Below are positions 1 to 64,000 of a stretch of DNA of 64,000 bases, piece after piece. Both the position numbers and the translations under genes were made by a program. The notes beneath the pieces were generated by a model. It saw nothing but the letters and a program-made list of their open reading frames with translations. It had not been told where the DNA came from and did not search any database. Source of the DNA: Patescibacteria group bacterium (lineage in GTDB: Bacteria; Patescibacteriota; Patescibacteriia; Buchananbacterales; UBA6539). The stretch lies in contig JAQTYZ010000003.1 of assembly GCA_028688055.1 (NCBI GenBank), forward strand, positions 1,191-65,190, read 5' to 3'. Numbering within the stretch: position 1 is the first letter of the stretch; every line of letters begins with the position of its first letter.

Positions 1-325
1 CCGGTACCGCGGCCAAGATTTGGCGATATAGTCCCTGGGCCTGTTTCTCACCCCGTTCCATTAATTTGATGCCGAAGGTGATGCCTAGCAGTTTGGCAAT
101 CCAATAGTACCTCCAAATTTTAAATTGGCTTGGTTTTATATCAACGCCGGTATATTTTTTCCAAAGGTTATAATGACGCAACTCATCCTCGGCGATTTGA
201 TGCAAAATATCATCGTTAAAGTCGCGCTTGGTATGGTGAGCCAGTTTATGATAAATTTTATTTTCGGTAATTTCGTTTTTTTGCGCTTGCAAGATCTTTT
301 TTTTGATTTTAGGATCAATTTCCAT
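1..325 (-). CDS. VIT1/CCC1-family protein with ferritin-like N-terminal domain. Start codon is in the window and the 3' end runs off the window edge.
   Basis: Unbroken minus-strand frame from ATG (325-323) to position 1, absent from the ORF track only because it has no stop in the window. Translation MEIDPKIKKKILQAQKNEITENKIYHKLAHHTKRDFNDDILHQIAEDELRHYNLWKKYTGVDIKPSQFKIWRYYWIAKLLG... resembles the ferritin-like N-domain of VIT/CCC1 (DUF125) proteins. The start lies 1 nt after the folD stop. Confidence 0.5.
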   Translation of the reverse strand, partial: MEIDPKIKKKILQAQKNEITENKIYHKLAHHTKRDFNDDILHQIAEDELRHYNLWKKYTGVDIKPSQFKIWRYYWIAKLLGITFGIKLMERGEKQAQGLYRQILAAVP

Positions 326-326
326 A

Positions 327-1172
327 TTAATGCTTTAAGGATAATTCATAAGTGCCTTTAAGTAGCATGGCCACTGTCAGCGGTCCGATACCGCCGGGAA
401 CGGGCGTGATAAAACCGGCCACATCGGTCACGTCGTCGGCCACGTCACCAACCCATTCACCGTCACCAAGATAGTTGGTTCCAATATCGATGACAATGGC
501 ACCGGGTTTAACCATGGATTTTTGAATTAGGTTTTTTTTGCCAACCACGGCAATTAGCACATCGGCTGATTTAGTCTTGTCTCCTAACTTGGCATCTGGC
601 GTAATGATTGAAACAGTCAGTCCAAGTTTGGCCAGCGATTTTTTAAGCGGTTCGCTAAAGATTGGATTTTTTGCAACAATGACGGCGGTTTTAGCTGTCA
701 ATTTCTCGCGTGTTGATTTTAAGGCTAACATTACAGCGGCAATGAGCGGCGGAGTAATAACCGCTTGATCTAATTCGGCTAATCTTTTGTTGTGCGGATG
801 GAAGCCGTCAACATCCTTGTCGGGGTTAATCCGGCCGATAATTTCGGAAGTATTATATTGCTTAGGAATTGGCAGTTGAACAATAATACCGTCAATCGCG
901 GGGTCTTGATTTAGCCAGTCAATAATTTCGAGAATTTTTTCTTGGGTTAATTTATCATTAACCCCACAGTAATAGCCATAAAAATCCAGGCCAATTTTTT
1001 CAGCAGCTTTTTGCTTATTTCGCACGTAGAGTTTGGAGGCCGGATCAGCGCCGATTAGTACCGTAGCCAAGCCCGGTCGTTTTTGAGCAACGGCAATTTT
1101 ATCTTTTAAGTCTAGCAGCAATTTGTCCGCCAGTTTTTTGCCGTCAATTATCTTAGCTGATTTTTTTTGCAT
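327..1172 (-). CDS. folD: bifunctional methylenetetrahydrofolate dehydrogenase/cyclohydrolase
   Basis: 281 aa with a typical FolD sequence (KKLADKLL...ATVLIGADPASKLYVRNK...GFITPVPGGIGPLTVAMLL). Its ATG overlaps the glyA stop (TAATG). Confidence 0.93.
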   Translation of the reverse strand: MQKKSAKIIDGKKLADKLLLDLKDKIAVAQKRPGLATVLIGADPASKLYVRNKQKAAEKIGLDFYGYYCGVNDKLTQEKILEIIDWLNQDPAIDGIIVQLPIPKQYNTSEIIGRINPDKDVDGFHPHNKRLAELDQAVITPPLIAAVMLALKSTREKLTAKTAVIVAKNPIFSEPLKKSLAKLGLTVSIITPDAKLGDKTKSADVLIAVVGKKNLIQKSMVKPGAIVIDIGTNYLGDGEWVGDVADDVTDVAGFITPVPGGIGPLTVAMLLKGTYELSLKH

Positions 1173-2470
1173 TATTTTGAGCTAGGAATAGGAAATTTGA
1201 GACATAACTCTTGGACCGCCTGTCTGATTTCTTCGATTTTGTTTTCATTTTCTCGATTTTTTACGGCTTCAACAATCCAGTTGGCAATTTGTTCCATTTC
1301 TTGTTCTTGCATTCCGCGAGTCGTAATCGCTGGTGTTCCAAGCCTAACGCCTGACGGTGTGTAATAGGCATTCTGGTCGTCGGGAATGGCATTTTTGTTG
1401 AGGGTGATATTGATTTGATCAAGGGTTTTTTCTACGATGTCGCCGGTAAGGCCAAAAGAAGTGACGGTATCAATTAGCATCAAATGATTATCAGTGCCAT
1501 TGGTGACTAATTTACAGCCGAGACTCATTAATTTTTCGGAAAGCGTCTTGGCATTTTTAAGAATTTGTTTGGCATAATCCTTAAAATTCGGATTCAACGC
1601 TTCGCCAAAGGCGACCGCTTTGGCGGCAATATTATTCATATGAGGGCCACCTTGAAAACCTGGGAAAACCGCCCGATCAATCAGGGTTGGTAAATTTTCC
1701 ATGGTTTTTTCCACCTCTTTTAACGGGTTGCCGACTTTGCCTTGAGTAAGAATCATACCGCCGCGTGGTCCGCGTAAAGTTTTGTGCGTCGTGGTTGTGA
1801 CAATTTGAAAACCATAATCAAAAGGATTTTTTAGTTCGCCAGCGGCAATCAAACCGGCAATATGAGCAATATCAGCCATGGCGACGGCTCCAACTTCTTG
1901 GGCAATGGCGGCGAATTTGGCGTAGTCATATTCACGCGGGTAAGCCGAGAATCCGGCCAGAATAATTTTTGGTTTATGTTTTAAAGCCAAGTCTCTTAAT
2001 TGATCATAATCAATTTCGCCAGTCTCCAAATTTTTAATTTTATAGCGCACAAAATTATAAATTTTTGCCATATAGGTGACTGGATGGCCATGGGTCAAAT
2101 GACCGCCGTGAGACAAATCCATACCAATTACCGTATCGCCCGGATTGAGCCAAGCCGAGTAAACCGCAATGTTAGCTGGTGCACCGGAAAGTGGTTGGAC
2201 ATTGGCGTGGGCGCAGCCAAATAATTTTTTGGCGCGTTCAATGGCTATTGATTCGACCTGGTCGGTAAATTCTTGGCCGCCATAGTAGCGTCGGTTCGGG
2301 TACCCCTCGCTATATTTATTGGTAAACTCCGAGCCTAGGGCATCCAAAACAGCCTGCGATACATAGTTTTCGGACGGAATTAATTCCATGCCATGTTGCT
2401 GGCGTTTAATTTCTTTTTCGATGAGATCCGCGATGGGGGGATCGGACTTTTTTAGTTCGTCGTATTTCAT
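1172..2470 (-). CDS. glyA: serine hydroxymethyltransferase
   Basis: 432 aa with SHMT hallmarks (IPSENYVSQAVLDALGSEFTNKYSEGYP, TTTTHKTLRGPRGG PLP-lysine region). Confidence 0.95.
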   Translation of the reverse strand: MKYDELKKSDPPIADLIEKEIKRQQHGMELIPSENYVSQAVLDALGSEFTNKYSEGYPNRRYYGGQEFTDQVESIAIERAKKLFGCAHANVQPLSGAPANIAVYSAWLNPGDTVIGMDLSHGGHLTHGHPVTYMAKIYNFVRYKIKNLETGEIDYDQLRDLALKHKPKIILAGFSAYPREYDYAKFAAIAQEVGAVAMADIAHIAGLIAAGELKNPFDYGFQIVTTTTHKTLRGPRGGMILTQGKVGNPLKEVEKTMENLPTLIDRAVFPGFQGGPHMNNIAAKAVAFGEALNPNFKDYAKQILKNAKTLSEKLMSLGCKLVTNGTDNHLMLIDTVTSFGLTGDIVEKTLDQINITLNKNAIPDDQNAYYTPSGVRLGTPAITTRGMQEQEMEQIANWIVEAVKNRENENKIEEIRQAVQELCLKFPIPSSK

Positions 2471-2495
2471 TGGATTAAATTAATGATTAGAGATT

Positions 2496-2529
2496 AAAAA
2501 ACCGCGATCTAAAAAACAAGCGGTTTTTC
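2496..2529 (-). terminator. GC hairpin followed by a U tract in the 5' UTR of glyA (attenuator-like), in the divergent intergenic region
   Basis: aaaaaccgc...gcggttttt stem (9 bp) with a 14-nt loop. On the minus strand it is followed by UUUUUU, about 25 nt before the glyA ATG. Confidence 0.3.
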
Positions 2530-2580
2530 AGCTTAGTTTATTGTTTATTTAAACTCTAATGCTTCGAAAATCATAGCTAT

Positions 2581-2609
2581 ATTATACTAGCCGGCAGTGT
2601 TTTTGACAA
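2581..2609 (-). promoter_or_regulatory. sigma70-like promoter for glyA (TTGTCA, 17-nt spacer, TATAAT)
   Basis: On the minus strand the -35 TTGTCA is the complement of 2604-2609 and the -10 TATAAT is the complement of 2581-2586, with an exact 17-nt spacer. Confidence 0.45.
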
Positions 2610-2619
2610 ATAAGCCGAC

Positions 2620-2648
2620 TTGAAAAATGGTTGGTTTTATGATAAAAT
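2620..2648 (+). promoter_or_regulatory. sigma70-like promoter (TTGAAA, 17-nt spacer, extended -10 TGaTAAAAT) for the 2676 gene
   Basis: TTGAAA at 2620-2625, TG at 2640-2641 and TAAAAT at 2643-2648. It is about 28 nt upstream of the ATG. Confidence 0.4.
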
Positions 2649-2675
2649 AATTATAACTTATAAATAATTTTAGCT

Positions 2676-3839
2676 ATGGAAAAACCCACAAAAATAATTT
2701 TTACCTTAGTCCTGGGCGTTTTTTTATTGGGTTTGCCGCTGTTGGTTTTGGCCGCTGATAATCAGAGTAATATCACAGTCGCCGCCGGCGATATTATTGA
2801 TGGTAATTTTATTAGATTTGGTTCTAATATCCAGATTGATGGTGCGATTAACGGCGATGTTTTGGTCGCTGGTAGTAATATTGATATTAACGGACCAGTG
2901 GCCGGAGACATTATTGCTTTTGGCAGCAATATTAAAATAAATAGTTCAGTCGGCGGTAGTGTTCGAGCGATTGCTCCTAACATTGAAATTAACGGCGAGG
3001 TTCAAAGAAATATTTGGCTGTTGTCGACGAATGTAAAATATGGTGAGCAAGCGACAACGGGGTGGGATTTTGATGCGATAACATCAGCGGCTGAATTGAA
3101 GGGCAAAATTATAGGTAGTGCCAAAATTAAGGCTGATAACGTTGTCTTGGCCGGAGCAATTGCCAAAAATGCCGATGTGTCTTTGGGTCGCAGTGGAAAA
3201 TTATTGATTGAGTCAACGGGCCTGGTCGACGGTAATTTAATTTATCGGGCGAAAGATCAGACGCAATTAGAGCTTAAAGACGGCGGCAAGGTAACGGGAA
3301 CGACTGAACGCCAAGATCTAGAATTAAGTTCTGCTATTGATTGGAAAAAAACATTTAATGTAGCTAATTTATTTTTACAAACTATTTTATTTTTTGGCCT
3401 CTTGGTCATCGGCGTAATTATTATTTCGCTCGTCCCCAAAATTATGTTGAATTTCAGCGAGGTGTTTGAGCAAACACCAGCCAAAGCGCTTGGTTGGGGC
3501 CTGGTTTATCTGATGGTGACGCCGCTAGTTTCGTTGTTATTATTTTTCACCATCATTGGCATCCCCTTGGCGATAATTTTGTTGATTGGATTTACTATTA
3601 GTCTTTATCTGGCCAAGATTTTAGCTGGCTTTGGCATCGGACTTTGGCTGTTTAATAAAATTAAAGGCGAAAATAAATATCAGGGTTCTTTAATTTGGCC
3701 GATGGTGGTTGGATTGTTAGTTGTAACCATTATTGGTATGATTCCCATCATCGGTTGGGCCGTGAAGTTTTTATTAATATTATGGTCGCTGGGCGCGCTT
3801 CTAATTGTTAAAAAAGATATTTTGCGCGAATATCGCTAA
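2676..3839 (+). CDS. signal-anchored membrane protein with bactofilin-like (polymer-forming beta-helical) repeats and a C-terminal multi-TM domain
   Basis: N-terminal signal/TM, then repeated GD(I/V)xxG(S/N)NIxI(N/D)G units (DUF583/bactofilin-like), then about 4 hydrophobic helices in the C-terminal third. Confidence 0.6.
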   Translation: MEKPTKIIFTLVLGVFLLGLPLLVLAADNQSNITVAAGDIIDGNFIRFGSNIQIDGAINGDVLVAGSNIDINGPVAGDIIAFGSNIKINSSVGGSVRAIAPNIEINGEVQRNIWLLSTNVKYGEQATTGWDFDAITSAAELKGKIIGSAKIKADNVVLAGAIAKNADVSLGRSGKLLIESTGLVDGNLIYRAKDQTQLELKDGGKVTGTTERQDLELSSAIDWKKTFNVANLFLQTILFFGLLVIGVIIISLVPKIMLNFSEVFEQTPAKALGWGLVYLMVTPLVSLLLFFTIIGIPLAIILLIGFTISLYLAKILAGFGIGLWLFNKIKGENKYQGSLIWPMVVGLLVVTIIGMIPIIGWAVKFLLILWSLGALLIVKKDILREYR

Positions 3840-3845
3840 ATAAAT

Positions 3846-5183
3846 ATGACATCAATCAACAGTAAAATTTTTAAGTCTTATGATATTCGCGGAATTTATC
3901 CGGATGAATTAAATGAAGAGGCGGCTTACAATATTGGGCGCGCGCTAGCGCGGAAGGCTAACGCCGAGTATATTGTGGTCGGGCGTGATATGCGTCTTTC
4001 GGGCGCGGCGTTGAAAGAAAAATTAATTGCCGGCATCACGGATGAGGGAACGGGTGTGCTGGATATTGGCTTAGTGCCGATTGATGCAGTTTATTTTGCG
4101 GTTGGCATTTTAGGGCATGGGGCCGGAGTGATGATAACGGCTTCTCATAATCCCAAAGAATATAACGGTTTTAAAATGGTGCTCAAGGGGATGAATTTTG
4201 TGCGCGTTGAGGAACTAAAAAATGAGTTGTTAAACTTACCGGAATTAAGTAGTAACAAAAAAGGCGAAGTTAGAGAACAGGACCTGATGGATGGATACCT
4301 CAATCACGTTTTGTCTTTTGTTGAACTAAAAAAATTAAAGCCGTTTAAAGTAGTCGTTGATGCCGGTAATGGCATGGCGGGCAAAGTGATGCCCTTGTTA
4401 GCACCGCATTTGCCAATTGAAATGATTCCTTTAAATTTTGAACTTGATGGAAATTTTCCGGCGCACCCGTCAAATCCGCTCCTGCCAGAAAGTCAGGTGC
4501 AAATTACCAAGGCCGTGGTTGAAAATAAGGCTGACTTTGGGGTGATTATTGATGGTGATACTGACCGTTTATTTTTTGTTGACGAAACTGGTCAATTTGT
4601 TCGCGCTGATTTTGCCTTGTTAATTTTAGCTCGTGAGTTTCTTAATCGCGAACCGGGCAAGGGTATTGTTTATAACGTCGTTTGTTCAAAAATCGTGCCG
4701 GAAAAAATCAGCGAGTGGGGCGGCGTGCCATTACGATCGAAAGTTGGGTATATTTATATTAGTGCAATGATGCGGGAAAATGATGGGATTATGGGTGGTG
4801 AGTTTTCGGCTCATTATTCTTTCCGTGATAATGCTTTTGCCGATTCGGGTTTTATTGCGTTACTGATTTTACTGCAACTTATCTCTCAAGATGGCCGCCG
4901 ACTGTCGGAAATTATTGGTGAATTCAATAAGTATTTTAAGACTGATGAAATAAATTTGCCAATTAATGATCGGGAGACGATTATTAATAAAATCAAAGAT
5001 AAATACCGCACTGGTAAACAAGATGAGTTGGATGGCTTGACTGTTGAATATGAAAACTGGTGGTTTAATGTGCGAGGTTCAAATACCGAACCGTTGTTGC
5101 GCGTGACGGTTGAAGCGGCAACTGAAGAATTATTAAATAGCCAGACCGCCGAGTTGGTTGATTTTGTGAAGGCTAATATTTAA
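3846..5183 (+). CDS. phosphomannomutase/phosphoglucomutase (alpha-D-phosphohexomutase family)
   Basis: 445 aa with the active-site loop TASHNPKEYNGFKMV, a Mg-binding DGDTDR motif and GEFSAHY. Confidence 0.88.
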   Translation: MTSINSKIFKSYDIRGIYPDELNEEAAYNIGRALARKANAEYIVVGRDMRLSGAALKEKLIAGITDEGTGVLDIGLVPIDAVYFAVGILGHGAGVMITASHNPKEYNGFKMVLKGMNFVRVEELKNELLNLPELSSNKKGEVREQDLMDGYLNHVLSFVELKKLKPFKVVVDAGNGMAGKVMPLLAPHLPIEMIPLNFELDGNFPAHPSNPLLPESQVQITKAVVENKADFGVIIDGDTDRLFFVDETGQFVRADFALLILAREFLNREPGKGIVYNVVCSKIVPEKISEWGGVPLRSKVGYIYISAMMRENDGIMGGEFSAHYSFRDNAFADSGFIALLILLQLISQDGRRLSEIIGEFNKYFKTDEINLPINDRETIINKIKDKYRTGKQDELDGLTVEYENWWFNVRGSNTEPLLRVTVEAATEELLNSQTAELVDFVKANI

Positions 5184-5206
5184 TTAATAAAATTAAATTT
5201 AACGAT

Positions 5207-5974
5207 ATGGATATAATTTTATGGGGAATATTAGTAGCTGTGATTTTTGTAGTTTTGAGTGGCTTAAGAGTCGTTAATCAGTACGAGCGAGGGGTTATTT
5301 TAACCTTGGGAAAATATACTGGAACGCGTCAGCCAGGTTTAAATTGGATTTTATCCGTTTTTGGCATTCAAAAAATGATTAAAGTAGATTTGCGGGTTAG
5401 AACCGTGGACGTGCCTCAACAAGAGGCAATCACTAAGGATAATGTCCCTGTTGGCATAAATGCGGTTGTTTATTTTCAGATTGAGAAGGCCGAAGATGCG
5501 GTTTTAAAAATCCAGGATTATACTTTTGCCGTCGCCCAATATGCTCAGGCATCATTACGTGATGTTATTGGTGGTGTTGAATTAGATAGTTTATTGGCTG
5601 AGCGTGATAAATTAGCTGACGAGATAAAAAAGATTTTGGATGGTCAAACTGACGGTTGGGGTATCAATGTGACGGCCGTCAAAATGCAGGATATTGAGTT
5701 ACCAGCTGATATGAAAAGAGCCATGGCTAAACAGGCCGAAGCCGAGAGAGAGCGGCGTGCAACTATTATCCGCGCCGAAGGAGAATTAAAAGCATCAGAA
5801 AATTTACGTTTAGCGGCGACTAACTTGGCTATTCCCGGAGCAATTTCGTTGCGAACCTTGCAGACCATTGAGGGCAGCACTGCTAATCCAGCTAGTACGG
5901 TCATCTTTGCGGTGCCGGTTGAAATATTTGAAGGGATAAAAAAAGTTTCCGATCTGGTCAAGGGAAACAAATAG
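5207..5974 (+). CDS. SPFH/band-7 (stomatin/prohibitin-like) membrane protein
   Basis: N-terminal TM, then an SPFH core (RVRTVDVPQQEAITKDNVPVGINAVVYFQI...) and a coiled-coil EAERERRA region. Confidence 0.85.
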   Translation: MDIILWGILVAVIFVVLSGLRVVNQYERGVILTLGKYTGTRQPGLNWILSVFGIQKMIKVDLRVRTVDVPQQEAITKDNVPVGINAVVYFQIEKAEDAVLKIQDYTFAVAQYAQASLRDVIGGVELDSLLAERDKLADEIKKILDGQTDGWGINVTAVKMQDIELPADMKRAMAKQAEAERERRATIIRAEGELKASENLRLAATNLAIPGAISLRTLQTIEGSTANPASTVIFAVPVEIFEGIKKVSDLVKGNK

Positions 5975-5987
5975 TAGCTTTGATTTT

Positions 5988-6854
5988 TTATCTAATATTG
6001 GCTAGAAAATTTTTAGCAATTTCCGCCGTTGGTTGATCGCTGTTGTAAAAATCTTTCCAGACCACCACGATATCAGCACCATTAAAAATTGAACTTTGAA
6101 TTTCGCGAGCGGTATCGCCGCCGGCGATCGAAATCATCACATTAAAGCTACCTTTAAGCTTGGCAATTTGATTGATTGGTAAAGATTTGGTTTTATTATC
6201 AGAAGTTTCGTCGACGCCACGATGTAAAATAACCGCGGTTGGTAAATATTTTAGTCGGCGTAAAACTTTTACTGGTGAATCAATCGCCATCATATCGACC
6301 ATTGAATCAATGCCCACGTCTTTACAAGTTGTGATAAAGTGGTTTATAGTTTCAGTCGGTGCTGATCCCATAACGACCGCGGCTGAGGCGCCAGCTTGGG
6401 CCGCTAAAGACGCTTCGGTGTCACCGCGATCAATACATTTTAAATCGGCAACGATGTAGGGAATGTTTTTGGACTCATTTGGTTGGGGTGGCGAAAAGGT
6501 TAAGCTGTTCCTTTGGTTAGTATAAGTCTTCGCCATTTTATTTAGGAGGTCGAGGAGCGTAATTTTTTTAGCTTCGGTCGTATGAATTTTATTAGCGGAA
6601 GTTAAATTTAAAAAAGTTTTTTCTTGCCACCAATCGTAAAGTTCTTTAATGACGCCAACCCCATAGTGTTTGATCAGCGGGGTGCCAGCTTCAAGAATAA
6701 TCCGGTCAGAATTAGGCAGAGCAAAGATGATTTTTTTGGCTTCTTCCAGGGTGTTATTAAAGGCAATTTGCAAGTAATGTTTTTTTCGATCAAGCTTCAT
6801 ATCAGTTATTATAGGTTTTTTATAATTAAAATTCAACAAACCAATGATTGGCAT
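5988..6854 (-). CDS. 3-hexulose-6-phosphate synthase / KGPDC-family (OMP-decarboxylase fold) enzyme with an internal insertion
   Basis: Blocks LQIAFN..LEEAKKII, IILEAGTPLIKHYGVGVIKEL, IVADLKCIDRGDTEASLAAQAGASAAVVMG, VILHRGVDE and ISIAGGDTAREI align with HPS (HxlA) motifs. An extra segment of about 60 aa lies between the first two blocks. Confidence 0.65.
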   Translation of the reverse strand: MPIIGLLNFNYKKPIITDMKLDRKKHYLQIAFNNTLEEAKKIIFALPNSDRIILEAGTPLIKHYGVGVIKELYDWWQEKTFLNLTSANKIHTTEAKKITLLDLLNKMAKTYTNQRNSLTFSPPQPNESKNIPYIVADLKCIDRGDTEASLAAQAGASAAVVMGSAPTETINHFITTCKDVGIDSMVDMMAIDSPVKVLRRLKYLPTAVILHRGVDETSDNKTKSLPINQIAKLKGSFNVMISIAGGDTAREIQSSIFNGADIVVVWKDFYNSDQPTAEIAKNFLANIR

Positions 6855-7650
6855 TTTTGATTCAGGGCTGGGCGGATTAACAATAATGAAAGAACTGTTA
6901 GCAACGTTACCAAGCTATCAGCTTTTATATTTGGGCGATACCGCGCGAACACCTTACGGTAATCGCTCGCAGGCGGTAATTTATGATTTTACCGTCCAAG
7001 CCGTTGATTATTTGTTCAAGCAGAATTGCCGTTTAGTTATTGTGGCCTGTAATACAGCCTCGGCTCAAGCTTTGAAAAAATTGCAACAAGAATGGCTACC
7101 GCAAAATTATCCCGACCGAACAGTGTTAGGAGTCGTCAGGCCGTTAGCCGAAGTGGCAGCAAGACAAAGCAAACTCGGCCGAGTCGGGGTTGTTGGAACG
7201 AGAAGTACGGTTGATAGTAACACTTACGTCCGGGAATTAACGACCCAAAAAGCGTCGCTAAAAGTCTATCAGCAAGCGTGCCCGTTGCTAGTGCCGTTGA
7301 TTGAGGAGGGCTGGTTAAAGCGACCTGAAACCATGAAAATTTTGCGAACCTATTTGCGTCCGCTCAAGCGACAAAACATTGATACTTTGATTTTAGGGTG
7401 TACCCACTACCCGATCATTTATGCTTCGTTTGTAAAAGTGATGGGAAAAAATGTTAGCGTTTTGGATTCGGGGAAAATCGTGGCGGAAAAATTGACTGAT
7501 TATTTAAAGCGTCATCCGGAAGTCGAGGCAAACATCGTTAAAGGAGACAATCATCGATTTTTAGTGACGGATATTAACGAAAATTTTCACGCGGTGGCTA
7601 AGCCATTTTTAAATCGGGAAATTAAATTGGAAAAAGTAATTCTAAGTTAA
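6844..7650 (+). CDS. murI: glutamate racemase
   Basis: MIGIFDSGLGGLTIMKEL...YLGDTARTPYG...VVACNTAS...GCTHYP are canonical MurI motifs. Confidence 0.93.
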   Translation: MIGIFDSGLGGLTIMKELLATLPSYQLLYLGDTARTPYGNRSQAVIYDFTVQAVDYLFKQNCRLVIVACNTASAQALKKLQQEWLPQNYPDRTVLGVVRPLAEVAARQSKLGRVGVVGTRSTVDSNTYVRELTTQKASLKVYQQACPLLVPLIEEGWLKRPETMKILRTYLRPLKRQNIDTLILGCTHYPIIYASFVKVMGKNVSVLDSGKIVAEKLTDYLKRHPEVEANIVKGDNHRFLVTDINENFHAVAKPFLNREIKLEKVILS

Positions 7651-7968
7651 ATGAATAATTTTTATACTCTAGTTGCCATTATTTCACTGCTTGATTTGGC
7701 GGCCATCGTCTCGGCTAAATTTTGGGTAATTTCAAAGAATAACTTATATTTGACTTTAACGGTTTTGCTATGTGCCACGGCGGGATTTTTTTTCGCCCGG
7801 TCATTGCAGTTTGAAGGGATTGCGATTACTAATATTATCTGGGGTGCACTGTCGTCAATTTTAGTGACAGCGGCGGGCTACTTTATTTTCCGGGAAATTA
7901 TTACGCCATGGCAGTTTGTGGCGATGGCGATTATTCTCGTGGGCCTAGTGATGATTAATTGGCGCTAA
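7651..7968 (+). CDS. small multidrug resistance (SMR/EmrE-like) 4-TM transporter
   Basis: 105 aa with four hydrophobic helices. The C-terminal half is EmrE-like (GIAITNIIWGALSSILVTAAGYFIFRE...AMAIILVGLVMIN). Confidence 0.6.
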   Translation: MNNFYTLVAIISLLDLAAIVSAKFWVISKNNLYLTLTVLLCATAGFFFARSLQFEGIAITNIIWGALSSILVTAAGYFIFREIITPWQFVAMAIILVGLVMINWR

Positions 7969-8522
7969 ATTTTGGTATAAAAATATATTTTACTCGACCC
8001 AATTCGATTTGGGTGGGGGTTTATTATTTCGTCGGGCTGCCAGTTGGGAAAAGCGAAACAGTAGCTGACGACTTTAACGCCAGATTTTAATTCAGCGGTT
8101 AATTTTTTTTCGACTTTGGCCATGACGCGATCAATTAAAAAACAAATGACGTAGTCGGCATCAGCAATATTGACTGAATAAAAATTTTTTAGTTTAACTT
8201 TGGCTGGGCTGTGATGAAGCAAAATATTTAGCTGAGCTTTAAGATAGGTTAACGGTGAAATTTCATAGCCCGTGGCCGTGAGGCCTAATTTAGCCGCGGC
8301 AATCAAAAAACGGCCGTCACCACAGCCGAGATCATATAAAATTTTATTTGGTTTTAGATTAAGTTGGTTAATAATCAATTTAACATTTTCGTCTGGGGTC
8401 GGTGCGAACGGGACGCCAACGATGATGATGGCAATAAGGCTTGAAATAATTGTGAGCACAGTGACAATGGCGATGGCGAAAACTAAAATCGTAACGGTAA
8501 AAATTAAAGCGAGGGCTATCAT
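7965..8522 (-). CDS. class I SAM-dependent methyltransferase with an N-terminal TM anchor
   Basis: Motif I LYDLGCGDGRFLIAAAKLG. The ATGA overlap with the trpS stop suggests translational coupling. Confidence 0.7.
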   Translation of the reverse strand: MIALALIFTVTILVFAIAIVTVLTIISSLIAIIIVGVPFAPTPDENVKLIINQLNLKPNKILYDLGCGDGRFLIAAAKLGLTATGYEISPLTYLKAQLNILLHHSPAKVKLKNFYSVNIADADYVICFLIDRVMAKVEKKLTAELKSGVKVVSYCFAFPNWQPDEIINPHPNRIGSSKIYFYTKI

Positions 8523-9487
8523 CTAATGCCGATTTTAGCTCTGACTTCCGCCATGGTTTTTTGGGCCACTTTTTGGGCACGCCGCGCGCCGTCGGCTAAG
8601 ATTTGATCAAGGTCGGATTTTTTTATTTTTTTCTTGGCGGTGCGAAAATCGGCAAAGTAATTACCGATATCATTGGCTAATTGTTTTTTGAGTTCAGAAT
8701 ATTTTAGCGTACCTTTTTCGCTATCAGCACTGAATTTTTTATAAACGTCAGCGCTACTGAAATTGTTTAATAAATCTAACAGATTTTTGGCGCCGGAGCT
8801 TTTGCCATCACCAGTATCGGTTACGGCGCGGCTGATTTTTTTGGCAATGACTTCAGGTTCATCATCTAAGTAGATGCAATGATTGTCGCCCAGACTCTTA
8901 GACATCTTTTTGTCCGGTTCAAGCAAACTCATTACCTTTGGCGTTTCCGTGTGTAAGGTTTTTGGTTCGGCAAAAGTTTGACCGAAGCGGTTATTAAAAA
9001 ATTTGGCAATTTGTCTGGTCAATTCGACGTGCTGGTCTTGGTCAACGCCCACGGGAACAGCGGTGGCGTGATAAATTAAAATATCGGCGGCCTGTAAAAC
9101 CGGATAAGTAAATAAGCCAGTATTAATATTTTCTTGTTGGCGCAAGGCCTTGTCTTTGTATTGGGTCATTCGTTCAAGGTAAGAGATTGGCGTAACACAA
9201 TCAAAAATCCAAGCCAACTCAGTATGTTCGGCTATTTGTGATTGAATAAAGATGGTACATTTTTTTGGATCAAGTCCAGCGGCAATAAAGTTGGCGGCTA
9301 AATCATTAATTTGTTGTTGCTTTAATTTTGGATTGTAGTTTTCCGTGATTGAATGATAATCAGCAATCATAAAAAAACAATCGTGGTTTGATTGGAGATC
9401 AATAAAATTTTTGAGCGAACCTAAATAATTGCCGATGTGTAAGCGGCCGGTTGGTTGGATGCCGGATAAAATTATTTCTTTTGACAT
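8519..9487 (-). CDS. trpS: tryptophan--tRNA ligase
   Basis: HIGH-type motif GRLHIGNYLGSL and KMSKS. 322 aa. Ends with TGA. Confidence 0.93.
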   Translation of the reverse strand: MSKEIILSGIQPTGRLHIGNYLGSLKNFIDLQSNHDCFFMIADYHSITENYNPKLKQQQINDLAANFIAAGLDPKKCTIFIQSQIAEHTELAWIFDCVTPISYLERMTQYKDKALRQQENINTGLFTYPVLQAADILIYHATAVPVGVDQDQHVELTRQIAKFFNNRFGQTFAEPKTLHTETPKVMSLLEPDKKMSKSLGDNHCIYLDDEPEVIAKKISRAVTDTGDGKSSGAKNLLDLLNNFSSADVYKKFSADSEKGTLKYSELKKQLANDIGNYFADFRTAKKKIKKSDLDQILADGARRAQKVAQKTMAEVRAKIGIR

Positions 9488-9530
9488 ATGATTAGTTTAA
9501 TATTTTATGGTTGATAAGTAAAGAAACCTT

Positions 9531-9570
9531 TGAAAAAAATGGGAGAACCGAAGCGAAGTTCGGTTCTCCC
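9531..9570 (-). terminator. rho-independent terminator (perfect palindrome plus U7 on the minus strand) between the small ORFs and trpS
   Basis: gggagaaccgaag cgaagttcggttctccc forms a 13-bp perfect stem. The minus strand then reads AUUUUUUUC. Confidence 0.65.
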
Positions 9571-9612
9571 TGGCAGCGAGTGAGGTGTGGACTAAAGAGC
9601 GATTGGAATTGG

Positions 9613-9798
9613 CTATTGTGCTGGCGGCAGGTTTTTTTTGCCGACTTCACACGCAGGATTAATGCAACAGGCGATTTCTTCGGTTCGAGGACTATTCCCC
9701 CAGCCATAACTACCAACGGTAGCGCTGGCAGTACCGTCCATTGGTTCTTTGCAGGCGTAACAATATTCAGCTGGTTTGATTTCTTTACCCCAGGCCAT
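9613..9798 (-). CDS. small cysteine-rich protein (61 aa) with Cys-x2-Cys and Cys-Cys-x4-Cys
   Basis: Strong RBS AAGGAG 6 nt before GTG-ATG. Translation MAWGKEIKPAEYCYACKEPMDG...EEIACCINPACEVGKK. It sits downstream of the T-box-controlled terminator. Confidence 0.45.
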   Translation of the reverse strand: MAWGKEIKPAEYCYACKEPMDGTASATVGSYGWGNSPRTEEIACCINPACEVGKKNLPPAQ

Positions 9799-9813
9799 CA
9801 CAGTTTCTCCTTG

Positions 9814-10020
9814 TTAGTCTTCGTTGCGACTTAGTTCGACTCCACATAATCTGCAAGAGGTGACATCAGCGCTTGACCAGGCGCCGTTAGCCTTCCTAAT
9901 GGTGATTTGCTTGCGGTGGCGGCAATGTTGCTGCTGCCAATGGTGAATCCGATATTTAAGGTGCAATAGGGATGCCGCGAGATCTTCCAGCAATCTGATA
10001 ATAATCGAAACGGCTTTCAT
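9814..10020 (-). CDS. small His/Cys-containing protein (68 aa)
   Basis: AAGGAG RBS 6 nt upstream of the ATG at 10020. Translation MKAVSIIIRLLEDLAASLLHLKYRIHHWQQQHCRHRK...CRLCGVELSRNED. It is the first gene after the T-box terminator. Confidence 0.45.
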   Translation of the reverse strand: MKAVSIIIRLLEDLAASLLHLKYRIHHWQQQHCRHRKQITIRKANGAWSSADVTSCRLCGVELSRNED

Positions 10021-10047
10021 ACTTTTCTCCTTGATTGAGTTATCCAA

Positions 10048-10400
10048 ACAAAAAATCCCGTCCTTTAGGCATAACGAAATTATGCGCAAAGGACGGGATA
10101 ATACCCGCGGTACCACCTTTGTTACTAAAAAAATCCGTGTCAGTACGGATCTCTAGTCTCTTACTGACTCTGCCTCCCAACTGGGACGACATCAGTTGCT
10201 CGTGATTACGGCGAGCGGACCCGGACTTCCACTAATGCAGAAGTCACCTCAGCGTGCCCAACCCCCGAACGCTTTTGGCTAACGGGGACACGCTTCAACG
10301 GTTTTGTAATTTTTAAGGTGTTTCCAGTTTAGCCCAAGACAAATTTTCTGTCAAGCAAAGATTTAGCCTTGGGGGCATAACTGGTTTGGCCATCCCAGCA
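10048..10400 (-). promoter_or_regulatory. T-box riboswitch leader (tRNA-sensing antiterminator) with an intrinsic terminator at 10048-10095
   Basis: The minus-strand RNA contains ...UAGUAACAAAGGUGGUACCGCGGGUAUUAUCCCGUCC..., which matches the T-box consensus AANNNGGGUGGNACCGCGG. It is immediately followed by a 20-bp terminator hairpin (AUCCCGUCCUUUGCGCAUAA/UUAUGCCUAAAGGACGGGAU) and U6. GCGGG in the T-box can pair with CCCGU in the terminator 5' strand to form the antiterminator. A Stem III-like hairpin GAUCCGU-ACUGAC-ACGGAUU lies just 5' of it. Confidence 0.75.
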
Positions 10401-10460
10401 CCAAAACTCGTGAACAATCTTCATTATTTTTTGAGGTAGTTTGGTGCTGGGCTAATTATT

Positions 10461-12245
10461 TTAGACTTGAATGATAACTGGCAAAACCATTGGTCGACGC
10501 TCAGTTTTTTGATAAAGAAATTGGCCGATTTCATTTCTAATTTTATCCTTGTAGTAATTTTCATCAATGCCTTCTTTCAGATCGGCTTTGAATATTTTTT
10601 TGGCCCGCGCCCTAGTCTCCTCAATCAGTTTTTTATTTTCTTTCATGTAGATAAAACCGCGGGAAATTAGATCAGGGTTTTGAACTAGCTGACCTTTCTT
10701 TTTATCAATTGTAACGATAACAACAATCATACCGTCGCCGGCCATTAATTGGCGGTCACGTAAGACGATGTGTGAAACGTCGCCAACGCCTAAACCATCG
10801 ACAAAGACATAATCAGTCGGTACTCGATAGTCGGTTAGTTTGGCGTTCGTGGCGGTAAATTCCATTATTTGTCCATTATCGGCCACGAAGATGTTTTCTT
10901 TAGGAAAGCCAATGCTTTCGGCGACTTTTGCCGCTTCGCGTAACAAGTAGTGATTAGCGTAAACCGGAATCAAGTATTTTGGTTTTATTTCTCTTAGGAT
11001 CAATTTAATATCTTCAATTTTGCCATGACCGCCAGCGTGAACGTCCATAATTTCTTTGTGAATAACGTTGGCACCTTGTCGGTAGAGGCTGTCTTTAAGA
11101 TATTGAATTGTTCGTTCGTTGCCGGGAATAACTGATGATGAAAACACCACCGTGTCATCTTTTTCAATTTTGATGTAGCGATGTTCACCGCTGGCAATCC
11201 GGCTTAAAACCGCGCGACCCTCGCCTTGCGAACCGGTACAAACAATAACTACTTTGTTATTGGGATAATCGCTGACTTTGGAGACGTCAATAAACGTATT
11301 TTTTCCGGCTTTAATAAAACCGAATTTTTGTCCAATTTCAATATTTGATTTCATGGAGAAACCGTCCACGGCAACTTTTTTGCCATTTTCCTCAGCAATC
11401 TTGATAATCTGGCCGACTCGTTCAAGCATACTTGAAAAAGTTCCAAAAATTATCCGGCCCCTGGCGTCTTTGATAATTTTTTCCATGTTTTTGTAAACTT
11501 CCATTTCCGAACCCTGATGGCCTTCTTGAGTTGAGCCCAGACTTTCCATCATTAAAACTGACGGAATATTTTTAGTATTCCATTGAGCTAAATGGGACAG
11601 GTCGGTTTTCGGACCTTCAACGGGATCAAGGTCGTAGCGCCAATCGCCGGGATGAATAATATTAACAGTTGGCGTTTCAATAATTAGGCCCAGCGCGTCT
11701 TTGATGCTATGGGTGACATTAAAGAAATTAACCTTAAAGACGCCAAGTTTAACGGTCTCTTTGAGCGATTTAATTTCTAAAACTTTAGGGGTAAATTTGT
11801 CGTGATGGTTTTCAATTTGCTTTTTGAGTAAAGCAACGGTCATCGGTGCGCCGATAATTAAAGGATTGCCGAGTTTAGGCAACAAGATCGGCGCGGCACC
11901 AATATGGTCAAGGTGGCCGTGAGTTAAAATCACGCCCCTGATATTTTTTTCTTTGCCTTTCAAACAAGTAATGTTGGGAATGATATAATCAATGCCGTGC
12001 ATATCTTCCTCCGGAAACTGATGTCCCATGTCAATAATAACAATATCGGAACCGTATTCCAAAATGGTCATATTTCGGCCGACTTCTTCTAAACCGCCTA
12101 GCGCGTAAATTCGAAGTCGGTCTTCGGCTTTGTCTGAAGGTTTTTTGCCTTGAGATTTTCCTCTTGAGTCTTTAATATTTTTTCCATCTTTCGCTGATTT
12201 TGCGCCTGGTTTTCTGGTCCAAGAACCCTGTTTTTTTCTAATCAT
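10461..12245 (-). CDS. rnj: ribonuclease J (beta-CASP metallo-beta-lactamase RNase) with a Lys/Gly-rich N-terminal extension
   Basis: LRIYALGGLEEVGRNMT...ILTHGHLDHIGAAP, beta-CASP and a C-terminal domain. 594 aa. Confidence 0.9.
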   Translation of the reverse strand: MIRKKQGSWTRKPGAKSAKDGKNIKDSRGKSQGKKPSDKAEDRLRIYALGGLEEVGRNMTILEYGSDIVIIDMGHQFPEEDMHGIDYIIPNITCLKGKEKNIRGVILTHGHLDHIGAAPILLPKLGNPLIIGAPMTVALLKKQIENHHDKFTPKVLEIKSLKETVKLGVFKVNFFNVTHSIKDALGLIIETPTVNIIHPGDWRYDLDPVEGPKTDLSHLAQWNTKNIPSVLMMESLGSTQEGHQGSEMEVYKNMEKIIKDARGRIIFGTFSSMLERVGQIIKIAEENGKKVAVDGFSMKSNIEIGQKFGFIKAGKNTFIDVSKVSDYPNNKVVIVCTGSQGEGRAVLSRIASGEHRYIKIEKDDTVVFSSSVIPGNERTIQYLKDSLYRQGANVIHKEIMDVHAGGHGKIEDIKLILREIKPKYLIPVYANHYLLREAAKVAESIGFPKENIFVADNGQIMEFTATNAKLTDYRVPTDYVFVDGLGVGDVSHIVLRDRQLMAGDGMIVVIVTIDKKKGQLVQNPDLISRGFIYMKENKKLIEETRARAKKIFKADLKEGIDENYYKDKIRNEIGQFLYQKTERRPMVLPVIIQV

Positions 12246-12261
12246 ATATTATTTAATTTTA

Positions 12262-12348
12262 TGGTGCCGATGGAGGGATTTGAACCCTCACGAGCGTAAG
12301 CTCACAGCGACCTGAACGCTGCGTGTATACCAATTTCACCACATCGGC
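12262..12348 (-). tRNA. tRNA-Leu (anticodon CAG), class II with a long variable arm, CCA encoded
   Basis: Minus-strand sequence GCCGATG...GTG-AAATTGGTATA-CAC..CAGCG-TTCAGGT-CGCTG-(variable hairpin GAGCTTACGCTC)-GAGGG-TTCAAAT-CCCTC-CATCGGC-A-CCA. Acceptor, D, anticodon and T arms all pair. Confidence 0.9.
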
Positions 12349-12358
12349 TAGTGATGAT

Positions 12359-14338
12359 TTATTTGAGTTGACCGTGCCAAGTTCGAACGGTTTTGATGTA
12401 CCAATCTTGAATGTTGTTAAAGCGGTCGGCGGGAATGATAATTCGATCAATGTTAACTCCTTTAACATCTTTATCCATGACGTAGGTATAGGTTGGTTTA
12501 TACAGGAAGATGGCTGGAATATCAGTGTTTAGCAGGGTCTGAAAGCTAGTATAGTCTTTAGCTTTTTTGTTATTGTCGGTGGTGGCCCGGGCGTCTTCTA
12601 AGAGTTTGTCCGCTTCCCGATTAGCATACATTGAAAGATTTAAACCTGGGTCGTCAACTTGTGAAGAATGCCAAAAGGGAAAAGGATCGGAATTAGAACC
12701 AACAATTATGCCAAACAACAAAACGTCATAATTTCGCGGTCTAATGATATCGCGGCTAATTTTATTTGGTTCGACAATTTGAACCGTCACTTTAACGCCG
12801 ATTTTTTCCCAGGCTTTTTTAATATCATCAGCCGCCTGCGTATTTTCCGGCTGGTTAATCGTTGTCAGAGTCAGTTCTAAGATGGCCTCACCATTTTGGC
12901 GATAGAAATCAGGCTGATTCTGGGAAGCGGTACTGTCACTAGCCACCGGCTCAGTTGCCGTCGTCGTGGCAGTGCTCGGCTCGGCATTAGCTTGATCGTC
13001 CGCGGAAGCTTTTTCCGTCTTCGCGGTCAGCCAAGCTTGGTACGCTTGAACCGAAATTTTTTTCCAGCCGGCGGTTTCGAGTAACTGATTAGCATCGTCA
13101 ATATTGTAACTGATTGGTTTAGTGTCATCGGAGGTTAACGGCACTGGAAAGATTGGCCCATCAATGGCCGCGCCTTCAAGTTGTAGGGCCCCAGCAACGA
13201 TTTTATTTTTATCAATACTTTCCGCCAGCGCTGTTCTGACGTTTTTACTTTTTAAAGCTTCATTTTTTTTCTGATTGATAAAGACGGCTGTGTATTGTGG
13301 TAAATCAAAATAATAATACTTAAGATTCTTTTGACCCGTTAAATCCGATTTCAATTCTTTCGGTAAAAAACTGATGCCTTGAATGGAATGACTTTTTAAG
13401 GCGGCGACAGCGGTCTGAAAATCGGGATAAAATTTGAAAGTGATTTGCTGGAGATAGGATTTTTGTCCGTAATAATCAGTATTAGGAACAATCGTATAAG
13501 ATTTAATATTGCCTAATTTATCTTTAGTCAGTGATTTAAATTCCCATGGTCCGGTGCCGACTGGTTTTAAATTATATTCAGTTAAGTTGGCATTAACAGC
13601 TGGTACTTCACTCCAAATATGTTCCGGTAAAATACCGGCCGTTAAGACATCAAGGAATGAAGGATAAGGTTGCGGTAAAGTAAATTTGACCGTTAAATCA
13701 TCTACCTTTTCGACGTCCACGCCTCTAATGCTGATTAATAAAGGACTTTTAAAGTCGGTGTCTTCAATGCTTTGATAAGTGAAAACGACGTCGTCGGCCG
13801 TAAATGGTTCACCATCTTGCCATTTGACATGGTCACGAAGATGAAAGGTATAAGTTTTTTGATCTTCACTAATGTCCCAGCTAGTTGCCAAGTCTGGCTC
13901 TAATTCTAAATCCTGGTTATACCTTAGTAACCCTGAAAATACGAGACGAGAAATATCTGAATCAACATCATTGGTTTGCGACAGAATTGGGTTGATGTAT
14001 TGGGGAGCGCCAACTAAGCCAGTGGTTACTTCGCCGCCGACACTCGGGGTCGGAGTAAAATTGATAAAATAAAAATTTAAAAGAATAGTTAGCGTCGAAA
14101 CTAGAATTAACACAATTGCTAGGCCCGCAATTTTTTTATCCTTGGGCGGTAAGGCCTGATGGATATATTTAAATTGTTTAAAGCTTGGCAACCTTTGGTT
14201 GGAAAGGTTGTAGATAAGTTTTTTATCTAATTCAATTCGGTTAGTTTGGCTGGCGGTATCATTATTGATACCAGGACTTATTTCACCGGCCGCCGAATTT
14301 CTTTTTATTTTATTTAGCAACGGGATTTTTCTAAACAC
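12359..14338 (-). CDS. ABC-transporter substrate-binding protein, family 5 (OppA/DppA-like), N-terminal membrane anchor
   Basis: 659 aa with an N-terminal TM and SBP_bac_5-like blocks (..PVGTGPWEF.., ..DFQTAVAALKSH..). No permease or ATPase genes adjacent. Confidence 0.75.
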   Translation of the reverse strand: MFRKIPLLNKIKRNSAAGEISPGINNDTASQTNRIELDKKLIYNLSNQRLPSFKQFKYIHQALPPKDKKIAGLAIVLILVSTLTILLNFYFINFTPTPSVGGEVTTGLVGAPQYINPILSQTNDVDSDISRLVFSGLLRYNQDLELEPDLATSWDISEDQKTYTFHLRDHVKWQDGEPFTADDVVFTYQSIEDTDFKSPLLISIRGVDVEKVDDLTVKFTLPQPYPSFLDVLTAGILPEHIWSEVPAVNANLTEYNLKPVGTGPWEFKSLTKDKLGNIKSYTIVPNTDYYGQKSYLQQITFKFYPDFQTAVAALKSHSIQGISFLPKELKSDLTGQKNLKYYYFDLPQYTAVFINQKKNEALKSKNVRTALAESIDKNKIVAGALQLEGAAIDGPIFPVPLTSDDTKPISYNIDDANQLLETAGWKKISVQAYQAWLTAKTEKASADDQANAEPSTATTTATEPVASDSTASQNQPDFYRQNGEAILELTLTTINQPENTQAADDIKKAWEKIGVKVTVQIVEPNKISRDIIRPRNYDVLLFGIIVGSNSDPFPFWHSSQVDDPGLNLSMYANREADKLLEDARATTDNNKKAKDYTSFQTLLNTDIPAIFLYKPTYTYVMDKDVKGVNIDRIIIPADRFNNIQDWYIKTVRTWHGQLK

Positions 14339-14385
14339 AAAAAAGCGTGTTATTTAATCTTGCCGACAGCTTGTTGGGCGACCCT

Positions 14386-14595
14386 TCAAAGGAGGATATT
14401 GGCAAAGGCGGTCGCTAAAAAAACTATTGCCACAATAATGGTGCCATTAAAAATCCATTTTTCAACCCCGCGCTTGGTTCGGTAAACGCTATTGTCACCA
14501 CCGAAAGCGGAGCCCAGGCCGGTTCCCTTATTTTGTAGAAGTATTAAAGCAATGAGAATTATCGCTGAAACTATTTGAATGATGTCGATATACAT
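14386..14595 (-). CDS. secG: preprotein translocase subunit SecG
   Basis: 69 aa with two TM helices and the SecG signature ILLQNKGTGLGSAFGG. Confidence 0.85.
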   Translation of the reverse strand: MYIDIIQIVSAIILIALILLQNKGTGLGSAFGGDNSVYRTKRGVEKWIFNGTIIVAIVFLATAFANILL

Positions 14596-14640
14596 AGGTT
14601 AATCAAATCGTAGCAGAAAAACGTTAATATGTCAATTGGC

Positions 14641-14787
14641 TTATTTGCCCTTAGCCAAACGAGCAGTAATAATTTTTTTTAATTTAATAACCTGCTGGCC
14701 GGAGACTTTCATCTTTGGGCCGGTTTTTTTTAGCCGCCGAAGAGTTCTTTTCTCTAACGCTTCGATTTGGCGGTCGGCATTTGACAT
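14641..14787 (-). CDS. small basic protein (48 aa), possible nucleic-acid-binding or ribosome-associated
   Basis: Found by manual translation and missing from the >=60-aa track. Sequence MSNADRQIEALEKRTLRRLKKTGPKMKVSGQQVIKLKKIITARLAKGK, K/R-rich, directly upstream of secG on the same strand. Confidence 0.3.
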   Translation of the reverse strand: MSNADRQIEALEKRTLRRLKKTGPKMKVSGQQVIKLKKIITARLAKGK

Positions 14788-14838
14788 AATCACAATTTTT
14801 AATTGTTTCTACTTTTATGATATAATATTAAGTAAAGT

Positions 14839-15594
14839 ATGTATAGTGACGACGAAATATTTATTAAGCCCGAGCCGCCTAAAATTAAGTCGACTCATCA
14901 GCGCTGGTACCAGAAATGGTGGGGCGTCGTGATTTTGCTGTTGCTATTTGTTGTCTCAATTACCGTGGCGGCCGGCGGCATATATGTTTTTAAATTAGTG
15001 TCATTATTGCGCAGTGGTCAGCTGACGCCGCAGGAGCTTTTTGTGGCTAGTCCAAGTGATTCGCAACTAAGCTTAGCTACAAGCTTAGTCACCAGCGATG
15101 ACCCCTCCCATGGTCCCAAGGATTCCAAGGTGGTCGTCGTGGAGTTTTTAGATTTCCAGTGCTCTTATTGTTTGGAGGCCGAGCCGGTTATCAGACAAAT
15201 TCTGAAAGATTATGGGGATAAGATTCTTTTTCAATATCGGGATTTTCCCATTACTGATATTCATCCGCAAGCCTTAATGGCTGCTGAAGCGGCTGAATGC
15301 GCTCATGAACAGGGAAAATTTTGGGAAATGCGCGATAAAATTTTTGAGGATCAGGCCAATATCAATGAGGCGGTACTAAAAACTTATGCGGTTCAAATCG
15401 GCTTAAATAGTGTTCAGTTTGGTAATTGTTTAGCGACTGAGAAATACCGCAGTGAAATCGAGCAGGACCTAACCGACGGTTACGCCGCTGGGGTCAAGGC
15501 GACCCCGACGTTTTTTATCAACGGCGCGCGATTGGATGGGGCAGTTCCGCTCAACACCTTTGAAAAAATAATAACCGCGGCGCTAAGTCGCTAA
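14839..15594 (+). CDS. DsbA-family thiol:disulfide oxidoreductase (thioredoxin fold), membrane-anchored
   Basis: N-terminal TM. CxxC active site (FQCSYCLEAEP) in a DsbA-like domain. Confidence 0.8.
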   Translation: MYSDDEIFIKPEPPKIKSTHQRWYQKWWGVVILLLLFVVSITVAAGGIYVFKLVSLLRSGQLTPQELFVASPSDSQLSLATSLVTSDDPSHGPKDSKVVVVEFLDFQCSYCLEAEPVIRQILKDYGDKILFQYRDFPITDIHPQALMAAEAAECAHEQGKFWEMRDKIFEDQANINEAVLKTYAVQIGLNSVQFGNCLATEKYRSEIEQDLTDGYAAGVKATPTFFINGARLDGAVPLNTFEKIITAALSR

Positions 15595-15596
15595 GT

Positions 15597-16412
15597 ATGA
15601 AAAAAGATTTATTTACTCTCAAAGTAGTTTCACTATTTTTTGTTTTATGTCAGCTTGTATTTTTTATTTTGCCGTTGCCGGTTGCGGCTCAAGATACGCC
15701 GGTGGTTAAAGTTCATTTGGGAAGTTTTACCGGTAGCGAGTTTACTACTCAGCCGTGTAACGAGGGCAAGTGTCCGGTTGATTGGATTGGGCAGTATATT
15801 TCGGCTTTATACCAGTATGGTATTATTGCGGCCGCGATTTTGGCAACGGTGATGATAATGATCGGCGGTTTTTTGTGGCTGACCTCAGGCGGTAGCCCCA
15901 ATCGAATTAGCCGCGGTAAAGAGTTTATTATGAGCTCCATCAGCGGTTTGTTGTTAGCTTTATTTTCTTTTATTATGTTGTTTTCAATCAATCCAGCGTT
16001 GATTAACCTAAAGTCGGTTGATATTAGTCAGCCCGGTGCGCTGGCAACACCGGAGCAAACATCTGGAAGTGGGGTTGATCCAAGTTCAGCAGCTGGTAAG
16101 TTTTTAAGCGAGCTTGATGCTAATAGTAATGATTTTACTCCATACTCGTTTAATTACCGAGTTTTAAATTATAAACCCAATGGTGATGGATTTTATCTTG
16201 AGCTTAGTGGTAGTGAAGGTTTAGCGCGGTTCCTTTTTGCTGAAGGTACTGGCGTAGAATTAACTGATCAGGATCGAGCTGGCGGCGCTGTAGCCAGGGT
16301 TGTATATAATGATGCTTTGTGGACGTTGCGTGGCAGTGAGGTTGGAAATCGGTATTGGGAGGTATTAAGATTGCCAAGTGATATTGGTGGCGTTAGGTTT
16401 GGCGAATTGTAA
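15597..16412 (+). CDS. secreted protein with a two-helix hydrophobic hairpin module (paralog A, pilin-like topology)
   Basis: Signal peptide, CxxGxC-PxDWIGxY, then ILATVMIMIGGFLWLTSGGSPNRISRGKEFIMSSISGLLLALFSFIMLF (two helices separated by a basic loop). The core is shared with the next gene. Confidence 0.55.
   Translation: MKKDLFTLKVVSLFFVLCQLVFFILPLPVAAQDTPVVKVHLGSFTGSEFTTQPCNEGKCPVDWIGQYISALYQYGIIAAAILATVMIMIGGFLWLTSGGSPNRISRGKEFIMSSISGLLLALFSFIMLFSINPALINLKSVDISQPGALATPEQTSGSGVDPSSAAGKFLSELDANSNDFTPYSFNYRVLNYKPNGDGFYLELSGSEGLARFLFAEGTGVELTDQDRAGGAVARVVYNDALWTLRGSEVGNRYWEVLRLPSDIGGVRFGEL
15831..15967 (+). repeat. about 137-nt near-identical segment shared with 16965-17100 (paralog core, copy A)
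   Basis: The first roughly 62 nt differ at only 2 positions from copy B. The remainder is more diverged. Confidence 0.8.
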
Positions 16413-16469
16413 CAATTTTTATTCTGGCAGTTATTTTAACTGTTTATTAAGGTTTAAATGTAATAGAAA

Positions 16470-17696
16470 ATGAAGTGGAATAAAGTTTTAATTTTATTAA
16501 TGTTGGCGGTTGTTCTATCCACCCCAGCAATTAGCCTAGCCGCCAATGAGTATCAAGTAACTGACCCTGGTGGTAGCGTGCTGAATGTTAGGTTTAATAA
16601 TGATACCGGTCATTGGGAGGTGCAGCATCAGCCTTACTATGGGACTAATTCTAATTGGACTGACGTAAACTCCAGCTGGGAATTGAGCCGTTTTACCCGA
16701 GACGAATGGCCAATACTTAAAGCTCTCAAGGGGCGCAATTTTGATTGGGGAAACCGATATTTTAGCGCTTTATTCTCAAATGACACAGGTTATAGTGTGC
16801 CTAAGTCCGTAGATAAGTCCGCCGCCACTGCCCCGCAGCTAAAAGTTGAAATTGGCGGCAGTATTGTTAGTTTGTCGGCGGTCAATTGTACTTCGGGCCA
16901 AGATTGTTCAATTCCTTGGATCGGTGAATATATGAAGCAAGTTTATATCTATTTAGTCGCCGTTGCCGCGATTTTGGCAACGGTGATGATAATGATCGGT
17001 GGTTTTTTGTGGTTGACCTCAGGCGGCAGTCCGGACCGAATTAGTCGCGGTAAAGAGTTTATCGTCAGCTCAATCAGCGGTATGCTGTTAGCATTATTTT
17101 CCTACATTATTTTGTATTCCATCAATCCTAACCTAATAAATCTTAAACCAATTGTTATTAAAGTGTCCGGTGATTTAGCAGTGCAGGCCCAAAATCGATC
17201 TAATGCGCAAGCGGCGACACAGTCAGGCCCTACGGCGCTCGGGGCTGGTTGTCCCGATGCCACTGAATCGGCTCAAGGCTATACGGCCGTGCTTACTTCT
17301 TATGCTCGTCCAACCCCTCAAAATTTTACCTCGGATGACGCTTTTCTTTGTGCGGTTGGTTTAAATTGTTCTTGTCCTAGCGGTACTGGACGTGACAATG
17401 GTCGTTCGTGTTCTTTCGGTAGTTTGACGTGGCATCCGTGTGTATCCTTTGATGCTAATACAACGCCATATTGTAATCAGACCGCCAGTGGTCAAGCGCC
17501 AAGAGTGGGTACGGTGGCGGCCGATCCCTGTTTCCCGTTTGGCACGCAGCTTTGTATTAATGGCGAGACTTACACCGTAACTGATCGCGGCAGTGCTATT
17601 ACTGGCCGTCATTTTGATTTATGGTCTGATGATTATTCGGCTGCTACTCGTGCTTATAGCAATAGCGCTCAGGTTACTGGCGGCCCTTGTCCTTAA
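16470..17696 (+). CDS. secreted protein carrying a hairpin module (paralog B) plus a C-terminal RlpA/3D-like (double-psi beta-barrel) putative cell-wall lytic domain
   Basis: Same CxxGxxC-PWIGEY and AILATVMIMIGGFLWLTSGGSPDRISRGKEFIVSSISGMLLALFSYII core. C-terminal Cys-rich region with GETYTVTDRGSAITGRHFDLWSDDYSAA, which resembles the RlpA/MltA 3D-domain motif (..NDRGP...IDLS.AA). Confidence 0.6.
   Translation: MKWNKVLILLMLAVVLSTPAISLAANEYQVTDPGGSVLNVRFNNDTGHWEVQHQPYYGTNSNWTDVNSSWELSRFTRDEWPILKALKGRNFDWGNRYFSALFSNDTGYSVPKSVDKSAATAPQLKVEIGGSIVSLSAVNCTSGQDCSIPWIGEYMKQVYIYLVAVAAILATVMIMIGGFLWLTSGGSPDRISRGKEFIVSSISGMLLALFSYIILYSINPNLINLKPIVIKVSGDLAVQAQNRSNAQAATQSGPTALGAGCPDATESAQGYTAVLTSYARPTPQNFTSDDAFLCAVGLNCSCPSGTGRDNGRSCSFGSLTWHPCVSFDANTTPYCNQTASGQAPRVGTVAADPCFPFGTQLCINGETYTVTDRGSAITGRHFDLWSDDYSAATRAYSNSAQVTGGPCP
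16965..17100 (+). repeat. copy B of the roughly 137-nt paralog core repeat
   Basis: See copy A at 15831-15967. Confidence 0.8.
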
Positions 17697-17735
17697 ATAA
17701 TTTTAATATTTTTTTATAAAATTCAGGTGAGAGAT

Positions 17736-17764
17736 TTGACATATGAGGCAATCCGGCGTAAAAT
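17736..17764 (+). promoter_or_regulatory. consensus sigma70 promoter for uvrA (TTGACA, 17-nt spacer, TAAAAT)
   Basis: TTGACA at 17736-17741, a 17-nt spacer, TAAAAT at 17759-17764. About 30 nt upstream of the uvrA ATG. Confidence 0.55.
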
Positions 17765-17794
17765 GTACTTCTAGTTTAGCTACGTCCTCAACAT

Positions 17795-20626
17795 ATGTTC
17801 AAAAAAATCATTGTCCGGGGTGCGCGAGTTCACAATTTAAAAAATGTTAGTGTTGAAATTCCCAGAGAAAAATTAGTTGTTTTGACTGGTATTTCTGGTT
17901 CCGGTAAATCATCTTTAGCTTTTGATACAATTTATGCCGAAGGGCAACGGCGCTACGTTGAGTCACTTTCAACTTACGCCCGACAATTTTTGGGTTTGAT
18001 GGATAAGCCGGAAGTTGATTCAATCGAAGGTTTGTCACCAGCCATCTCAATTGATCAGCGTTCAGCCTCGTCAAACCCTCGCTCAACGGTCGGCACGGTA
18101 ACGGAGATTTATGATTATCTCCGTTTATTATTTTCCCGCATTGGCCACGTTCATTGTCCAATTTGCAACCGCGAACTGACCCAGAAAAATTCCAGTCAAA
18201 TAATTGCCGACGTTTTTTCTCGAATCAAAGGCAAGGGTGAAGTTCTGATTTTAGCCCCAATCAATAATGATAAAAGTGAAGGCAAAAGTGTTTCGGAAAT
18301 AAAAAAATCAGGTTTTAAACAAATTAGAATCAACGGTCGTTTGCGGGACTTGAATGCCGAACTTATCACCGACCCCGAATTAAATTCGGCCCAAAAGGCC
18401 GAAATTGTTGTTGGCAAATTTACTTTTACGCCAGATAATAAAGAACAGCTAAAAGATGAATTTGGGCGCATTATTGAGTTAGCACTTGATTTAGGAAATG
18501 GGCGGATTGTCATTTTAACCGACGGCCATGAAAGTTTTTTTTCGCAACATTATATTTGTGCGGACTGCGATTATACCTTGACTGAATTAGAGCCCCGAAA
18601 CTTTTCTTTTAACAGTCCGGCTGGCGCTTGCGCCAAATGTTTGGGTTTGGGTACCAGGCTGGAAGTTGACGCCGATCTAGTAATTCCCAATAAGCGTTTA
18701 ACTTTAGCAGAGGGGGCGATTAAGCCGTGGGCAAGAAATTTTTCAAATCAAAATAGTTATTGGAAATTACTTCAGCTGGTTGCCAAGGAAAATACGTTTG
18801 ACGTAAATGTTCCAGTGGCCGAGCTGTCTCCCAAAGCCCTGGAATTAATTTTGCGCGGCACGGGTGGTAAAGAATATTTGGTGGAGTCCGAATCATTGAA
18901 GTTCGCCGGAGTTTTGGCAACGTTAGAAGAAAAATATCAGCAGACAACTTCCGATTATTTGCGACAAGAGATTGAACAATATATGCGAGTTTCAATCTGC
19001 CCTTATTGTCAGGGCAAAAGATTGAAGCCAGCTTTTTTGGCCATTACCGTCGGTGACTTTAATATTTCTGAGATTACCGCCAAAACCATTGAACATAGCC
19101 TGCCTTTTTTTAAAGATTTATTGAGTGACAAAAAAGGCCAAGGTAGCTTGACGACGCGCGACCATAAAATCGCCGATCAAGCGCTTAAGGAAATTATTAA
19201 TCATTTGAAATTTTTAGATGACGTCGGTTTAAGCTATCTGACTTTAGACCGGCCGGCGGCAACCTTGTCGGGTGGTGAAGCGCAACGAATTAGGTTGGCG
19301 ACCCAATTGGGGCTTTCGCTAACTGGCGTTATTTATATTTTAGACGAGCCATCAATTGGCCTTCATCAAAAAGACAACCAGCGCTTGATTGATACGCTAA
19401 AAAATTTACGGGATTTAGGCAATACGGTTTTAGTTGTTGAGCATGATGAAATGACGATGGAAGCCGCTGACGAAATTATTGATATTGGTCCTGGCGCTGG
19501 TGAAAATGGCGGTAAAATTGTCGCCCAAGGCACACCGGCGGAAATTAAAAAAAATAAAAATTCGTTGACCGGTCGTTATTTATCCGGCGCGTCAAAAATT
19601 GCGGAGCCCAAGAATCATCACCAGGGGAACGGAAAATTTATTGAAATTATTGGCGCCACTGAATTTAATTTGAAAAATATTGACGTTAAAATTCCGTTAG
19701 GCAAATTCATTTGTTTGACTGGCGTGTCCGGTTCCGGTAAGTCGACGTTGATGCTGGAAATTTTAGTCAAGGCTTTGGCGCGAAGATTTTATCGCGCCAA
19801 GGATTTACCAGGCCAACATAAAGAAATTAAGGGCATTGAAAATATTGATAAGGTGATCGCGATTGATCAATCGCCAATTGGCCGAACGCCTAGGTCAAAC
19901 CCCGCAACTTACACCGGCGTTTTTACCTATATCCGAGATTTATTTACGGAAACACAGGAAGCGAAATTGCGCGGCTATAAGGCCGGCCGATTTAGCTTTA
20001 ACGCTAAAGCCGGACGCTGTGAATCTTGCGCCGGCGAAGGCTTGGTTAAAATTGAAATGCAATTTTTGCCAGACGTTTATGTCCAATGTGAGGAATGCCA
20101 CGGCCATCGTTATAAAGCGGAGTCGCTGGAAGTTCATTATCAGGGCCGTAATATCGCTGATATTTTAGATATGTCCGTTGAACAAGCGATGAAATTTTTT
20201 CGCCAGCAGCCCATTATTTATAATAAATTAAAAACTTTATTTGAAGTCGGTTTAGGCTATGTGAAGTTGGGACAGCCGGCCACGACTTTGTCGGGCGGTG
20301 AAGCACAACGAGTTAAGTTGGCCACGGAGTTGTCACGGCGGTCGACTGGAAAGACTTTATATATTTTGGATGAGCCGACCACTGGTTTGCATTTTGAAGA
20401 CATTAAACAATTGCTGGAAGTTTTAAACAAGTTGGTTGATAAAGGCAATACGGTTTTGATTATTGAACATAATTTAGATGTTATTAAGTGTGCCGACTGG
20501 GTGATTGATTTAGGTCCGGAAGGTGGCGAAAAGGGCGGTGAAATTGTCGCGCAAGGTACGCCGCGTGATATTGCTAAGGTCAAAAAATCATATACCGCCC
20601 ACTATTTGAAAGATGTTTTAAAATAG
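17795..20626 (+). CDS. uvrA: excinuclease ABC subunit A
   Basis: 943 aa. Two ABC modules ([38 protein letters not shown]), zinc-finger CxxC pairs and LSGGEAQR signatures. Confidence 0.95.
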
Positions 20627-20635
20627 AATTTTGCT

Positions 20636-20672
20636 TTAAAACAGATTCGCGTTATGTTGAATCTGTTTTAAA
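20636..20672 (+). terminator. intrinsic terminator after uvrA
   Basis: Hairpin aaaacagattc-gcgttatgtt-gaatctgtttt followed by UUUUAAAUU. A second smaller hairpin cccttgaattaaggg follows. Confidence 0.5.
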
Positions 20673-20730
20673 TTACCCTTGAATTAAGGGTGGTTTTGTG
20701 GTAATTTGTATTCATCATTGACTGATATTT

Positions 20731-23193
20731 ATGGCCAAAAAATACGAGCCTAGTAAAATTGAAGCGAAGTGGCAAAAATTTTGGGAAAAAAATAAAACTT
20801 TTGCGGCGTCAGATAAACAGCGTAAGCCTAAATTTTATTGTTTAATTGAATTTCCTTATCCCTCCGGTGAGGGACTCCACGTCGGCCATCCGCGCCCTTA
20901 TACCGCTTTAGATATTTTAGCGCGCAAGCGTCGGATGCAAGGTTATAATGTTTTATACCCAATCGGTTTTGACGCTTTTGGTTTGCCATCAGAAAATTAC
21001 GCGATTAAAACTGGCATCCACCCGTCTGTTATCACCAAAAAAAATATTGCCACTTTTACTAAGCAACTCAAATCACTTGGTTTTTCTTTCGATTGGGATC
21101 GTGTGATAACTACCACTGACCCGGCCTATTACAAGTGGACGCAATGGATATTTTTGCAAATGTTTAAAAATGGCCTAGCCTATAAGGCTAAGATGACCAT
21201 TAATTGGTGTCCCTCGTGTAAAATCGGCTTAGCCAACGAAGAGGTAATTGACGGCAAGTGCGAACGGTGTGGCACGTCAGTTGAAAAAAAAGAGAAAGAG
21301 CAATGGATGTTAAAAATTACCAAGTATGCCGACCGCTTGATTAATGATTTGGCCGACGTTGATTATTCGGAAAAAATTAAAATTCAGCAAATTAATTGGA
21401 TTGGTCGGAGCGAAGGTATTAACTTTAAAGAAAAAGTTAAGGATTTAGACCTTGAATTTGAAGTTTATGATTCAATTCCGCAAACTTTTTTAGCTCAAAC
21501 GTTTACCGTGATAGCCCCGGAACATCCACTGGTCCAAAAATTAATTGCCGGGACTAAATATGAAACGCCGGTTAAGGAATTTGTCGCAAGAATTAAGAGC
21601 CGTAAGGCAGCCAATCGATTTGTAATCGAAAAAGAGCTGGAGGGTATTTTTACCGGAAGATACGTTGCTAATCCGTTTGGTACTGGTGATTTGCCGATTT
21701 GGGTTGCCAGTTATGTTTTGGCTGACTATGGTACCGGCATCGTTAATTGCAGTGCTCATGATGAGCGTGATTTTGCCTTTGCTAAAAAATATGACCTGCC
21801 TTTAAAAATTGCCTTATTACCAACTGATAAAGATCATGCGGAAAAAGTTAAAAGTCTAGCAGAATTTTATCGAGCGCCTGATGGTGTTATCCAAGAACCG
21901 CTAGAATTTAAGGGGTTACGTTGGGATGAAGCTCGTGAACCGATAATTAAATACATTGAGAGTAAGGGCTATGGTCGGCGGGCGGTTAACTATAAAATTC
22001 GTGACTGGGTTTTTTCGCGCCAGCGTTATTGGGGTGAACCAATCCCGATGGTTTATTGTGAAAATTGTAAAGCCACCGGTGCGTCGGCCACAGGCTGGAT
22101 TCCAGTACCGGAAAATGATTTACCGGTCCAGTTGCCGAACGTCGAAAAATATGAGCCCTCTGACAGCGGCGAATCGCCTTTGGCGGCGATCAGCGCTTGG
22201 GTCAATATTAAGTGTCCGGTTTGTAACGCCAAGGCCAGACGCGAAACTGATACGATGCCAAATTGGGCCGGCTCTAACTGGTATTTTTTGCGTTATATTG
22301 ATCCAAAAAATCGGAAGCATTTAGCGGATCCAAAAAAACTTGGCTATTGGCTAACGGTTGATTGGTATAATGGCGGTATGGAACACACCACTCTTCATTT
22401 ATTATATTCACGCTTTGTTTACAAATTTTTGTATGATATTAAGGCCGTGCCTAAAGCCAAGGGTCCAGAGCCTTATGCCAAGCGAACGTCACACGGTTTA
22501 ATTTTAGGCGCTGGTGGTGAAAAAATGTCTAAATCAAGAGGCAATGTCGTTAATCCTGATGAGGTTGTTAAAGCCCAGGGCGCCGATACTTTACGTTTGT
22601 ATGAGATGTTTATGGGGCCATTTGAACAGGCTATTCCTTGGGATGCTCAAGGGGTTATGGGGGTCAGGCGTTTTATCGAAAAAGTTTGGAATATTTATCA
22701 GGGCCAAGTCAAAATTGAAAAAAAATGTTCGGAAGCATTGATAACCTTGACGCATCAAACAATTAAAAAAGTCACTGATGATATTGAATCGCAAGACTAC
22801 AACACGGCCGTTTCGGCTCTGATGATTTTAACCAATAAAATTAGCGACGAAAAAATAATGAATAAATTTGTCGCTGTCGCGTTGGTAAAATTATTAGCCG
22901 TTTTTGCGCCTCACGTTGGCGAAGAGCTTTGGCAAATGCTGGGCAATAAAAAATCAATTTTAGCCGCGGCTTGGCCGGAGTACGATGAGGCTAAGTTGCT
23001 AAATAAAAACACTAATTTGGTAATACAGGTCAATGGTAAAGTGCGGGATATGATCTTGGTTAGGGCCGACCTTACTGAGCAGGAAGCGGAAAAACTGGCC
23101 AAGCAAAGTGAAAAAGTTTTAAAGTTTATTGAGAACAAAAAAATTGTTAATACCATCTTTGTTCCGGGGAAATTAATTAATTTGGTTATCTAG
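20731..23193 (+). CDS. leuS: leucine--tRNA ligase
   Basis: 820 aa with HVGHPRPYTALDILARKRRMQGYNVLYPIGFDAFGLP (HIGH region), a CP1 editing domain and KMSKS. Confidence 0.95.
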   Translation: MAKKYEPSKIEAKWQKFWEKNKTFAASDKQRKPKFYCLIEFPYPSGEGLHVGHPRPYTALDILARKRRMQGYNVLYPIGFDAFGLPSENYAIKTGIHPSVITKKNIATFTKQLKSLGFSFDWDRVITTTDPAYYKWTQWIFLQMFKNGLAYKAKMTINWCPSCKIGLANEEVIDGKCERCGTSVEKKEKEQWMLKITKYADRLINDLADVDYSEKIKIQQINWIGRSEGINFKEKVKDLDLEFEVYDSIPQTFLAQTFTVIAPEHPLVQKLIAGTKYETPVKEFVARIKSRKAANRFVIEKELEGIFTGRYVANPFGTGDLPIWVASYVLADYGTGIVNCSAHDERDFAFAKKYDLPLKIALLPTDKDHAEKVKSLAEFYRAPDGVIQEPLEFKGLRWDEAREPIIKYIESKGYGRRAVNYKIRDWVFSRQRYWGEPIPMVYCENCKATGASATGWIPVPENDLPVQLPNVEKYEPSDSGESPLAAISAWVNIKCPVCNAKARRETDTMPNWAGSNWYFLRYIDPKNRKHLADPKKLGYWLTVDWYNGGMEHTTLHLLYSRFVYKFLYDIKAVPKAKGPEPYAKRTSHGLILGAGGEKMSKSRGNVVNPDEVVKAQGADTLRLYEMFMGPFEQAIPWDAQGVMGVRRFIEKVWNIYQGQVKIEKKCSEALITLTHQTIKKVTDDIESQDYNTAVSALMILTNKISDEKIMNKFVAVALVKLLAVFAPHVGEELWQMLGNKKSILAAAWPEYDEAKLLNKNTNLVIQVNGKVRDMILVRADLTEQEAEKLAKQSEKVLKFIENKKIVNTIFVPGKLINLVI

Positions 23194-23197
23194 ATTT

Positions 23198-24214
23198 ATG
23201 CAAATTGTCCACGCGACTGACGAACTTAAAGATCATTGGGATAATTTTGTCAAAAATACCTCCCCTGATGGCGGTCTCTTACAATCGTGGGGGTGGGGTG
23301 ATTTTCAAAAATCTTTGGATAACAAAATTTATCGCTTGGCGGCGCTTGATGGTCTGGGTCAGCTGCAAGCGGTGACGTTGCTGATCAAACACGATTTACA
23401 TTTTGAATATAATTATTTATATTGTCCGCGGGGTCCGTTGGTTAATACCTTGAAAGTTGACGACTTAACCGCCCTGTTTAACGAAATTAGAAAAGTTGCT
23501 AAAGACGAAAAAAGTTTTTCGTTGCGGGTTGACCCGCCCTGGTTAATTGGCAATGAGGCGCGACTAACCGATTACGGTTTTCGCAAGGCGGAAAATGAGG
23601 TTCAGCCAAAGTGTTCTTTGGTTCTTGATATCAGTAAAAGTGAAGCTGAAATATTAGCTTCGATGAAGCAAAAAACCCGCTATAATATTGGGTTGGCGCA
23701 GCGGCACGGGGTGAAGGTTAAGGTTAGTAGTGAAATATCTGATATTGAAACTTTTTGGCAATTGATCAAACAAACTTCCGGGCGTGATGGTTTTAAACCT
23801 CATGCTAAAGAGCACTACAAAAAAATGCTTGAGGCCTTTGCCAAGACTGGGACGATTAAATTATTTATGGCTGAATATCAGAATAAAATTATTGCCGTTA
23901 ATATGGTGTCATATTTTGGCAATGTGGCAACTTATCTTCACGGATCTTCATCGGATATTTATCGCGAAGTGATGTCGCCTTATCTATTGCAATGGCAGGC
24001 AATTATTGAAGCCAAAAAAGTTGGCTGTCAGCTTTATGATTTTGGGGGCGTGAACGGCCGGTCGTTTCATAATAAAATGTGGCAAGGAATCACCCGCTTT
24101 AAATTAGGTTTTGCCGACGAAGCTTCGGTTCGGGAATATATTGGCAGTTATGATCTAGTTATTAACCCGGTCATTTTTTCCGTTTATAAGTTTGTCAAAC
24201 AAATTAGGGGCTAA
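23198..24214 (+). CDS. FemAB-family peptidoglycan interpeptide-bridge aminoacyltransferase (lipid II:amino acid transferase)
   Basis: FemAB-family N-terminus (LLQSWGWGDFQKS) and a GNAT-like duplicated fold. 338 aa. Confidence 0.8.
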   Translation: MQIVHATDELKDHWDNFVKNTSPDGGLLQSWGWGDFQKSLDNKIYRLAALDGLGQLQAVTLLIKHDLHFEYNYLYCPRGPLVNTLKVDDLTALFNEIRKVAKDEKSFSLRVDPPWLIGNEARLTDYGFRKAENEVQPKCSLVLDISKSEAEILASMKQKTRYNIGLAQRHGVKVKVSSEISDIETFWQLIKQTSGRDGFKPHAKEHYKKMLEAFAKTGTIKLFMAEYQNKIIAVNMVSYFGNVATYLHGSSSDIYREVMSPYLLQWQAIIEAKKVGCQLYDFGGVNGRSFHNKMWQGITRFKLGFADEASVREYIGSYDLVINPVIFSVYKFVKQIRG

Positions 24215-24226
24215 GAAATCCAAGCT

Positions 24227-24793
24227 ATGGAAATTGTTAAGACGTCAGCTAGTGATATCAGACAAGCGGTTAAAATTTTAAAAACGGGGGGCGTTATTAT
24301 TTTTCCAACCGATACGGCTTACGCCATTGGCGGTATTTTTAATTCACCAAACGTTATTAAGCAAGTTTTAGAAATAAAAAAAAGGACTGATCAAAAATTT
24401 ACCGTTGTGGCGTCTGATCTTAGTCAAGTTAAGAAATTTTTCAAGCTTAATCAGCAAGCCTTGGAGCTCGGTGGGAAATATTGGCCCGGCCCTTTATCAA
24501 TCGCCGTGGGAAATAAATACGCTGTGCGAGTGCCAGCTAATAAGGTAGCGCGCCGGCTAGCCAAACTGGCCGCGACGCCATTAATTGCCAGTTCCGCTAA
24601 TATTTCCGGTAGTAAAACTTTGTATGACCCGCGGAAGGTGCTTGATTGGTTTAAGGACAAAAAAAATCAGCCTGAGCTGATGATTGACGCGGGTCAGTTA
24701 AAGGCCAATCCAGTTTCGACCATTATCGCGGTTAAAAAAGATAAAATTTTAGTTTTAAGATCGGGCCAAATAAAATTATCGGCCAAAACCTAA
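24227..24793 (+). CDS. tsaC: L-threonylcarbamoyladenylate synthase (YrdC/Sua5 family)
   Basis: IIFPTDTAYAIGG...SANISG, the YrdC fold. 188 aa. Confidence 0.85.
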   Translation: MEIVKTSASDIRQAVKILKTGGVIIFPTDTAYAIGGIFNSPNVIKQVLEIKKRTDQKFTVVASDLSQVKKFFKLNQQALELGGKYWPGPLSIAVGNKYAVRVPANKVARRLAKLAATPLIASSANISGSKTLYDPRKVLDWFKDKKNQPELMIDAGQLKANPVSTIIAVKKDKILVLRSGQIKLSAKT

Positions 24794-25180
24794 GCCAACT
24801 TTGAACGGTGAGTACATACTGGTGCCGTTGCCCAGCAGTAAGCGTCCGGGGCTGGGGATGCCGGTCATAAAGGGAAATCCGACCGGGGCGCAGAGGACCG
24901 ATTCTCGATGTGATCCATAAGGCGTAATGATTGTTTGTGACCAAGCTGGCGCTGGCGGAGTGCAGGGAGCGGAAACACAGCCACAACTTCCACAGGGACA
25001 GGCGACGCCAGTACAAACATCGGGTACGGGAGTGGCCATGGTGCAGCCAGGTATATAACTGGTGATTCGGCCGCCGAGATAATAAGGTGAGTAGGCTTGA
25101 ACGGATATTGCCAAAGCAAAAATTGACGCCACAATCGCCAAAATTATCAATGCTAAGCCAAGATGAATTTTTCGATGCAT
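24776..25180 (-). CDS. small secreted cysteine-rich protein (about 134 aa)
   Basis: RBS GAAGGA 5 nt before ATG (MHRKIHLGLALIILAIVASIFALA... signal/TM). Cys cluster CTGVACPCGSCGCVSAPC. The ORF track start at 25201 is probably upstream of the true start. Confidence 0.5.
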   Translation of the reverse strand: MHRKIHLGLALIILAIVASIFALAISVQAYSPYYLGGRITSYIPGCTMATPVPDVCTGVACPCGSCGCVSAPCTPPAPAWSQTIITPYGSHRESVLCAPVGFPFMTGIPSPGRLLLGNGTSMYSPFKVGLGFGR

Positions 25181-25240
25181 AATTCCTTCAAGGTAGATCA
25201 TAATAAAATTATAACACTTTTTACCTTTTTAGACATCAAG

Positions 25241-26095
25241 ATGGAAGAAATATTAAAAAAAATTAAAATAATCCTGCAAACATATGATCTTAAGCCCGAC
25301 CATAGCAAGGGCCAAAATTTTTTAATAAACTCAGCCATTATTAATGACATTATAGCGGCGGCTAATTTAAAAAAAACGGATTTAGTTTTAGAAGTCGGTC
25401 CGGGCTTAGGAATTTTGACTGAAGCGCTAATAACCAATGCTAAAAAAGTTGTCAGTGTCGAATTAGACAAGAAATTAATCGCTTTTTTAAAGTTGAAATT
25501 CAGCGGAGCGGATAATTTTACGTTGGTTGAAAATGATATCTTGCAATATGATCCGACTGGCGACTTTAAAACCAGTGACTACCGGATTGTTGCTAATTTA
25601 CCATATAATATTACCTCAATTTTTTTGCGCCGTTATTTATCAATTGAAGCTAGACCAACGGCAATGGTTTTGATGTTGCAAAAAGAAGTCGCCCAAAGAA
25701 TTTGTGCCGTGTTGGGCAAGACAAGTTTACTGTCGTTGTCCGTTCAATTGTATGCCGAGCCAAAAATTTATCAGCTAATTGAAAAAAATAATTTTTGGCC
25801 GAAGCCAGCGGTTGACTCAGCGATCTTAGTTATTGACAAAATTAAAAAAAAGTTGGAAGTGGATAAGTTTTTAGGTGATGTTAGTGAAGAATTTTTTTGG
25901 CGGGTGGCCAAAATTGGTTTCTCGGCGAGACGAAAACAACTACATAATAATTTAGCAAATGGTTTTAGAATTTCGCCCGATGATGCAAAAAAAATGCTTA
26001 TTAAAGCCAATTTATCAGAACAAATTAGAGCCCAAGATTTGTCGATACTTGATTGGTTAGCAATTGCTAAACAGTTGGCTGTTTTTATTAAATAA
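25241..26095 (+). CDS. rsmA: 16S rRNA (adenine1518/1519-N6)-dimethyltransferase
   Basis: KGQNFLINSAIINDIIAAANL...LEVGPGLGILTE...NLPYNITS are KsgA motifs. Start assigned to the MEEILKK Met rather than the 25163 ORF-track start. Confidence 0.88.
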   Translation: MEEILKKIKIILQTYDLKPDHSKGQNFLINSAIINDIIAAANLKKTDLVLEVGPGLGILTEALITNAKKVVSVELDKKLIAFLKLKFSGADNFTLVENDILQYDPTGDFKTSDYRIVANLPYNITSIFLRRYLSIEARPTAMVLMLQKEVAQRICAVLGKTSLLSLSVQLYAEPKIYQLIEKNNFWPKPAVDSAILVIDKIKKKLEVDKFLGDVSEEFFWRVAKIGFSARRKQLHNNLANGFRISPDDAKKMLIKANLSEQIRAQDLSILDWLAIAKQLAVFIK

Positions 26096-26110
26096 AAGTG
26101 ATTTTTTTCC

Positions 26111-26140
26111 TTGCACCACGTGACCATTTTCTGCTATAAT
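26111..26140 (+). promoter_or_regulatory. sigma70-like promoter (TTGCAC, 18-nt spacer, TATAAT) heading the large accessory gene block
   Basis: TTGCAC at 26111-26116, an 18-nt spacer, TATAAT at 26135-26140. About 60 nt upstream of the 26203 gene. Confidence 0.5.
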
Positions 26141-26202
26141 ATTGATAACTTCCGGCAAATGGAGGTAGTAATCTATCAGCCTAATTTTTAGGAAAATAAA
26201 TA

Positions 26203-27030
26203 ATGGCCTCCCCGGTCAAACAACCTGATAATCTTAATGTTTTAGAAGAGATTTATCATGAGGTCGACTCAAAAAATGCGCCAAAAAAATCCGTTCATGA
26301 CAGCATTATTGGCTATCTTAAAGAGAATCCGAAACGAGTCGATGGTTTTTTGTCACTGGTGGTTATTTTTTTTGGCTTAGTGGCGATTATTTGGGGTTGG
26401 AGTCGATTCCAATATGGTCTGATCAGTTATCGATTGCCAAAGCCGGGGGATGCGGTAAAACTTTTGACCGCAAGCCAGCCGCCACCCCAAGATTTATTGG
26501 GTTTGAAAGGAAAAGATACGGATAATGATGGGCTGTCAGACTATGATGAAATTTATATTTATGGTACTAGTCCCTACCTGCCCGATAGCGACTCCGATGG
26601 CATTCCGGATAAGACGGAAATTGCTAATCACACTGATCCAACCTGCGCGTTAAATAATAACTGTTTTTCCCTGACAGCCCTAAACGCTGTTAATCCGGCT
26701 GACCGTAGTGACGCAACTAGTTTAACTTTTGACGCCAAAACCGAGACGATCAAGCTGCGCCAAGCCTTGTTAAATTCAGGTATGAGTCAATCAGACTTGG
26801 ACCAATTGAATGACGCTGATTTATTGGCGGCTTACAATGAAGTTATTGCCGGACAGGCTGGTTCGACGACGGCAACAATCCCTAGTAATGTTGAAGATTT
26901 AACACCAGATCAAATTAGAGCCGTGTTAAAAACGGCCGGCGTTAGCGATAGTGTTTTAAAAAATATTTCGGACAGCGATTTAATGAGTTTAGTTAAACAG
27001 CTGCCAACGTCAACACCGCCCACTAACTAG
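26203..27030 (+). CDS. single-pass membrane protein with thrombospondin-type-3-like Ca-binding Asp motifs
   Basis: TM (LSLVVIFFGLVAIIWGW), then DTDNDGLSDYDEIYIYGTSPYLPDSDSDGIPDKTE (DxDxDG repeats). It lies directly upstream of the giant gene, with a 5-nt gap. Confidence 0.6.
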   Translation: MASPVKQPDNLNVLEEIYHEVDSKNAPKKSVHDSIIGYLKENPKRVDGFLSLVVIFFGLVAIIWGWSRFQYGLISYRLPKPGDAVKLLTASQPPPQDLLGLKGKDTDNDGLSDYDEIYIYGTSPYLPDSDSDGIPDKTEIANHTDPTCALNNNCFSLTALNAVNPADRSDATSLTFDAKTETIKLRQALLNSGMSQSDLDQLNDADLLAAYNEVIAGQAGSTTATIPSNVEDLTPDQIRAVLKTAGVSDSVLKNISDSDLMSLVKQLPTSTPPTN

Positions 27031-27035
27031 CTTCA

Positions 27036-30000
27036 ATGCCAAAAATTAATATTTTTTCAAAAATAATTTCAGTCGGCCAAAAGTTATTTTTTGTTTGGTC
27101 ACAAAAAACTTTGACGGTTTTGGTCATTTTTAATATGTTGGCGACATCATTGGCACCAGCCTTGGCTTATCCGGTAACAGTTGATACCTCAAGTCTACAG
27201 CCGTTAGCTAGTGCGGTTGGTAATGCCTTTTTAAAATTGACCTTGACCGACGTTGCCCACGCTCAGCCATACGCCAGTGGGTATGTTATGCCGGCTAACC
27301 CGATGTCGATAATAGTCAGTGATGATTTTACTCATACTAACCTAATTTATAATGAAACAGCGGCTGAGGCTCGCAGTGCGGCCCAGATCGCTTTAGACAA
27401 AGCAACTCAAGGCTTGAAGGAATCAGCTTTTTTGGCGGCCAATCAGACTTTGAATGCGATGATTAATAGTTTTGCCTATGATGTTGCGACTTGGTTAGCT
27501 AGTGGCGGCAAGGGCCAGCAGCCAATGTTTTTTAACCAAGGCTGGGGTGAATATATGAAATCGTTGGTTGATGACGCGGCGGGAAATTTTATTGAGTCAT
27601 TGGCTGGTAATTGGTTAGACTTTAATGTTTGTGAGCCGATTAATCCTTCGTTAAAAATCAGTATCGGTCTAGGCTTGTCCGATCTGCAGCGGCCGCGGAA
27701 GCCCCAATGTAGTTTAAGTGATATGGTTCATAACTGGAGCTCATTGATTAACGATAAGAATTTTTTGAATCGCTTTGATGTTATCTATGATCCTGATCAA
27801 AATGATATCGGCATCGCTTTTAGTATTTTTAATAAATATAACCAGGAAATTTCCGACGAGCTTGACCAGGGCATAAAAGATCGAACTGAAGGCGGTGGTT
27901 TTAAGGCGGTGGTGGCAAAAATTTCCAAAGCGATTAAAACGCCGTCGTCGTTGGTTTTTTCGCAGGCGACTCGATTGACATCAGAACAGATTGACCAATC
28001 AGACAAAAAGGTTCAGTTTGGACCAATCGTCCTCAACGCGGTTGATACTTTTGTTAGCACGTTAATCGGCAAGCTGTTCCAGCGTTTGTTTAAAGAAGGT
28101 TTAGCCGGTGACTCAACGTCAAATAATCCGTCGGCCAGCGGTTATGGTGCTAACTTATTAAGCAGTTTGCTAGGTAAGTTGGGCCAGAATAATAATGATT
28201 TATATAGTGCCAACCAGACTAGTCTCCAGGGGCAGTCCTCGGCCCAAGTGCGTTTCCTTGATTTATTGACGACTGGCAATAATGATAGTAAGCCGATGGA
28301 TGTTTTGACTAAATTGACTTTTTGTCCTGATCCAAAAAATCCGGGACCGGACGAATGTGTTATTTTGCCGTCTTTTGCGCAAGCCGTTCAACAGGGGATG
28401 ACCTTAGCCGAAGCGATTAATCGCGGTTTAATTGACGGCAATGCGCCTTTTGGTCGACAAAGCAATGATCCAACCGCCCTTTATAGTGGCTTGCCGTACC
28501 GGAGTGTTGTTATTTTAAGAACTTATCGAATTGTGCCGGTAAGCTGGGAAGTCGCCGCTAAGGCAATCAATAAATTCGATGGCGGTAAAAATATTAGCTT
28601 GAATGATTTAATTGCTCAATATCAAGATCCGACGGCTGAATATTATGATTTGGTTAACCCGAATTGGGTGCTGGTGGCGCCGGATCATTTGTGTAAGGAA
28701 ACCGGTTTTGGTCCAAAAATTTTATATAACGAAAGTGTTAATGGTTTTGACGCCAATCAAAATGGAAGTTTTAATGATACCGGTGATATTCAGCCTAATC
28801 GCTTAATCGGTCGGGCTGAATATTGTGCTGACTATCAGTCCTGCATTCAAAAAAATGATGATGGTTCCTGCCAGTATTATGGTTATTGTGCTGAAGAGCG
28901 GCCGGTTTGGGATTTTAGTGGTGGTAGTTGCAAGCCTTATTATAATACTTGTCAAACTTTTCAGGCGCCAGCAGGCGATACCGTTAGTTATTTAAAGAAT
29001 AGCTTAAACTATAACGGGTGTAGCGCTGATAATGCCGGTTGTCAGTGGTACTGTCAGATTTTAAATCCAATTAATAATGTTTGGACTTGCCAGAATCAGA
29101 CGGAGCGGGTGCTGAAGGCCTGTTCTCAGAATGGCGGCTGTAGTGTTGCGGCAACTTGTACTTTAAGTCAAGGTGAGACAGCTTGTACCGATGCTAACTC
29201 GTCAGTTAATCTAACGATCGCTTCAGCTTGTGACTCTGGTTCGCGGTGGTGGAACGATGCCACTAGCAAGTGTGATGTTGATAGTGCTTGTACTATTGAA
29301 AAAGGGGCGGTCAGTTGTTCAACGGACAGTTGCTTTGAACAAGCCAATCTGTTAGCTAATGGCAGTTTCGAAACCCCGGCGGCCAACCCCGGCGGCTTGG
29401 CTAGCGGCTGGACCACCGACAGTGGAACTTTGGATTTTTTTGATCGGGTTAGTGGGGCCACGGAAAAAATTTACGATGGAAAGAGCAGTATTAGGTTTTA
29501 TACCGCCGGTCAGTTAATCGGCGCTGGCGACGTTAAATCAATTACCTCAAGTTCGTTAGCTTTAGCGACTTCTGGAACCTACACTTTTTCCGCTCGCGTT
29601 TACAGCAAGTTAAATGCCGGCAACATTACTTTGTCAGTTTATGACAGTAGCGGTCAGATTGCCTCGCGGGTGATTAGCGATAAAAATCGTTGGCAAATTG
29701 TTAGTTTTGATTTTACTACCAGCCAAGGTTCAGTTTGGGTCGTCGCTAGCATTGCCAGTCAAGGAACATTTTTAAGCGGCACGGCTTGGTTTGACGATTT
29801 CCGAATTACGCCCAGCTGTGTGATTAATCCGGTCACGCTGAATTTAGTTGGAACAGTTGAGCAAAATGAAAGCAAAATTCATTTGGATCGCGATGCTTCA
29901 GATTGTCCGTCGGAGGCGGCCGGCTGTTCGCAATTTATTAGAACCATTCCAAATTCGGGGACCAATATTGTTGATAATTCCAGCTTTGAGGATTGGCCAA

Positions 30001-33000
30001 ACCCAACCAGTCTGCCAACGGGTTGGAATCTTGGCGAAAATAATTCGGCGATAACAACCGAAAAGGTAAACGACAGTCCAATTGATAACTATAGTTTGAA
30101 AATAAATAACGATGGCGTTAATGGCACTTGTCGTGATTTTGATAGTGGCGTTTTGTCAGCGATGAAACCTAATACGACTTATCGGGTTTCCTTCTGGGCC
30201 AAGAGTGATTCCGATTTAGCCGAAGCCGACGGCCAGTGGTACGCTGAAATATTATCCAATCACGTGCCTAATGATTATTATTGTAGTCTGGATAATACGG
30301 CTAATTGTGATCCGTTTAATGAAGCAACTTGTAGTGCTGTTGGTAAGGGTGTTTGTGTTGGTGACTGGCAATTGCTACAAATTTCGTCAAATCAATATTT
30401 ATCATTGACCGCCAACTGGCAGCGATTTGTTTTAAATCCAATTACCACCCGAGCGGCTGGGGTTGATTTTAAATTTGCAATTGATAATTGTTCAACCGAT
30501 ACTGCTAATCCGATCTATCTTGACGGTGTTCAGATTGAAGAAGTTTCGACCAACAATCCCGTGCTGACTGATTATAAAGATTACGGTCAGACTAATTTAA
30601 CTTATCTCAAAAAACCGCCGGTTTATTTAAATTGTACCGGGGACTCAACTGATTCTGACGCTTGCGCCAACTATGCGCCATATTGTAAACCCGAAGAAGT
30701 CGGCTGTCAGGCGTTCGCGCCGCTGAGTGGCGGAGCGAAGGTCCCTGCCGTGATCAGACCAACTGATTTTTGTCCGGCCGAATGTGTTGGCTACCAAGCC
30801 TACAAGCAATCGGCGACGCCATTCGAAACGCAGCAAACTTTAGAATACTTTATTTCGTCAACCGCTAAACAATGCAACGCGTCAGCCGCCGGTTGCGATG
30901 AATTTACCAACTTAGATGAAGTGACTCAAGGTGGTGAAGGACGGGAATATTACAGTTACTTAAGGTTGTGTCAGAAGCCAGCTGATGTAGGCGCGAGCTG
31001 CCAGAGTTTTTACACTTGGCAGGGTTCCGATGAAACTGGTTTTCAGTTAAAAACTTACAGTTTGACCGGTGTGGCCGATGCCGCTGGACATCCAATTCCG
31101 ACACCAGCCATTAGTAATATTGATAGTTGGCCTGATCGGTGGTGCAGTGATAAGACGCTGGACGCGAATGGTTTGCCAAATTGTTGCGATGCTGCTGACG
31201 ACTTGGTTGACAATCCTTTTTGCAAACAGTTTTTTGCCGGCGATGGCTCCGTTTCTTATCAAATTTATGATAATACAATTAGTTGCTCGGACGACTGTCA
31301 TCCGTATCGAAAAACCTCATTAGGCGAAGATCCAACGGTGGCCGAGACGAATTGTAATGAGAGTCATGGGGTGTGGGACAACGGCGCTTGCGTTTATCAA
31401 GCGATTCCGGGGCAGGGCTTAAGTTGTTCCGCCAATTTTGCCGGCTGTCGTGAATATCGTGGCAACCAGAGCGGTAACATTTACACCGCCTTGACCGATA
31501 ATTTAGAATCGGGCGAAACCGCTAATTGGATTGACGGCGTTATTAGTAGTGAGGCTTTGAGTGTTGGCGGTCATTCCTTAAAGAGTACTGACAACGGCCT
31601 TGGCGGTCAGCAGGCGGCAACCTTTGTTGGTGATTTAGGAACTGTTTGTAGTGATAATTTACCGGCCTGTTCAGCCACGGTGACCACAAATTGTTATGAT
31701 CAAAGTACTATTAGGTGCTGGGTAAATACCGGTGGTCGATCGTGCCGCGTTAATGTTGGCGATCGTTATTGTGGTGTGGCGGGAAATACCGTTAAGAAAA
31801 GCAAGTCTTATATTCTAAATTTTTGGGCCAAAGCCAGCTCCGCTGTCCAAAACTTCACCGTGGAAATTGGTGATCGAGCAATACCAGTTAATAATATTAC
31901 GATTGGCCAAAGTAATCTCAATGCTGATTGGGGTTATTATTCAATGGGTCCATTTACCGTTGATGATAAGCCGGCTTTTGATCTGACCTCGGCTCAGCTT
32001 AGATTTAAATTGGGTACCGCTGTTACTTTTTATCTTGATAATATCCAGCTCAAAGAAGTTACTGGCCACACGTATGTTATAAAAAATTCATGGCAGACGC
32101 CGATGAGCTGCGACACTAATCCCTATCTTAATCCGCCGATCGCCGCGCCGCAGTATATGTTAAATTGTCAGCAGTATCGCAGTTCCACTGGGGCGATTTA
32201 TAATTTGAAATCATTTGATTCATTGTGTCGCGAGACGGCGGTTGGTTGCGAGGCGATGATCGATACTTATAATTCAGCTTCGCCGGTTGAACAGAAATTT
32301 AATCCCAACGACACCTTATCTGATGTTACTATCCCAGCTGATAAATTGGTTTACCTGGTTAATCGTCCGGAATTTCAATGTGCTTCAACGGTCAAGGGTT
32401 GTGAGGCCGTTGGGTTACCATCATTAAATACTTCTAATAATGTTACCGCGTATAGTACAGCCTATAAAATAAATGATCCTGACAAGTACGACACTATCCT
32501 TTGTAAAAATGAAGAAGTTGGTTGTCAGGAGTATGTTTCGGAAACTGGGTCCGATTACTTTAAGGCTCCGGGCGATAAGGTTTGCGAATATCGAACCATC
32601 CCGGGAACGACCAATTTAGGTTGGTTTATCAGAGGCTCAGTTAGTAATAATCCAGATTGTCCCGTTACTCAGCCGAGCGTTGGGGCGCTTCATCCTGATG
32701 GCAAAAAAGGTTTTGCCGGCTTATGTCCCAGTGAATATAACACGTGCACCCAATTTATCGATCCGATCAATAACGTTGGTAAAAATTTGCTTTATAACGG
32801 TAACCTCTCGGACATCAATAATGACGGCACGCCTGAAGGCTGGGATATTTTAGCAAGCCAGGATGGTCTGGTACAGTCTTTTAAATTAAAAGCGAACACG
32901 TCATATACCCTTAATTTTGTCGCCGACATTAATAACATCAGAGGCAGTTCAGCTGATTTGACGTTCACCGTCAATCATTGTCCCGGCATTTTTTCGTATG

Positions 33001-36000
33001 ATCATTCTTTGATTTATGATCAGGCTGATAATACCTTAATGAAAATGCCGGAGGATACCTATAACCAAGATAACCGCACCAGCGATAATACCAGTCCGGA
33101 TTATATTGAAGGTCTGTCTAACTTTCGTCAATATTCGGCCCGATTCTCGGTACCGGAAGACCAGGATTGTCAGGTTCAGGTTAAGTTGGCCGGTGCCACG
33201 GTTGCGGCTCTAAAAGCAAAGATTAAACAAGTTGGTTTAAGGGAAACCGGTGTTTACTATGCCCTGGGCAATTCGGTTGATAAAATCGGTTGTAACGGAA
33301 TCGTCAATCCGGAAAAGGGTTGCGTTTTATTCAATGATCGCAGTGGTGTCAATTATAAATTAGGTGAAGACGATATCAGCTATTTAGCGTTTGACGCCGA
33401 TGTCAGTGGCCCGGGAGTAAACGGTGGCGTTGGGGTGACCGACTGTGCTGGTAATTGCGATGCCAATGCGGTGATTAATGTTCGTCCGGATCGAACTTGT
33501 GAATCATGGTTAAATTGTAGTGTCGAAGGAACTTACCTCGATAACAAAGGTATTGCCAGAAAATATTGTGCACAAATTGGTTTGTGCGATCGGATGGATG
33601 CCAGCGGCCAATGCACCAATCAGGTCATTGGTAATAAGCAGTCATTGTTTGGTGATCCGGAACAAATTAAAAATTTGAGCGGTTATAGCAGCCCTGGCCT
33701 CATCTTTACCCGAGGAATTTGTGTTGCCCCGGCGGACAATAAGGGTATGACTTGTAACCAAAATTCGGATTGTGCTACTGACGCCAGCGGGGTTTGTGAT
33801 AAAAGTGTTTCGGGGGTGATGTCGTTTGAACAGATGATTCAACAAGGGCAGTCGTTCCGAGTCCCAAATGGTAATTTTGAATTAGCTTTTGGCGCCACCA
33901 CCGAACCAATCGGTTGGTCAACGATTATTGAAGGAACCAATACTGAACCGGTTGAATGGTATGACTATAAATTTAGAGTTGACCGGGATGTTAATAATGT
34001 GATTGAAGGTACCGGTTACCTGCGACTAAATTCTTTCTGGGAAACACAGTCTGAAGAAATTGATGTGGCGGAAGGCGAATTAACAACTATCTCGGCGATG
34101 ATTAATACGCAATTTCTCGAGAATCCGGCTAGTCAGTTAAATCCGACCGGTCAAGCTAAGGCTCAGATTTTAGTTAAAGCTTTGGATAGCAACGGTGCGG
34201 CGGTCGCCATTAAAGATGCCAGTGATGTTGCTTATCCGATGAAATATAATGGTTGGCAGTTGTTACAAAATGCCAACACGGCCTTAGAGGCTCAGGCCGG
34301 TTTGGATTGGCAACAGAAATCATTTACTTTTAAGATGCCAATTGGCGCGGTTAAATTTAAAATCAAGTTGAGTAATTATATTGATGAAGCCAAGTGCATT
34401 GATGCGGAAAGGTATAATCGTAAAGCCAGTAATTGTTCACTTGGTGGCTACTCTTTATTTGATTCAATTTCGTTAAAGCCGATTTTGAAAGTCAGAAATG
34501 AATTACCCGATGATTCGGTTGCGCGCAGTTGCCGTTTGTACCCGACGTCCGATGCGCTGGCCTGCGTGAATATGAAGGATAACGCTGTTTACTTTGGCCA
34601 GTACGGATACTGTGTTACGACGGATCCGCAAAATCCCAGCCAGTGTTTGCAATGGTGGCCGGTTGATCAAATTCAAGGTGAAACCTTGGATGAAGTAACG
34701 TCGGGTTATAACGATCGCGTGCCGCTGGATTATTGCACGCAAAAAAAAGATGTCGTCATTCGCGTTGGGGCCAATGCAACGTTGACGACGCTTGATTTGG
34801 GTAACTCAAATTTGTCAGGCAATTATACTTCAATGGTTAATTCTAGCGGTCAGCAAATGAAATTTTCTCAATTTAATATCAATGATGATTATCGAGCCCT
34901 GTTCCGCTATCCGTATGTTCAGTATTTACAAGTTCATGGTTCAATATCGGGAGGATCATTATTAAGTGGTGCGGGACTTGTCCCGACCATTTTTATCCCC
35001 ATCCCTTATGGTGCGAGGTTGTACAAAGATCATACCTGTTGGAAATTTATTAGTATTTTAGATAATCCAGGTTTTTCGGATATTGCCAACGGGGCGCTTT
35101 CCGGTACAAATGATTTTATTACTAATGGTTTATTCAGTAACCCTCTTTTGAGTGGCATTTTGGGTGATGTAACTTTTTGGCGACCAGGTGACCCAGGACA
35201 CGAAAGTGATGATTATGGTTCTTATTGTTGGAGTACTTCGCCGGGTGAAGACTGGGGTGGTTTTGCCGCTCTGGGCCTTGGCATATCAATTCCGCTTGGC
35301 GATTTTGGTATTGGGGCAGTTGTGTCACTCGGGTTCCCTTATAAGATGGCGCAAGCAACATCAATCTTGACGAGTTTTAATACCGAGCTAAGTAAATTGG
35401 TTGGAACCATGGTTGGTTTGGCCGGACCGGTGGCTGCCAAAATTATTACGGATCAAGATGAGTCAACTGGTAATACCACCAGCGATCCGGTGCCGGACTT
35501 AGAGGGTGATATTCTCGGCATTTCGGCGCAAATGCTGGGTCAAACAAATGGCGCGACCGCTCTCTTAGCGCCGGTTAGAGTTAACGGCGACGTGCCGGTG
35601 AAATATTGTTCCGAACTTGTTAGAGTCGTGACGTCAGCCGGCTCAAACCGAGGTTTTGCTAATCGCTTAACGGCCGGTAGTGGCTTTTTACTTAACGATA
35701 CGATTGACGGCCAACCGCGGCAATATCAATATTATAAACCGTTTGATTTTAGAGAATTGTTAGCCTATCCTAATCCAATGGATTATTATTCTTCCGATTT
35801 TCAGCCCTTTGGCGGTCTCGTGGCACCGACTAACAGTCAGTATCCGACCGCGTGGGACAGTAAATCAAGTCAGTATCGCCAGCCGTTATTTTTTGAGCCG
35901 CCGATGATGACCAGTTACAAAGCACCTTATCAGGCCCGAATGGGTGAAACACATACGGCCGGAAGCATTGAGCAAATTTTTGGCAAAAGCTATGGTATTT

Positions 36001-36644
36001 GGCATTGGGTCTGGAGTTCCGACAGTCTTGGTCAGCCGTTTGACGCTAATCACGGCGGACAATATGAAATTGGACCGATGGGTTATTGCGCTAGCGATAT
36101 AAACATAGCTTGTGCCGTCGATGCCGATTGCGGGTCAGGGTCGTGCTCGTTTACCCTAGATAAAGTGACCGCACCTTGGGATGTAATCGTGACGGCAGGA
36201 GATTGCCCTGGCAACATTAGACCGACTGACGGCACGCTTTGTCGCGTTTTACCGATAATCAGTAATATTAAAGTTAATGATAAGCCGCAAGTTGATATTC
36301 GACAATCAGGGTTGGTGAAGTTGACTTTCACGGTTAAAGTCGACCCGGATCAGTTGCCAATTACCGGTTATTCGGTTGATTGGGGCGATGGCAATACGAC
36401 TATTGTCAACGGTGTTGTTTTGCGAAATCGGGTGAATCCGGATAATCCTTTTGCCCTGTATCATCTTTACACCTATTGGTCGGCGTTTCAGGCCATCGGT
36501 CCTTATAATCTACCGGTTTGTGTTGGTGATAATTGTGTGGCGAAAATAAGAATTCGCGCTAAAGATAATTGGGGTGCGGAAAGCGGGACTGCCAGTAATC
36601 CGTGGATAACAATGAGTGGTAACATAACTATTTATAAAAAATAA
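27036..36644 (+). CDS. giant (3202 aa) signal-anchored surface protein with cysteine-motif repeats, multiple CBM4_9-like beta-sandwich modules and a C-terminal PKD-like domain
   Basis: A single 9.6-kb ORF with an N-terminal hydrophobic anchor (TLTVLVIFNMLATSLAPALA). At least 9 copies of a (A/V)GC(Q/E/D)x(F/Y/M)-type Cys motif (NAGCQWY, EVGCQAF, AAGCDEF, FAGCREY, AVGCEAM, VKGCEAV, EVGCQEY, YNTCQTF, YNTCTQF). Several NG(S/N)FE...GW... starts typical of CBM_4_9 modules. A PKD-like YSVDWGDGNTT near the C-terminus. Confidence 0.85.
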   Translation: MPKINIFSKIISVGQKLFFVWSQKTLTVLVIFNMLATSLAPALAYPVTVDTSSLQPLASAVGNAFLKLTLTDVAHAQPYASGYVMPANPMSIIVSDDFTHTNLIYNETAAEARSAAQIALDKATQGLKESAFLAANQTLNAMINSFAYDVATWLASGGKGQQPMFFNQGWGEYMKSLVDDAAGNFIESLAGNWLDFNVCEPINPSLKISIGLGLSDLQRPRKPQCSLSDMVHNWSSLINDKNFLNRFDVIYDPDQNDIGIAFSIFNKYNQEISDELDQGIKDRTEGGGFKAVVAKISKAIKTPSSLVFSQATRLTSEQIDQSDKKVQFGPIVLNAVDTFVSTLIGKLFQRLFKEGLAGDSTSNNPSASGYGANLLSSLLGKLGQNNNDLYSANQTSLQGQSSAQVRFLDLLTTGNNDSKPMDVLTKLTFCPDPKNPGPDECVILPSFAQAVQQGMTLAEAINRGLIDGNAPFGRQSNDPTALYSGLPYRSVVILRTYRIVPVSWEVAAKAINKFDGGKNISLNDLIAQYQDPTAEYYDLVNPNWVLVAPDHLCKETGFGPKILYNESVNGFDANQNGSFNDTGDIQPNRLIGRAEYCADYQSCIQKNDDGSCQYYGYCAEERPVWDFSGGSCKPYYNTCQTFQAPAGDTVSYLKNSLNYNGCSADNAGCQWYCQILNPINNVWTCQNQTERVLKACSQNGGCSVAATCTLSQGETACTDANSSVNLTIASACDSGSRWWNDATSKCDVDSACTIEKGAVSCSTDSCFEQANLLANGSFETPAANPGGLASGWTTDSGTLDFFDRVSGATEKIYDGKSSIRFYTAGQLIGAGDVKSITSSSLALATSGTYTFSARVYSKLNAGNITLSVYDSSGQIASRVISDKNRWQIVSFDFTTSQGSVWVVASIASQGTFLSGTAWFDDFRITPSCVINPVTLNLVGTVEQNESKIHLDRDASDCPSEAAGCSQFIRTIPNSGTNIVDNSSFEDWPNPTSLPTGWNLGENNSAITTEKVNDSPIDNYSLKINNDGVNGTCRDFDSGVLSAMKPNTTYRVSFWAKSDSDLAEADGQWYAEILSNHVPNDYYCSLDNTANCDPFNEATCSAVGKGVCVGDWQLLQISSNQYLSLTANWQRFVLNPITTRAAGVDFKFAIDNCSTDTANPIYLDGVQIEEVSTNNPVLTDYKDYGQTNLTYLKKPPVYLNCTGDSTDSDACANYAPYCKPEEVGCQAFAPLSGGAKVPAVIRPTDFCPAECVGYQAYKQSATPFETQQTLEYFISSTAKQCNASAAGCDEFTNLDEVTQGGEGREYYSYLRLCQKPADVGASCQSFYTWQGSDETGFQLKTYSLTGVADAAGHPIPTPAISNIDSWPDRWCSDKTLDANGLPNCCDAADDLVDNPFCKQFFAGDGSVSYQIYDNTISCSDDCHPYRKTSLGEDPTVAETNCNESHGVWDNGACVYQAIPGQGLSCSANFAGCREYRGNQSGNIYTALTDNLESGETANWIDGVISSEALSVGGHSLKSTDNGLGGQQAATFVGDLGTVCSDNLPACSATVTTNCYDQSTIRCWVNTGGRSCRVNVGDRYCGVAGNTVKKSKSYILNFWAKASSAVQNFTVEIGDRAIPVNNITIGQSNLNADWGYYSMGPFTVDDKPAFDLTSAQLRFKLGTAVTFYLDNIQLKEVTGHTYVIKNSWQTPMSCDTNPYLNPPIAAPQYMLNCQQYRSSTGAIYNLKSFDSLCRETAVGCEAMIDTYNSASPVEQKFNPNDTLSDVTIPADKLVYLVNRPEFQCASTVKGCEAVGLPSLNTSNNVTAYSTAYKINDPDKYDTILCKNEEVGCQEYVSETGSDYFKAPGDKVCEYRTIPGTTNLGWFIRGSVSNNPDCPVTQPSVGALHPDGKKGFAGLCPSEYNTCTQFIDPINNVGKNLLYNGNLSDINNDGTPEGWDILASQDGLVQSFKLKANTSYTLNFVADINNIRGSSADLTFTVNHCPGIFSYDHSLIYDQADNTLMKMPEDTYNQDNRTSDNTSPDYIEGLSNFRQYSARFSVPEDQDCQVQVKLAGATVAALKAKIKQVGLRETGVYYALGNSVDKIGCNGIVNPEKGCVLFNDRSGVNYKLGEDDISYLAFDADVSGPGVNGGVGVTDCAGNCDANAVINVRPDRTCESWLNCSVEGTYLDNKGIARKYCAQIGLCDRMDASGQCTNQVIGNKQSLFGDPEQIKNLSGYSSPGLIFTRGICVAPADNKGMTCNQNSDCATDASGVCDKSVSGVMSFEQMIQQGQSFRVPNGNFELAFGATTEPIGWSTIIEGTNTEPVEWYDYKFRVDRDVNNVIEGTGYLRLNSFWETQSEEIDVAEGELTTISAMINTQFLENPASQLNPTGQAKAQILVKALDSNGAAVAIKDASDVAYPMKYNGWQLLQNANTALEAQAGLDWQQKSFTFKMPIGAVKFKIKLSNYIDEAKCIDAERYNRKASNCSLGGYSLFDSISLKPILKVRNELPDDSVARSCRLYPTSDALACVNMKDNAVYFGQYGYCVTTDPQNPSQCLQWWPVDQIQGETLDEVTSGYNDRVPLDYCTQKKDVVIRVGANATLTTLDLGNSNLSGNYTSMVNSSGQQMKFSQFNINDDYRALFRYPYVQYLQVHGSISGGSLLSGAGLVPTIFIPIPYGARLYKDHTCWKFISILDNPGFSDIANGALSGTNDFITNGLFSNPLLSGILGDVTFWRPGDPGHESDDYGSYCWSTSPGEDWGGFAALGLGISIPLGDFGIGAVVSLGFPYKMAQATSILTSFNTELSKLVGTMVGLAGPVAAKIITDQDESTGNTTSDPVPDLEGDILGISAQMLGQTNGATALLAPVRVNGDVPVKYCSELVRVVTSAGSNRGFANRLTAGSGFLLNDTIDGQPRQYQYYKPFDFRELLAYPNPMDYYSSDFQPFGGLVAPTNSQYPTAWDSKSSQYRQPLFFEPPMMTSYKAPYQARMGETHTAGSIEQIFGKSYGIWHWVWSSDSLGQPFDANHGGQYEIGPMGYCASDINIACAVDADCGSGSCSFTLDKVTAPWDVIVTAGDCPGNIRPTDGTLCRVLPIISNIKVNDKPQVDIRQSGLVKLTFTVKVDPDQLPITGYSVDWGDGNTTIVNGVVLRNRVNPDNPFALYHLYTYWSAFQAIGPYNLPVCVGDNCVAKIRIRAKDNWGAESGTASNPWITMSGNITIYKK

Positions 36645-36704
36645 AACGAGGAGTTTGTCAGTCTTAAGCGTCAAGTCCGTAAGCAGGGTAACTAAAACGA
36701 AGCA

Positions 36705-39700
36705 ATGCTAAACATCAAAAATAAAAAAATTACAGTCGGAATTATTCTAGTGTTAGTGATGTTTGGTTTTTTGAGTTTTGGAATAAAGGCGGTGAGGGCG
36801 ACCGATCCGCCGCCTGGTATGACGGAAGTTCCGGGTCCAATCATTCGTCCCGCCACTCCGGTCGTTGCGCCAGTTGTGCCAATTACCGGCTCTAAGAATA
36901 AATCTTCAGACAGTCAAAGCAGCGGTTTTATGGTTTGGCTGGTGAGCTGGACTGTGCTGCCAATTATTAGGCTTGAAGGTGTAATTATTTCATTGGAAGC
37001 CTACGTGTTAAACACGTTTATGGGCTATAACGGCTTTGTTGATTCTCAGGCGGTGGTTTTGGGTTGGACGCAAGTTCGCGACGTTGCCAACTTATTTTTT
37101 GTGCTGATCTTGTTGGCTATTTCGTTGGGGACAATTTTAAGAATCGAATCGTACAATTTTAAAAAAATGCTGCCCAAGGTTTTGATTATGGCCGTGCTGG
37201 TCAATTTTAGCCGAACCATTTCCGGGTTGATCATTGATTTTTCGCAAGTGATAATGATGACTTTTGCCGCCTCTTTTGCCGGTCGTGATGGTGACGGTCA
37301 TTTAGTGGCAATATTAAACATCCGCAGTATTTTACTTAGTGGCAGCCAAGTTGGCACAAATCAAGTTGCTTTATCGCCGACTGATTTAATTGCTAGCGGA
37401 ATTCTCGCAGTCGTGATGCTTTTAATCGCTATGATTGTTTTGTTGGTAATGTTGGTGGTAATTATAATGCGAATTGTGATGCTGTGGCTGTTGGTAGTTT
37501 TGTCACCTTTGCCATTTATTCTGTCCGCTTTTCCGCAGGGTCAGAAGTATGCCCAGCAGTGGTGGCAGGAATTTACCAAATATATCATTGTCGGTCCGGC
37601 GCTCGCCTTTTTCATTTGGTTAGCTTTTGCCGTGGCTGGGTCATCGGCTGGTAATCAGTCTGGCAAAATTTCCGTTGACGCGATGGGTGATACGACGATT
37701 ACAGCCGCTTCGTTGGGTGGTGAACTTAAGCCAAATAGCCAATTAGCTGGTGTAACAATTAGCCAGCCAGCTGATAAACCGGGTGCGGCGGCGGGGCCAG
37801 CGACTGGCTTAGACACTAAAGTAATTAATGAAGTGGCGCAGCCGGACCAATTTATTTCTTTTATCATCGCCATTGGAATGTTAATGGGCGGTTTAATGTT
37901 GACCCAGCAACTCGGCGTGGCCGGCGGATCATTTGCCGGCAGTATGGCTAATAAGATTAGACAGGGGCGACCACTTATTGCACCTCTAAAGTTATTTGGT
38001 AAAGGTTTGGGTAAAGCGGAAAAAATGTTATATGGTGGAACTGGTATTGGACTTGATCCGCGTCGCGTTTTCCGTGGACTAAGTGAACATATGACGGCTT
38101 GGAATGATCGAATGGAGCGGCAAGGTGCGACCAAAGGCTTTGGTAAGGCTAAAGAAATGGTGGCCGGCCAAAGAGTGGGCCCGAATGGTGAGATTATTAA
38201 TTTGGAAAAAGGTAGAAGTTATCCCAGAAATTTGGCGCGTCGATTTTTCGGTCTGGGTGGAATGATGATGTCGTCACCGGCTGATTTTATGGATAATTAT
38301 GGTACCTTCCGTGGTGCCTGGAAGGGAGCAAAAACTTTATTTAAAGGAACTAGTATTACTGAATTAGAAGACTGGGAGCATGAAAAGCGTGAAAAAAATG
38401 ATAAATTAAGCAGACAGGAAAAATTAGTACACGTGGGCAATGTTTCTGAAAAGGGGCGTGAGCAGTTAATCACCGAAGCAATAGACAAAAATGCTGAAAG
38501 TTATGAAGCCGGATCTCATTTTTTTGCAACGGAAGAGGTTGGAGGCAAGACAACTGTCATCTCAATGTCGCCTGCCGAATTGGATGCTGAAATGGGTAAA
38601 GTTAAAAAAGCTGATTTAAAGAAGTACGGTTTGGATCCTGAAATATTGTCAGACCCCAAAGCAGGCGGGATTGACGTAAATGATCCTGAGTCGGTTGATA
38701 AATTTAAAAAAGCTTTCTTTGGTTATCATGCCGGTAAAATGATTAATGATACCGGTACCTATGTTGATTCAGCCAATACAATTCAAAAGCTTACTGATAC
38801 CGAATTAGAACTTGCGGGTGAAAGATATTATGATGATCAGGTTAAAATAAAGGATGATGAAATCTCTCGCGTTGCTACTGGTGGGCCGACTGATCAACAG
38901 GTTCAAGTTAGACAAAATGAATTGGAGTCCATTAATCAACAGATGTTGAAAGTTTTAAAAAGTATTGAGTCTAGCAATCGCACCGCCACAAAAGAAGAAA
39001 AGTTTGTACTGAGTGAACTGGCCGATAAGGGTGAACGACTTGGCGGCAAGGCGGTCACTGATGCTGTCACGGGTTTACAACATTTTGGTTTGTCATCAAC
39101 TGATCGAGATAATATTCAGCAAATTACCCCCGCTGATTTTGTCGGACGTGCTGCCTTAACGCCAGAAGAATTTAAGCAGTTAGGCGAAAAAGACGATTTG
39201 GGTCGATCAAAACTTGAGCAACTAAAGGAGAATAGGCATGATCTATCGGATGAAATCACTTTGGCAAAAATGAAGCCTGAGGACAGAAGGATCCAGCAAA
39301 ATAAAATTAATGATGGTATAAAAGTGGCTCGAGAAAAGTTGCAGAAGGATGACATGGAAAAGAAGAAGCGAGCTATTGATGTGCCAATTGGTTATGAAGC
39401 GTTGTCTCATGCGCGAGCGGCTGAACGTGAAGAATTGTCAAAGCTGCCCGACAGTATGGAGTGGACGGAAATTGAAAGCGAATTATTTTCAGCAATGCAA
39501 ATGAAGAATACCGCCAGAGTGAGGGCGTTGATGAAAAAAGCGGCGGTTGACTACAATGACAATGAGATTTGGCGTTCATTTGGCTATTCGCAGGATAATA
39601 AAGGGATGAAGGAATTTGGCGATAAAGAATTAGTTGGCGGTCTGGGAATGAACCGGCAAGAAATGTTAAAGTTTATGGACGATGTGGCTTATATCAATGA

Positions 39701-40136
39701 AGATAAGGGTCACTATGATACCGCTCGAATGGTTACCTTGGAAAATGGTATGGCGCGCTGGTCAACGGAGGCGGAACACGCTGCCGCGGTCGCTAATGAG
39801 AATTTGAAGAAAGCCAGTCGTAACTTTTTGCAGAATACTAACCGCTTAGGGTTTGGTGGTGACGATGCGGCTGGTAATTATAAATTGGCAATGTCTGGAA
39901 AATTAACCTTAGCTGGTTTAGGGGATAAAGAACTACAGTTTAGACTTGACCGAGGTGAGTTTAATCCAAGCACGTTGTCAAAAATTGGTTCGGATATTGA
40001 AGGCTTAGAAGATATGGTTAGGCGTGGTTGGCTGACAAGAAAGACGATTGATACCATTAAACAATTTGCGCAAAGAAAAACGGTTGACGCGGCTTACAGT
40101 GAACTTTATAAGCAGGCTAAAAGCGCAACAAAATAA
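36705..40136 (+). CDS. VirB6/TrbL-like polytopic membrane protein with a roughly 700-aa hydrophilic coiled-coil C-terminal extension
   Basis: Signal peptide plus at least 6 hydrophobic helices in the first 330 aa (VirB6-like topology). The remainder is charged and helical. It sits in a block with the VirB3/VirB4 homologs. Confidence 0.5.
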   Translation: MLNIKNKKITVGIILVLVMFGFLSFGIKAVRATDPPPGMTEVPGPIIRPATPVVAPVVPITGSKNKSSDSQSSGFMVWLVSWTVLPIIRLEGVIISLEAYVLNTFMGYNGFVDSQAVVLGWTQVRDVANLFFVLILLAISLGTILRIESYNFKKMLPKVLIMAVLVNFSRTISGLIIDFSQVIMMTFAASFAGRDGDGHLVAILNIRSILLSGSQVGTNQVALSPTDLIASGILAVVMLLIAMIVLLVMLVVIIMRIVMLWLLVVLSPLPFILSAFPQGQKYAQQWWQEFTKYIIVGPALAFFIWLAFAVAGSSAGNQSGKISVDAMGDTTITAASLGGELKPNSQLAGVTISQPADKPGAAAGPATGLDTKVINEVAQPDQFISFIIAIGMLMGGLMLTQQLGVAGGSFAGSMANKIRQGRPLIAPLKLFGKGLGKAEKMLYGGTGIGLDPRRVFRGLSEHMTAWNDRMERQGATKGFGKAKEMVAGQRVGPNGEIINLEKGRSYPRNLARRFFGLGGMMMSSPADFMDNYGTFRGAWKGAKTLFKGTSITELEDWEHEKREKNDKLSRQEKLVHVGNVSEKGREQLITEAIDKNAESYEAGSHFFATEEVGGKTTVISMSPAELDAEMGKVKKADLKKYGLDPEILSDPKAGGIDVNDPESVDKFKKAFFGYHAGKMINDTGTYVDSANTIQKLTDTELELAGERYYDDQVKIKDDEISRVATGGPTDQQVQVRQNELESINQQMLKVLKSIESSNRTATKEEKFVLSELADKGERLGGKAVTDAVTGLQHFGLSSTDRDNIQQITPADFVGRAALTPEEFKQLGEKDDLGRSKLEQLKENRHDLSDEITLAKMKPEDRRIQQNKINDGIKVAREKLQKDDMEKKKRAIDVPIGYEALSHARAAEREELSKLPDSMEWTEIESELFSAMQMKNTARVRALMKKAAVDYNDNEIWRSFGYSQDNKGMKEFGDKELVGGLGMNRQEMLKFMDDVAYINEDKGHYDTARMVTLENGMARWSTEAEHAAAVANENLKKASRNFLQNTNRLGFGGDDAAGNYKLAMSGKLTLAGLGDKELQFRLDRGEFNPSTLSKIGSDIEGLEDMVRRGWLTRKTIDTIKQFAQRKTVDAAYSELYKQAKSATK

Positions 40137-40142
40137 AACCAA

Positions 40143-41480
40143 ATGATTATTACCGAACAACTTCTGAACGAATTTGAGCTGCATTCCCGCGATGTGGTCA
40201 GATTTAATAATGTCGCTGAGGCCAAGACGTTTGTCAAAGAAATTTGGCCGGATATTTCGTCCGATCAAGATTGGGCCCGGGAGCATCCGAAGCTCTACGA
40301 CCGACTTAAAAAGCTTAATAATATTAACAATATTTTGTTAATATCAACAATGAATGATGAAGGTTTTTTGGAAATATGTGAGGCTGGTTTGGAGGTGTAC
40401 TTTACCGATATGATTGAAGACATAGATTTGTGGGAGTTAATTCGGGCGAAGTTGGTGGCGATGGTTGATTTTGAAGCCCGGGATAAGTTTAAAGAAAAAA
40501 TTAGAAAATCGCTGTTGCGCAACAAGGGGGTTATTTCATCAAGAAAAATTTTAAGAAATAATCAAGAGTATACGCCGTCAATTGCCGAATGGCTGGTCGA
40601 CTATACGAGCGCGGTTGGAGTCAGTGAAGCTGGTACGGTAAAAATGAATGAGTATTTTATCGCCAGTAAAAACTACCAGCAATTAAACGGCAAAGAAAAA
40701 GATGCGGTCCGACAGCTGATCAGTATTTATGAAAGATTGAAAAAATCTTCCGCCAAACCGGACGGATTGGAGGAGCGAGTTTTGGTTTCTGAAAATGGTC
40801 GATTTGCCATTTTTCGCGACGGCAGTTTTGAAAGCATTGATCCTAAATTGCAGGCCTTATTAAAGGCAGCTAATATCAGTATTAGTGGTTCGTCAGATGA
40901 AGACCAGCCGCCGGTTATCATTAGTCAGACAGCCGCGGCGGTTGAAAAAACTGAAGGGCTTGAAAAAGATCAAGCGCGAACAATGACCGTGTCGGAACAG
41001 GAAATTTATAATGCTTATCAAGGTGATCCAAGGCAAAAAAGTGCCATTGCCAAAGAGGAAGAAAATTTAACCAAGAAATTTGGCACGGATGAGGTAAAAT
41101 TAAGGGCCGAGTTTTATCAGGCCGTTCAGAAAAAAAATATTAACTTAACCATCGCTATTATTCGGCGCCTGGCCGCGCTTGGTGAATTGGTTAAATTTTT
41201 GCAAACGGATGTAAAATTAAATAATTTTTTGACAAAAACTTGGGACAAGCGATATGGACAAGCTTTTGCTGATGAATTTGTTAAAAATCCCGACCAACCT
41301 AAGTTCATCAAATTATTTTTGCGTTATATTTTAGAGGAACGTTTGGGGATGAATTCTAGCGATGCCGCGCGCGTGGGACTACACGTGGCCAATGTTTTTG
41401 TAAATTCCGGTAAAAAAAGTTATAATAAAGTGGCTTATTTCGATATTAAGACTAAAACGTTTAATTGGTTTGAGGGGTAG
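40143..41480 (+). CDS. hypothetical cytoplasmic protein (445 aa)
   Basis: Long ORF with coherent composition and no recognisable motifs. It lies within the T4SS-like block. Confidence 0.6.
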   Translation: MIITEQLLNEFELHSRDVVRFNNVAEAKTFVKEIWPDISSDQDWAREHPKLYDRLKKLNNINNILLISTMNDEGFLEICEAGLEVYFTDMIEDIDLWELIRAKLVAMVDFEARDKFKEKIRKSLLRNKGVISSRKILRNNQEYTPSIAEWLVDYTSAVGVSEAGTVKMNEYFIASKNYQQLNGKEKDAVRQLISIYERLKKSSAKPDGLEERVLVSENGRFAIFRDGSFESIDPKLQALLKAANISISGSSDEDQPPVIISQTAAAVEKTEGLEKDQARTMTVSEQEIYNAYQGDPRQKSAIAKEEENLTKKFGTDEVKLRAEFYQAVQKKNINLTIAIIRRLAALGELVKFLQTDVKLNNFLTKTWDKRYGQAFADEFVKNPDQPKFIKLFLRYILEERLGMNSSDAARVGLHVANVFVNSGKKSYNKVAYFDIKTKTFNWFEG

Positions 41481-41817
41481 GGTTTAGGATGGTGGGAAGT
41501 AGGAGAGTAGGTGTTAGCCTTAACAGTCACGTCATACAAGGCATGCTAAATTCTCTGAGAATGACAAATAAAGTAGTGTCATCCTGTCCGCCGGCTGGCG
41601 GATCAGGATCTAGGAGATAAAGAACCCTGTCATTGCGAGCCACGACGTTAAGCCATGGGCGAAGCAATCCCCCTCTAATGAATTAACTAGGCAGATCGCC
41701 ACGTCGTCCTAGTTGACGCAGGTGAGATGGACTCCTCGCGATGACGCAGAGCTAATTATTACTAATAACTAACAGTTACTCCTGGTTTTGGGGACAGGTG
41801 AGGAAAGGAATAATAAA
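41481..41817 (+). ncRNA. structured 5' leader of metK (candidate riboswitch or cis-regulatory RNA, possibly SAM-responsive)
   Basis: 337-nt ORF-free gap containing nested helices: an outer GUCAUUGCGAG/CUCGCGAUGAC, inner CGACG/CGUCG and GGCGA/UCGCC, and a separate AUCCUG-(CCGCC GGCU GGCGG)-CAGGAU element. An anti-SD-like ACUCCUGG lies about 20 nt before the GAGGAAAGGA SD. No SAM-I consensus is present. Confidence 0.3.
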
Positions 41818-42990
41818 GTGTTGACCAAAGAAAATCATAAAAGCTACGTGTTTACTTCAGAGTCCGTCACGGAAGGACATCCTGATAAAATTTGTGATCA
41901 AATTTCTGACGGTATTTTGGATGCGGCCCTGACCGATGATCCAATGTCGCGCGTGGCCATTGAAACCCTGGTAACCACCGGCTTAGTCGTCGTGGCCGGC
42001 GAGATGACTACTTCGACCTACATTGATGTCCCAAAAGTTGTTCGTAAAATCATTAAAGATATCGGTTATACTGATCCGACCATTGGGTTTGATGCCGAAA
42101 ATTGCGCTGTCGTTACGTCAATTGATGCCCAGAGTCAGGATATTTCTCAAGGTGTCGATGAATTGGCCAATAAAGAGCAGGGTGCCGGCGATCAAGGAAT
42201 GATGTTTGGCTATGCCACTGATGAGACGCCGGAATTTATGCCTTTGCCAATTGTTTTAGCGCATAAATTAACTCAGAAATTGGCGGAAGTAAGAAAGAAT
42301 GGGACGCTGCCATGGTTGCGTCCTGACGGCAAAGCGCAGGTGAGCGTCGAATATGAAGGCGGTAAGCCAAAACGACTGACGGCCGTTGTTGTTTCAACCC
42401 AGCACACCGCCGAGACATCGCTTGAGACAGTTGAAAAAGAAGTGAAGGAAAAAATAATTGTCCCAATTTGTGGTGAATTTATTGATGGTGAAACAAAATA
42501 TTTTATTAATCCGACCGGCCGGTTTGTCATTGGCGGACCGCACGGTGACAGTGGCGTGACCGGTAGAAAAATAATTGTGGACACTTATGGCGGACACGGC
42601 AGTCATGGTGGTGGGGCATTCTCGGGTAAAGATCCCTCAAAAGTTGATCGCTCAGCTTCTTATGCTGCTAGGTATATTGCCAAAAATATTGTCGCGGCGG
42701 GAATTGCTAAGCAGTGTGAAGTCCAAATTGCCTACGCGATTGGCGTCGCCGAACCGGTTTCATTGCTCGTTAATACCGGCGGTAGCGGCATAGTGGACGA
42801 GGAAAAAATTGCTCAAGCCGTCCGAAAAATTTTTCCGCTAAAACCGGCCGACATCATTAAACAATTGAATTTGCGTCGACCCATCTACATCAAAACAACT
42901 TGTTATGGCCATTTTGGCCGGACGGATCAAGATTTTACCTGGGAAAAGACTGATAAAGTAGACGAATTGAAAAAAGAGCTGGGACTTTAA
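41818..42990 (+). CDS. metK: S-adenosylmethionine synthetase
   Basis: [52 protein letters not shown]. Start assigned to the GTG after the GAGGAAAGGA RBS; the ORF track extends to the TTG at 41788. Confidence 0.92.
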
Positions 42991-43016
42991 TAAAAATTAA
43001 AAATAAATGTTAACCA

Positions 43017-44123
43017 ATGATTCTGGAAGATAAAAATAATGCTGATGATTTTTTTCGGGCTTTGGGACAAAATCTAAGCGCGGCTAACCCTCCAGATGAT
43101 GAAATTGTTTTCCGAGATGATGATGGTAAATTGAAAATATTAAAAGGAGGGGCAATTTTGGATTATAGTCAAGATGCCGTTGGGGCCGAAGAAAAATCCG
43201 GGGTTAAGCTAGAAGCGGTTAGCGAGTCAAATGCTGTCTTAACTAACGTTTTGCCCCAGCCAGATTCAAAATTGGATAATATTGCGGAACAGATTATTAA
43301 GGACTCAGGTGTTACCTCAAAGGATGATGATTATCGTAAAAGATTTAAAAGTATTATTTTATCTAGGCTTAAGGATGTCAGAGATCAAGTACAGACTCGA
43401 GAAGCGCTGCTTAGTTCGTCAATGGTGGGCGGTGTTGACTTAAATAATCAACAGGTAGATAAAATACTTGGTTTAATCAGCGCTAGCCTTGATCAGGTTC
43501 ACAGTGATATTAGAACAGCCATAAATAACGAACCATTTTCTGATTTAAGAGCTGAGGCGCAGCAGATATTGTCGGAACCTGAATTAGCGCAGAAGCCTGA
43601 ATTTAAGCCTGTTATCCTGGTACCAGAAAAAAAAGTTGAAGTTGAGCCGCCAGCCAAGCCAGTAGCAATACCAGCCCCGATGGGCTTTAGCACTAATCCC
43701 GTGACGGCCAGACTAGGAGCAAACCCGCCTAAAATAACGCCCATTGTTGAAAAATCAATTGGCAAGCCAAAAGTTGAAGATGTTCGGTTCAAACCGCGCT
43801 TAACCGGTCCGGTGGAAGAGATTAAAAGTATGAAGTTAGTTGATTTCAGACGATTAGCCCAATCGCCAGCACAGGCCATTGAAAAGATTATTGGAAAAAT
43901 TGATTTACTTGAAGCGGAAGCTTTTACCAAAAAAACGGAAGCCATCAAAGCTTGGAAGCAAAATGAGATCAATCAAATGTATATTGAATTGGGTGATCAA
44001 AGTATGGAAGAGCGTAAGTCAATTTCGGACATTATTGCCGAGCGCCAGTCGGGGGGGCAACCGACTTTAACCGAAGAAGAAGTTGATGCGATTATCGAAT
44101 TAAATAAAAGGCTAAGATATTAG
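43017..44123 (+). CDS. hypothetical acidic protein (368 aa)
   Basis: ORF with a 2-nt gap to the next gene. Charged, with no TM. Confidence 0.55.
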   Translation: MILEDKNNADDFFRALGQNLSAANPPDDEIVFRDDDGKLKILKGGAILDYSQDAVGAEEKSGVKLEAVSESNAVLTNVLPQPDSKLDNIAEQIIKDSGVTSKDDDYRKRFKSIILSRLKDVRDQVQTREALLSSSMVGGVDLNNQQVDKILGLISASLDQVHSDIRTAINNEPFSDLRAEAQQILSEPELAQKPEFKPVILVPEKKVEVEPPAKPVAIPAPMGFSTNPVTARLGANPPKITPIVEKSIGKPKVEDVRFKPRLTGPVEEIKSMKLVDFRRLAQSPAQAIEKIIGKIDLLEAEAFTKKTEAIKAWKQNEINQMYIELGDQSMEERKSISDIIAERQSGGQPTLTEEEVDAIIELNKRLRY

Positions 44124-44124
44124 G

Positions 44125-44583
44125 ATGCAGCAATTTGTGGTGCCACAATTCATTGATGTCGAAGATAAAATTTTGGGACCAATTACCGTTCGCCAATTTA
44201 TTATTATTTTAGTCGGCGGTGGGATTGACTTTGTCGCTTATAAGCTGTCTGATTTTACCTTATTTTTATTGCAGTTCGTTATTGTGTCGTTGATAAGTTT
44301 TATTGTTGCTTTTATCAAAATAAACGGACGACCCATTCACTATTTTTTGCTTAATGTTTTTCAAACCGTTAAAAGACCGAAACGCCGGGTCTGGCAAAAA
44401 ATATTTTCGACCGCACTTTTGAAAAGCTATTTGAATATTAAGGAAATCAGATTGCCACCAACCATCACCACCAAGAATAAAGTGAGGGCATCGCGTTTAG
44501 CCGAGATGTCTTTGATTGTTGATACCGGTGGGGTTTATCAGGGTGAAAAAGAACCGCCAAATTCGACTAATGAATTAGTATAA
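44125..44583 (+). CDS. VirB3-like small membrane protein (two TM helices)
   Basis: 152 aa. A hydrophobic hairpin (FIIILVGGGIDFVAY...FLLQFVIVSLISFIVAFI). Its position immediately upstream of VirB4 is typical of VirB3/PrgI/TcpD. Confidence 0.45.
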   Translation: MQQFVVPQFIDVEDKILGPITVRQFIIILVGGGIDFVAYKLSDFTLFLLQFVIVSLISFIVAFIKINGRPIHYFLLNVFQTVKRPKRRVWQKIFSTALLKSYLNIKEIRLPPTITTKNKVRASRLAEMSLIVDTGGVYQGEKEPPNSTNELV

Positions 44584-44605
44584 GCCCGCTAATTTTTAAC
44601 TGGGT

Positions 44606-45286
44606 ATGAAGTCAAATAAACTAGCAAACAAAAAGATTAAGGCATCAACGCAACACTTTTTGGATGTGGCCGAGATTAAAGAAGACTGTGTGCTATTAAA
44701 AGATGGGACGTTGCGCGCTGTTTTACTGGTTTCAAGTATTAATTTTTCGTTAAAATCTGAAGATGAGCAAAATGCTATTATTGCGGCTTATATTGGATTT
44801 TTAAATTTTTTGGAATTTCCGCTCCAAATTGTCATTCAGTCGCGTCAGCTCGACATCGATGGTTATCTTGATCGGTTGAAAAAGATTGAAAAAGAGCAAA
44901 CCAATGAATTATTACGAATTCAGACCGCTGAGTATCGCCAGTATGTCAGTGAGTTAGTTGACTTGGGTGAAATTATGAATAAGCGATTTTATGTTGTCAT
45001 TCCTTACGATCCATTATCTGACAAACAAAAATCATGGTTTAAGCGTTTACTTGGCTTGTTTACCGCCGCCAAGGAAGTTAAATTGAATCAAGACGCTTTC
45101 AGCAAAAGACGACACGAATTATTTCAACGAGTCGACCATATCTTATCCGGACTTGCTAGTATGAGTCTAAAATCAGTGGTTTTGGATACCCAGAGTTTGA
45201 TTGAACTTTATTATAATACTTATAATCCCGATGTTTACAGTAAGGAAAAATTGGTGGAGATTAATAAGCTTAGGATTGAAGAATAA
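44606..45286 (+). CDS. VirB4/TrbE N-terminal domain protein (split VirB4, part 1)
   Basis: HFLDVAEIKEDCVLLKDGTLRAVLLVSSINFSLKSEDEQNAII fits the CagE/TrbE/VirB N-terminal pattern (..tkdGsl.a...l.g.d..s.see..). It ends 2 nt before the ATPase ORF, in another frame. Confidence 0.55.
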   Translation: MKSNKLANKKIKASTQHFLDVAEIKEDCVLLKDGTLRAVLLVSSINFSLKSEDEQNAIIAAYIGFLNFLEFPLQIVIQSRQLDIDGYLDRLKKIEKEQTNELLRIQTAEYRQYVSELVDLGEIMNKRFYVVIPYDPLSDKQKSWFKRLLGLFTAAKEVKLNQDAFSKRRHELFQRVDHILSGLASMSLKSVVLDTQSLIELYYNTYNPDVYSKEKLVEINKLRIEE

Positions 45287-45288
45287 TT

Positions 45289-47217
45289 ATGGCTATAAGA
45301 CCAAGCGACATTTTGCGTGAAGAAAAAATGGCGGCCATGGAGCCGTCGGATAATTCCACCCCCGAAGAAAAAAGAGCGAAAGAAAAGCAGGAACTTGAGA
45401 GTCAGAAGATAGTTTTGGAAGAAGAAAAGATTTATCGTGAGGGGGTAGTATCCATTAAGGATTTAATTGCTCCGGCGGCAATGGAAGTGACGCCGACGTT
45501 TATTAAGTTGGGTAATAAATTTGTTCGAACTTTGTTTGCGATTGGTTATCCGCGCTACATTGCTGTTGGCTGGTTCGCGCCGATTATTAATATGAGTGTG
45601 ACTTTGGATATTGCGATGTTTTTTTATCCGGTTAAGTCCGATATTATTTTGAAACAGCTTCGAAATAAAGTTGGTGCTTTGGAAGCGCAGATTTTGGCCG
45701 ACCGAGAAAAAGGTGCCCCGCGTGATCCAATTAGAGAAACCGCTCTGCGCGATATTGAAAAATTGCGGGACGATTTAACACAAGGGGTTGAACATTTTTT
45801 TCAATTTGGTTTGTATGTTACCATTTACGCTGATTCTAAAGAAAAATTAGACAGTATGACTGGCGACATTGAGTCGTTATTCGGTTCTCGTTTAGTTTTT
45901 TCAAAAAAAGTTTTGTATCAGGCCGAACAAGGTTTTAACTCTACTCTGCCGTTAGGTAACGATGAATTGATGATTGGTTTTAATATGAATTCATCGCCGG
46001 TGGCTTCGTCATTTCCATTTATTTCCTCGGAGCTTACATCCGATGAAGGAATTCTATATGGTATTAATCGGCACAATAATAGTTTGATTTTATTTGATCG
46101 ATTTTCGTTGCAGAATGCCAATACGGTTGTTTTTGCCACCTCCGGGGCTGGAAAAAGTTATGCTATTAAACTTGAAGTTTTACGAACGATGATGTTTGGG
46201 ACGGATGTTATTGTTATTGACCCTGAGCGGGAATATAAACATTTAAGCGACGCCGTCGGCGGAACTTATGTCAATATTTCTTTAAGTTCAGACAGTAAAA
46301 TTAATCCATTTGATTTGCCCCGAGCCGTTGGGGAGCAGCGAACGTCAGACGTTATTCGCGGTTCAGTTATTACCATTAAAGGTTTAATCAGATTAATGCT
46401 TGGCAAATTAACTCATCAAGAAGATTCAATTATTGATCGCGCCCTTTTGGAAACTTACGCTAAAAAAGATATCACCTCAGAATCAGATTTATCAAAAGTT
46501 GAAGCGCCGATTATGCAGGATTTTCAGGATGTTTTGGAAGGAATGGAAGGTGGTGCTGATTTAGCCCTTAGATTAAAAAAATATACTCAGGGTACTTTTT
46601 CGGGACTATTTAATAGCCCAACAAATGTGGATATGAAAAACCAGCTGGTTATTTTTTCTGTTCGAGATTTAGAAGATGAATTAAGAGCGATGGCGATTTA
46701 TACCATTGTTAATTACATTTGGAATGTGGTGAGATCGGAATTAAAAAGACGGATCTTAATTATCGACGAGGCCTGGTGGTTAATGCAAAACGAAGATTCG
46801 GCCAAGTTTATTTACGCCTTAGTCAAACGCTGCCGAAAATATTATTTAGGGGTTACCAATATTACTCAAGATGTTAACGACTTTTTGTTGTCACCTTATG
46901 GGCAGGCCATTGTTAATAATTCGGCGATGCAATTATTAATGAGGCAGTCACCGGCTTCGATCGAATTAGTCCAAAAAACATTTCTTTTGACGGAAGGAGA
47001 AAAATATTTGTTATTGGAATGTGGTGTTGGTGAAGGAATATTTTTTGCCGGTGATAAACACGCGGCGATCAAAGTTGTTGCTTCTTATACTGAGGATCAG
47101 CTCATTACTTCCGACCCGAGACAGATTTTGGAAATTGAAGAGGCAAAAAAAGAATTTGAGAAATCGCAGGGAGACAGTGGCCTTGGCGAAGAGGCGCTAA
47201 ACAACCCGAATAATTAA
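45289..47217 (+). CDS. virB4: VirB4/TraC/TrbE-family type IV secretion ATPase (part 2, with Walker A and B)
   Basis: TPTFIKLGNKFVRTLFAIGYPRYIAVGW (VirB4 central block), Walker A VVFATSGAGKSYAIK, Walker B RILIIDEAWWLM. 642 aa. Confidence 0.85.
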   Translation: MAIRPSDILREEKMAAMEPSDNSTPEEKRAKEKQELESQKIVLEEEKIYREGVVSIKDLIAPAAMEVTPTFIKLGNKFVRTLFAIGYPRYIAVGWFAPIINMSVTLDIAMFFYPVKSDIILKQLRNKVGALEAQILADREKGAPRDPIRETALRDIEKLRDDLTQGVEHFFQFGLYVTIYADSKEKLDSMTGDIESLFGSRLVFSKKVLYQAEQGFNSTLPLGNDELMIGFNMNSSPVASSFPFISSELTSDEGILYGINRHNNSLILFDRFSLQNANTVVFATSGAGKSYAIKLEVLRTMMFGTDVIVIDPEREYKHLSDAVGGTYVNISLSSDSKINPFDLPRAVGEQRTSDVIRGSVITIKGLIRLMLGKLTHQEDSIIDRALLETYAKKDITSESDLSKVEAPIMQDFQDVLEGMEGGADLALRLKKYTQGTFSGLFNSPTNVDMKNQLVIFSVRDLEDELRAMAIYTIVNYIWNVVRSELKRRILIIDEAWWLMQNEDSAKFIYALVKRCRKYYLGVTNITQDVNDFLLSPYGQAIVNNSAMQLLMRQSPASIELVQKTFLLTEGEKYLLLECGVGEGIFFAGDKHAAIKVVASYTEDQLITSDPRQILEIEEAKKEFEKSQGDSGLGEEALNNPNN

Positions 47218-47223
47218 TTTTTT

Positions 47224-47823
47224 ATGAACATGAGCAGAAGAAACAAAATAATCATTGGCGTCGCAGTTTTGATTCTAATTGTTTTATTAATTTCATTTTT
47301 GGCGTGGTGGTGGTATGACCGAAAGCAGGCGGCCAATTCTTTAATAAATACCAATAGTACCGCTGGGCAGTTGCCTGGCGAATTGCCAACGGCTTCAAGT
47401 GGTTTACCGACAACGACGGTTGTCGTTAAACCGGATCAAGAAGCGATCATTAAGGCAGTGGCGATGACCTTTGCCGAGCGTTTTGGCAGCTATTCCAATG
47501 AAATTAATTTTTCTAATCTTGATGACTTGCAAAATATTATAACGGTAAAAATGAAAACGTGGGTTGATAATTATAAGGTTAGTGAAGTTGCCAAAATTAG
47601 CGGCAGCAACTATTATGGTATCACTACTAAGGCACTGTCCGTCAAGATTAATTCGATGGATGACATAGCGGGACGGGCGGAAGTTGTCGTTCAAACTCAG
47701 CGCGGAGAAGCTAAGGGAAGTTCAATTAATCCCAAGATTTTTTATCAGGCCATTAATCTGTCAATGATTAATGACGGCAGTGGTTGGAAAATTGATTCAG
47801 CCGATTGGCAAGCCATTAAATAA
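47224..47823 (+). CDS. bitopic membrane protein (N-terminal TM plus roughly 170-aa extracytoplasmic domain), possible VirB8-like component
   Basis: TM IIIGVAVLILIVLLISFLAWWWY. Its size and topology fit VirB8/TcpC-like proteins, but there is no motif-level support. Confidence 0.3.
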   Translation: MNMSRRNKIIIGVAVLILIVLLISFLAWWWYDRKQAANSLINTNSTAGQLPGELPTASSGLPTTTVVVKPDQEAIIKAVAMTFAERFGSYSNEINFSNLDDLQNIITVKMKTWVDNYKVSEVAKISGSNYYGITTKALSVKINSMDDIAGRAEVVVQTQRGEAKGSSINPKIFYQAINLSMINDGSGWKIDSADWQAIK

Positions 47824-47853
47824 TAATTTTTCAACATAGCGCAAACTTGAGCT

Positions 47854-48513
47854 ATGTTGAAGCTAGCCATAAATACTTTAGTAAATTTATTTTTTCCAGT
47901 TTACTGTTTAGCTTGCGGTAAAACTGGGGAATGGTTTTGTCAGAGCTGTGTCAGTAAATTGCATTTTTCAACAGAGTCGCTAGCGGTTAAAAATAATCGG
48001 CACGCAACTGATGGCATTTGGGTTGTTATGGCGCCCGGTCAAACCAGCGTCGAAAAGCTGATAAAATATTTTAAATATAGTGGTGTCAAAGACATTGGAG
48101 AAATTCTGGGGAGCCAAGCGGGCGATTTCCTTAAGGCAAAATTTAAGGAATTGCCGCAACTGAGGTTTGATGCGGTAACTTCCGTACCAACCTCAAAGCG
48201 ACGTTTTAAATGGCGAGGTTACAACCAATCGGAAATATTAGGCCAGGTAGTGGCAACAAAGATTGGTCTTGAATATATTGATGGTCTTCAACGTGTGAAA
48301 TATATTCGGCCACAGGTTGGATTAAATTCTAAAAATAGGGTAAATAATGTTAAGAATAATTTTGCTGTAGCGTTGGAATTCGAGCCGATTAATAAGAATA
48401 TCTTGATTATCGATGATGTCGTGACTACCGGTTCAACCATTAATGAATGTGCGGCAGTTTTAAAAAAAAGAGGCGCTAATTTAGTTTGGGGTGTGGCAAT
48501 CATCAAGGGTTAG
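47854..48513 (+). CDS. comFC: ComF-family (ComFC) phosphoribosyltransferase-domain competence protein
   Basis: N-terminal CxxC...CxxC zinc finger (CLACGKTGEWFCQSC) and PRTase motif ILIIDDVVTTGSTI. Confidence 0.8.
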   Translation: MLKLAINTLVNLFFPVYCLACGKTGEWFCQSCVSKLHFSTESLAVKNNRHATDGIWVVMAPGQTSVEKLIKYFKYSGVKDIGEILGSQAGDFLKAKFKELPQLRFDAVTSVPTSKRRFKWRGYNQSEILGQVVATKIGLEYIDGLQRVKYIRPQVGLNSKNRVNNVKNNFAVALEFEPINKNILIIDDVVTTGSTINECAAVLKKRGANLVWGVAIIKG

Positions 48514-48558
48514 AGGCTTTACAATGGTAAAAATTGATGTTATGATATCAGAGTTTCT

Positions 48559-48624
48559 GGAGAGGTGGTCAAGTGGCCGAAAGCGCGTACCCCGCTAGGG
48601 CGGGGCGAGCTGCTAACGAGGTAT
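48559..48624 (+). pseudogene. partial 5' copy of tRNA-Ser (acceptor, D-arm and anticodon-loop region) with an extra 23-nt hairpin insert
   Basis: ggagaggtggtcaagtggccgaaagcgc and ctgctaacgaggtat duplicate the 5' half of the intact tRNA-Ser at 48872, with a few substitutions. CCCCGC-TAGG-GCGGGG is inserted where the anticodon-stem 5' strand should be. Confidence 0.6.
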
Positions 48625-48871
48625 TGATCGATCTACGATGATAGCGGTTTATATTTTAAAGTCGGATCAGGGTAAGCATTATATCGGTTCCACCGTTGAT
48701 CTTGATGTAAGGTTGCGACGACATGCACTTCGAACGGCTGCTAAAACCACTCAGCAAGGGGTCTGGAAATTATGTTATTATCATCAATGTGACTCCATTG
48801 AAGACGCGCGTGCATTGGAAAAGAAGGTAAAATCGTTTAAGGGAGGAAATTCATTTAAAAAGATAATCAAT

Positions 48872-48964
<93 letters not shown>

Positions 48965-48982
48965 CGCAAAAAAAATAAAAAT

Positions 48983-49498
48983 ATGTCAGACAATAACGTT
49001 GAAAAAAATATTTCCGCTGATCAGCCAGACTACGGTGAAACTCTAATGGCGTGGGAATTTTATGAGTTCATCAAACATGATCGCTCGCGATTTTGGTATT
49101 TTGGCGCCGGCTTAATTGCAATGCTGTTAATATTGTTCGCTTTTTTAGCAAGCAATATATTATTTGGCTTTATCGTTATAATTGCGTCACTGATTATTTT
49201 AATGTTTCATCGCAGTGATAATAAAATAAAGTTTCAAATAATGGAAGATGGTATCTTGGTCAATACCAAGTTTTACGAATATAAATCCCTGAAGAATTTT
49301 TATCTTATTTATGAACCACCGGAAGTAAAAACCCTTTATTTTGAACCCAAGTCAATGTTTAGTCCTCGTATTCCAATTACGATTGAGGATCAAGATCCTA
49401 ATGAGATAAGAAAAATTTTAACTAAATATTTGTCTGAAGATTTGGACCGGGAAAATGAGCCAACCTCCGATCAGCTGTCGAGGATGCTTAAGTTGTAA
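48983..49498 (+). CDS. hypothetical membrane protein (171 aa, two TM)
   Basis: Hydrophobic hairpin (WYFGAGLIAMLLILFAFLASNILFGFIVIIASLIILMF) and a charged C-terminus. Confidence 0.55.
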   Translation: MSDNNVEKNISADQPDYGETLMAWEFYEFIKHDRSRFWYFGAGLIAMLLILFAFLASNILFGFIVIIASLIILMFHRSDNKIKFQIMEDGILVNTKFYEYKSLKNFYLIYEPPEVKTLYFEPKSMFSPRIPITIEDQDPNEIRKILTKYLSEDLDRENEPTSDQLSRMLKL

Positions 49499-49509
49499 TT
49501 CCTTTTTTT

Positions 49510-49586
49510 GTCCCTATAGCTCAGCTGGATAGAGCGCAAGCTTGCGGAGCTTGAGGTCGTAGGTTCGACTCCTACTGGGGACACCA
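49510..49586 (+). tRNA. tRNA-Arg (anticodon GCG), CCA encoded
   Basis: GTCCCTA-TA-GCTC-AGCTGGATA-GAGC-G-CAAGC-TTGCGGA-GCTTG-AGGTC-GTAGG-TTCGACT-CCTAC-TGGGGAC-A-CCA. All stems pair, with G at position 37. Confidence 0.85.
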
Positions 49587-49595
49587 TATTAAAAA

Positions 49596-49630
49596 TAAAA
49601 ACCGCCCCGTTGATTGGGGCGGTTTTAAGT
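49596..49630 (+). terminator. intrinsic terminator (bidirectional potential) after tRNA-Arg
   Basis: aaaccgcccc-gttgatt-ggggcggtttt forms a 10-bp GC-rich stem with U tracts on both sides. Confidence 0.6.
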
Positions 49631-49786
49631 AGTTAAATAATGTTTTACACCGGTGCTGCGGCCGGTCTTAATTTAATTGATTGAGCGCTAATACGGCTGA
49701 GGTTTTGTTGAGTAAATGAGACTGGACAGGATAGCTGAAAAAAACTAAAATTACCAGTATCGCGCATTAAATATATTAATTTAGAG

Positions 49787-51853
49787 ATGAAACTTGATTT
49801 AGATAATTCGGTTTCGGCCTTGGGTCGGGTCGGACAGGCCACCGCCAAGCGACTAAAAAAGCTAGGTATTGAAACGGTCAAGGACCTGATTTTTTATTAT
49901 CCGGTTCGCTGGGAAGATTGGAGTCAGATTTCCGTTATTAATGATTTAAAGCCAGATACCACCGTTACCATTAAAGCCAAACTTCAGCTGATTAATAATC
50001 GAAGAAGTTTTAAGGCGCGAAAAATTATTACGGAAGGGTTAATTGCCGACGAGACTGGTTTACTAAAAGTGATTTGGTTTAATCAGCCTTTTTTGACAAA
50101 AAATTTAAAACCCGGTGATGAAATTTATTTTTCTGGTAAAGTTGATTTTGATAAATATTCACTGCAACTAGTCAATCCAGCTTATGAAAAAGTCAGGGCA
50201 GAGACGATTCATACCGCTAGGTTAGTGCCAATGTATTCGCTAACTGATGGTCTTAGCCAAAAACAATTGCGATTTTTAATCAAGGCCGCGTTAGTGGCCG
50301 CCGACCAAATTAAAGACTATTTGCCAGCGGACATCAGGTCAACTAATAAATTCGTTGGCTTGAAAGACGCGATTTTATCAGTGCATTTTCCACAAAATCA
50401 GCAAATTTTAAATGAGGCGATTCGGCGCCTTAAATTTGATGATATTTTTTTATTTGAATTAAAAATTTTAAAGGCCAAAAATGAGCTGGAGCAAAGTTTG
50501 GCTGAACCGATAAAATTTAATGAAAATGAAACCAAAAGGTTTGTTGATAGTTTGCCCTTTGAGTTGACTAATGATCAGCGCCAATCGGCTTGGAAAATTA
50601 TTTCAGATTTAGCAAAGGACCGGCCAATGAATCGACTGCTGGAAGGTGATGTTGGATCTGGTAAGACTGTGGTGGCATCGATTGCCATGTTAAACGCGGC
50701 TTTCAGCCAAAAGCAATCGGTTTTAATGGCACCGACTGAAATTTTAGCTTACCAACATTATGAAACTATTGTTAATTTGTTTAAAAAATTTGACGTCAAA
50801 ACTTGTTTACTAACAAAGTCTTGGGCACTCCTAGATGGATTAAGATCCACTAAAAGTCAAATAATCGACGGAATTAGAAACGGTAAAATTTTGATTGTGG
50901 TTGGTACTCAAAGTTTAATTCAGGAAAGTATTTTATTTCATGATTTAGGCTTGGCCGTTATTGATGAACAGCACCGATTCGGAGTTAATCAACGTTTGGA
51001 GCTAAAGAATAAATCGGGAAATAAACAAACCGTTCCACATTTGTTGACTATGACGGCAACGCCAATTCCGCGATCATTAGCGCTGACGCTTTATGGTGAT
51101 TTGGATATCTCAATTATTAGACAATTGCCTAAAAATCGAAAGAAAATTGAAACTAAAATTGTCGAATCTGAAAAACGAGAAGAAGTCTATCAGTTTATTA
51201 AAAACCAAATCCAAAACGGCCGTCAAACTTTTGTCGTTTGTCCGTTAATTGATCCCTCAGATAAACTAGGAGTTAGGTCGGTCACTGAAGAATATGATAA
51301 ATTGGTCAAAAAAATATTTCCAACGTTAAAAATTTCGATGTTGCATGGTAAATTAAAATCTTCGGAAAAAGAAAAGGTGATGGCTGATTTTTCAATCGGG
51401 AAAAGTGATATTTTAGTCACAACCTCCGTGATTGAAGTCGGAGTTGACGTTCCTAACGCGACGGTGATGATGATTGAAGGCGCTGATCGATTCGGTTTAG
51501 CTCAATTGCATCAATTTCGGGGGCGTGTCGGCAGAGCCGAACATCAATCTTATTGCTTTCTGTTGACTGAAAGTCGAAGTGAAAAAACTAAAAGTAGATT
51601 AACTTCGTTGGTGACTGCCGCCGATGGTTTTGAATTAGCGGAATTAGATTTGCAAAGCCGGGGACCGGGTGAAATTTACGGTTTTGAACAATCGGGTTGG
51701 CCGGAGTTTAAAATGGCAAAATTAACTGATCTTGAAATTATCGAACTAGGTAAATATTGGGCCGAAGCGTTATTAAAAAAAGACCCAGAGCTGGTTAATT
51801 ATCCGGGGCTTTTTGATCTTATTTTTGAAAGCGTCAAACTTCATTTAGAATAG
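49787..51853 (+). CDS. recG: ATP-dependent DNA helicase RecG
   Basis: Wedge/OB N-terminus, helicase motifs GDVGSGKT, DEQHRFGV and HQFRGRVGR. 688 aa. Confidence 0.93.
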   Translation: MKLDLDNSVSALGRVGQATAKRLKKLGIETVKDLIFYYPVRWEDWSQISVINDLKPDTTVTIKAKLQLINNRRSFKARKIITEGLIADETGLLKVIWFNQPFLTKNLKPGDEIYFSGKVDFDKYSLQLVNPAYEKVRAETIHTARLVPMYSLTDGLSQKQLRFLIKAALVAADQIKDYLPADIRSTNKFVGLKDAILSVHFPQNQQILNEAIRRLKFDDIFLFELKILKAKNELEQSLAEPIKFNENETKRFVDSLPFELTNDQRQSAWKIISDLAKDRPMNRLLEGDVGSGKTVVASIAMLNAAFSQKQSVLMAPTEILAYQHYETIVNLFKKFDVKTCLLTKSWALLDGLRSTKSQIIDGIRNGKILIVVGTQSLIQESILFHDLGLAVIDEQHRFGVNQRLELKNKSGNKQTVPHLLTMTATPIPRSLALTLYGDLDISIIRQLPKNRKKIETKIVESEKREEVYQFIKNQIQNGRQTFVVCPLIDPSDKLGVRSVTEEYDKLVKKIFPTLKISMLHGKLKSSEKEKVMADFSIGKSDILVTTSVIEVGVDVPNATVMMIEGADRFGLAQLHQFRGRVGRAEHQSYCFLLTESRSEKTKSRLTSLVTAADGFELAELDLQSRGPGEIYGFEQSGWPEFKMAKLTDLEIIELGKYWAEALLKKDPELVNYPGLFDLIFESVKLHLE

Positions 51854-51855
51854 TA

Positions 51856-53199
51856 CTATTCAATCAATTTTAAAGCTTCAGTTAAATTAGCAACGGTTTG
51901 TAGCGTCATTTTAGGCGAATTTATTTTTTCTTTAATTTTAGGCATAATGACGGTTTTAAAGCCAAGCCGATGAAGTTCGGTTAAGCGTTTGCCAATTTGA
52001 GTAACGGGACGAATTTCACCGCCGAGACCAACTTCGCCAAACGCCGCCAGGTCGGAAGAAATGATTTTATTTTTTAGGGCCGACGCAACGGCTAAACAGA
52101 CTGGTAAATCAATGGCTGGTTCGGTAACTTTTAAGCCCCCGACCAAATTTAAATAGATATCTTGATTCATTAATTTAATATTTGAACGTTGTGACAGGGC
52201 GGCGACTAAGAGTTGCAGCCGATTTAAGTCAAAGCCGGACGAGCGGCGTTGTGGGTAGCCGAAGTTAGTTTGATTCACTAGGGCCTGAACTTCAAGCAAA
52301 AAAATTCTTGAACCTTCTAAAACTGGCGCAATAATTGAGCCGGCAGTTGACTGTTTGTCACCCAAAAAAATGGCGGCTGGGTCACTGACTTCAGTTAAGC
52401 CGTTGGAGCGCATTTCAAAAATACCAACTTCTGACGTTGAGCCAAAACGATTTTTGGCGCCGCGTAGAATTCTTAAGGTGTGGAATTGGTCACCCTCAAG
52501 ATAAAGAACAACATCAACAAGATGTTCAAGCGTTTTTGGTCCGCCCACATCACCGTCTTTAGTAACGTGGCCAATTATTAAAATTGTAATATCATTTTGC
52601 TTGGCGACTTCCAGGAGTTTGGTGGTGGAAATTCTGACTTGGTTGACACTGCCGGCACCTGATGGCGATTCAGCGGAGTGAATTGTTTGAATTGAGTCAA
52701 TAATGACAAACTTGGGTTTTTGTTCAACGATCGTTGAAACGATCGTTTCAACATTTGTTTCACCAAGAAATTTTAATTGATCAGATTTTATTTTTAGGCG
52801 ATCAAGCCTCGTTTTAATTTGACTACCAGATTCTTCGCCGGAAACATAGAGAATTGGAACATTGAGTGTTGAGCATATTTGTAAAACAATTGTTGATTTA
52901 CCAATGCCAGGCTCGCCGCCAAGCAATATTAAAGAGCCATTAACCAAGCCACCGCCTAAAACGCGGTCGATTTCATTGAGACCGGTTTTAAGGCGCTGAA
53001 AGTCGGCGGTTTTAATGTCGGTAAACGCGATAACTTTTCCGGGTGCAACTGAAATTTTATTTTTTGACTCAGTTGCTGGTTTAGCTTGAGTTTTTGCCAA
53101 AGTTCCCCACTGGCCGCATTCGCTGCAACGTCCTTGCCATTTTGGAAATTGACTATCGCAATTAGTGCAGCTAAAAATTTCGGAATGATTTTTTGCCAT
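51856..53199 (-). CDS. radA: DNA repair protein RadA/Sms
   Basis: Zinc finger CTNCDSQFPKWQGRCSECGQWGT, Walker A GGEPGIGKST, a KNRFG motif and a Lon-like C-terminus. Start placed at the Met of MAKNHS just after the upstream gene's stop. Confidence 0.92.
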   Translation of the reverse strand: MAKNHSEIFSCTNCDSQFPKWQGRCSECGQWGTLAKTQAKPATESKNKISVAPGKVIAFTDIKTADFQRLKTGLNEIDRVLGGGLVNGSLILLGGEPGIGKSTIVLQICSTLNVPILYVSGEESGSQIKTRLDRLKIKSDQLKFLGETNVETIVSTIVEQKPKFVIIDSIQTIHSAESPSGAGSVNQVRISTTKLLEVAKQNDITILIIGHVTKDGDVGGPKTLEHLVDVVLYLEGDQFHTLRILRGAKNRFGSTSEVGIFEMRSNGLTEVSDPAAIFLGDKQSTAGSIIAPVLEGSRIFLLEVQALVNQTNFGYPQRRSSGFDLNRLQLLVAALSQRSNIKLMNQDIYLNLVGGLKVTEPAIDLPVCLAVASALKNKIISSDLAAFGEVGLGGEIRPVTQIGKRLTELHRLGFKTVIMPKIKEKINSPKMTLQTVANLTEALKLIE

Positions 53200-53200
53200 G

Positions 53201-54475
53201 CTACTTGAGTGAAATAGTGTAAAGTCGGCCGTTAGTTTTGGAAGTAAAATAGAGACTGCCGCCATCTTTGGTAACCATTAATTTATCAATATTGATATCA
53301 CCCTGCGGTACCGCCACTTTAGTTTTAATGCCATTAGTCAAATCCACCTTATAGATGTCAGTCGGTGAAGTGTCTAAATCGTTGTTAAAAATGCCGGCCC
53401 CAGTTTGTAAGGTTCTGGGAACAGCACAATAGACTGTCGAGTTGTCTTGAAAGGTGCATTTGTCAGCCCAAGTCTCTAGGTTAATGCTTTTGCGATTTTG
53501 ACCGATGTTGTCACCTTGGGCATCAACGATCCAGAGGGTCGGTTTGTAGTCAGTGTTGCTGGAGTAAACGCTATAAAGCAGTTTATCGCCACTACTTGAC
53601 CATTGACTTTGAAAACCACGGCCTTCAATTATTGCTGACTTAAAGTTTTCACCATTGATACCAACAAAATAAAGATTTTGTCGATCAAAATCTAAGTCCT
53701 CAGTAAATGTAGCGATTATTTGATTGTTTGGTGACCAGCTTGAGTAGACAGTCGCATCTTGATCACCAAGTGGTTCAATTTTTTTAGCTTGTGATCCATC
53801 GGCATTCGAGATTGCCAGCCAGCGATTTTCGGGGTCGGTGCCCATACTTTTAAAAACGATTTGATCACCAGTTGGTGAGAAGCTGAAATTTTTCCAGTGT
53901 TCGGGCAAAGTTACCTGTCGGCCAGTATCAAAATTGTAAAGAATATTTGCGCCATCAGGATATTCTAAAACCGCTTGTTTTTTATCCGGTGACCAGGTGA
54001 CATTTTGAACTGAATAAAAAACTTTGTCACTTAAGGGAATAACTTTTCCATTTGATCCAATTTCATAAAATATTCCGGATGTTTTGTCATAGTAGGCCGC
54101 GCTGGTACCGTCGGCCGTGATGGAAATTGAGCTGGCTTGGCCGGTGGTTAGCGCAATGGTTTTAGTAAGTCCGCCATTGGCGATTACTGAGACTGTTGTT
54201 TGGCCGGTGGTTAGCGGCAAATCGATTGTTGGATTTAAATTTGTATCGGTTGTGGTGCTTGAGCCGGGTAAGGCACCGTTGATGTCGTTGGCAATCGGAA
54301 TGTTGACGTTGGTACCAGTTACGGGTAAGCCGCCTTCACCGGTCAGGGCATTGATATTTTGATTAGCAGTTGGAATCGTTGGTTTTAAAAATAGAAAATA
54401 GAGCAGATAGCCGATTAACAAAACGGCGACGACAAAGCCGACTAGTAAGGCAATTCTTTTCCAATTTATATTCAT
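53201..54475 (-). CDS. signal-anchored TolB-like beta-propeller (PD40/WD40-like repeat) protein
   Basis: N-terminal TM, then repeated WSP(D/N)xxxxxx units (WSPDKKQAVL, WSPNNQIIAT, FSPTGDQIVF). Confidence 0.65.
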   Translation of the reverse strand: MNINWKRIALLVGFVVAVLLIGYLLYFLFLKPTIPTANQNINALTGEGGLPVTGTNVNIPIANDINGALPGSSTTTDTNLNPTIDLPLTTGQTTVSVIANGGLTKTIALTTGQASSISITADGTSAAYYDKTSGIFYEIGSNGKVIPLSDKVFYSVQNVTWSPDKKQAVLEYPDGANILYNFDTGRQVTLPEHWKNFSFSPTGDQIVFKSMGTDPENRWLAISNADGSQAKKIEPLGDQDATVYSSWSPNNQIIATFTEDLDFDRQNLYFVGINGENFKSAIIEGRGFQSQWSSSGDKLLYSVYSSNTDYKPTLWIVDAQGDNIGQNRKSINLETWADKCTFQDNSTVYCAVPRTLQTGAGIFNNDLDTSPTDIYKVDLTNGIKTKVAVPQGDINIDKLMVTKDGGSLYFTSKTNGRLYTISLK

Positions 54476-54490
54476 ATATTTTTTTATTTT

Positions 54491-55567
54491 TTAATTTGTT
54501 GGTAGTGGCGGTGAAGATATAATGCCGCCGCAGGTACCAACACCAAAAACATGACCGCCAATGCACTTAATAAAGTCCCAGGAAAATCCAGTCACCTGAT
54601 ATAATGTATCAAGTGGGTGCAACCAAACGTAGGCAATAACTGCTACTAATAGTATAACGGCAAAAATAACAATTAGCCAAAGAAATCCGAGGAAGAAGCA
54701 GCCAATGACTTCTAATAGTTCAACAATTTTAGATAATTTTTCACCGGCTTTACCTCCGGCAGTCTTGGCTTTTTTGGGGATCCATTCTTCGCCAAATTTA
54801 CAAAAAAATATTGATAAGGGGGTGAAGTAAGCCAGTAGATAGTGAAGCGGGATATAAAAATATGATAAGCCAAAGGAGTCGGGAAGGTTTAGCCAGGCTT
54901 GCTTTAAAATTTCACCGGTGCCGGTCAGTGAGCTAACAGTTTGTTCAAGTTTTTGAATAGCCTGACTGGTTTTTTTTGTATCCTTTTCCGCCTGTCGTAA
55001 CTTCCGCCCCGTCAAATGGCGACGCCAGTTTTTTTCTTGAGTCTGTTGATTGTATTGTTTTTTAAGGTTATCTTTTTTGTCGGTTTTTTGCCCCAGCGCT
55101 TTTCGCTGTTGATCTAAATTTTGTTGGGCTTGTTGGGCTCTGGTTTGGGGTTGATTCTCGTCATTTTCGTCTTCGTCAGCTGGTGCATCATTTTGGTTGT
55201 CGGATGCTGCTTGATTAGCATTTTGATCGCCAGTCAAGCCCGCTGGATTAGTTTTTTCAGGAGTAGCCCCTTGGGTTCTAGGGAAATGTCGAGTTTCGGC
55301 GGCGGTGTTTTTAAGCGGTTGGCTTTTTTTGTTACTCAGGGAAGCGGTCGCCGGATGGTCCTCGTCATTTTCGGCTTCGTCAGCTGGGGCATCATTTTGC
55401 GCTAGTTGATCTTGGCGTCTGGCCGCTTGTAAATTTCGCTGGTGTTGCTTTTCTTGTTTGTATTTATTGAAGTCGACAATATTATCCCGCGGTACCAAAC
55501 GGTCGAGAGATTCCATTGAACCGTTTAGATCTTCAACGGAAATTTTTCTGGCTGGCTCGCCCATCAA
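54491..55567 (-). CDS. hypothetical protein with an acidic/Gln-rich low-complexity repeat region and a C-terminal membrane hairpin
   Basis: Repeats ..NDAPADE(A/D)ENDE(D/N).P.., a tandem nucleotide repeat of about 45 nt roughly 190 nt apart (around 55150 and 55340), and C-terminal TM helices (LWLIVIFAVILLVAVIAYVWL). Confidence 0.55.
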   Translation of the reverse strand: MMGEPARKISVEDLNGSMESLDRLVPRDNIVDFNKYKQEKQHQRNLQAARRQDQLAQNDAPADEAENDEDHPATASLSNKKSQPLKNTAAETRHFPRTQGATPEKTNPAGLTGDQNANQAASDNQNDAPADEDENDENQPQTRAQQAQQNLDQQRKALGQKTDKKDNLKKQYNQQTQEKNWRRHLTGRKLRQAEKDTKKTSQAIQKLEQTVSSLTGTGEILKQAWLNLPDSFGLSYFYIPLHYLLAYFTPLSIFFCKFGEEWIPKKAKTAGGKAGEKLSKIVELLEVIGCFFLGFLWLIVIFAVILLVAVIAYVWLHPLDTLYQVTGFSWDFIKCIGGHVFGVGTCGGIISSPPLPTN

Positions 55568-55569
55568 AT

Positions 55570-58062
55570 TTAAATAATTATTTGATTATTTTTAACCTTA
55601 ACAGTTAGCTGATGTTTTTTCTTATTAGTCGCTTGTAGAATCTTATTAGCCATCTGGCTTTCAATTAAATTTTGGATTGTTTGTCTAATGGCTCGGGCGC
55701 CAACGTCAGGACTAAAACTATTTTTGGCAATAAAATTAACAACCTCATCACTAATTTTCAGATTTATTCCTTGTTTAGCCAGTCTTTCCTGTAGTTCATT
55801 TAATTGGAGCGTGGTTATTTTTTCGATATCATTTATTTTAAGGGGTTTAAAAACGACGACCTTATCTAAGCGGCTCAAAAATTCAGGCGGAAATTTTTCT
55901 TTTAATTTATCCAGCACGGAGTTCTTTATTGTTTCCATTTTAGGTAAATCATCACCAGCGGCATTTTTGTCAGAATTCTGAAAACCAATGGCGGCTTGGC
56001 GGTTAAAACTTTCTGAGCCTAGGTTGGAAGTCATGATAATGATGGTATTTTTAAAGTTTATTTTTTTACCCGTCGCATCAGTTAGCTGACCATCTTCAAG
56101 AATTTGGAGCAAGAGGTTAAAAATCTGACGATGGGCTTTTTCAATTTCATCAAATAGGACAACGGAATAAGGCCGGTGCTTAACCGCGTCAGTTAGCTTG
56201 GTGCCCTCTTTGTAGCCAACATAGCCAGCCGGCGCGCCAATTAATTTGGAGATATTAAAGCTCTCGGCATATTCGGACATGTCGATTTTTATCAGACTTT
56301 GCGGATTGCCAAATACCGTTTTCGCAATGGTCCGGGCCAGCTCAGTTTTGCCGACGCCGGAGGGCCCAAGAAAAATAAATGAGCCGATGGGACGATTAGC
56401 ATCATTAATACCGGTTCGCGAACGTCTGATAAACTCGGCGACTGATTTTAAGGCCTCGGCCTGGCCGACAATTTTTTCGCCTAGGATTTTTTCTAAGTTT
56501 AGGAGTGAGTTTTTTTCTTCAACAATTAAATCAGACAGGGGAACGCTGGTTATTTTCGAAACAACGGCCGCAATGTCTTGCTCGGTAATTTGGTCGAGAA
56601 CTGTTTCCTGCTTTTTAATTAGCTGTTGTCTGGCTTCCCGGAGTTTGGCCATAATTTCCTGCTCTTGTTGGCGCAATTTGATTGCGGCGGAAAATTTTTC
56701 TTTTGATACATTGTCTCGTTTTTTTTGTTCAATATGCCGAAGTTGATTTTCAAGCTGGGAAATTTCGCGGGTCAAGGGGTTTACTGACCTTTTTATTTTG
56801 GCCGCCGCGGATGCTTCATCAATCAGGTCAATGGCTTTGTCCGGCAAGAATCGGTCTGAAATATAGCGGTCCGATAATTGGGCGGCGGCTGTAATGGCCG
56901 ATTTGGTTATTTTGACTTGATGGAATAATTCATAATTTTCTTTAATGCCTTCAAGAATAGCAATCGTTTTTTCAACCGACGGTTGACTAACAAAGATTGG
57001 TTGGAAGCGGCGATCAAGCGCCGGATCGCTTTCAATATATTTTTTGTATTCTTCGGTGGTGGTCGCGCCAATACAGCGAATTTCGCCGCGGGCTAGCGCC
57101 GGTTTTAAAATATTAGCCGCGTCCATTGAGCCGGTGGCCGAACCAATGCCGATAATATTATGAATTTCATCGATAAATAAGATAATATTTGGGTTGCGTT
57201 TAACTTCAGTAATAATTTGTTTGAGGCGATTTTCAAATTCACCGCGGAAACTTGTCCCGGCCACAACTAAACTTAAGTCCAGCGTATATATTTTTTTTCC
57301 GACTAAAACTTCAGGCACGTCGCCCTGAGTAATTTTTTTGGCCAAGCCTTCGACAATCGCCGTTTTACCAACACCCGGATCGCCCAACAGCAGCGGGTTA
57401 TTTTTATTGCGGCGTGATAATATTTGAATTAATCTTTCAATTTCAATTTCACGTCCAATCACCGGATCGATTTCTCTTTGAATATTTGGGTCGGTTAAAT
57501 TGGTGCCAAACACTTCCAGGGCTGATGATTGGCGTGTGGTAGTCTCACTAGCGCCGAATAATTCGTCGTTATTTTCTGAATTATTAAAGCTAGCCATTGA
57601 GTTAGTAATGTCCGGAAATTTTGAAGTGCTATTTAAAATCAGTTCAACTTGTTTTTTAATGTCCTTAATGTTGATGCCTTTGGCTTCAAGAAAAAGGGTA
57701 ATGTTCAAATCTTCCAGCGACAGTAACGAAGCTAAAATATGCTCGGTGCCGATGTAGTAGTGATGATTCAGATTGGCGAGGATAAAAGATTTTTCAATGA
57801 TTTTTTTGGTCGCTTGAGATAGGCCAATTTGTGTGATGGTTTCCGATGCTTTCGGTTCATTTTTGATCATTTTTTTAATTTCCGTTGACTCAACTTTCGC
57901 TTGGTGCAAAATTTGCGCCGCGATGCTACCCTTTTGTTGGCTTAAACCGTAAAGAATATGTTGGGGAGTAATATTTTTATTTCCGGCCGCTAACGCTAAA
58001 CTCAGCGCATTTTTCAAAGCGTTTTTGGAGTGGTCGCTAAATTTATTAAAAATTGAATCCAT
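55570..58062 (-). CDS. clpC: Clp-family AAA+ chaperone (ClpC-type ATP-binding subunit)
   Basis: Clp_N repeats, AAA-1 [15 protein letters not shown], a short M-domain, AAA-2 [15 protein letters not shown]. 830 aa. Confidence 0.85.
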
Positions 58063-58063
58063 C

Positions 58064-58957
58064 TTATGAAGCCATTTTTCTTAAGTTAATAATGCGATCT
58101 TCCAGCGGCGGGTGAGTCGAAAATAAACCCGACATCATGTGTTTGGTGCGACCAAACGGTGACGAGATATAAAGGTGGGCGGTGGCATTGTTGGCGTGTT
58201 GTAACGGCATATTTTCGGCGGCGATTTTTTCTAAGGCGCGAGCCAAACCTTCGGGGTAGCGCGTCAAGAGCGCCCCGGAGGCATCGGCTAAATATTCGCG
58301 TTTGCGCGAGACGGCCAGTTGAATTAATTTGCCGATTAGGGGGGACAGTACTAATAGGATGACGCCAAACGCCATAAGAATCAATTGCAGTCGTCCGTCT
58401 TCGCGGTCGTCGCGGCGGCCGCCCCAAAATCTAATTCTGATAAACCAGTCTGACAGTAAGGCCATTAATCCCACCAAGACCAGAACTAAGGTCATTAGTA
58501 AAATATCATAATTTTTGACGTGTGAAAGTTCGTGAGCCAGCACGCCTTCGAGCTCTTCATTCGCTAATTTTTCGATAGCACCGGTGGTTACCGCGACTGA
58601 GGCGTGTTGCGGATTACGTCCGGTGGCAAAAGCGTTAATGGCCGCGTCGGCGATAACATAAACTTTGGGCATCGGTAGACCAGCGGTAATCGCGAGATTC
58701 TCAACCATCCGATAAAGATAAGGATTGTCAGTTTGCGCAATGGGACCTTGAGCCCCGGCCGTCGCTAAAGCGAGTTTGTCACCCTGGAAATAACCTAGCA
58801 GGGAAGTGACAACGGCGATCAATAACGCCAAAATTACGCCGGCGTAACCGGAGTCGGTAGTGACTGAAAAAATCCAGCCAATCAATACCACAATGGCAAC
58901 GAATATTGCCACTAATAAAACAGTTTTTCTTTTATTACTATCAATTTGTTGATACAT
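58064..58957 (-). CDS. htpX: zinc metalloprotease HtpX (M48 family)
   Basis: HELSHVKNYD (HExxH) and an M48 topology with 4 TM. Confidence 0.88.
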   Translation of the reverse strand: MYQQIDSNKRKTVLLVAIFVAIVVLIGWIFSVTTDSGYAGVILALLIAVVTSLLGYFQGDKLALATAGAQGPIAQTDNPYLYRMVENLAITAGLPMPKVYVIADAAINAFATGRNPQHASVAVTTGAIEKLANEELEGVLAHELSHVKNYDILLMTLVLVLVGLMALLSDWFIRIRFWGGRRDDREDGRLQLILMAFGVILLVLSPLIGKLIQLAVSRKREYLADASGALLTRYPEGLARALEKIAAENMPLQHANNATAHLYISSPFGRTKHMMSGLFSTHPPLEDRIINLRKMAS

Positions 58958-58963
58958 CCTGGT

Positions 58964-59518
58964 TTAAAATTTTACGGAAACATTTTCCCGTTCCGCCGAT
59001 TCGGCCTGAAAGAATTCGAACGCTTTGAAGCTCATCATGCCGGCGATTAAATTTGTTGGGAAGACCTGGATTTGCGTATTGAAGTCTCTAACATTGCCGT
59101 TGTAGAACCGTCGGGCAGCTTGAATTTTATTTTCCGTGTCAGCTAGTTCATCTTGAAGTTTTAGGAAATTTTGTGACGCTTTTAAATCCGGATAATTTTC
59201 CGCGACGGCAAAAATTGATTTGAGTGATTCAGTTAACATATTTTCCGCTTGGCCTTTGGCGGCTGTACCCTGGGCGTTCACCGCCGCGGCGCGCGCCGCG
59301 GTAACTTTCTCAAACAATTCGCGTTCATGAGTGGCATAGCCCTTAACGGTTTCAATTAAGTTTGGGATTAAGTCATGTCGTCGCTTTAACTGAACGTCAA
59401 TATCGGCGAAGGCTTCGCTGACTCGATTTTTTTGACGAATTAAACCGTTAAAAACGACAATGAGCCAGATGGCAAGTATGGCCACGATGGCCAATATTAT
59501 AGATAACCAGGTATTCAT
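58964..59518 (-). CDS. lemA: LemA-family protein
   Basis: N-terminal TM and LemA core (LIRQKNRVSEAFADIDVQLKRRHDLIPNLIETVKGYA). Confidence 0.85.
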   Translation of the reverse strand: MNTWLSIILAIVAILAIWLIVVFNGLIRQKNRVSEAFADIDVQLKRRHDLIPNLIETVKGYATHERELFEKVTAARAAAVNAQGTAAKGQAENMLTESLKSIFAVAENYPDLKASQNFLKLQDELADTENKIQAARRFYNGNVRDFNTQIQVFPTNLIAGMMSFKAFEFFQAESAERENVSVKF

Positions 59519-59717
59519 ATTTTTTAATTAGGTTAATAAGCGATTGATTTGATTTTTTGTTGGCGTCAAACCTTTTTTTGTGTTAAAATATATTTGTGAT
59601 ATTGTTTTTCTTTGTGTATATTATATAATAAAAGAAGAGGTTTGGTCAAAGTGAATATTATTTTTAATAATTTTGAAAAATTCTTCCTGAAATAAAGGGG
59701 GATTAGTTGAAAAAATT

Positions 59718-62700
59718 ATGAAAAAGTCTCTCAATTTAGCGAAAATTGTTAGTTTAATTGCGATATCAGTGACTGTTGTTTCGGTCACTTTTTTTGTTAC
59801 TGGATTAGTTGTGGCAGCAACTAGTACCTGGGTTGGTCCGATCTTAGCGCCGCCAGGTGGCAATCCGCCGGGTTTTATTTTTAATGCCCTGTCCGGTGGT
59901 TCGGCGCAGAACGCTGACATTAACATCAGCGGCACTGGAACCTTTGGTGATATTAATGTTGTTGATAATGCCAATAGTACCGGTTCGATTATTGTTGGTA
60001 ATCAAATTTGTTTTCACGGCACAACAGATTGTACGGATACGTTTAAAGGTCTTAGCGGTAGTGATAACATTTGGGCTAAAACCGGTTCAGCACCACAACC
60101 CGTTACTTTAATTAATGCTGACGATCTTGTTCATATTGGTAATCCGGTTTCAGCCGACCCGAATGATAAATCGAATAAAATTAAGTTATATATTAACGGT
60201 AGCTTTGGTCATCCAGATGGCTCGACAATTTTGCACTTGTGGGGTTCTCAGATTGCTGACGCGGGCGGACTGCTCTCGTTAACTTCCGCTTCCGGGCCAT
60301 TAGTTCTTAATCCTGATAACAATGGTAATGTCGGGGTTGGGACAAATAAACCAGATTATAAGTTTCATGTTGTTGGCAACGTTGGTGCCGCGGGATTGCT
60401 GACGCCAACTTTGGAAAATCGTAATGTTAATGGCGGTGTGATGATGCAGCTAGTTAATGGCGCGGCCCCAGCTGGTTTTGGCCTTAATGGACCCAGTCGT
60501 AATGTAGCTGGTGCCAGTTATTTAAATAATTGGGCCTGGATGACTAATGATAATTCAAATGGCGGTTTAGCATTTTTGACCGGTTGCGGTGATCCTGGGT
60601 GTGTTAGAATGGTTCTTACCCCAACTGGAAAGCTTGGTATTGGTACTAATCAGCCCCAAGCCTGGTTGGACGTTAATGGAACTAGTTTTTGGAATTCAAA
60701 CCCGGCGACTGGCGGTGGTAATGTTGAAATGCAATCTTATTACAACTCGGACATCACTTGGCCAACAAGTAATCTAAGTAATCCATCGCGGTCAACTTAC
60801 GGTAGTATTTTTGGCGGCGGCTTAAGGGTAAATGAGTATTATGATGGGACAGCTAAAACAATCAAGAAAACCAGACAGGGTCCATCGGGTACCATTGAAA
60901 TGAAAGAGTGGGGCGATTGGAATTTTATCGTTTCATCGGACGCGGCCGCTGGTGCGGTTGCCCCAAATCGTAAAATGGCTTTAACCATAAAAAATGATGG
61001 TCGGGTCGGCATAATGACTTCCGGTAATGATTGGAATGATGGCACGCAAATGATTGATGGATCATTGAATGTCTTTAAGCAAGGTGGTGGTGGCGCAATT
61101 GATATTTATGGTACGCAAGGCCCTTGGTCATGGGATGGAATCAGGCTATGGAATGGTGGAATGAAATGGGATGCTGATGATGGCTCAATCAATGGTAATG
61201 GCAATAAATATTGGGGAATTTGGCATCAAACTGCTCTCGTTGACCCTACTGTTAGCGGACCGGATGATTTCCGAATAAATGAATACACTGGTACAGGTAG
61301 TAATCACGTTGAGGCATTAACGCTTCAGTCAATGACTGGAAAAATGGGTTTATTGGTGACCAAACCAACCACTCAGCTCGATATTGGTGGTGAAGGAACA
61401 GTAAAACTAGCTCAGCGAACGACCGCGCCAAATCCGACGACCAGTACTTTGTATAATTTAAACGGCAAGCTATATTGGGGTGCAACGCAGTTAAATAGTG
61501 GTAGCAGTACAAGTACTTGGACCCAAACTGGCAATAATTTATATCCGACGACGCTCGGTAGCAAAGTTGGTATCGGCACCGCTACGCCCGCTTCCATTTT
61601 TCATATTGTCGGCTATGAAGCGACTGGCGCAGGCCTTATGCAAACAATAGAAAACACTAATTCGGCCGCGACTAATGCTTTTGCTGGTTTATCACTAAAA
61701 ATAAATGGAGTTAAGTATGCTGATATTAGTGGCGGTAATGCCGGTGGAGCTGGCTGGGATATTGTAAATGGTTTAAATCTAGGGGCAGGAACCTCAAAAC
61801 AAGATATTGGTTTTAGAGTTGGACCATCAATTGATGGAACAGGAGGAAAAGGTCCGGCGATGATAATTAAATCTTCTGGCAAAGTCGGTATCGGTACTGC
61901 AACTCCAAAAACTAATTTGGAAGTTAATTCATGGTTATTGGTATCTGGCGCCGGCGCTAGGGTAAATCTCGGACACGGTACTGATGATCCTAATAGCAGT
62001 ATTGTTTGGGTGATGGACAACTACCAAGCCCCGGGGGCTAACGACAAATTGTTTAGAATTTTTCGGCAGGATAACTTAAATACGAATGCTCTGGATTGGC
62101 AGAATTACTTCTTTATTAATCCGGCTGGCAATGTGGGTATTGGTAATCCAGTGCCAGCGCAGAAACTTGATGTGGCTGGGAATATTAAGGCTAGCGGTAC
62201 CATTTGTGATGGCAGTGGTAATTGTTTGAATACTTCTGGTCCCAGCAATAGCGGTTGGACGGATGCTGGAGCGGTAGTCAACCTAACCACCGCGACTGAT
62301 AGTGTTAATATTGGTGGCACCAGTAATAATAATTTGAAGCTTTATGTTAATGGCGATTTTGGTAGAAATAATGGCGCCGCAACGATGTGGTTGTATGGCT
62401 CTAAAATTTCTGATATGGGAGGAGCTATCTTAAATATTATTCCTGGTGGCAATCCTGGTAACGTTAATATCCAAAGTGGGTCCGGTTCCTCGATGATATA
62501 TACTCAAGGTTCGACTCAAAGAGTTGGAATTGGGACCACTGAACCGGCCGAAAAACTTGATGTGGTTGGAAATATTAAAAGTTCTGGCGATATTAAGTCC
62601 GGTCGAGTTTTTGCTGGATCTATGCCTTTTGGATTAGGTATCGTGAATGTAAATTCAACGGGGCCAACACTGAATTTTTTCAGTGCTCTTAATGTCGGTG

Positions 62701-63170
62701 TTAACTCGAGTGTTAGTGGAACATCAGATAATGCTTATGGCGTTTATGCTTCTGCTTCAGGTGGGACGGCTGCTAACTATGGCGTCTATGGTTATGGTAG
62801 CGGTACCAATTCGTTTGGCGGTTACTTTCTTGGTGGCACCTATTCCGATCGGTTTTGTCTGGGTGGGGCAAGCAATTGTATAACGTCGTGGCCGGGCGAT
62901 GGCAGCGGACCATTAACGGCTAAGGATAATTTAACGGTTTCTAATGGATCAAATTTCAACGTCGGTATTAAATATAAGCAATGTAATAGTGTCACTACCT
63001 GTACTTGTGATGCGGGTCAATACTTGATAACGGGCGGAGTTGAATGTGCTAGCGGTCAAGCGGTTCGAGCTAGTTATCCAAAAAATGATCTAAAAACTTG
63101 GTATGGTACGTGCGATTCGACGCCGCTTAGTATCAGAATTTCGTGTGTCAAAGGAAATCCGGCGCCTTAA
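59718..63170 (+). CDS. large (1150 aa) signal-anchored Gly/Asn-rich surface protein with recurring (K/R)VGIGT..P fibre-like repeats and a C-terminal Cys-rich domain
   Basis: N-terminal anchor IVSLIAISVTVVSVTFFVTGLVVAA. Repeats GKLGIGTNQP, KVGIGTATPASIFHIVG, GKVGIGTATPKTNLEVN, GNVGIGNPVPAQKLDVAGNIKASG, QRVGIGTTEPAEKLDVVGNIKSSG. The C-terminus has 8 Cys. Confidence 0.8.
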   Translation: MKKSLNLAKIVSLIAISVTVVSVTFFVTGLVVAATSTWVGPILAPPGGNPPGFIFNALSGGSAQNADINISGTGTFGDINVVDNANSTGSIIVGNQICFHGTTDCTDTFKGLSGSDNIWAKTGSAPQPVTLINADDLVHIGNPVSADPNDKSNKIKLYINGSFGHPDGSTILHLWGSQIADAGGLLSLTSASGPLVLNPDNNGNVGVGTNKPDYKFHVVGNVGAAGLLTPTLENRNVNGGVMMQLVNGAAPAGFGLNGPSRNVAGASYLNNWAWMTNDNSNGGLAFLTGCGDPGCVRMVLTPTGKLGIGTNQPQAWLDVNGTSFWNSNPATGGGNVEMQSYYNSDITWPTSNLSNPSRSTYGSIFGGGLRVNEYYDGTAKTIKKTRQGPSGTIEMKEWGDWNFIVSSDAAAGAVAPNRKMALTIKNDGRVGIMTSGNDWNDGTQMIDGSLNVFKQGGGGAIDIYGTQGPWSWDGIRLWNGGMKWDADDGSINGNGNKYWGIWHQTALVDPTVSGPDDFRINEYTGTGSNHVEALTLQSMTGKMGLLVTKPTTQLDIGGEGTVKLAQRTTAPNPTTSTLYNLNGKLYWGATQLNSGSSTSTWTQTGNNLYPTTLGSKVGIGTATPASIFHIVGYEATGAGLMQTIENTNSAATNAFAGLSLKINGVKYADISGGNAGGAGWDIVNGLNLGAGTSKQDIGFRVGPSIDGTGGKGPAMIIKSSGKVGIGTATPKTNLEVNSWLLVSGAGARVNLGHGTDDPNSSIVWVMDNYQAPGANDKLFRIFRQDNLNTNALDWQNYFFINPAGNVGIGNPVPAQKLDVAGNIKASGTICDGSGNCLNTSGPSNSGWTDAGAVVNLTTATDSVNIGGTSNNNLKLYVNGDFGRNNGAATMWLYGSKISDMGGAILNIIPGGNPGNVNIQSGSGSSMIYTQGSTQRVGIGTTEPAEKLDVVGNIKSSGDIKSGRVFAGSMPFGLGIVNVNSTGPTLNFFSALNVGVNSSVSGTSDNAYGVYASASGGTAANYGVYGYGSGTNSFGGYFLGGTYSDRFCLGGASNCITSWPGDGSGPLTAKDNLTVSNGSNFNVGIKYKQCNSVTTCTCDAGQYLITGGVECASGQAVRASYPKNDLKTWYGTCDSTPLSIRISCVKGNPAP

Positions 63171-63199
63171 TTTAACAAGCTCGTCTAAATAAACCGATT

Positions 63200-64000
63200 G
63201 ATGAAAAATAAAATTTTAGCTTTAGTAGTTGCAATAATTTTCGTCTCTTCTTTAGTCGTGTTTTTAAATGTCCGGGCGCAAAGTACACCTACTTTTTGCG
63301 GTGATGGGGTTATCCAATCGCCCAACAAGGCCGGTCAGTACGAAAAATGCGATGATGGCAACGGTACTGTTCCCATTGAAACTGATAAATGCACCACAAC
63401 TTGCGGGGCCAAGTTAATGGGTTTTGCGTGGTCGGATAATGTCGGTTGGGTTTCGCTTAATGATAAAAATTGTGAGCCGCAATATTTGGATCCAAGTTTA
63501 CCGGCTGGTAGCTGCGGACCGCAAAGCATAACTTATTATACTCAGGCGACAAATAATAATGAGATCCAAGGCTATGGCTGGTCGGATAATGTCGGTTGGG
63601 TTTGTTTTGGTACGACTTGTCCAATGACGCCCCCACCGCCGGTGGGAAATTTAGCCGCTCAAATTACTTCCGATCATCCGGAAAATCCCGCGGTAACCGG
63701 CTGGGCTAAAATTTTAAGCTTAAATGATAATGGTTGGGTATCGTTAAGTTGTCTAAATGATATGTCGTGCAATAATTTAGATGCTAACGGACAGCCGATT
63801 ACTTATCAGGTTCGATTGGGGCTGGCAACTTTTGGAACCGAACAGCGTTTAACTTTGAGCGGGTTTAGTTGGAATAATTTAGTCGGTTGGTTGGAGTTTA
63901 ATGCCACTGCTTCCGGAATCCCGGCTTGGCTTCAAACAAAATATGGCGATATTTACGCACGTCGTGGATTACAGGGTTTGAAATCGCCTGGCTATAATGC
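63200..64000 (+). CDS. secreted Cys/Trp-repeat protein, 5'-partial view (runs off the window end)
   Basis: ATG at 63200 with a signal peptide (MKNKILALVVAIIFVSSLVVFLNVRAQ). Repeats G(F/Y)(A/G/S)WSDNVGWV(S/C) and GFSWNNLVGWLEF. No stop before the window end. Confidence 0.6.

Follow-up and report, generated by a model that had tools for sequence, protein, structure and literature searches.

A predicted tryptophan-specific T-box riboswitch with a short Stem I and small-protein cargo, located upstream of trpS in a Patescibacteria group bacterium

Class I tryptophan T-boxes are known from Firmicutes, i.e., as associated with trpS and the trp operon, and from Chloroflexi, there with Dehalococcoides trpE and trpB-like genes (PMC2494555). 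These possess a long Stem I along with a platform that binds the tRNA elbow. Reviews describe that platform as essential for T-boxes which act on transcription, with the long Stem I serving in fast tRNA capture (PMC7583486). Class IV T-boxes, e.g., that of Actinomyces odontolyticus ileS, are platform-less and mostly regulate translation via sequestration of the Shine-Dalgarno (SD) sequence, which is their usual but not universal mode (PMC10482949). With the Bacillus subtilis rtpA (anti-TRAP) operon, uncharged tRNA-Trp is converted, by way of a tryptophan T-box, into a protein signal (PMC2494555, PMC7430163).

Described here is a T-box leader found between the rnj and trpS genes of a Patescibacteria group bacterium. 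It lies within a 64-kb stretch of DNA, which in its full length is referred to as the window. This leader likely is a Trp-specific T-box riboswitch working through transcription attenuation and with small proteins as its cargo. As a kind of switch it is a known one. Its shortened architecture and its small-protein cargo, that is, are what is new. A full-text literature search found no paper on T-boxes in Patescibacteria, the candidate phyla radiation (CPR), or Parcubacteria.

Layout of the locus and recognition of the T-box

All of the features described at the rnj-trpS locus are found on the minus strand, coordinates having been checked, and positions are given here in descending order. Directly after the rnj stop codon is a hairpin, at 10455-10385, with a 12-13 bp stem, a long loop, no U-tract, and a folding energy of −25.9 kcal/mol. 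The initial annotation had noticed this 13-bp hairpin and considered it to be either Stem I or an rnj 3' element. The hairpin indeed is real, and it is an rnj 3' element which lies outside of the T-box. As it is upstream of the T-box promoter, P1, it is therefore not Stem I, the helices of which span 10293-10252, i.e., downstream of P1. The hairpin also is not kept in relatives, with other genes or terminators occupying that position.

P1 is found at 10354-10326, with TTGACA at 10354-10349, a 17-nt spacer, and TAAACT at 10331-10326, which together in a promoter scan provide 10 of 12 consensus matches. TTGACA-N17-TAnAnT is present at the same position across the homologous leaders. Transcription start sites at this locus are, here and below, predicted positions, i.e., as placed by means of such promoter sequences.

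The Rfam T-box covariance model (CM), RF00230, matches 10307-10086 at 55.0 bits, with an E-value of 5.6e-11 upon searching of the region and of 3e-09 for the whole window against all 4227 Rfam families. The Rfam gathering score for RF00230 is 93 bits, however, of which this locus at 55 bits falls short, and for that reason a default Rfam scan of the window does not report the T-box. Finding it requires instead the E-value mode. The leader fold is more stable than that of shuffled sequences (z = −5.3). Candidatus Buchananbacteria-like MAGs provided ten homologous leaders, giving 11 along with the window's own. Sub-threshold RF00230 matches of 27-55 bits are seen in nine related loci and in a further one, L002, and the T-box of locus L083 was recognised by direct reading and by a model made in this analysis, R1 (39 bits). 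The earlier reading of this region as a T-box thus is borne out, the E-value of 5.6e-11 being far beyond chance and the homologous leaders displaying covariation. The checks that had been suggested, i.e., of the Rfam model and of conservation of the arrangement among relatives, provided respectively a significant E-value, with both Stem I and a specifier codon located, and the ten homologous leaders.

A strict regular expression for the T-box core returned zero matches over 80 trpS loci, with L002 being missed as its core reads GGUGGCAGCGCG. The motif GGGTGGCACCGCAGG of L049 was judged to be a chance match, since it is without a terminator or Stem I and is not matched by R1. Two other matches, L081 and L082, came from a DNA-pattern scan of metagenomes and are high-GC chance matches.

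The switch and its amino-acid specificity

Stem I as delimited by the Rfam CM and by RNAalifold occupies 10298-10247, and is short. Its base helix consists of 5 bp, GCGUG (10293-10289) with CACGC (10256-10252), the two K-turn halves, UGAAG and UGAGG, flank this covarying helix, and its 3' side bulge is GUUGGG, at 10262-10257. Within this bulge the specifier codon, UGG (Trp), is found at 10260-10258, followed by the purine G10257. Stem I has, that is, both its K-turn and a specifier loop in which a codon is displayed ahead of a purine. All 11 homologous leaders have UGGG here without change, with the base preceding UGG being U or C. As folded by RNAalifold over eight leaders, Stem I contains 13 pairs, 9 of which show compensatory changes. 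Distally there is only a plain hairpin, CCCCG...CGGGG, whose length and sequence vary freely across leaders and which is without a conserved platform. Rfam's CM aligns 34 nt for Stem I versus 76 in the model. The interdigitated T-loop platform for stacking on the tRNA elbow, as typical of transcriptional Class I and Class II T-boxes, was not found in Stem I. As this platform has been called essential in reviews (PMC7583486), it is not assured that the leader functions by termination.

Following Stem I, at 10245-10190, are the Stem II hairpin and the Stem IIA/B region (GACUUC...GAAGUC; CGG...CCGUAAUCA), which align to the RF00230 Stem II/IIA positions. The Stem II loop contains a conserved YUGC...AGUG, compensatory changes in Stem II distinguish the window from L002, and the Stem II/IIA sequence blocks are kept in all leaders. 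Stem III with its flanking purines (AAGAG - Stem III - AA) occupies 10163-10122, as seen both by direct reading and by CM alignment, and corresponds to the RRRxG-Stem III-AA motif of PMC7583486. Present, in short, are the blocks YUGC..AGUG, CCGUAAYCA, and AAGAG-Stem III-AA, with the CM aligning the Stem II, IIA/B (a predicted pseudoknot), and Stem III positions.

The T-box sequence itself, AAAGGTGGTACCGCGGG (= AAAGGUGGUACCGCGGG), is located at 10120-10104 and overlaps the terminator element. Together with the remainder of the antiterminator it spans 10120-10088, forming helices A1 (AAAGG/CCUUU) and A2 (GCGGG at 10108-10104 with CCCGU at 10097-10093). Between these is a 7-nt bulge, UGGUACC, at 10115-10109, i.e., of the form UGGNACC, and at the base of A2 is a G.U pair which is seen in seven of eight leaders. 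The GCGGG/CCCGU pairing had been offered as possible, and it is upheld by covariation over the eight leaders, with 95% of cells paired and both-side changes in 3 of 10 pairs. Its pairing value also exceeds that of all 500 shuffles and of all slid registers. The overlapping strong terminator with its U6, likewise noticed earlier, is found at 10099-10050. It consists of a stem (10099-10055) and then U6, T6 in the DNA (10055-10050), is present in the MFE fold, and shows compensatory changes in 10 of 22 pairs, with the R1 score of 89.4 bits given as support. The 3' half of the antiterminator is the 5' strand of this terminator, such that the two are mutually exclusive. The terminator is worth −28.0 kcal/mol versus −9.3 kcal/mol for the antiterminator, and the switch by default is off. 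The U6 tract ends 17 nt before the SD of the first downstream gene, ORF1, which places that SD outside of the switch.

To which amino acid does the leader respond? The initial annotation had taken the UGGU of the bulge to predict a tRNA with discriminator A73 and thereby to argue against tRNA-Trp. That argument fails. The bulge reads UGGU in 6 of 11 leaders and UGGC in the other 5, G73 can pair with either of these bases, and A73 is unable to pair with C. This U/C alternation fits the G73 of tRNA-Trp, as would be predicted from the UGG specifier found in all 11, and in the TBDB a U opposite G73 is seen in 46% of Trp T-boxes (PMC7778990). Wherever a locus extends far enough, the cassette, i.e., T-box and small genes, is seen to lie in the neighbourhood of trpS. 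Downstream of it in L083 are a SerK/SbnI-like gene and a gene for a TrpB-like enzyme (NF009057, 736 bits). A tRNA-Trp gene was not found in the window nor in any of the 92 loci examined.

A different reading would have the T-box sense another amino acid, most credibly leucine. Shifting the frame of the specifier one base upstream, to the U or C preceding UGG, yields UUG or CUG, both of which are Leu codons. In addition, a tRNA-Leu(CAG) gene with discriminator A73 is located just upstream of rnj, and UGGU would pair perfectly with A73. UUG and CUG would require different isoacceptors, however, and in those 5 of 11 leaders with UGGC no pairing with the tRNA-Leu A73 would form. Every leader has UGG at the canonical position, i.e., three bases ahead of the closing purine, and a U opposite G73 is common among Trp T-boxes (PMC7778990). 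Genomic context too consists of trpS and TrpB-like genes, and the leuS of the same window (20731-23193) was found by Rfam scan to be without a T-box. That leucine, or indeed any amino acid besides tryptophan, is what is sensed here is considered to be extremely improbable.

Given tryptophan specificity, the switch would operate as follows. Transcription would begin at P1, with the leader folding into a short Stem I, displaying UGG in its side bulge, and then into the Stem II domain, Stem III, and discriminator. Uncharged tRNA-Trp presumably would bind by pairing of its anticodon, CCA, with UGG, and by pairing of its 3' end, G73-CCA, with the bulge UGGU, there including a U.G wobble. Such pairing would stabilise the otherwise weak antiterminator, allowing RNA polymerase to read through. 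With charged tRNA-Trp, by contrast, the far stronger terminator would form and transcription would stop at 10050. Those genes switched on would be ORF1 and ORF2, with a second terminator closing the unit and trpS then being transcribed from its own promoter.

Small proteins behind the switch, and trpS

As had been proposed, it is two tiny Cys-rich ORFs, rather than trpS, which are first in line for regulation, and a T-box in front of such ORFs instead of in front of a synthetase is an unusual arrangement. ORF1 (68 aa, PHW95_02745) occupies 10020-9814, with an AAGGAG RBS at 10032-10027 and a start 29 nt after the U-tract. ORF2 (61 aa, PHW95_02740) follows at 9798-9613, with an AAGGAG RBS at 9812-9807. 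Both small ORFs carry AAGGAGA, whereas only 4 of 39 large genes of the window carry even a 4-nt SD-like core.

The suggested search for homologues of the two small ORFs provided one for ORF1 and nine small ones for ORF2. For ORF1, a word-indexed protein search returned only ORF1 itself, and its sole homologue is that of the closest relative (L095/L096), which is collinear, ungapped, also of 68 aa, 52.9% identical, and found in the same place. Differences between the two number 25/20/36 by codon position, and of the codon changes 19 are synonymous and 32 non-synonymous. ORF1, as judged by its sequence, is a lineage-specific small Cys/His protein. Relatedness between ORF1 and ORF2 was not detectable.

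ORF2 belongs to a conserved four-cysteine family of 62-67 aa proteins (CxxC...G[FW]G...CxNPxC..G.KNL). A word-indexed search returned only ORF2 itself, and the same type of search with the L002 protein returned nothing. HMMER, as run against 1.84 billion representatives, found the nine small homologues, with E-values of 2e-08 to 3e-04 and identities of 37-49%. Within the family alignment, A2, residues C13, C16, C45, N47, and C50 are invariant, and the ten cluster representatives keep the four cysteines, the length, and a strong SD. For all nine family representatives that were examined, the gene is downstream of this T-box where the contig reaches far enough, and the family so far is found solely in Candidatus Buchananbacteria-like Patescibacteria, with no relative of the ORF2 protein found on viral contigs. 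ORF2 is, by this evidence of family and position, the conserved predicted cargo of the T-box, and its protein family is previously undescribed.

Various other candidates for relatedness were rejected. Large HMMER matches (P0003, P0004, P0013) are repeat proteins which match by composition and are not relatives. ORF1, an 89-aa two-repeat protein of L002, and a 45-aa ORF of L100 resemble ORF2 at the level of motifs only (CxxC, G[FW], C.NP.C), with hhalign and HMM scores versus ORF2 being insignificant. Attenuation via Trp codons of the small ORFs also was considered, and rejected, since the ORF2 family does not conserve Trp. That is, W and F alternate at the positions in question, and 5 of 10 family members are without Trp.

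An AF2 model of the ORF2 protein displays a β-hairpin plus a short helix (mean pLDDT of 73), and the protein may be described as four-cysteine and zinc-ribbon-like, with zinc binding a prediction. No match was found in Pfam, NCBIfam, or PDB, nor in the literature, and as there is no family, fold, or literature match, the role of this protein is a guess. Tentatively, it could serve as a Trp-starvation effector, perhaps as a regulator or adaptor acting on Trp supply or on TrpRS/trpS. Put more generally, though with no greater likelihood, the family might consist of zinc-ribbon proteins which are made only given uncharged tRNA-Trp and which act in trans on the Trp supply or growth of a host-dependent Patescibacteria cell. 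Conceivable targets would be TrpRS, tRNA-Trp, the adjacent leaderless trpS promoter, or the ribosome.

Might the cassette instead be a decaying relic, i.e., with a T-box which once controlled trpS and with ORFs that are now functionless, chance or fast-decaying frames? The small ORFs do diverge rapidly, as ORF1 is 53% and ORF2 39% identical to counterparts in L095 versus 84.5% for TrpS and 87.7% for RNase J. ORF1 moreover is confined to one lineage, and of 80 species-representative trpS loci, 79 lack the cassette. Against decay, the leader is approximately 85% identical between the window and L095, functional motifs are all kept, and compensatory changes span lineages with TrpS proteins only 62-85% identical. 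ORF1, although 47% diverged in amino acids, has retained frame, length, and SD, and ORF2 across the ten cluster representatives has retained its four invariant cysteines, length, and strong SD. A relic therefore is quite improbable.

The initial annotation had placed trpS behind a second terminator, and that is what is found. This second intrinsic terminator is at 9570-9533, as detected by terminator scan, with a hairpin at 9570-9541 (12-bp stem, 7 G-C pairs) followed by U7. A strong hairpin plus U-tract indeed follows the small gene or genes in every related locus. Tryptophan--tRNA ligase, trpS, is encoded from 9487 to 8519 (TIGR00233, 323.6 bits; PF00579), and has its own predicted promoter, P2, adjoining its ATG. 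P2 occupies 9522-9485, with TTTACT at 9522-9517, a 17-nt spacer, TAAACT at 9499-9494, and 6 nt prior to the ATG at 9487. In the consensus promoter scan this site scores under the threshold. TTTACw-N17-TAAAAT/TAAACT-N6-ATG is conserved in L095, L091, L097, L083, and L099. L100 and L093 also have TAAAAT, at a greater distance from the ATG, and in L002 the box is TACAAT. With its start site thus predicted, trpS probably is leaderless or nearly so.

These observations bear upon another suggestion of the initial annotation, that of a composite leader in which both terminators gate trpS. Elaborated, starvation transcripts from the strong P1 would partly pass terminator 2 and their read-through would lift trpS expression above its basal, P2 level, leaving the small ORFs as passengers or as stoichiometry-setting cistrons. 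In nearly all loci the cassette directly precedes trpS, as such a mechanism would have it, and the SerK-like and TrpB-like genes of L083, which follow the same type of internal terminator and have only 8 nt ahead of their ATG, seem to be read-through dependent. Since most genes here are without an SD, SD-less internal genes being the norm in this genome, trpS would also be translatable from RNA reading through terminator 2. Opposing this are the strength of terminator 2 and its presence in every locus, the conserved promoter adjoining the trpS ATG, and the same abutting −10 box in T-box-less relatives (L003, L006, L010). In L100/L101, furthermore, a 414-aa opposite-strand gene lies between cassette and trpS, and therefore the cassette there can regulate the small genes only. 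The ORF2-encoded protein is conserved as a protein and therefore is no mere spacer. Gating of trpS by both terminators is, in sum, weakened by the conserved P2 and by the gene in L100/L101, although some read-through of terminator 2 may occur, and composite control of trpS is rated as somewhat unlikely. The preferred reading continues to be of a Trp-specific attenuator with the small proteins as its cargo.

Comparison with described T-boxes

Working-looking T-boxes can now be placed in Patescibacteria (CPR), where the Rfam gathering cut-off hides them. Their platform-less, Class IV-like Stem I is combined with an intrinsic terminator. If this is true, then a T-box without an elbow-binding platform can act at transcription termination, and such a natural counter-example would directly test the kinetic argument for a long Stem I. 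The conserved cargo is an unannotated family of approximately 60 aa for which the only known property is a predicted one, i.e., being made when tRNA-Trp is uncharged. Given the UGG specifier, a first functional annotation of these 'hypothetical proteins' therefore is predicted to be Trp-starvation induced. The ORF2 family provides in this way a concrete handle on the amino-acid shortage response of reduced, host-dependent bacteria.

With Class I Trp T-boxes (PMC2494555) these leaders share the UGG specifier, the UGGN bulge, which there too often has U opposite G73, competition between antiterminator and terminator, and a presumptive control of Trp-related genes, with L083 having its downstream TrpB-like gene. 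Class I leaders with their long Stem I and platform pass the Rfam gathering score, however, whereas that of the window has 55 bits versus the cut-off of 93 and a Stem I that is about 40 nt shorter.

With Class IV T-boxes (PMC10482949) the likeness is one of architecture, as these too have a short-to-intermediate Stem I without the interdigitated T-loop platform, a K-turn, a Stem II domain, and a standard discriminator. The structure by which Class IV is recognised was indeed found in these leaders. Known Class IV T-boxes, though, are Ile-specific and actinobacterial, rather than Trp-specific, as predicted here, and from Patescibacteria. Where they mostly sequester an SD, this leader ends in an intrinsic terminator whose U-tract is 29 nt from the first start codon, with SD sequestration not seen, and its cargo is not a synthetase.

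The rtpA operon, lastly, is similar in what is regulated, as there too the first product under a Trp T-box is neither an enzyme nor a synthetase but a small cysteine-rich protein. Neither sequence nor fold homology of the small proteins to anti-TRAP was found, and there was no TRAP domain among the proteins scanned from the 64-kb window. Expression under a predicted Trp-specific T-box is common to both, and the ORF2 family possibly, if only as a tentative analogy, represents an independently evolved functional counterpart of anti-TRAP.

The leader and its setting

The unit at issue, from a Patescibacteria MAG, lies entirely on the minus strand, with coordinates as re-read from the sequence. 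It consists of rnj (12245-10461, with RNase J domains), a hairpin 3' of that gene (10455-10385), a near-consensus promoter, P1 (TTGACA at 10354-10349, 17 nt, then TAAACT at 10331-10326), a T-box leader of ~270 nt, ORF1 (hypothetical protein PHW95_02745, 10020-9814), ORF2 (hypothetical protein PHW95_02740, 9798-9613), a terminator (9570-9533), and trpS (9487-8519; TIGR00233, 323.6 bits). Upstream is a tRNA-Leu(CAG) gene (12348-12262, minus strand), and the order tRNA-Leu(CAG), rnj, trpS is kept in many Patescibacteria lineages, i.e., in the window and most of the loci L003-L068. A TrpS-based scan, one genome per species, supplied 80 trpS loci, in which the rnj-trpS gap is mostly 10-200 nt.

A T-box is not among the default Rfam matches in the window, which are three tRNAs only. 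In E-value mode, however, RF00230, the Rfam T-box model, matches 10307-10086 over its entire length (model positions 1-219) at 55.0 bits; E is 5.6e-11 when computed for the region alone, and 3e-09 when the whole window is run against all families. The scan that the initial annotation had proposed is thus significant by E-value, though below the gathering value of 93 bits, this because only 34 nt align against the 76 nt of distal Stem I in the model. Together with a leader whose fold is far more stable than that of shuffled sequences (z -5.3) and a terminator that is present in its minimum-energy structure, this confirms a genuine T-box rather than a chance match. The terminator is favored at -28.0 kcal/mol versus -9.3 kcal/mol for the antiterminator, and the switch therefore should be off by default. 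The hairpin following rnj, which had been offered as possibly Stem I, is instead upstream of P1 and so outside of the leader.

Eleven leaders, that is, of the window and its relatives, share the promoter, K-turn halves, a 5-bp Stem I base helix, a (G/A)(U/C)UGGG bulge on the 3' side of Stem I, a Stem II hairpin with a conserved YUGC...AGUG loop, a CCGUAAYCA block, a purine-flanked Stem III, the T-box sequence, and a terminator with U-tract; the distal Stem I hairpin is free in both length and sequence. Covariation supports these predicted folds, with compensatory changes in 9 of 13 Stem I pairs and 10 of 22 terminator pairs, and with 95% of antiterminator cells paired, the observed value being higher than in any of 500 shuffles or any slid register. 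A G.U pair at the base of helix A2, described in the structural literature as the aminoacyl sensor (PMC7583486), is kept in seven of eight leaders.

In some relatives GC-rich palindromic hairpins are inserted into variable loops of the leader (L083, 2520-3010; L085, 2590-3010; L093, 2532-3010; L100, 2315-3010), i.e., in distal Stem I, after the K-turn, in the linker, in Stem III, or in the helix A2 loop. Among these hairpins, which resemble small repeated elements, are GCCUGCCUACCGGCAGG, GUCAUCCUGA...GAAGGAUC and CCGCCGAAGC...GGCGG. Elsewhere in the window, a sub-threshold Plastid-psbl-rps4 match (37.7 bits; 48907-48958, minus strand) was taken as an artefact of a tRNA-Ser on the opposite strand. 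A type IV secretion-like cluster (16470-17696, 27036-36644, 36705-40136 and 45289-47217, plus strand) includes a T4SS pilin domain, a giant 3202-aa ORF, a 1143-aa TrbL/VirB6-like protein, and a TraG-like ATPase.

Amino-acid specificity

The specifier is UGG plus a purine in all eleven leaders. In the discriminator bulge, six leaders have UGGU and five have UGGC. As U and C can both pair with G, but not both with A, the discriminator should be G73. G73 is the identity base of bacterial tRNA-Trp. Nor is UGGU unusual in this regard, since U stands opposite G73 in 46% of Trp T-boxes (TBDB, PMC7778990). The UGGU bulge, which had been held against tRNA-Trp, consequently loses its force as an argument.

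The sole competing reading, a UUG or CUG (Leu) specifier in the -1 frame, is disfavored, as A73, which the local tRNA-Leu (12262-12348, minus strand) carries along with an encoded CCA, is unable to pair with UGGC. In addition, leuS (20731-23193, plus strand) follows a 104-nt gap which lacks a T-box or other Rfam match, so that the Trp element is the sole T-box in the 64 kb. The genomic neighborhood too is Trp-related. In the relative L083 (3256-5017, plus strand) two genes come after the small gene, one for a 127-aa SerK/SbnI-like (ParB_N-like) protein and one for a 431-aa TrpB-like PLP enzyme (NF009057, 736 bits), a pair which looks like Trp salvage from indole and (phospho)serine in a Patescibacteria genome.

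The small genes and trpS

That the first genes behind this T-box are small, Cys-rich ORFs, i.e., an unusual cargo, was proposed initially and is borne out, with the ORF2 family conserved along with the element. A word-indexed protein search returned no relatives of ORF2, which hence looked like an orphan. Exhaustive searching with HMMER returned nine small proteins (62-67 aa, E 2e-08 to 3e-04, 37-49% identity), those with organism names being from Candidatus Buchananbacteria. C13, C16, C45, N47 and C50 are invariant, and a G-x-G-[FW]-G loop, G.KNL tail, and aromatic-Gly N-terminus are kept as well; by these sequence criteria ORF2 belongs to a real protein family. ORF1 has a homologue only in the closest relative, L095/L096 (52.9% identity, equal length, no gaps), with differences modestly enriched at third codon positions, and probably is a real, young, fast-evolving gene. 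Other Cys-rich ORFs occupy its slot elsewhere (45 aa in L100, 79 aa in L099, an 89-aa two-repeat protein in L002), none with demonstrable homology to ORF2. In the L099 T-box operon, a 210-aa protein without family match (437-1069, plus strand) precedes the small gene, and the 79-aa protein (1310-1549, plus strand), which follows it, weakly matches LITAF-like and TOP3B zinc ribbons.

Both small ORFs in the window, and likewise the homologues in every relative, have AAGGAGA as a strong Shine-Dalgarno (SD) sequence. SD sequences otherwise are almost unused in this genome: among start regions of the 39 window ORFs of at least 150 aa, none has AAGGAG and just four have an SD-like core of even 4 nt. 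Plausibly a strong SD is needed for starts behind a long, structured leader.

Contigs encoding all nine homologues were examined. In all six contigs which are long enough on both sides, rnj and trpS flank an ORF2-family gene, in some cases with an MFS-half, CM_2-like or NUDIX gene interposed. A 400-700 nt unannotated gap or extra ORF is found 5' of the ORF2-family gene wherever the contig reaches upstream. In relatives, half-size MFS genes (~190 aa) and short CM_2 (chorismate-mutase-like) genes fall between rnj and the T-box promoter (L085, 2317-2589; L091, 1621-2616; L093, 1525-2531; L095, 1839-2429; L100, 1733-2314); these are absent from the window, where that gap holds the rnj 3' hairpin alone. 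Nine of eleven ORF2-family loci have a T-box match (27-55 bits, Rfam, E-value mode). Of the other two, the L092 contig ends before the leader, and the L083 element is seen by direct reading and scores 39 bits with R1, a model derived from eight discriminator plus terminator sequences.

Among the 80 trpS loci, a homologous leader is found in L002 only (37 bits). R1 matches the window, L002, and all loci reached via the small protein, with no matches in the remaining 79 trpS loci. Absence from orthologous loci had been named as counting against the element: it is indeed missing from most Patescibacteria, but it is kept in one clade, there always accompanied by the small gene.

As for trpS, the small-gene unit is closed in every locus by a strong hairpin and U-tract. 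Between this terminator and trpS is a conserved TTTACw-N17-TAAAAT/TAAACT, its -10 box ending 6 nt before the ATG (P2; 9485-9522, minus strand, in the window, with the same motif in L095, L091, L097, L083 and L099). An abutting -10 box is present also in the T-box-less relatives L003, L006 and L010. From sequence, trpS probably is transcribed separately, from its own promoter and leaderless. In L100/L101, furthermore, an opposite-strand gene cuts the cassette off from trpS, and the conserved target therefore is the small protein. Read-through of the second terminator into trpS under T-box control is a less likely but plausible alternative; the Trp-salvage genes of L083 seem to need read-through past an equivalent hairpin.

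Comparison with known systems

The ORF2 protein might, tentatively, be a Trp-starvation effector acting on Trp supply or TrpRS, with a logic like that of anti-TRAP, to which it is itself unrelated. A full-text literature search found no paper that combines T-boxes with Patescibacteria, Parcubacteria or the candidate phyla radiation. In an older survey, the groups named are Firmicutes, Actinobacteria, Chloroflexi and Deinococcus-Thermus, together with a few Proteobacteria. T-box antitermination is predicted here in a phylum without earlier description of it, and with a new small-protein family as cargo.

By the four-class scheme of PMC10482949, the Stem I of the window matches Class IV. In Classes III and IV, control is mostly at translation initiation (PMC10482949), whereas this element ends in an intrinsic terminator, its expression platform, which stops 17 nt 5' of the SD and leaves the SD outside of the switch. 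The elbow-binding platform of distal Stem I, which this Stem I lacks, is described as indispensable to transcriptional T-boxes (PMC7583486). A Class IV-like Stem I joined to such a terminator therefore represents known modules recombined rather than a new mechanism, and the predicted mechanism is ordinary T-box antitermination via an atypical combination of modules.

What the first reader, a model, noticed from the sequence alone, without database searches (positions are those of the whole stretch)
14839..17696. DsbA plus two secreted paralogs sharing a near-identical two-helix hairpin module (VirB2/TrbC-like topology), one fused to an RlpA/3D-like lytic domain
The two adjacent genes share a CxxGxxC-PWIGxY segment followed by hydrophobic helix, basic loop (TSGGSPxRISRGKEF), hydrophobic helix. 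The first roughly 62 nt of the core differ at 2 positions, implying recent duplication or ongoing gene conversion. Helix-loop-helix with a signal peptide is the topology of T4SS pilins (VirB2/TrbC). Paralog B adds a C-terminal domain with the DRG...HFDL signature of RlpA/MltA 3D (double-psi beta-barrel) cell-wall lytic domains, a VirB1-like function. These may be the pilin and the peptidoglycan-lytic components of the T4SS-like system encoded 10 kb downstream. The DsbA gene is immediately upstream.
Basis: partly seen in the sequence, partly recalled or inferred. Interest (0 to 1): 0.6.

Follow-up and report, generated by a model that had tools for sequence, protein, structure and literature searches.

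The report
Pilin hairpins fused to wall-cutting enzymes
In an ultra-small (Patescibacteria) bacterium, a disulfide-forming enzyme gene is followed by two secreted proteins built on the same type IV secretion pilin hairpin, one carrying a cell-wall-cutting domain, and this pilus-subunit/wall-hydrolase fusion recurs next to the secretion motor in related genomes.

Summary
Window 14839-17696 encodes a membrane-anchored DsbA-like oxidoreductase and two Sec-exported paralogs, A (271 aa) and B (408 aa). They share a two-helix hairpin: 59% identity over 126 aa, with a 62-nt core differing at 2 positions.

- **Hairpin identity.** It belongs to the Patescibacterial VirB2-like family Pfam PF18895. B is just above the Pfam cut-off and A just below. 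A profile of 82 short CPR pilins hits both at about 1e-33.
- **B's C-terminus.** It is a Cys-rich MltA/YuiC-type 3D (double-psi beta-barrel) domain. D383 aligns with MltA's D308.
- **Paralog history.** The pair is old. Its hairpins are homogenised by gene conversion, seen in 5 of 8 syntenic loci and reaching 216 identical nt in one.
- **Family pattern.** Relatives fuse the hairpin to many unrelated wall hydrolases (3D, GH24, SLT, glucosaminidase, VanY/M15, M23).
- **Link to the T4SS.** In related ABY1-class genomes such fusions lie 1-8 kb downstream of VirB4. Seven of those loci have DsbA directly upstream of the fusion gene.

My reading is a DsbA-serviced VirB2-VirB1 fusion cassette of the Patescibacterial T4SS. 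Pilins and pilin arrays are published. I found no description of the fusion, the DsbA link or the gene conversion. Function is inferred, not shown.

The parts
14839..15594 (+). DsbA-like thiol-disulfide oxidoreductase. It has one N-terminal TM anchor (aa 30-48) and a CSYC active-site motif (aa 108-111). Its stop codon is 2 nt before the start of paralog A.
   Evidence: PF13462 at 1.6e-28 and PF01323 at 1.9e-18. Hydropathy and Cys positions. A DsbA gene sits immediately upstream of pilin-module genes in every syntenic locus whose upstream flank was read (L001-L003, L005-L008; the L009 upstream ORF had no Pfam look-up), and in 7 VirB4-proximal loci.
15597..16412 (+). Paralog A (271 aa). Layout: signal peptide (aa 1-31, VAA|Q), short linker with C54/C59, pilin hairpin module (aa 49-143), and a C-terminal domain of unknown fold (aa 144-271).
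   Evidence: PF18895 at 25.1 bits, E 1.9e-5. Short-pilin HMM E 8e-35. AF2 helices 62-96 and 101-131 at pLDDT 80-90. NCBI names the identical protein 'pilin'. The C-terminal domain has relatives only in P0014 and L009 754-1614.
15741..16025 (+). Pilin hairpin module of A. It consists of a Cys pair, TM1, the basic loop TSGGSPNRISRGKEF, TM2 and an INP cap.
   Evidence: HMM envelope aa 49-143. Hydropathy peaks at aa 75-93 and 118-136.
16470..17696 (+). Paralog B (408 aa). Layout: signal peptide (aa 1-24/25, SLA|A), lineage-specific N-terminal domain (aa 26-135), pilin hairpin module (aa 136-230), low-complexity linker (aa 231-258) and a Cys-rich 3D lytic-transglycosylase-like domain (aa 259-408).
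   Evidence: PF18895 at 27.2 bits and PF06725 at 25.3 bits, both above their cut-offs. AF2 model. 12 Cys, all outside the membrane segments. The N-terminal domain is absent from the 78%-identical ortholog P0002.
16875..17159 (+). Pilin hairpin module of B.
   Evidence: HMM envelope aa 136-230. AF2 helices 150-183 and 188-218. Hydropathy peaks at aa 158-176 and 197-215.
17244..17693 (+). MltA/YuiC-type 3D (double-psi beta-barrel) domain. It has 10 conserved Cys and conserved Asp residues D352, D372 and D383.
   Evidence: Foldseek hits MltA 2pic/2gae/2ae0 at E 4e-4, probability 1.0, and YuiC 4wlk at 39% identity, rmsd 2.0 A. The family profile hits YuiC at E 6.6e-6, and the MltA segment DVGGAIKGQHFD aligns with DRGSAITGRHFD. 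Invariant columns are listed. Phage 3D-domain proteins also match.
15831..15892 (+). Gene-conversion core in A. It is 62 nt long and differs at 2 positions from 16965-17026. It lies inside the 229-nt repeat 15831-16059.
   Evidence: 35-nt exact run.
16965..17026 (+). Gene-conversion core in B, the partner of 15831-15892. It lies inside the repeat 16965-17193.
36705..40136 (+). Extended VirB6/TrbL-like T4SS membrane protein (1143 aa).
   Evidence: PF04610 TrbL at 26.6 bits against a cut-off of 25.9.
44125..44583 (+). PrgI/VirB3-like T4SS protein.
   Evidence: PF12666 PrgI at 4.9e-9.
44606..45286 (+). TrsD-like protein resembling the VirB4 N-terminal region.
   Evidence: NF041427 TrsD at 4.7e-6. 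NF045975 (VirB4 family) residues 92-233 at 1.2e-10.
45289..47217 (+). VirB4-like T4SS ATPase of the monoderm CD1110 type.
   Evidence: NF045971 at 358.8 bits against a cut-off of 325. P-loop_TraG at 5.5e-29.

Best explanation
**What is shown.** The three genes form one tightly spaced, co-directional unit in a chromosomal, housekeeping-rich region of an ABY1-class (Buchananbacteria-like) Patescibacterium.

- Paralogs A and B each have an N-terminal signal peptide followed by a VirB2/TrbC-superfamily pilin hairpin: TM1, a short basic cytoplasmic loop, then TM2.
- This topology puts both flanking regions outside the cell.
- B's outside C-terminal region is an MltA/YuiC-type 3D lytic-transglycosylase domain. 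The aspartate aligning with MltA D308 (the residue mutated in PDB entry 2pic, MltA-D308A) is kept, and there are 10 conserved cysteines.
- The upstream membrane-anchored DsbA-like protein has an intact CxxC motif.

**What is inferred.**

- DsbA forms the disulfides of these Cys-rich exported domains.
- The pilin hairpin brings the proteins into the type IV secretion pilus or channel assembly, whose VirB6-, VirB3- and VirB4-like genes lie 19-28 kb downstream. No other pilin gene is present in the window.
- The tethered wall hydrolase therefore cuts peptidoglycan exactly where the T4SS structure must cross a wall, either the cell's own or the host bacterium's. In effect this is a covalent VirB2-VirB1 fusion.
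- Sister genomes carry a second hairpin protein with a putative zinc-peptidase (LAS/M15-like) domain. That would give a glycan-cutter plus peptide-cutter pair, like the separate lysozyme-like and M15B-like proteins annotated in the T4SS cluster of Southlakia epibionticum.
- Repeated gene conversion keeps the hairpins of co-resident paralogs nearly identical. This is what one expects if they must co-assemble in one structure.
- A's C-terminal domain has no assignable function. My best guess is a wall- or host-binding module.
For: **Domain identities.**
- The profile of 82 short CPR pilins hits A at 8e-35 and B at 1.3e-32, and no third pilin-like ORF exists in the 64 kb.
- The module profile retrieves short PF18895 pilins and PF04956 TrbC/VirB2 proteins.
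- The 3D domain is supported by Foldseek hits to MltA and YuiC and by the catalytic-Asp alignment.

**Topology.** A signal peptide plus two hydrophobic peaks are present, all Cys lie in the predicted outside parts, and AF2 models a helical hairpin.

**Selection for a 'hairpin plus wall hydrolase' combination.**
- Among 49 long relatives, 13 carry 3D, 3 GH24 Phage_lysozyme, 2 VanY, 1 SLT and 1 glucosaminidase.
- Among 81 further representatives there are 3 GH24, 2 glucosaminidase, 2 SLT_3, 1 SLT, 1 3D and 1 Rpf-type transglycosylase.
- At the same syntenic slot between DsbA and UvrA, L007 carries GH24 where the other loci carry 3D.

**Link to the T4SS.**
- Within 10 kb of VirB4 in 80 ABY1-class genomes, 16 loci carry 22 pilin-module ORFs.
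- All 22 are long (299-572 aa) and all hit PF18895. Some carry SLT, VanY, 3D, M15 or M23 domains.
- 26 loci have a DsbA homolog, and in 7 loci DsbA sits directly upstream of the pilin-module gene.
- The C-termini of these ORFs hold 2-24 Cys.

**Gene conversion.**
- Within-genome hairpins are more alike than orthologs.
- Core dS between A and B is 0.64, against more than 1.8 in the flanks and between genomes. Core dN is 0.06.
- Permutation P is 1e-4 for the window pair and below 5e-5 for L005.
- Exact shared runs within genomes are 35, 39, 216, 31 and 74 nt. The longest between-genome run is 26 nt.

**Literature.**
- PF18895 pilins and pilin arrays in Patescibacteria are described, and most genomes with VirB2 lack a detected VirB1 (PMC12102498).
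- The T4SS cluster SEML1_0006-0019 and its pilin subunits are essential in S. epibionticum (PMC10633639). PMC12102498 cites that study for the essentiality of the peptidase and lysozyme homologues next to virB4.
- The supplementary annotation lists SEML1_0006 as lysozyme-like and SEML1_0007 as M15B-peptidase-like.
Against: - No experiment or structure shows that these long proteins enter a pilus. A domain of 130-180 aa on every subunit may be sterically hard to fit into a VirB2-type filament.
- In this genome the cassette sits in a housekeeping synteny block (SecG, UvrA, LeuRS, FemAB), about 15 genes from VirB4, not inside the T4SS cluster.
- The Pfam pilin scores are marginal, and A is below the cut-off.
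- Neither fold searches nor PDB sequence-profile searches recovered any solved VirB2/TraA pilin.
- Only 16 of 80 VirB4 neighbourhoods show pilin-module genes within 10 kb. Many of those loci are truncated contigs.
- Enzymatic activity and the role of DsbA are inferred from motifs only.
- A's C-terminal domain and B's N-terminal domain have no assignable function.
Confidence: 0.6

Rival explanations
1. The proteins are housekeeping autolysins. The hairpin is only a pilin-derived membrane anchor for enzymes that remodel the cell's own wall during growth and division, and it has no role in type IV secretion.
For: - The cassette lies in a conserved housekeeping block (RNase J, SBP, SecG | DsbA, A, B | UvrA, LeuRS, FemAB, Sua5, KsgA) in all 8 syntenic loci.
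- FemAB, a cell-wall peptide-bridge enzyme, is nearby.
- YuiC, the closest solved relative, is a stationary-phase wall-remodelling enzyme and not a secretion component.
- The cassette is 19-28 kb from the T4SS genes.
Against: - The anchor is not generic. It is a member of the T4SS_pilin family.
- In 16 other ABY1 genomes long pilin-module genes lie 1-8 kb downstream of VirB4, and some carry SLT, VanY, 3D or M23 domains.
- A and B are the only pilin-like genes in a window that holds VirB3-, VirB4- and VirB6-like genes.
- Gene conversion that keeps the hairpins matched is not expected for mere anchors.
Confidence: 0.18
2. The proteins are pilus-displayed polymorphic weapons. The conserved hairpin is a delivery and assembly module, and the variable C-terminal domains are exchangeable effectors that attack the host or prey cell wall. 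Recombination at the conserved hairpin swaps the cargo, as in polymorphic toxin systems.
For: - The C-terminal regions of 49 relatives fall into 23 unrelated clusters, while the hairpin stays 45-60% identical.
- Non-homologous hydrolases, 3D and GH24, occupy the same syntenic slot.
- Conversion tracts end at the hairpin borders.
- The Patescibacterial T4SS and its pilins are essential for epibiotic growth on a host (PMC10633639).
Against: - No immunity-like gene accompanies the cassette.
- The gene set is stable (orthologous) between close relatives rather than rapidly shuffled.
- Nothing here distinguishes own wall from host wall as the target.
- This reading overlaps the best explanation and differs mainly in the target and in the meaning of the polymorphism.
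Confidence: 0.17
3. The cassette is a phage-derived lysis unit, with a holin-like membrane hairpin joined to an endolysin.
For: - A two-TM hairpin next to a muralytic domain resembles holin/endolysin logic.
- Phage 3D-domain proteins match B's C-terminal domain at E 1e-7 to 1e-4.
- GH24 'phage lysozyme' domains occur in relatives.
Against: - No phage genes occur nearby. The locus is chromosomal and syntenic across 8 genomes.
- Both proteins have Sec signal peptides and an N-out/C-out topology with disulfide-rich outside domains.
- The hairpin matches pilin profiles and no holin family.
Confidence: 0.02
4. The near-identical core reflects a recent tandem duplication rather than gene conversion.
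For: The genes are adjacent and share a 229-nt repeat at 78% identity, with a 62-nt core at 97%.
Against: - Both genes, each with its own distinct C-terminal domain, have orthologs in sister genomes. So the duplication predates those splits.
- Outside the core, synonymous sites are saturated (dS above 2), while core dS is 0.64.
- Independent homogenised tracts exist in L001, L005 (216 nt identical), L006 and L007.
Confidence: 0.03

Closest known systems
VirB2-like pilins of Patescibacteria (Pfam PF18895 T4SS_pilin; pilin arrays in Southlakia epibionticum SEML1_0014-0019 and Nanosynbacter lyticus TM7x; Quinonero-Coronel et al. 2025, PMC12102498; Wang et al. 2023, PMC10633639)
   Same: - The hairpin family is the same: signal peptide, two hydrophobic helices and a short basic loop.
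- The genes are arranged as tandem paralogs.
- They lie in a genome with a monoderm-type VirB3/VirB4/VirB6 system and no recognised relaxase in the window.
   Different: - The described pilins are short (about 85-175 aa) and sit inside the T4SS cluster.
- Here the hairpin is embedded in proteins of 271 and 408 aa that carry extracellular domains, one of them a wall hydrolase.
- The genes are about 15 genes from VirB4 and follow a DsbA gene.
- Reported arrays are divergent (mean 25% identity, maximum 54%). Here the hairpins are homogenised: 59% identity over 126 aa, and near-identical cores.
VirB1-type T4SS peptidoglycan hydrolases (A. tumefaciens VirB1; the two-domain monoderm enzymes PrgK of pCF10 and TraG of pIP501; SEML1_0006 lysozyme-like and SEML1_0007 M15B-like proteins in S. 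epibionticum)
   Same: The proposed job is the same: local opening of peptidoglycan for a T4SS. The sister loci also pair a glycan-cutting activity with a putative peptide-cutting activity.
   Different: - VirB1, PrgK and TraG use SLT/GH23 (plus CHAP) folds and are separate proteins.
- B uses the unrelated MltA/YuiC 3D double-psi beta-barrel fold and is covalently joined to a pilin hairpin.
- B is therefore an analogue of VirB1, not a family member.
MltA (E. coli) and YuiC (B. subtilis) 3D-domain lytic transglycosylases
   Same: - The fold matches: Foldseek probability 1.0, and rmsd 2.0 A over 62 residues to YuiC.
- The D-x-G-x-A-I-x-G-x-x-F-D motif is conserved, including the Asp that aligns with MltA D308.
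   Different: - MltA is an outer-membrane lipoprotein with an extra inserted domain. YuiC is a small secreted or anchored protein.
- B's domain carries 10 conserved Cys and hangs from a pilin hairpin.
VirB2 paralog families maintained by recombination in Bartonella and Anaplasma T4SS loci
   Same: Multiple tandem VirB2-like genes with recombination between the copies.
   Different: In those systems variation of surface-exposed parts is emphasised (antigenic or host-range variation). Here conversion homogenises the membrane/assembly core, while the flanking domains are non-homologous.

Membership tests
T4SS pilin, VirB2/TrbC superfamily (Pfam PF18895 / PF04956) | Sequence match to the family profile at or above the curated cut-off | tested here: met
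   B scores 27.2 bits against a cut-off of 26.6. A scores 25.1 bits, just below it. A profile of 82 short CPR pilins, mostly annotated PF18895, hits A at 8e-35 and B at 1.3e-32. The module profile also retrieves PF04956-annotated proteins, for example P0120 at E 5e-9.
T4SS pilin, VirB2/TrbC superfamily (Pfam PF18895 / PF04956) | Cleavable signal peptide followed by two hydrophobic helices separated by a short, positively charged loop | tested here: met
   Hydropathy peaks: A at aa 13-31, 75-93 and 118-136; B at aa 6-24, 158-176 and 197-215. The loop is SPxRISRGKE. AF2 models the helical hairpins. Signal-peptide cleavage is inferred from the VAA|Q and SLA|A motifs, not run through a predictor.
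T4SS pilin, VirB2/TrbC superfamily (Pfam PF18895 / PF04956) | Small protein (mature form about 70-130 aa) consisting essentially of the hairpin | tested here: not met
   A is 271 aa and B is 408 aa. A has a 128-aa extracellular C-terminal region. B has about 110 aa of mature sequence before the hairpin and 178 aa after it.
T4SS pilin, VirB2/TrbC superfamily (Pfam PF18895 / PF04956) | Encoded within or next to the T4SS gene cluster | tested here: inconclusive
   In the window the genes are 19 kb from the VirB6-like gene and 27.6 kb (about 15 genes) from VirB4. In 16 of 80 related VirB4 loci, long pilin-module genes lie 1-8 kb downstream of VirB4.
T4SS pilin, VirB2/TrbC superfamily (Pfam PF18895 / PF04956) | Structural similarity to solved VirB2/TraA pilins, and polymerisation into a pilus | tested here: inconclusive
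3D-domain lytic transglycosylases (Pfam PF06725; MltA/YuiC; double-psi beta-barrel) | Profile match above the cut-off, and a DPBB fold | tested here: met
   PF06725 scores 25.3 bits against a cut-off of 23.8. Foldseek hits MltA at E 4e-4, probability 1.0, and YuiC at rmsd 2.0 A with 39% identity. NSF-N and p97-N DPBB domains appear further down the list.
3D-domain lytic transglycosylases (Pfam PF06725; MltA/YuiC; double-psi beta-barrel) | Three conserved aspartates, including the one equivalent to MltA D308 | tested here: met
   D372 and D383 are invariant and D352 is at least 90% conserved in 13 homologs. DRGSAITGRHFD aligns with MltA D297-VGGAIKGQHF-D308. D308 is the residue mutated in PDB entry 2pic, MltA-D308A; its catalytic role is from my own knowledge of the MltA literature.
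3D-domain lytic transglycosylases (Pfam PF06725; MltA/YuiC; double-psi beta-barrel) | Lytic transglycosylase activity (1,6-anhydro-MurNAc products) | not testable with these tools
   This needs a biochemical assay.
RlpA-type DPBB_1 (Pfam PF03330) | Profile match above the cut-off | tested here: not met
   DPBB_1 scores 17.4 bits against a cut-off of 28.8, E 0.0055. The fold superfamily is the same, but the family is not.
VirB1 family (SLT/GH23 lysozyme-like T4SS hydrolase) | SLT/lysozyme-like catalytic domain | tested here: not met
   B has no SLT hit and its domain has the DPBB fold. Some relatives of the hairpin family do carry SLT domains. B may work like VirB1 but is not a member.
DsbA-like thioredoxin-fold oxidoreductase | Thioredoxin/DSBA profile match and a CxxC active site, exported or membrane-anchored | tested here: met
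   PF13462 at 1.6e-28 and PF01323 at 1.9e-18. CSYC at aa 108-111 and a single TM at aa 30-48. Oxidase activity was not tested.
Holin | Small phage-encoded membrane protein without a signal peptide, next to an endolysin in a lysis cassette | tested here: not met
   No holin family hit. Signal peptides are present and the topology is N-out/C-out. The context is a chromosomal housekeeping block conserved in 8 genomes.

The most novel reading that the evidence does not exclude
In ABY1-class Patescibacteria the type IV secretion pilus or conduit may be built from, or studded with, pilin subunits that each carry an enzyme. It would be a filament that digests cell wall as it grows toward or into the host bacterium.

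On this reading the conserved hairpin is the assembly module. The C-terminal cargo (glycosidases, peptidases and unknown domains) is interchangeable, swapped by recombination at the hairpin and folded by a dedicated DsbA.

A related possibility is that the cargo is cleaved off after delivery to the assembly site. TrbC and VirB2 pilins are C-terminally processed (from my own knowledge of those systems), and the multi-hairpin 'poly-pilin' ORFs found could be a second sign of such processing.
Probability: 0.2. Interest if true: 0.85.

Novelty: new variant of a known kind. Interest (0 to 1): 0.6.

Why it matters
The T4SS and its VirB2-like pilins are essential for the epibiotic life of the one genetically tractable Patescibacterium. 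What the system does, and how a pilus crosses two cell walls, is unknown. The 2025 survey (PMC12102498) noted that most genomes with VirB2-like pilins lack a detectable VirB1.

The fusions seen here offer a concrete answer for one large class. The wall-opening enzymes are built into the pilin-family proteins themselves and are serviced by an adjacent DsbA.

This gives several directly testable handles:
- a catalytic Asp to mutate;
- a soluble domain to assay;
- a hairpin interface kept uniform by gene conversion.

It also suggests that many 'pilin' counts in metagenomic surveys hide multi-domain enzymes. If the enzymes are displayed on the filament, it would be a new way of combining a secretion pilus with effector activity.

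Tried and rejected
- **A's C-terminal domain as a degenerate form of the LAS/M15-like domain of sister-locus partners.** A MAFFT alignment suggested this, but hhalign gave probability 0.1, so I dropped the idea. Pfam, NCBIfam and PDB-profile searches of A's C-terminus and B's N-terminal domain were all empty. AF2 confidence for A's C-terminus is below 50.
- **LAS/M15 assignment of the partner domain (alignment A6).** It rests on invariant H-x6-D and HWH-x-E motifs. The only PDB support is weak hits to the Sonic hedgehog N-domain at E 0.11. I treat it as probable, not shown.
- **More pilin genes in the window.** A search including the T4SS cluster found none.
- **Recent duplication, holin/endolysin and RlpA readings.** All rejected; see the rival explanations and the membership test.
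- **Promoter and terminator scan of 14300-17900.** Site counts were within about one standard deviation of the shuffled expectation. The only notable site is a strong promoter-like match before uvrA.
- **Literature searches for pilin-hydrolase fusions.** Four searches plus one search found no description. The library is incomplete, so absence is not proof.

Full report
**Observation.**

Window 14839-17696 holds three co-directional ORFs.
- The first, 14839-15594, is a DsbA-like protein. It matches Thioredoxin_4 at 1.6e-28 and DSBA at 1.9e-18. It has one N-terminal TM segment and a CSYC motif.
- Two nucleotides after its stop codon starts paralog A (15597-16412, 271 aa).
- After a further 57 nt comes paralog B (16470-17696, 408 aa).

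A and B share 59% identity over 126 aa, E 2e-42. At the DNA level there is a 229-nt repeat at 78% identity. Its first 62 nt differ at two synonymous positions. A deviates slightly in the Cys/PW segment, reading CNEGKC-PVDWIGQY.

The rest of the window is chromosomal housekeeping DNA: RNase J, SecG, UvrA, LeuRS, FemAB, Sua5, KsgA, MetK, RecG, RadA and ClpB.

It also holds a monoderm-type T4SS gene set:
- a VirB6/TrbL-like gene at 36705-40136;
- a PrgI/VirB3-like gene at 44125-44583;
- a TrsD-like gene at 44606-45286;
- VirB4 of the CD1110 type at 45289-47217.

The T4SS genes are therefore 19-28 kb downstream, not 10 kb.

B is identical to a protein from a 'Patescibacteria group bacterium' MAG. 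The closest named relatives are Candidatus Buchananbacteria.

**What the shared module is.**

The best Pfam hit for both proteins is T4SS_pilin (PF18895). B is just above the gathering score and A just below it. NCBI already names A 'pilin'.

Two further searches link the module to the pilin family.
- A profile of the module retrieved 82 short proteins (80-175 aa). Most carry PF18895, and four carry PF04956 (TrbC/VirB2) alone or in addition.
- An HMM built from those short pilins hits A at 8e-35 and B at 1.3e-32. It hits nothing else in the 64 kb; the next best is E 0.28.

The architecture also fits. Both proteins have an N-terminal signal-peptide-like segment and two hydrophobic peaks separated by SPxRISRGKE. 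AF2 models a long helical hairpin, with pLDDT 80-90 in A.

This gives an N-out/C-out topology. It agrees with all mature cysteines lying outside the membrane segments.

The module is thus a member of the Patescibacterial VirB2-like pilin family by sequence. The proteins fail the 'small, hairpin-only' criterion of a classical pilin.

**What B's C-terminal domain is.**

- Pfam 3D (PF06725) is above its cut-off. DPBB_1 (the RlpA type) is not.
- The AF2 model has pLDDT of about 80 over residues 260-408.
- Foldseek finds E. coli MltA (E 4e-4, probability 1.0) and B. subtilis YuiC (39% identity, rmsd 2.0 A). Other double-psi beta-barrels follow. Phage 3D-domain proteins also match.
- A 13-sequence family profile hits YuiC at 6.6e-6.
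- The same profile aligns B's D372-RGSAITGRHF-D383 with MltA's D297-VGGAIKGQHF-D308. D308 is the residue mutated in PDB entry 2pic, MltA-D308A.
- D352, D372 and D383 and ten cysteines are conserved across the family.

**Paralog history.**

The block SecG <- | -> DsbA, then two or three hairpin genes, then UvrA-LeuRS-FemAB-Sua5-KsgA, is syntenic in eight further loci. The closest genome, L003, has orthologs of both A (74% identity) and B (78%).

The duplication is therefore old. Yet within genomes the hairpins are more alike than orthologs between genomes. The evidence:
- The L005 pair shares 216 identical nucleotides.
- Exact shared runs are 35 nt (window), 39 (L001), 31 (L006) and 74 (L007). 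The between-genome maximum is 26 and the median 12.
- In the window pair, synonymous divergence is 0.64 in the hairpin core and above 1.8 (saturated) in the flanks. Core dN is 0.06.
- A GENECONV-style permutation on variable sites gives P=1e-4 for the window pair (0.014 on third positions only) and below 5e-5 for L005.

This is recurrent gene conversion confined to the hairpin, not a recent duplication.

**The wider pattern.**

The hairpin family is very large. Of 1.84 billion representative proteins, 79,932 match at E<=1e-3.

The relatives closest to A and B are all 'long'. Their median C-terminal extension is 148 aa. The C-terminal regions of 49 relatives fall into 23 unrelated clusters.

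Among the recognisable C-terminal domains, wall hydrolases of unrelated folds dominate: 3D, GH24 phage lysozyme, SLT, SLT_3, glucosaminidase, Rpf-type transglycosylase and VanY/M15.

At the same syntenic slot, L007 carries GH24 where the other loci carry 3D.

Partner genes in L001, L006, L007 and L008 carry a domain with invariant H-x6-D and HWH-x-E motifs, a LAS/M15-like zinc-peptidase signature. PDB support for that assignment is only weak.

**Link to the T4SS.**

I fetched 80 VirB4 neighbourhoods, each +-10 kb, from ABY1-class genomes with 71-87% VirB4 identity.
- 16 contain pilin-module ORFs, 22 in all.
- All 22 are long (299-572 aa) and all hit PF18895. Some carry SLT, VanY, 3D, M15 or M23 domains.
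- They start 1-8 kb downstream of VirB4.
- 26 loci hold a DsbA homolog. In seven of them DsbA is immediately upstream of the pilin-module gene. That is the same cassette as in the window.
- The C-termini of these ORFs contain 2-24 cysteines, which gives the DsbA a rationale.

In Southlakia epibionticum the T4SS cluster SEML1_0006-0019 and its pilin subunits are essential (PMC10633639). PMC12102498 cites that study for the essentiality of the peptidase and lysozyme homologues next to virB4. The supplementary annotation lists a lysozyme-like protein (SEML1_0006), an M15B-like peptidase (SEML1_0007) and six short PF18895 pilins as separate genes.

The ABY1 cassettes look like the same parts list, with the enzymes fused to the pilin hairpins.

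**Mechanism, with status marked.**

Shown:
- the domain composition;
- the topology logic;
- the conserved aspartate equivalent to MltA D308;
- the gene conversion;
- the recurrent DsbA-hairpin-hydrolase linkage near VirB4 in relatives.

Inferred:
- DsbA oxidises the exported Cys-rich domains.
- The hairpin takes A and B into the T4SS pilus or channel assembly.
- The tethered transglycosylase opens peptidoglycan locally, in the cell's own wall and/or the host's.
- Conversion keeps co-assembling hairpins compatible.

Unknown:
- the function of A's C-terminal domain and of B's N-terminal domain (the latter is absent from the 78%-identical ortholog);
- whether the proteins polymerise;
- whether the cargo is cleaved off.

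**Comparison with what is known, and novelty.**

VirB2-like pilins, pilin arrays and the monoderm-type T4SS of Patescibacteria are published (PMC12102498; PMC10633639; review PMC12857230). The survey paper stresses that most genomes with VirB2 lack a detected VirB1. It reports divergent arrays with at most 54% identity.

I found no description of pilin-hydrolase fusions, of the DsbA linkage or of hairpin gene conversion in the searchable library. That library is incomplete.

I therefore rate this a new variant of a known kind.

**Verdict.** Interest is 0.6.

Noticed in passing
not in the window; proteins P0133-P0161 and others: Among the 150 best hits of the hairpin profile, 45 are single ORFs with 2-14 (HMMER counts up to 17) tandem pilin hairpins. 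Examples are P0135 (1775 aa) and P0136 (1147 aa, 11 modules). These 'poly-pilin' proteins are topologically possible as multi-hairpin membrane proteins. They could also be polyproteins that are processed, or fused gene calls.
   Followed up: partly
window 14641-14793 (-): A small, very basic 50-aa ORF (MIMSNADRQIEALEKRTLRRLKKTGPKMKV...) lies between secG and dsbA. A gene of 45-51 aa is called at the same position in L002, L005, L006, L007 and L008. It has no Pfam hit.
   Followed up: partly
L001 11416-12738; L006 8850-9971; L007 11090-11953; L008 10984-11910: The second hairpin gene in sister loci carries a C-terminal domain with invariant H-x6-D and HWH-x-E motifs. That is a LAS/M15-type zinc-peptidase signature not recognised by Pfam. 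The only PDB support is weak hits to the Sonic hedgehog N-domain at E 0.11. The window's paralog A occupies this slot but lacks these residues and shows no detectable homology.
   Followed up: partly
window 26203-27030 and 27036-36644 (+): A TSP3-repeat protein (275 aa) is followed by a 3202-aa giant protein with three CBM_4_9 carbohydrate-binding stretches. Both lie directly upstream of the VirB6-like gene. The same TSP3-plus-giant-ORF pair follows KsgA in L003, and a TSP3-repeat gene does in L006. The giant protein may be a surface adhesin or fibre belonging to the T4SS neighbourhood.
   Followed up: no
window 16545-16874 (B residues 26-135): B has an N-terminal extracellular domain of about 110 aa between the signal peptide and the hairpin. 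It is absent from the 78%-identical ortholog P0002 (317 aa). It has no Pfam hit and only a moderate-confidence beta/alpha AF2 model. It looks like a lineage-specific insertion.
   Followed up: partly
window 41788-42990, 47854-48513, 49787-51853, 51856-53265: metK sits inside the T4SS gene run. A ComF-like phosphoribosyltransferase, recG and radA follow VirB4. This matches the comF/recG/radA association reported for ABY1-class T4SS loci in PMC12102498.
   Followed up: no
window 40143-41480, 43017-44123, 47224-47823 (+): Three ORFs inside the T4SS run (445, 368 and 199 aa) have no Pfam or NCBIfam match. The 199-aa protein directly after VirB4 has an N-terminal TM segment. It occupies the position where other ABY1 genomes have the long pilin-module genes.
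   Followed up: no

Follow-up and report, generated by a model that had tools for sequence, protein, structure and literature searches.

A chromosomal type IV secretion gene cluster of class ABY1 Patescibacteria and the giant cysteine-rich protein encoded beside it

Described secretion systems and the present locus

The chromosomal type IV secretion systems (T4SSs) described from Patescibacteria share with the present locus a separate TrsD beside VirB4, a PrgI-type VirB3, VirB6 and VirB2-like pilins, and they likewise occupy a chromosomal site with no relaxase or coupling protein (T4CP) nearby, with ksgA and, in class ABY1, comF, recG and radA as neighbours. The ABY1 core without relaxase and coupling protein, and its comF/recG/radA neighbourhood, were described in 2025 (Quinonero-Coronel et al., PMC12102498). 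The same study reported ksgA near virB4 in Patescibacteria generally, found TrsD to be the most abundant T4SS component there, typically together with VirB4, and suggested functional coordination of the ABY1 T4SS with comF, recG and radA. In S. epibionticum the chromosomal T4SS corresponds to SEML1_0006-0019 (Wang et al. 2023, PMC10633639). This T4SS is essential, whereas deletion of comEC abolishes competence but not viability. The Saccharibacteria locus carries a pilin array, a peptidase and a lysozyme directly 3′ of virB4, and a structural VirB8 was not found in S. epibionticum.

Related machines are known from other bacteria. Gram-positive T4SSs of the MPF-FATA type include those of pCF10 (PrgH/I/J/L with the adhesin PrgB), pGO1 (Trs, with TrsD) and CTn2 (CD1110). 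The Helicobacter pylori ComB system resembles the locus described here in lacking a relaxase, a coupling protein and VirB11 and in its association with competence. ComB, however, belongs to a diderm and includes homologs of VirB7/9/10, and the competence link in our locus consists only of gene adjacency to comF and radA. Extended VirB6 proteins with at least five hydrophobic helices and a large hydrophilic C-proximal domain have been described (PMC12857230), and the VirB6 found here has the same architecture. In Omnitrophota, giant genes adjoin loci that resemble type II secretion systems (bioRxiv 10.1101/2023.11.21.568195), and episymbiotic DPANN archaea have large Cys-rich surface proteins (PMC6792436). 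The shared traits are a very large surface protein, carbohydrate-binding or adhesion modules, a secretion or pilus neighbour and an ultra-small, host-dependent organism. The likeness lies in these traits and not in a demonstrated sequence relationship, and the Omnitrophota genes belong to another phylum, adjoin a T2SS-like system rather than a T4SS and were defined as at least 25 kb, against 9.6 kb for the gene here.

We analysed a 64-kb stretch of DNA (the window) in which homologs of the neighbouring genes came from Patescibacteria metagenome-assembled genomes. The ORFs of the block at 26111-48513 were all confirmed and all lie on the + strand, as follows.

26110..26141, +: possible promoter, TTGCAC, 18 nt, TGcTATAAT (extended −10), read by eye
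26203..27030, +: TSP3 membrane protein crossing the membrane once, with TSP3 repeats of the bacterial, calcium-binding type, 5 nt before the giant gene
27036..36644, +: giant protein, 3202 aa, predicted to be Sec-exported and disulfide-rich
36705..40136, +: extended VirB6, TrbL/VirB6 polytopic membrane domain (residues ~70-420) and C-terminal domain of ~700 aa
40143..41480, +: u445, soluble 445-aa protein of unknown fold, T4SS accessory
41481..41787, +: intergenic region 5′ of metK, no recognised riboswitch
41788..42990, +: metK, S-adenosylmethionine synthetase, three S-AdoMet_synt domains, up to 7e-67
43017..44123, +: u368, acidic soluble 368-aa protein, conserved C-terminal ~110 aa, directly 5′ of PrgI
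44125..44583, +: VirB3 homolog (PrgI family), two-helix membrane hairpin
44606..45286, +: TrsD, VirB4 N-terminal-domain homolog as a separate protein
45289..47217, +: VirB4 ATPase of monoderm (MPF-FATA-like) type
47224..47823, +: VirB8-like bitopic protein, 199 aa, N-terminal TM helix and NTF2-like domain
47854..48513, +: ComF/ComFC-type phosphoribosyltransferase-like competence protein, Pfam Pribosyltran and DZR_2

The block is a chromosomal non-conjugative T4SS cluster typical of class ABY1 Patescibacteria, a class assignment taken from the names of relatives (Buchanan-, Falkow-, Uhr- and Veblenbacteria) and not from a phylogeny. A preliminary description of this DNA had presented the genes as one co-directional block headed by a promoter. 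The common strand was confirmed; however, it is not specific to the block, with the + strand gene run extending from 14839 to 51853, housekeeping genes included. The possible promoter is a by-eye match only, absent from the hits of a consensus scan, and sites resembling terminators were no more frequent than chance. The layout had further been called undescribed. This overstates the case, as a relaxase-less chromosomal T4SS with comF, recG, radA and ksgA is published. The association with the giant gene, the TSP3 gene and metK is not discussed in PMC12102498, and neither the giant protein nor metK is mentioned beside a T4SS in the main text of PMC12102498 or PMC10633639.

Core components and the genes among and around them

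The locus encodes a full set of membrane channel and motor components of the monoderm type, comprising the extended VirB6, VirB3 (PrgI), TrsD with VirB4, and a VirB8-fold protein, and the T4SS is derived from monoderm (MPF-FATA-type) conjugation machinery. The VirB6 protein matched Pfam TrbL/VirB6 at 26.6 bits (cutoff 25.9), its homologs carried PF04610/PF19590, and its predicted structure was closest to TrwI/VirB6 and DotA. The VirB3 homolog matched Pfam PrgI (4.9e-9; 37.1 bits, cutoff 27) and had TM-like segments at 16-34 and 36-54. Profile and structure comparisons thus bore out the VirB6 and VirB3 assignments of the preliminary description, which had also seen a VirB4 split into two ORFs. 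These two ORFs are instead the conserved TrsD and VirB4 pair typical of Patescibacteria: in 40 of 46 loci TrsD has an ORF to itself, ~226 aa long, and virB4 is not a broken gene. TrsD matched NCBIfam TrsD/TraD (4.7e-6, under the 200-bit cutoff of that model) and positions 92-233 of the VirB4_plasma profile (1.2e-10), and VirB4 matched NCBIfam conju_CD1110 (5.7e-107, 358.8 bits, cutoff 325) and Pfam P-loop_TraG (5.5e-29). The 199-aa protein, previously noted as bitopic and of VirB8 size, proved to have a VirB8 fold; this subunit is clear in the present locus, unlike in S. epibionticum, yet it was missed by the sequence profiles of Pfam and NCBIfam.

Among the ORFs of the window that reach 120 aa, none showed a relaxase, VirD4/T4CP or VirB11 domain (three such ORFs had no Pfam match at all). 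The absence of these components nearby agreed with what had been noted before and indicated that the locus is not a conjugative element. In contrast to MPF-FATA conjugation systems, relaxase, coupling protein and oriT are missing here, pilin genes are present and VirB6 carries an additional domain of ~700 aa. We propose that dependence on a surface adhesin, instead of an outer-membrane core, is shared with those systems, although the candidate adhesin has no sequence relation to PrgB.

This VirB6 C-terminal domain was folded in a confident prediction without a PDB match, which sets it apart within the extended VirB6 category, and in relatives it was found as its own separate ORF or joined to the u445 family. 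Neither u445 nor u368 matched Pfam, NCBIfam or PDB, and no DNA-binding domain was detected in the accessory proteins. The C-terminal domain and u368 contain no Cys and u445 a single one, and none of the three has TM-like segments; the VirB6 C-terminal domain is probably cytoplasmic, judging topology by eye from hydrophobicity and charge. The u445 gene followed VirB6 in 21 of 46 loci and was fused to it in one (L016), the u445 and u368 families were fused to each other in two (L009 and L062), and u368 was the most conserved accessory gene (40 of 46 loci). We conclude that u445 and u368 belong to the T4SS machine, tied to VirB6 via gene fusions in relatives, and this tie is apparently new.

The metK gene is a housekeeping insert between u445 and u368 and lay between VirB6 and VirB4 in 18 of 46 loci. 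In one relative (L019) it is preceded by genes for a PfkB kinase and an AdoHcy hydrolase, and in six other loci by ORFs of the same sizes. Its presence as a conserved insert, with SAH hydrolase in some relatives, is apparently new. The region upstream, which had been read as a metK leader, had no Rfam match, including the SAM riboswitch families, at gathering or E≤10 thresholds, and the stability of its fold did not exceed that of shuffled versions (z = −0.93). The comF product matched TIGR00201 (1.8e-29, under its 233.55-bit cutoff). Among relatives, the gene 3′ of the VirB8-like gene was comF in 11 loci and radA in 24, and in the window recG and radA lie within 5 kb of the block. Since genes for PEP-utilising enzymes, metK, AdoHcy hydrolase and PfkB sit inside the locus in relatives, and leuS and ksgA are syntenic with it, the neighbourhood evidently tolerates unrelated genes.

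The system had been called minimal, a label that overlooks a pair of VirB2-like pilin genes and a gene for a DsbA-like protein 10 kb upstream. These and two further outlying genes are listed below.

14839..15594, +: DsbA-like thioredoxin, Pfam Thioredoxin_4 1.6e-28, DSBA 1.9e-18, outside the block first described
15597..16412, +: VirB2-like T4SS pilin paralog, Pfam T4SS_pilin (PF18895) 25.1 bits, just under the cutoff of 26.6
16470..17696, +: VirB2-like pilin fused to a 3D domain, PF18895 27.2 bits (cutoff 26.6), 3D 25.3 bits (cutoff 23.8)
53201..54475, −: 424-aa protein with N-terminal TM segment, no Pfam match
54491..55567, −: membrane protein, homolog of a ~200-aa ORF that more distant relatives carry between their giant gene and VirB6

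Five housekeeping genes separate the pilin genes from the core, a placement that differs from the pilin array of Saccharibacteria. The two pilins are 59% identical over 126 aa, and the pilin-3D protein contains 12 Cys along with three TM-like segments. Its 3D domain, possibly active on the cell wall, was the sole cell-wall-type domain in the window, where SLT, CHAP and M23 domains (VirB1-like hydrolase) were not found. The DsbA-like protein is a probable disulfide-forming helper for Cys-rich exported proteins, and its homolog lies directly 3′ of the VirB8-like gene in 13 relatives. In the single locus L009, a homolog of the 424-aa protein (251 bits) comes next to a pilin gene, on its 3′ side, in the region downstream of the VirB8-like gene, suggesting a possible link to the T4SS. 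An HMM of 39 of the ~200-aa ORFs (A7), a family with no consistent Pfam match, hit the membrane protein at 54491-55567 (E=5e-37) and nothing else in the window; relative to the distant relatives this gene is displaced 15 kb downstream and to the other strand.

The giant protein and its conservation beside the T4SS

In the giant protein an N-terminal domain of ~600 aa and a C-terminal 'WGDG' module are conserved; it further contains Cys-rich linkers and CBM_4_9 modules. CBM_4_9 (three copies, 3.4e-20) was its sole Pfam match, no match was found in NCBIfam or among PDB sequences, and no relative of known function was detected for the N-terminal domain. There was likewise no similarity to PrgB-type or other known conjugation adhesin families, and the protein is about 2.5 times the size of PrgB. 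Its NCBI entry (MDD2807426.1) bears the name 'carbohydrate binding domain-containing protein'. Its N-terminus has a hydrophobic segment at 25-47 followed by ALA-YP, a signal-like feature conserved in homologs, and it contains 104 Cys, many of the cysteines being invariant among 16 aligned full-length homologs. Because of this Sec-type signal, judged by eye from hydrophobicity and charge, and the cysteines, the protein looks Sec-exported. The family comprised 1333 representatives of clusters formed at 50% identity, 903 of them at E≤1e-30, nearly all 2300-3800 aa long; that such a family lacks annotation beyond CBM_4_9 is apparently new. The TSP3 protein encoded before it matched Pfam TSP3_bac (5.5e-10) and has a TM segment at 44-70.

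To what extent the giant gene accompanies the T4SS was seen from relatives. The order giant gene, VirB6, u445, metK (where present), u368, PrgI, TrsD, VirB4 and VirB8-like gene was kept in 80 genome loci, and with metagenome loci included the layout recurred in more than 100, so it is not a product of chance. A giant homolog was 5′ of VirB6 in 40 of the 52 genome loci with enough upstream sequence, the remaining 12 having no giant gene within 10 kb. In the reverse sample, metagenome loci chosen by a motif of the giant protein, VirB6 followed in 58 of 65, and seven had no VirB6 within the downstream sequence fetched. Synteny of the giant gene with the T4SS, which the preliminary description had left to comparative genomics, was therefore found from both directions. 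The TSP3 gene is 5′ of the giant gene in relatives as well, and most of the metagenome loci that extend far enough upstream show ksgA-TSP3-giant. The position of the TSP3-giant pair just 5′ of VirB6, in 40 of 52 genome loci, is apparently new. However, leuS and ksgA are syntenic with the giant gene as consistently as VirB6 is, so that adjacency is weaker evidence of functional coupling than it might seem and no proof of a joint function of giant protein and T4SS.

Possible roles of the locus

We consider it fairly probable that the block encodes an ABY1 host-contact T4SS with a Sec-exported giant adhesin and that the housekeeping genes are simply neighbours. Sec would export the giant protein, which would then fold extracellularly with disulfides; there it and the TSP3 membrane protein would form a surface adhesin whose CBM modules bind glycans of the host cell wall. 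This adhesin could hold the T4SS or pilus against the host cell, as PrgB-type adhesins do in Gram-positive conjugation, and the T4SS would then move macromolecules (protein or DNA, in either direction) between epibiont and host. At the base of the channel, the VirB6 C-terminal domain, u445 and u368 may form a cytoplasmic platform, which might stand in for a coupling protein, while metK, comF, recG, radA, ksgA and leuS would be conserved chromosomal neighbours and not machine parts. The adhesin role is drawn from domain content and adjacency rather than family membership, and a host-attachment partnership of the giant protein with the T4SS is plausible but unproven. Only tentatively do we propose that the giant and TSP3 proteins are dedicated docking components, that the VirB6 tail, u445 and u368 replace the coupling protein, and that the whole is a distinct T4SS subtype for epibiosis. 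It is similarly conceivable, if doubtful, that the T4SS is correctly recognised but the giant and TSP3 proteins are an independent surface adhesin or envelope protein, adjacent through inherited ABY1 gene order. The retention of leuS-ksgA-TSP3-giant in the majority of metagenome loci that extend far enough upstream, the interleaving of housekeeping and metabolic genes with T4SS genes, the loci without a giant gene (one of which, L015, still has ksgA upstream of VirB6) and the long + strand run, which is not T4SS-specific, are all consistent with such independence. Yet the adjacency survives among relatives whose VirB6 proteins are just 25-47% identical and across a change of the downstream flank between comF and radA, DsbA-like genes recur in the same loci, and monoderm T4SSs normally require a surface adhesin, while no PrgB-like adhesin has been found in Patescibacteria.

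The preliminary description had compared the locus with ComB-type DNA uptake, in which a relaxase-less T4SS would import DNA, taken from the host or the environment, and hand it to ComFC, RadA and RecG. The position of comF or radA 3′ of the VirB8-like gene, the nearness of recG and radA, the lack of T4CP and relaxase domains in the window and the coordination already suggested for ABY1 (PMC12102498) point that way, but comF, radA and recG are core genes in a neighbourhood holding other core genes, and the accessory proteins show no DNA-binding domain. Moreover, in S. epibionticum, the sole genetically tractable relative, the T4SS is essential and comEC dispensable for viability, so the T4SS has another essential role; we regard the uptake reading as unlikely. 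That the giant protein is itself a substrate or effector translocated by the T4SS, also raised earlier, appears very improbable. Its gene adjoins the channel genes, and some T4SSs secrete large proteins; against this, the conserved N-terminal signal-like segment, the many invariant cysteines and the extracellular-type CBM modules agree with export through Sec and oxidative folding rather than with an unfolded cytoplasmic substrate passing through a T4SS. Least probable of all is a conjugative element, degraded or integrated (ICE): VirB4 is nearest to the CD1110-type family of conjugal transfer ATPases, but none of relaxase, T4CP, integrase and repeat boundaries was found, core genes flank the block at a chromosomal position conserved across a class, and the composition is near that of the rest of the window.

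Few machines have been demonstrated to be indispensable to a cultivated patescibacterium in its epibiotic life, and the T4SS is one of them; for class ABY1 we know of no cultured member. If the giant protein is merely a neighbour, the finding is one further instance of an already described locus. If a host-contact T4SS with a giant adhesin is the right reading, the sugar-binding surface protein could determine host recognition. The locus provides ABY1 with three widely conserved candidates, namely the giant protein, the VirB8-fold subunit and a three-protein module, the VirB6 tail, u445 and u368, that is a candidate cytoplasmic module linked by gene fusions.

The secretion genes and their surroundings

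The preliminary description had outlined a type IV secretion system (T4SS)-like block around a giant surface-protein gene, and all of its open reading frames (ORFs) were confirmed in position and on the + strand. Profile searches supported its VirB6 and VirB3 assignments, both scoring above the cutoff, and gave no match at all for the 445-aa, 368-aa and 199-aa proteins (u445, u368 and VirB8-like).

Genes of the T4SS block
26203-27030, +, TSP3 protein (TSP3_bac 5.5e-10)
27036-36644, +, giant protein, 3202 aa (sole profile match CBM_4_9, three stretches, 3.4e-20)
36705-40136, +, VirB6 (TrbL/VirB6 26.6 bits, cutoff 25.9)
40143-41480, +, u445
41788-42990, +, metK (profile search)
43017-44123, +, u368
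44125-44583, +, VirB3 homolog (PrgI 37.1 bits, cutoff 27)
44606-45286, +, TrsD (TrsD and N-terminal part of the VirB4 profile)
45289-47217, +, VirB4 (CD1110-type, 5.7e-107)
47224-47823, +, VirB8-like
47854-48513, +, ComF (1.8e-29)

We regard the T4SS identity of the block as settled with high confidence. As the first reading had it, VirD4, VirB11 and a relaxase are not visible: no coupling-protein, VirB11 or relaxase domain was found in any window ORF of at least 120 aa. The supposed splitting of VirB4 into two ORFs had to be revised. In published work (PMC12102498) TrsD, the most abundant component of these systems, is a protein in its own right with homology to the N-terminus of VirB4, so the two frames are really the normal TrsD and VirB4 pair of Patescibacteria. 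A broken VirB4 pseudogene was ruled out by the conservation of the two-ORF arrangement in relatives. Exact-sequence look-up of the VirB8-like protein returned a single 3.8-kb contig. The proposed promoter matched an extended -10 element when read by eye but was not among the sites listed by a consensus scan; terminator sites occurred at chance level, and the promoter/terminator scan was uninformative.

The system in the window exceeds the limits first drawn for the block, as three further features revealed.

Genes outside the block linked or possibly linked to the T4SS
14839-17696, +, DsbA-like thioredoxin and two VirB2-like pilins, the second pilin fused to a 3D domain
53201-54475, -, 424-aa protein adjoining the 358-aa ORF, with a homolog beside a T4SS pilin in the relative locus L009
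54491-55567, -, 358-aa ORF, the window's only homolog of the A7 membrane proteins (E 5e-37)

The two pilin paralogs are 59% identical over 126 aa, and the 3D-fused one has 12 cysteines. The core genes uvrA, leuS, femAB, sua5 and ksgA, which flank the block on one side, part the DsbA/pilin genes from the T4SS core; in 13 relatives the DsbA-like gene, here beside the pilin genes, lies directly 3' of the VirB8-like gene. The A7 family comprises membrane proteins of ~200 aa whose genes, in distant relatives, separate the giant gene from VirB6; it had no consistent Pfam match. Its 358-aa homolog carries a long low-complexity N-terminal extension and is located 15 kb away on the opposite strand. A 1150-aa protein (59718-63170, +) combines a hydrophobic segment at its N-terminus with repeats rich in Gly, Asn and Ser and a Cys-rich C-terminus. 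It has no Pfam match and no similarity to the giant, and is probably another surface protein.

The other flank consists of tRNA-Ser, a DUF5673 gene, tRNA-Arg, recG and radA. A 90-aa GIY-YIG ORF (48638-48910, +; 3.2e-14) shares 39 nt with the 5' part of the tRNA-Ser(GCT) gene (48872-48961); in the relative locus L005 only a weak match followed comF (37 bits, 29% identity). GC content rose slightly, to 0.44-0.46, at 28000-38000, a stretch that takes in the giant gene and the first part of VirB6, against 0.39-0.42 in the flanks. GC skew was positive throughout, which places any replication origin or terminus outside the window.

Gene order and fusions in relatives

A VirB6-based scan with one genome per species yielded 562 relatives, of which 80 loci were examined with 10-kb flanks. 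The recurrent order on one strand was giant, VirB6, u445, [metK], u368, PrgI, TrsD, VirB4, VirB8-like and then comF or radA. Of the 52 loci whose sequence upstream of VirB6 reached at least 8.5 kb, 40 carried a giant homolog and the other 12 had no giant gene within 10 kb. Among the 46 loci in which at least 8 kb was available downstream, u368, PrgI and TrsD were found in 40, VirB4 in 39, u445 in 21 and metK in 18. In a reverse sample of metagenome contigs, chosen by a conserved giant motif (residues 2470-2570), VirB6 lay downstream of the giant in 58 of the 65 loci that extend 2.5 kb or more past it, and leuS-ksgA-TSP3-giant was equally conserved. The TSP3 gene preceded the giant gene in every locus with visible upstream sequence. 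The locus is a conserved chromosomal neighbourhood mixing housekeeping and T4SS genes, and the juxtaposition of giant and T4SS is beyond chance.

Profile searches covering 63 members of u445 and u368 found no PDB or Pfam match. VirB6 and u445 form one ORF in L016 (L016:946-5472), u445 and u368 a single ORF in L009 (L009:12862-14751) and L062 (L062:12808-14907), and the ~700-aa C-terminal VirB6 tail is a separate ORF in L054 (L054:5062-6165), L060 and L071; these arrangements are as read from assemblies and may include assembly or frameshift artefacts. The fusions suggest that u445 and u368 are tied to the T4SS machine. Our preferred reading is that the VirB6 tail, u445 and u368 would form a cytoplasmic platform on VirB4/TrsD that substitutes for a coupling protein.

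metK appears to be a passenger; in the window it is located between u445 and u368, which elsewhere are adjacent or fused. Its proposed leader was not borne out, with no Rfam match and unremarkable stability; a SAM riboswitch or structured leader 5' of metK was ruled out on the same Rfam result and a non-significant fold. By eye, an inverted repeat of 11 nt was spotted upstream of metK; it had no second copy anywhere in the window. In L019 (L019:13494-21850) the T4SS locus contains a PfkB kinase, AdoHcy hydrolase, metK, a cytidylyltransferase and three tandem PEP-utilising-domain proteins, with a SAM-cycle trio inside the secretion locus. In L013, L035, L040, L049, L064 and L070, ORFs that match those of L019 in size occurred 5' of metK. 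At the window start lie folD and glyA of one-carbon metabolism (327-2470, -), which together with metK cover a large part of a methyl cycle; the genome is a reduced one.

The giant protein and its possible role

The N-terminus of the giant is positively charged and carries a hydrophobic segment followed by ALA-YP, features that are kept in homologs. The family comprises 1333 representatives at 50% identity (903 with E<=1e-30), nearly all of 2300-3800 aa with a conserved N-terminal domain of ~600 aa, and source records name them 'hypothetical' or 'carbohydrate binding domain-containing'. Alignment of 16 full-length members revealed dozens of invariant cysteines, with CBM_4_9 as the sole recognised domain. 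Searches of PDB and NCBIfam with the whole protein and with N- and C-terminal profiles found no match, and a word-indexed homolog search with the N-terminus returned only three fragments. The FhaB-type giant proteins already noted in the class ABY1 belong to a different family.

The signal-like N-terminus, 104 cysteines, CBM modules and nearby DsbA-like gene fit a protein that would be Sec-exported and oxidatively folded outside the cell, not passed through the T4SS. The same features argue against the giant being a T4SS substrate, which we consider highly improbable. Another reading makes it a mere neighbour of the T4SS. Synteny excludes chance without proving that the two work together, because leuS and ksgA are equally conserved and metabolic genes sit inside the locus in L019; the 12 T4SS loci lacking a nearby giant gene also favour simple neighbourhood, which we hold to be possible, if rather unlikely. 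ComB-like DNA uptake with ComF, RadA and RecG, for which adjacency is the one argument, seems improbable, since Southlakia epibionticum, of the Saccharibacteria, cannot grow as an epibiont without its T4SS but does not need comEC (PMC10633639). A degraded ICE was ruled out, because members of a whole class share the flanks and the place on the chromosome.

The system itself is of a known kind, an ABY1 instance. Chromosomal relaxase-less T4SSs akin to monoderm MPF-FATA conjugation systems were surveyed across Patescibacteria in 2025, with PrgI-type VirB3, VirB6 and VirB2-like pilins, VirB8 detectable by profile almost only in ABY1, comF, recG and radA common in ABY1 loci, and ksgA frequent near virB4 (PMC12102498). 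The layout had been called undescribed; the core with ComF is in fact published there, but the text mentions neither 'giant' nor 'metK', and metK, CBM and TSP3 were not found in the portion of its supplement covered. As far as searchable literature shows, the conserved giant/TSP3 module, the structural VirB8, the fusion-linked VirB6-tail/u445/u368 module and the SAM-cycle insert are undescribed. Monoderm T4SSs depend on adhesins at the cell surface, and a search for PrgB-like ones in Patescibacteria found none (PMC12102498). It is most economical to see the giant, with its TSP3 partner, as the putative adhesin of this machine, one that would bind the host cell wall.
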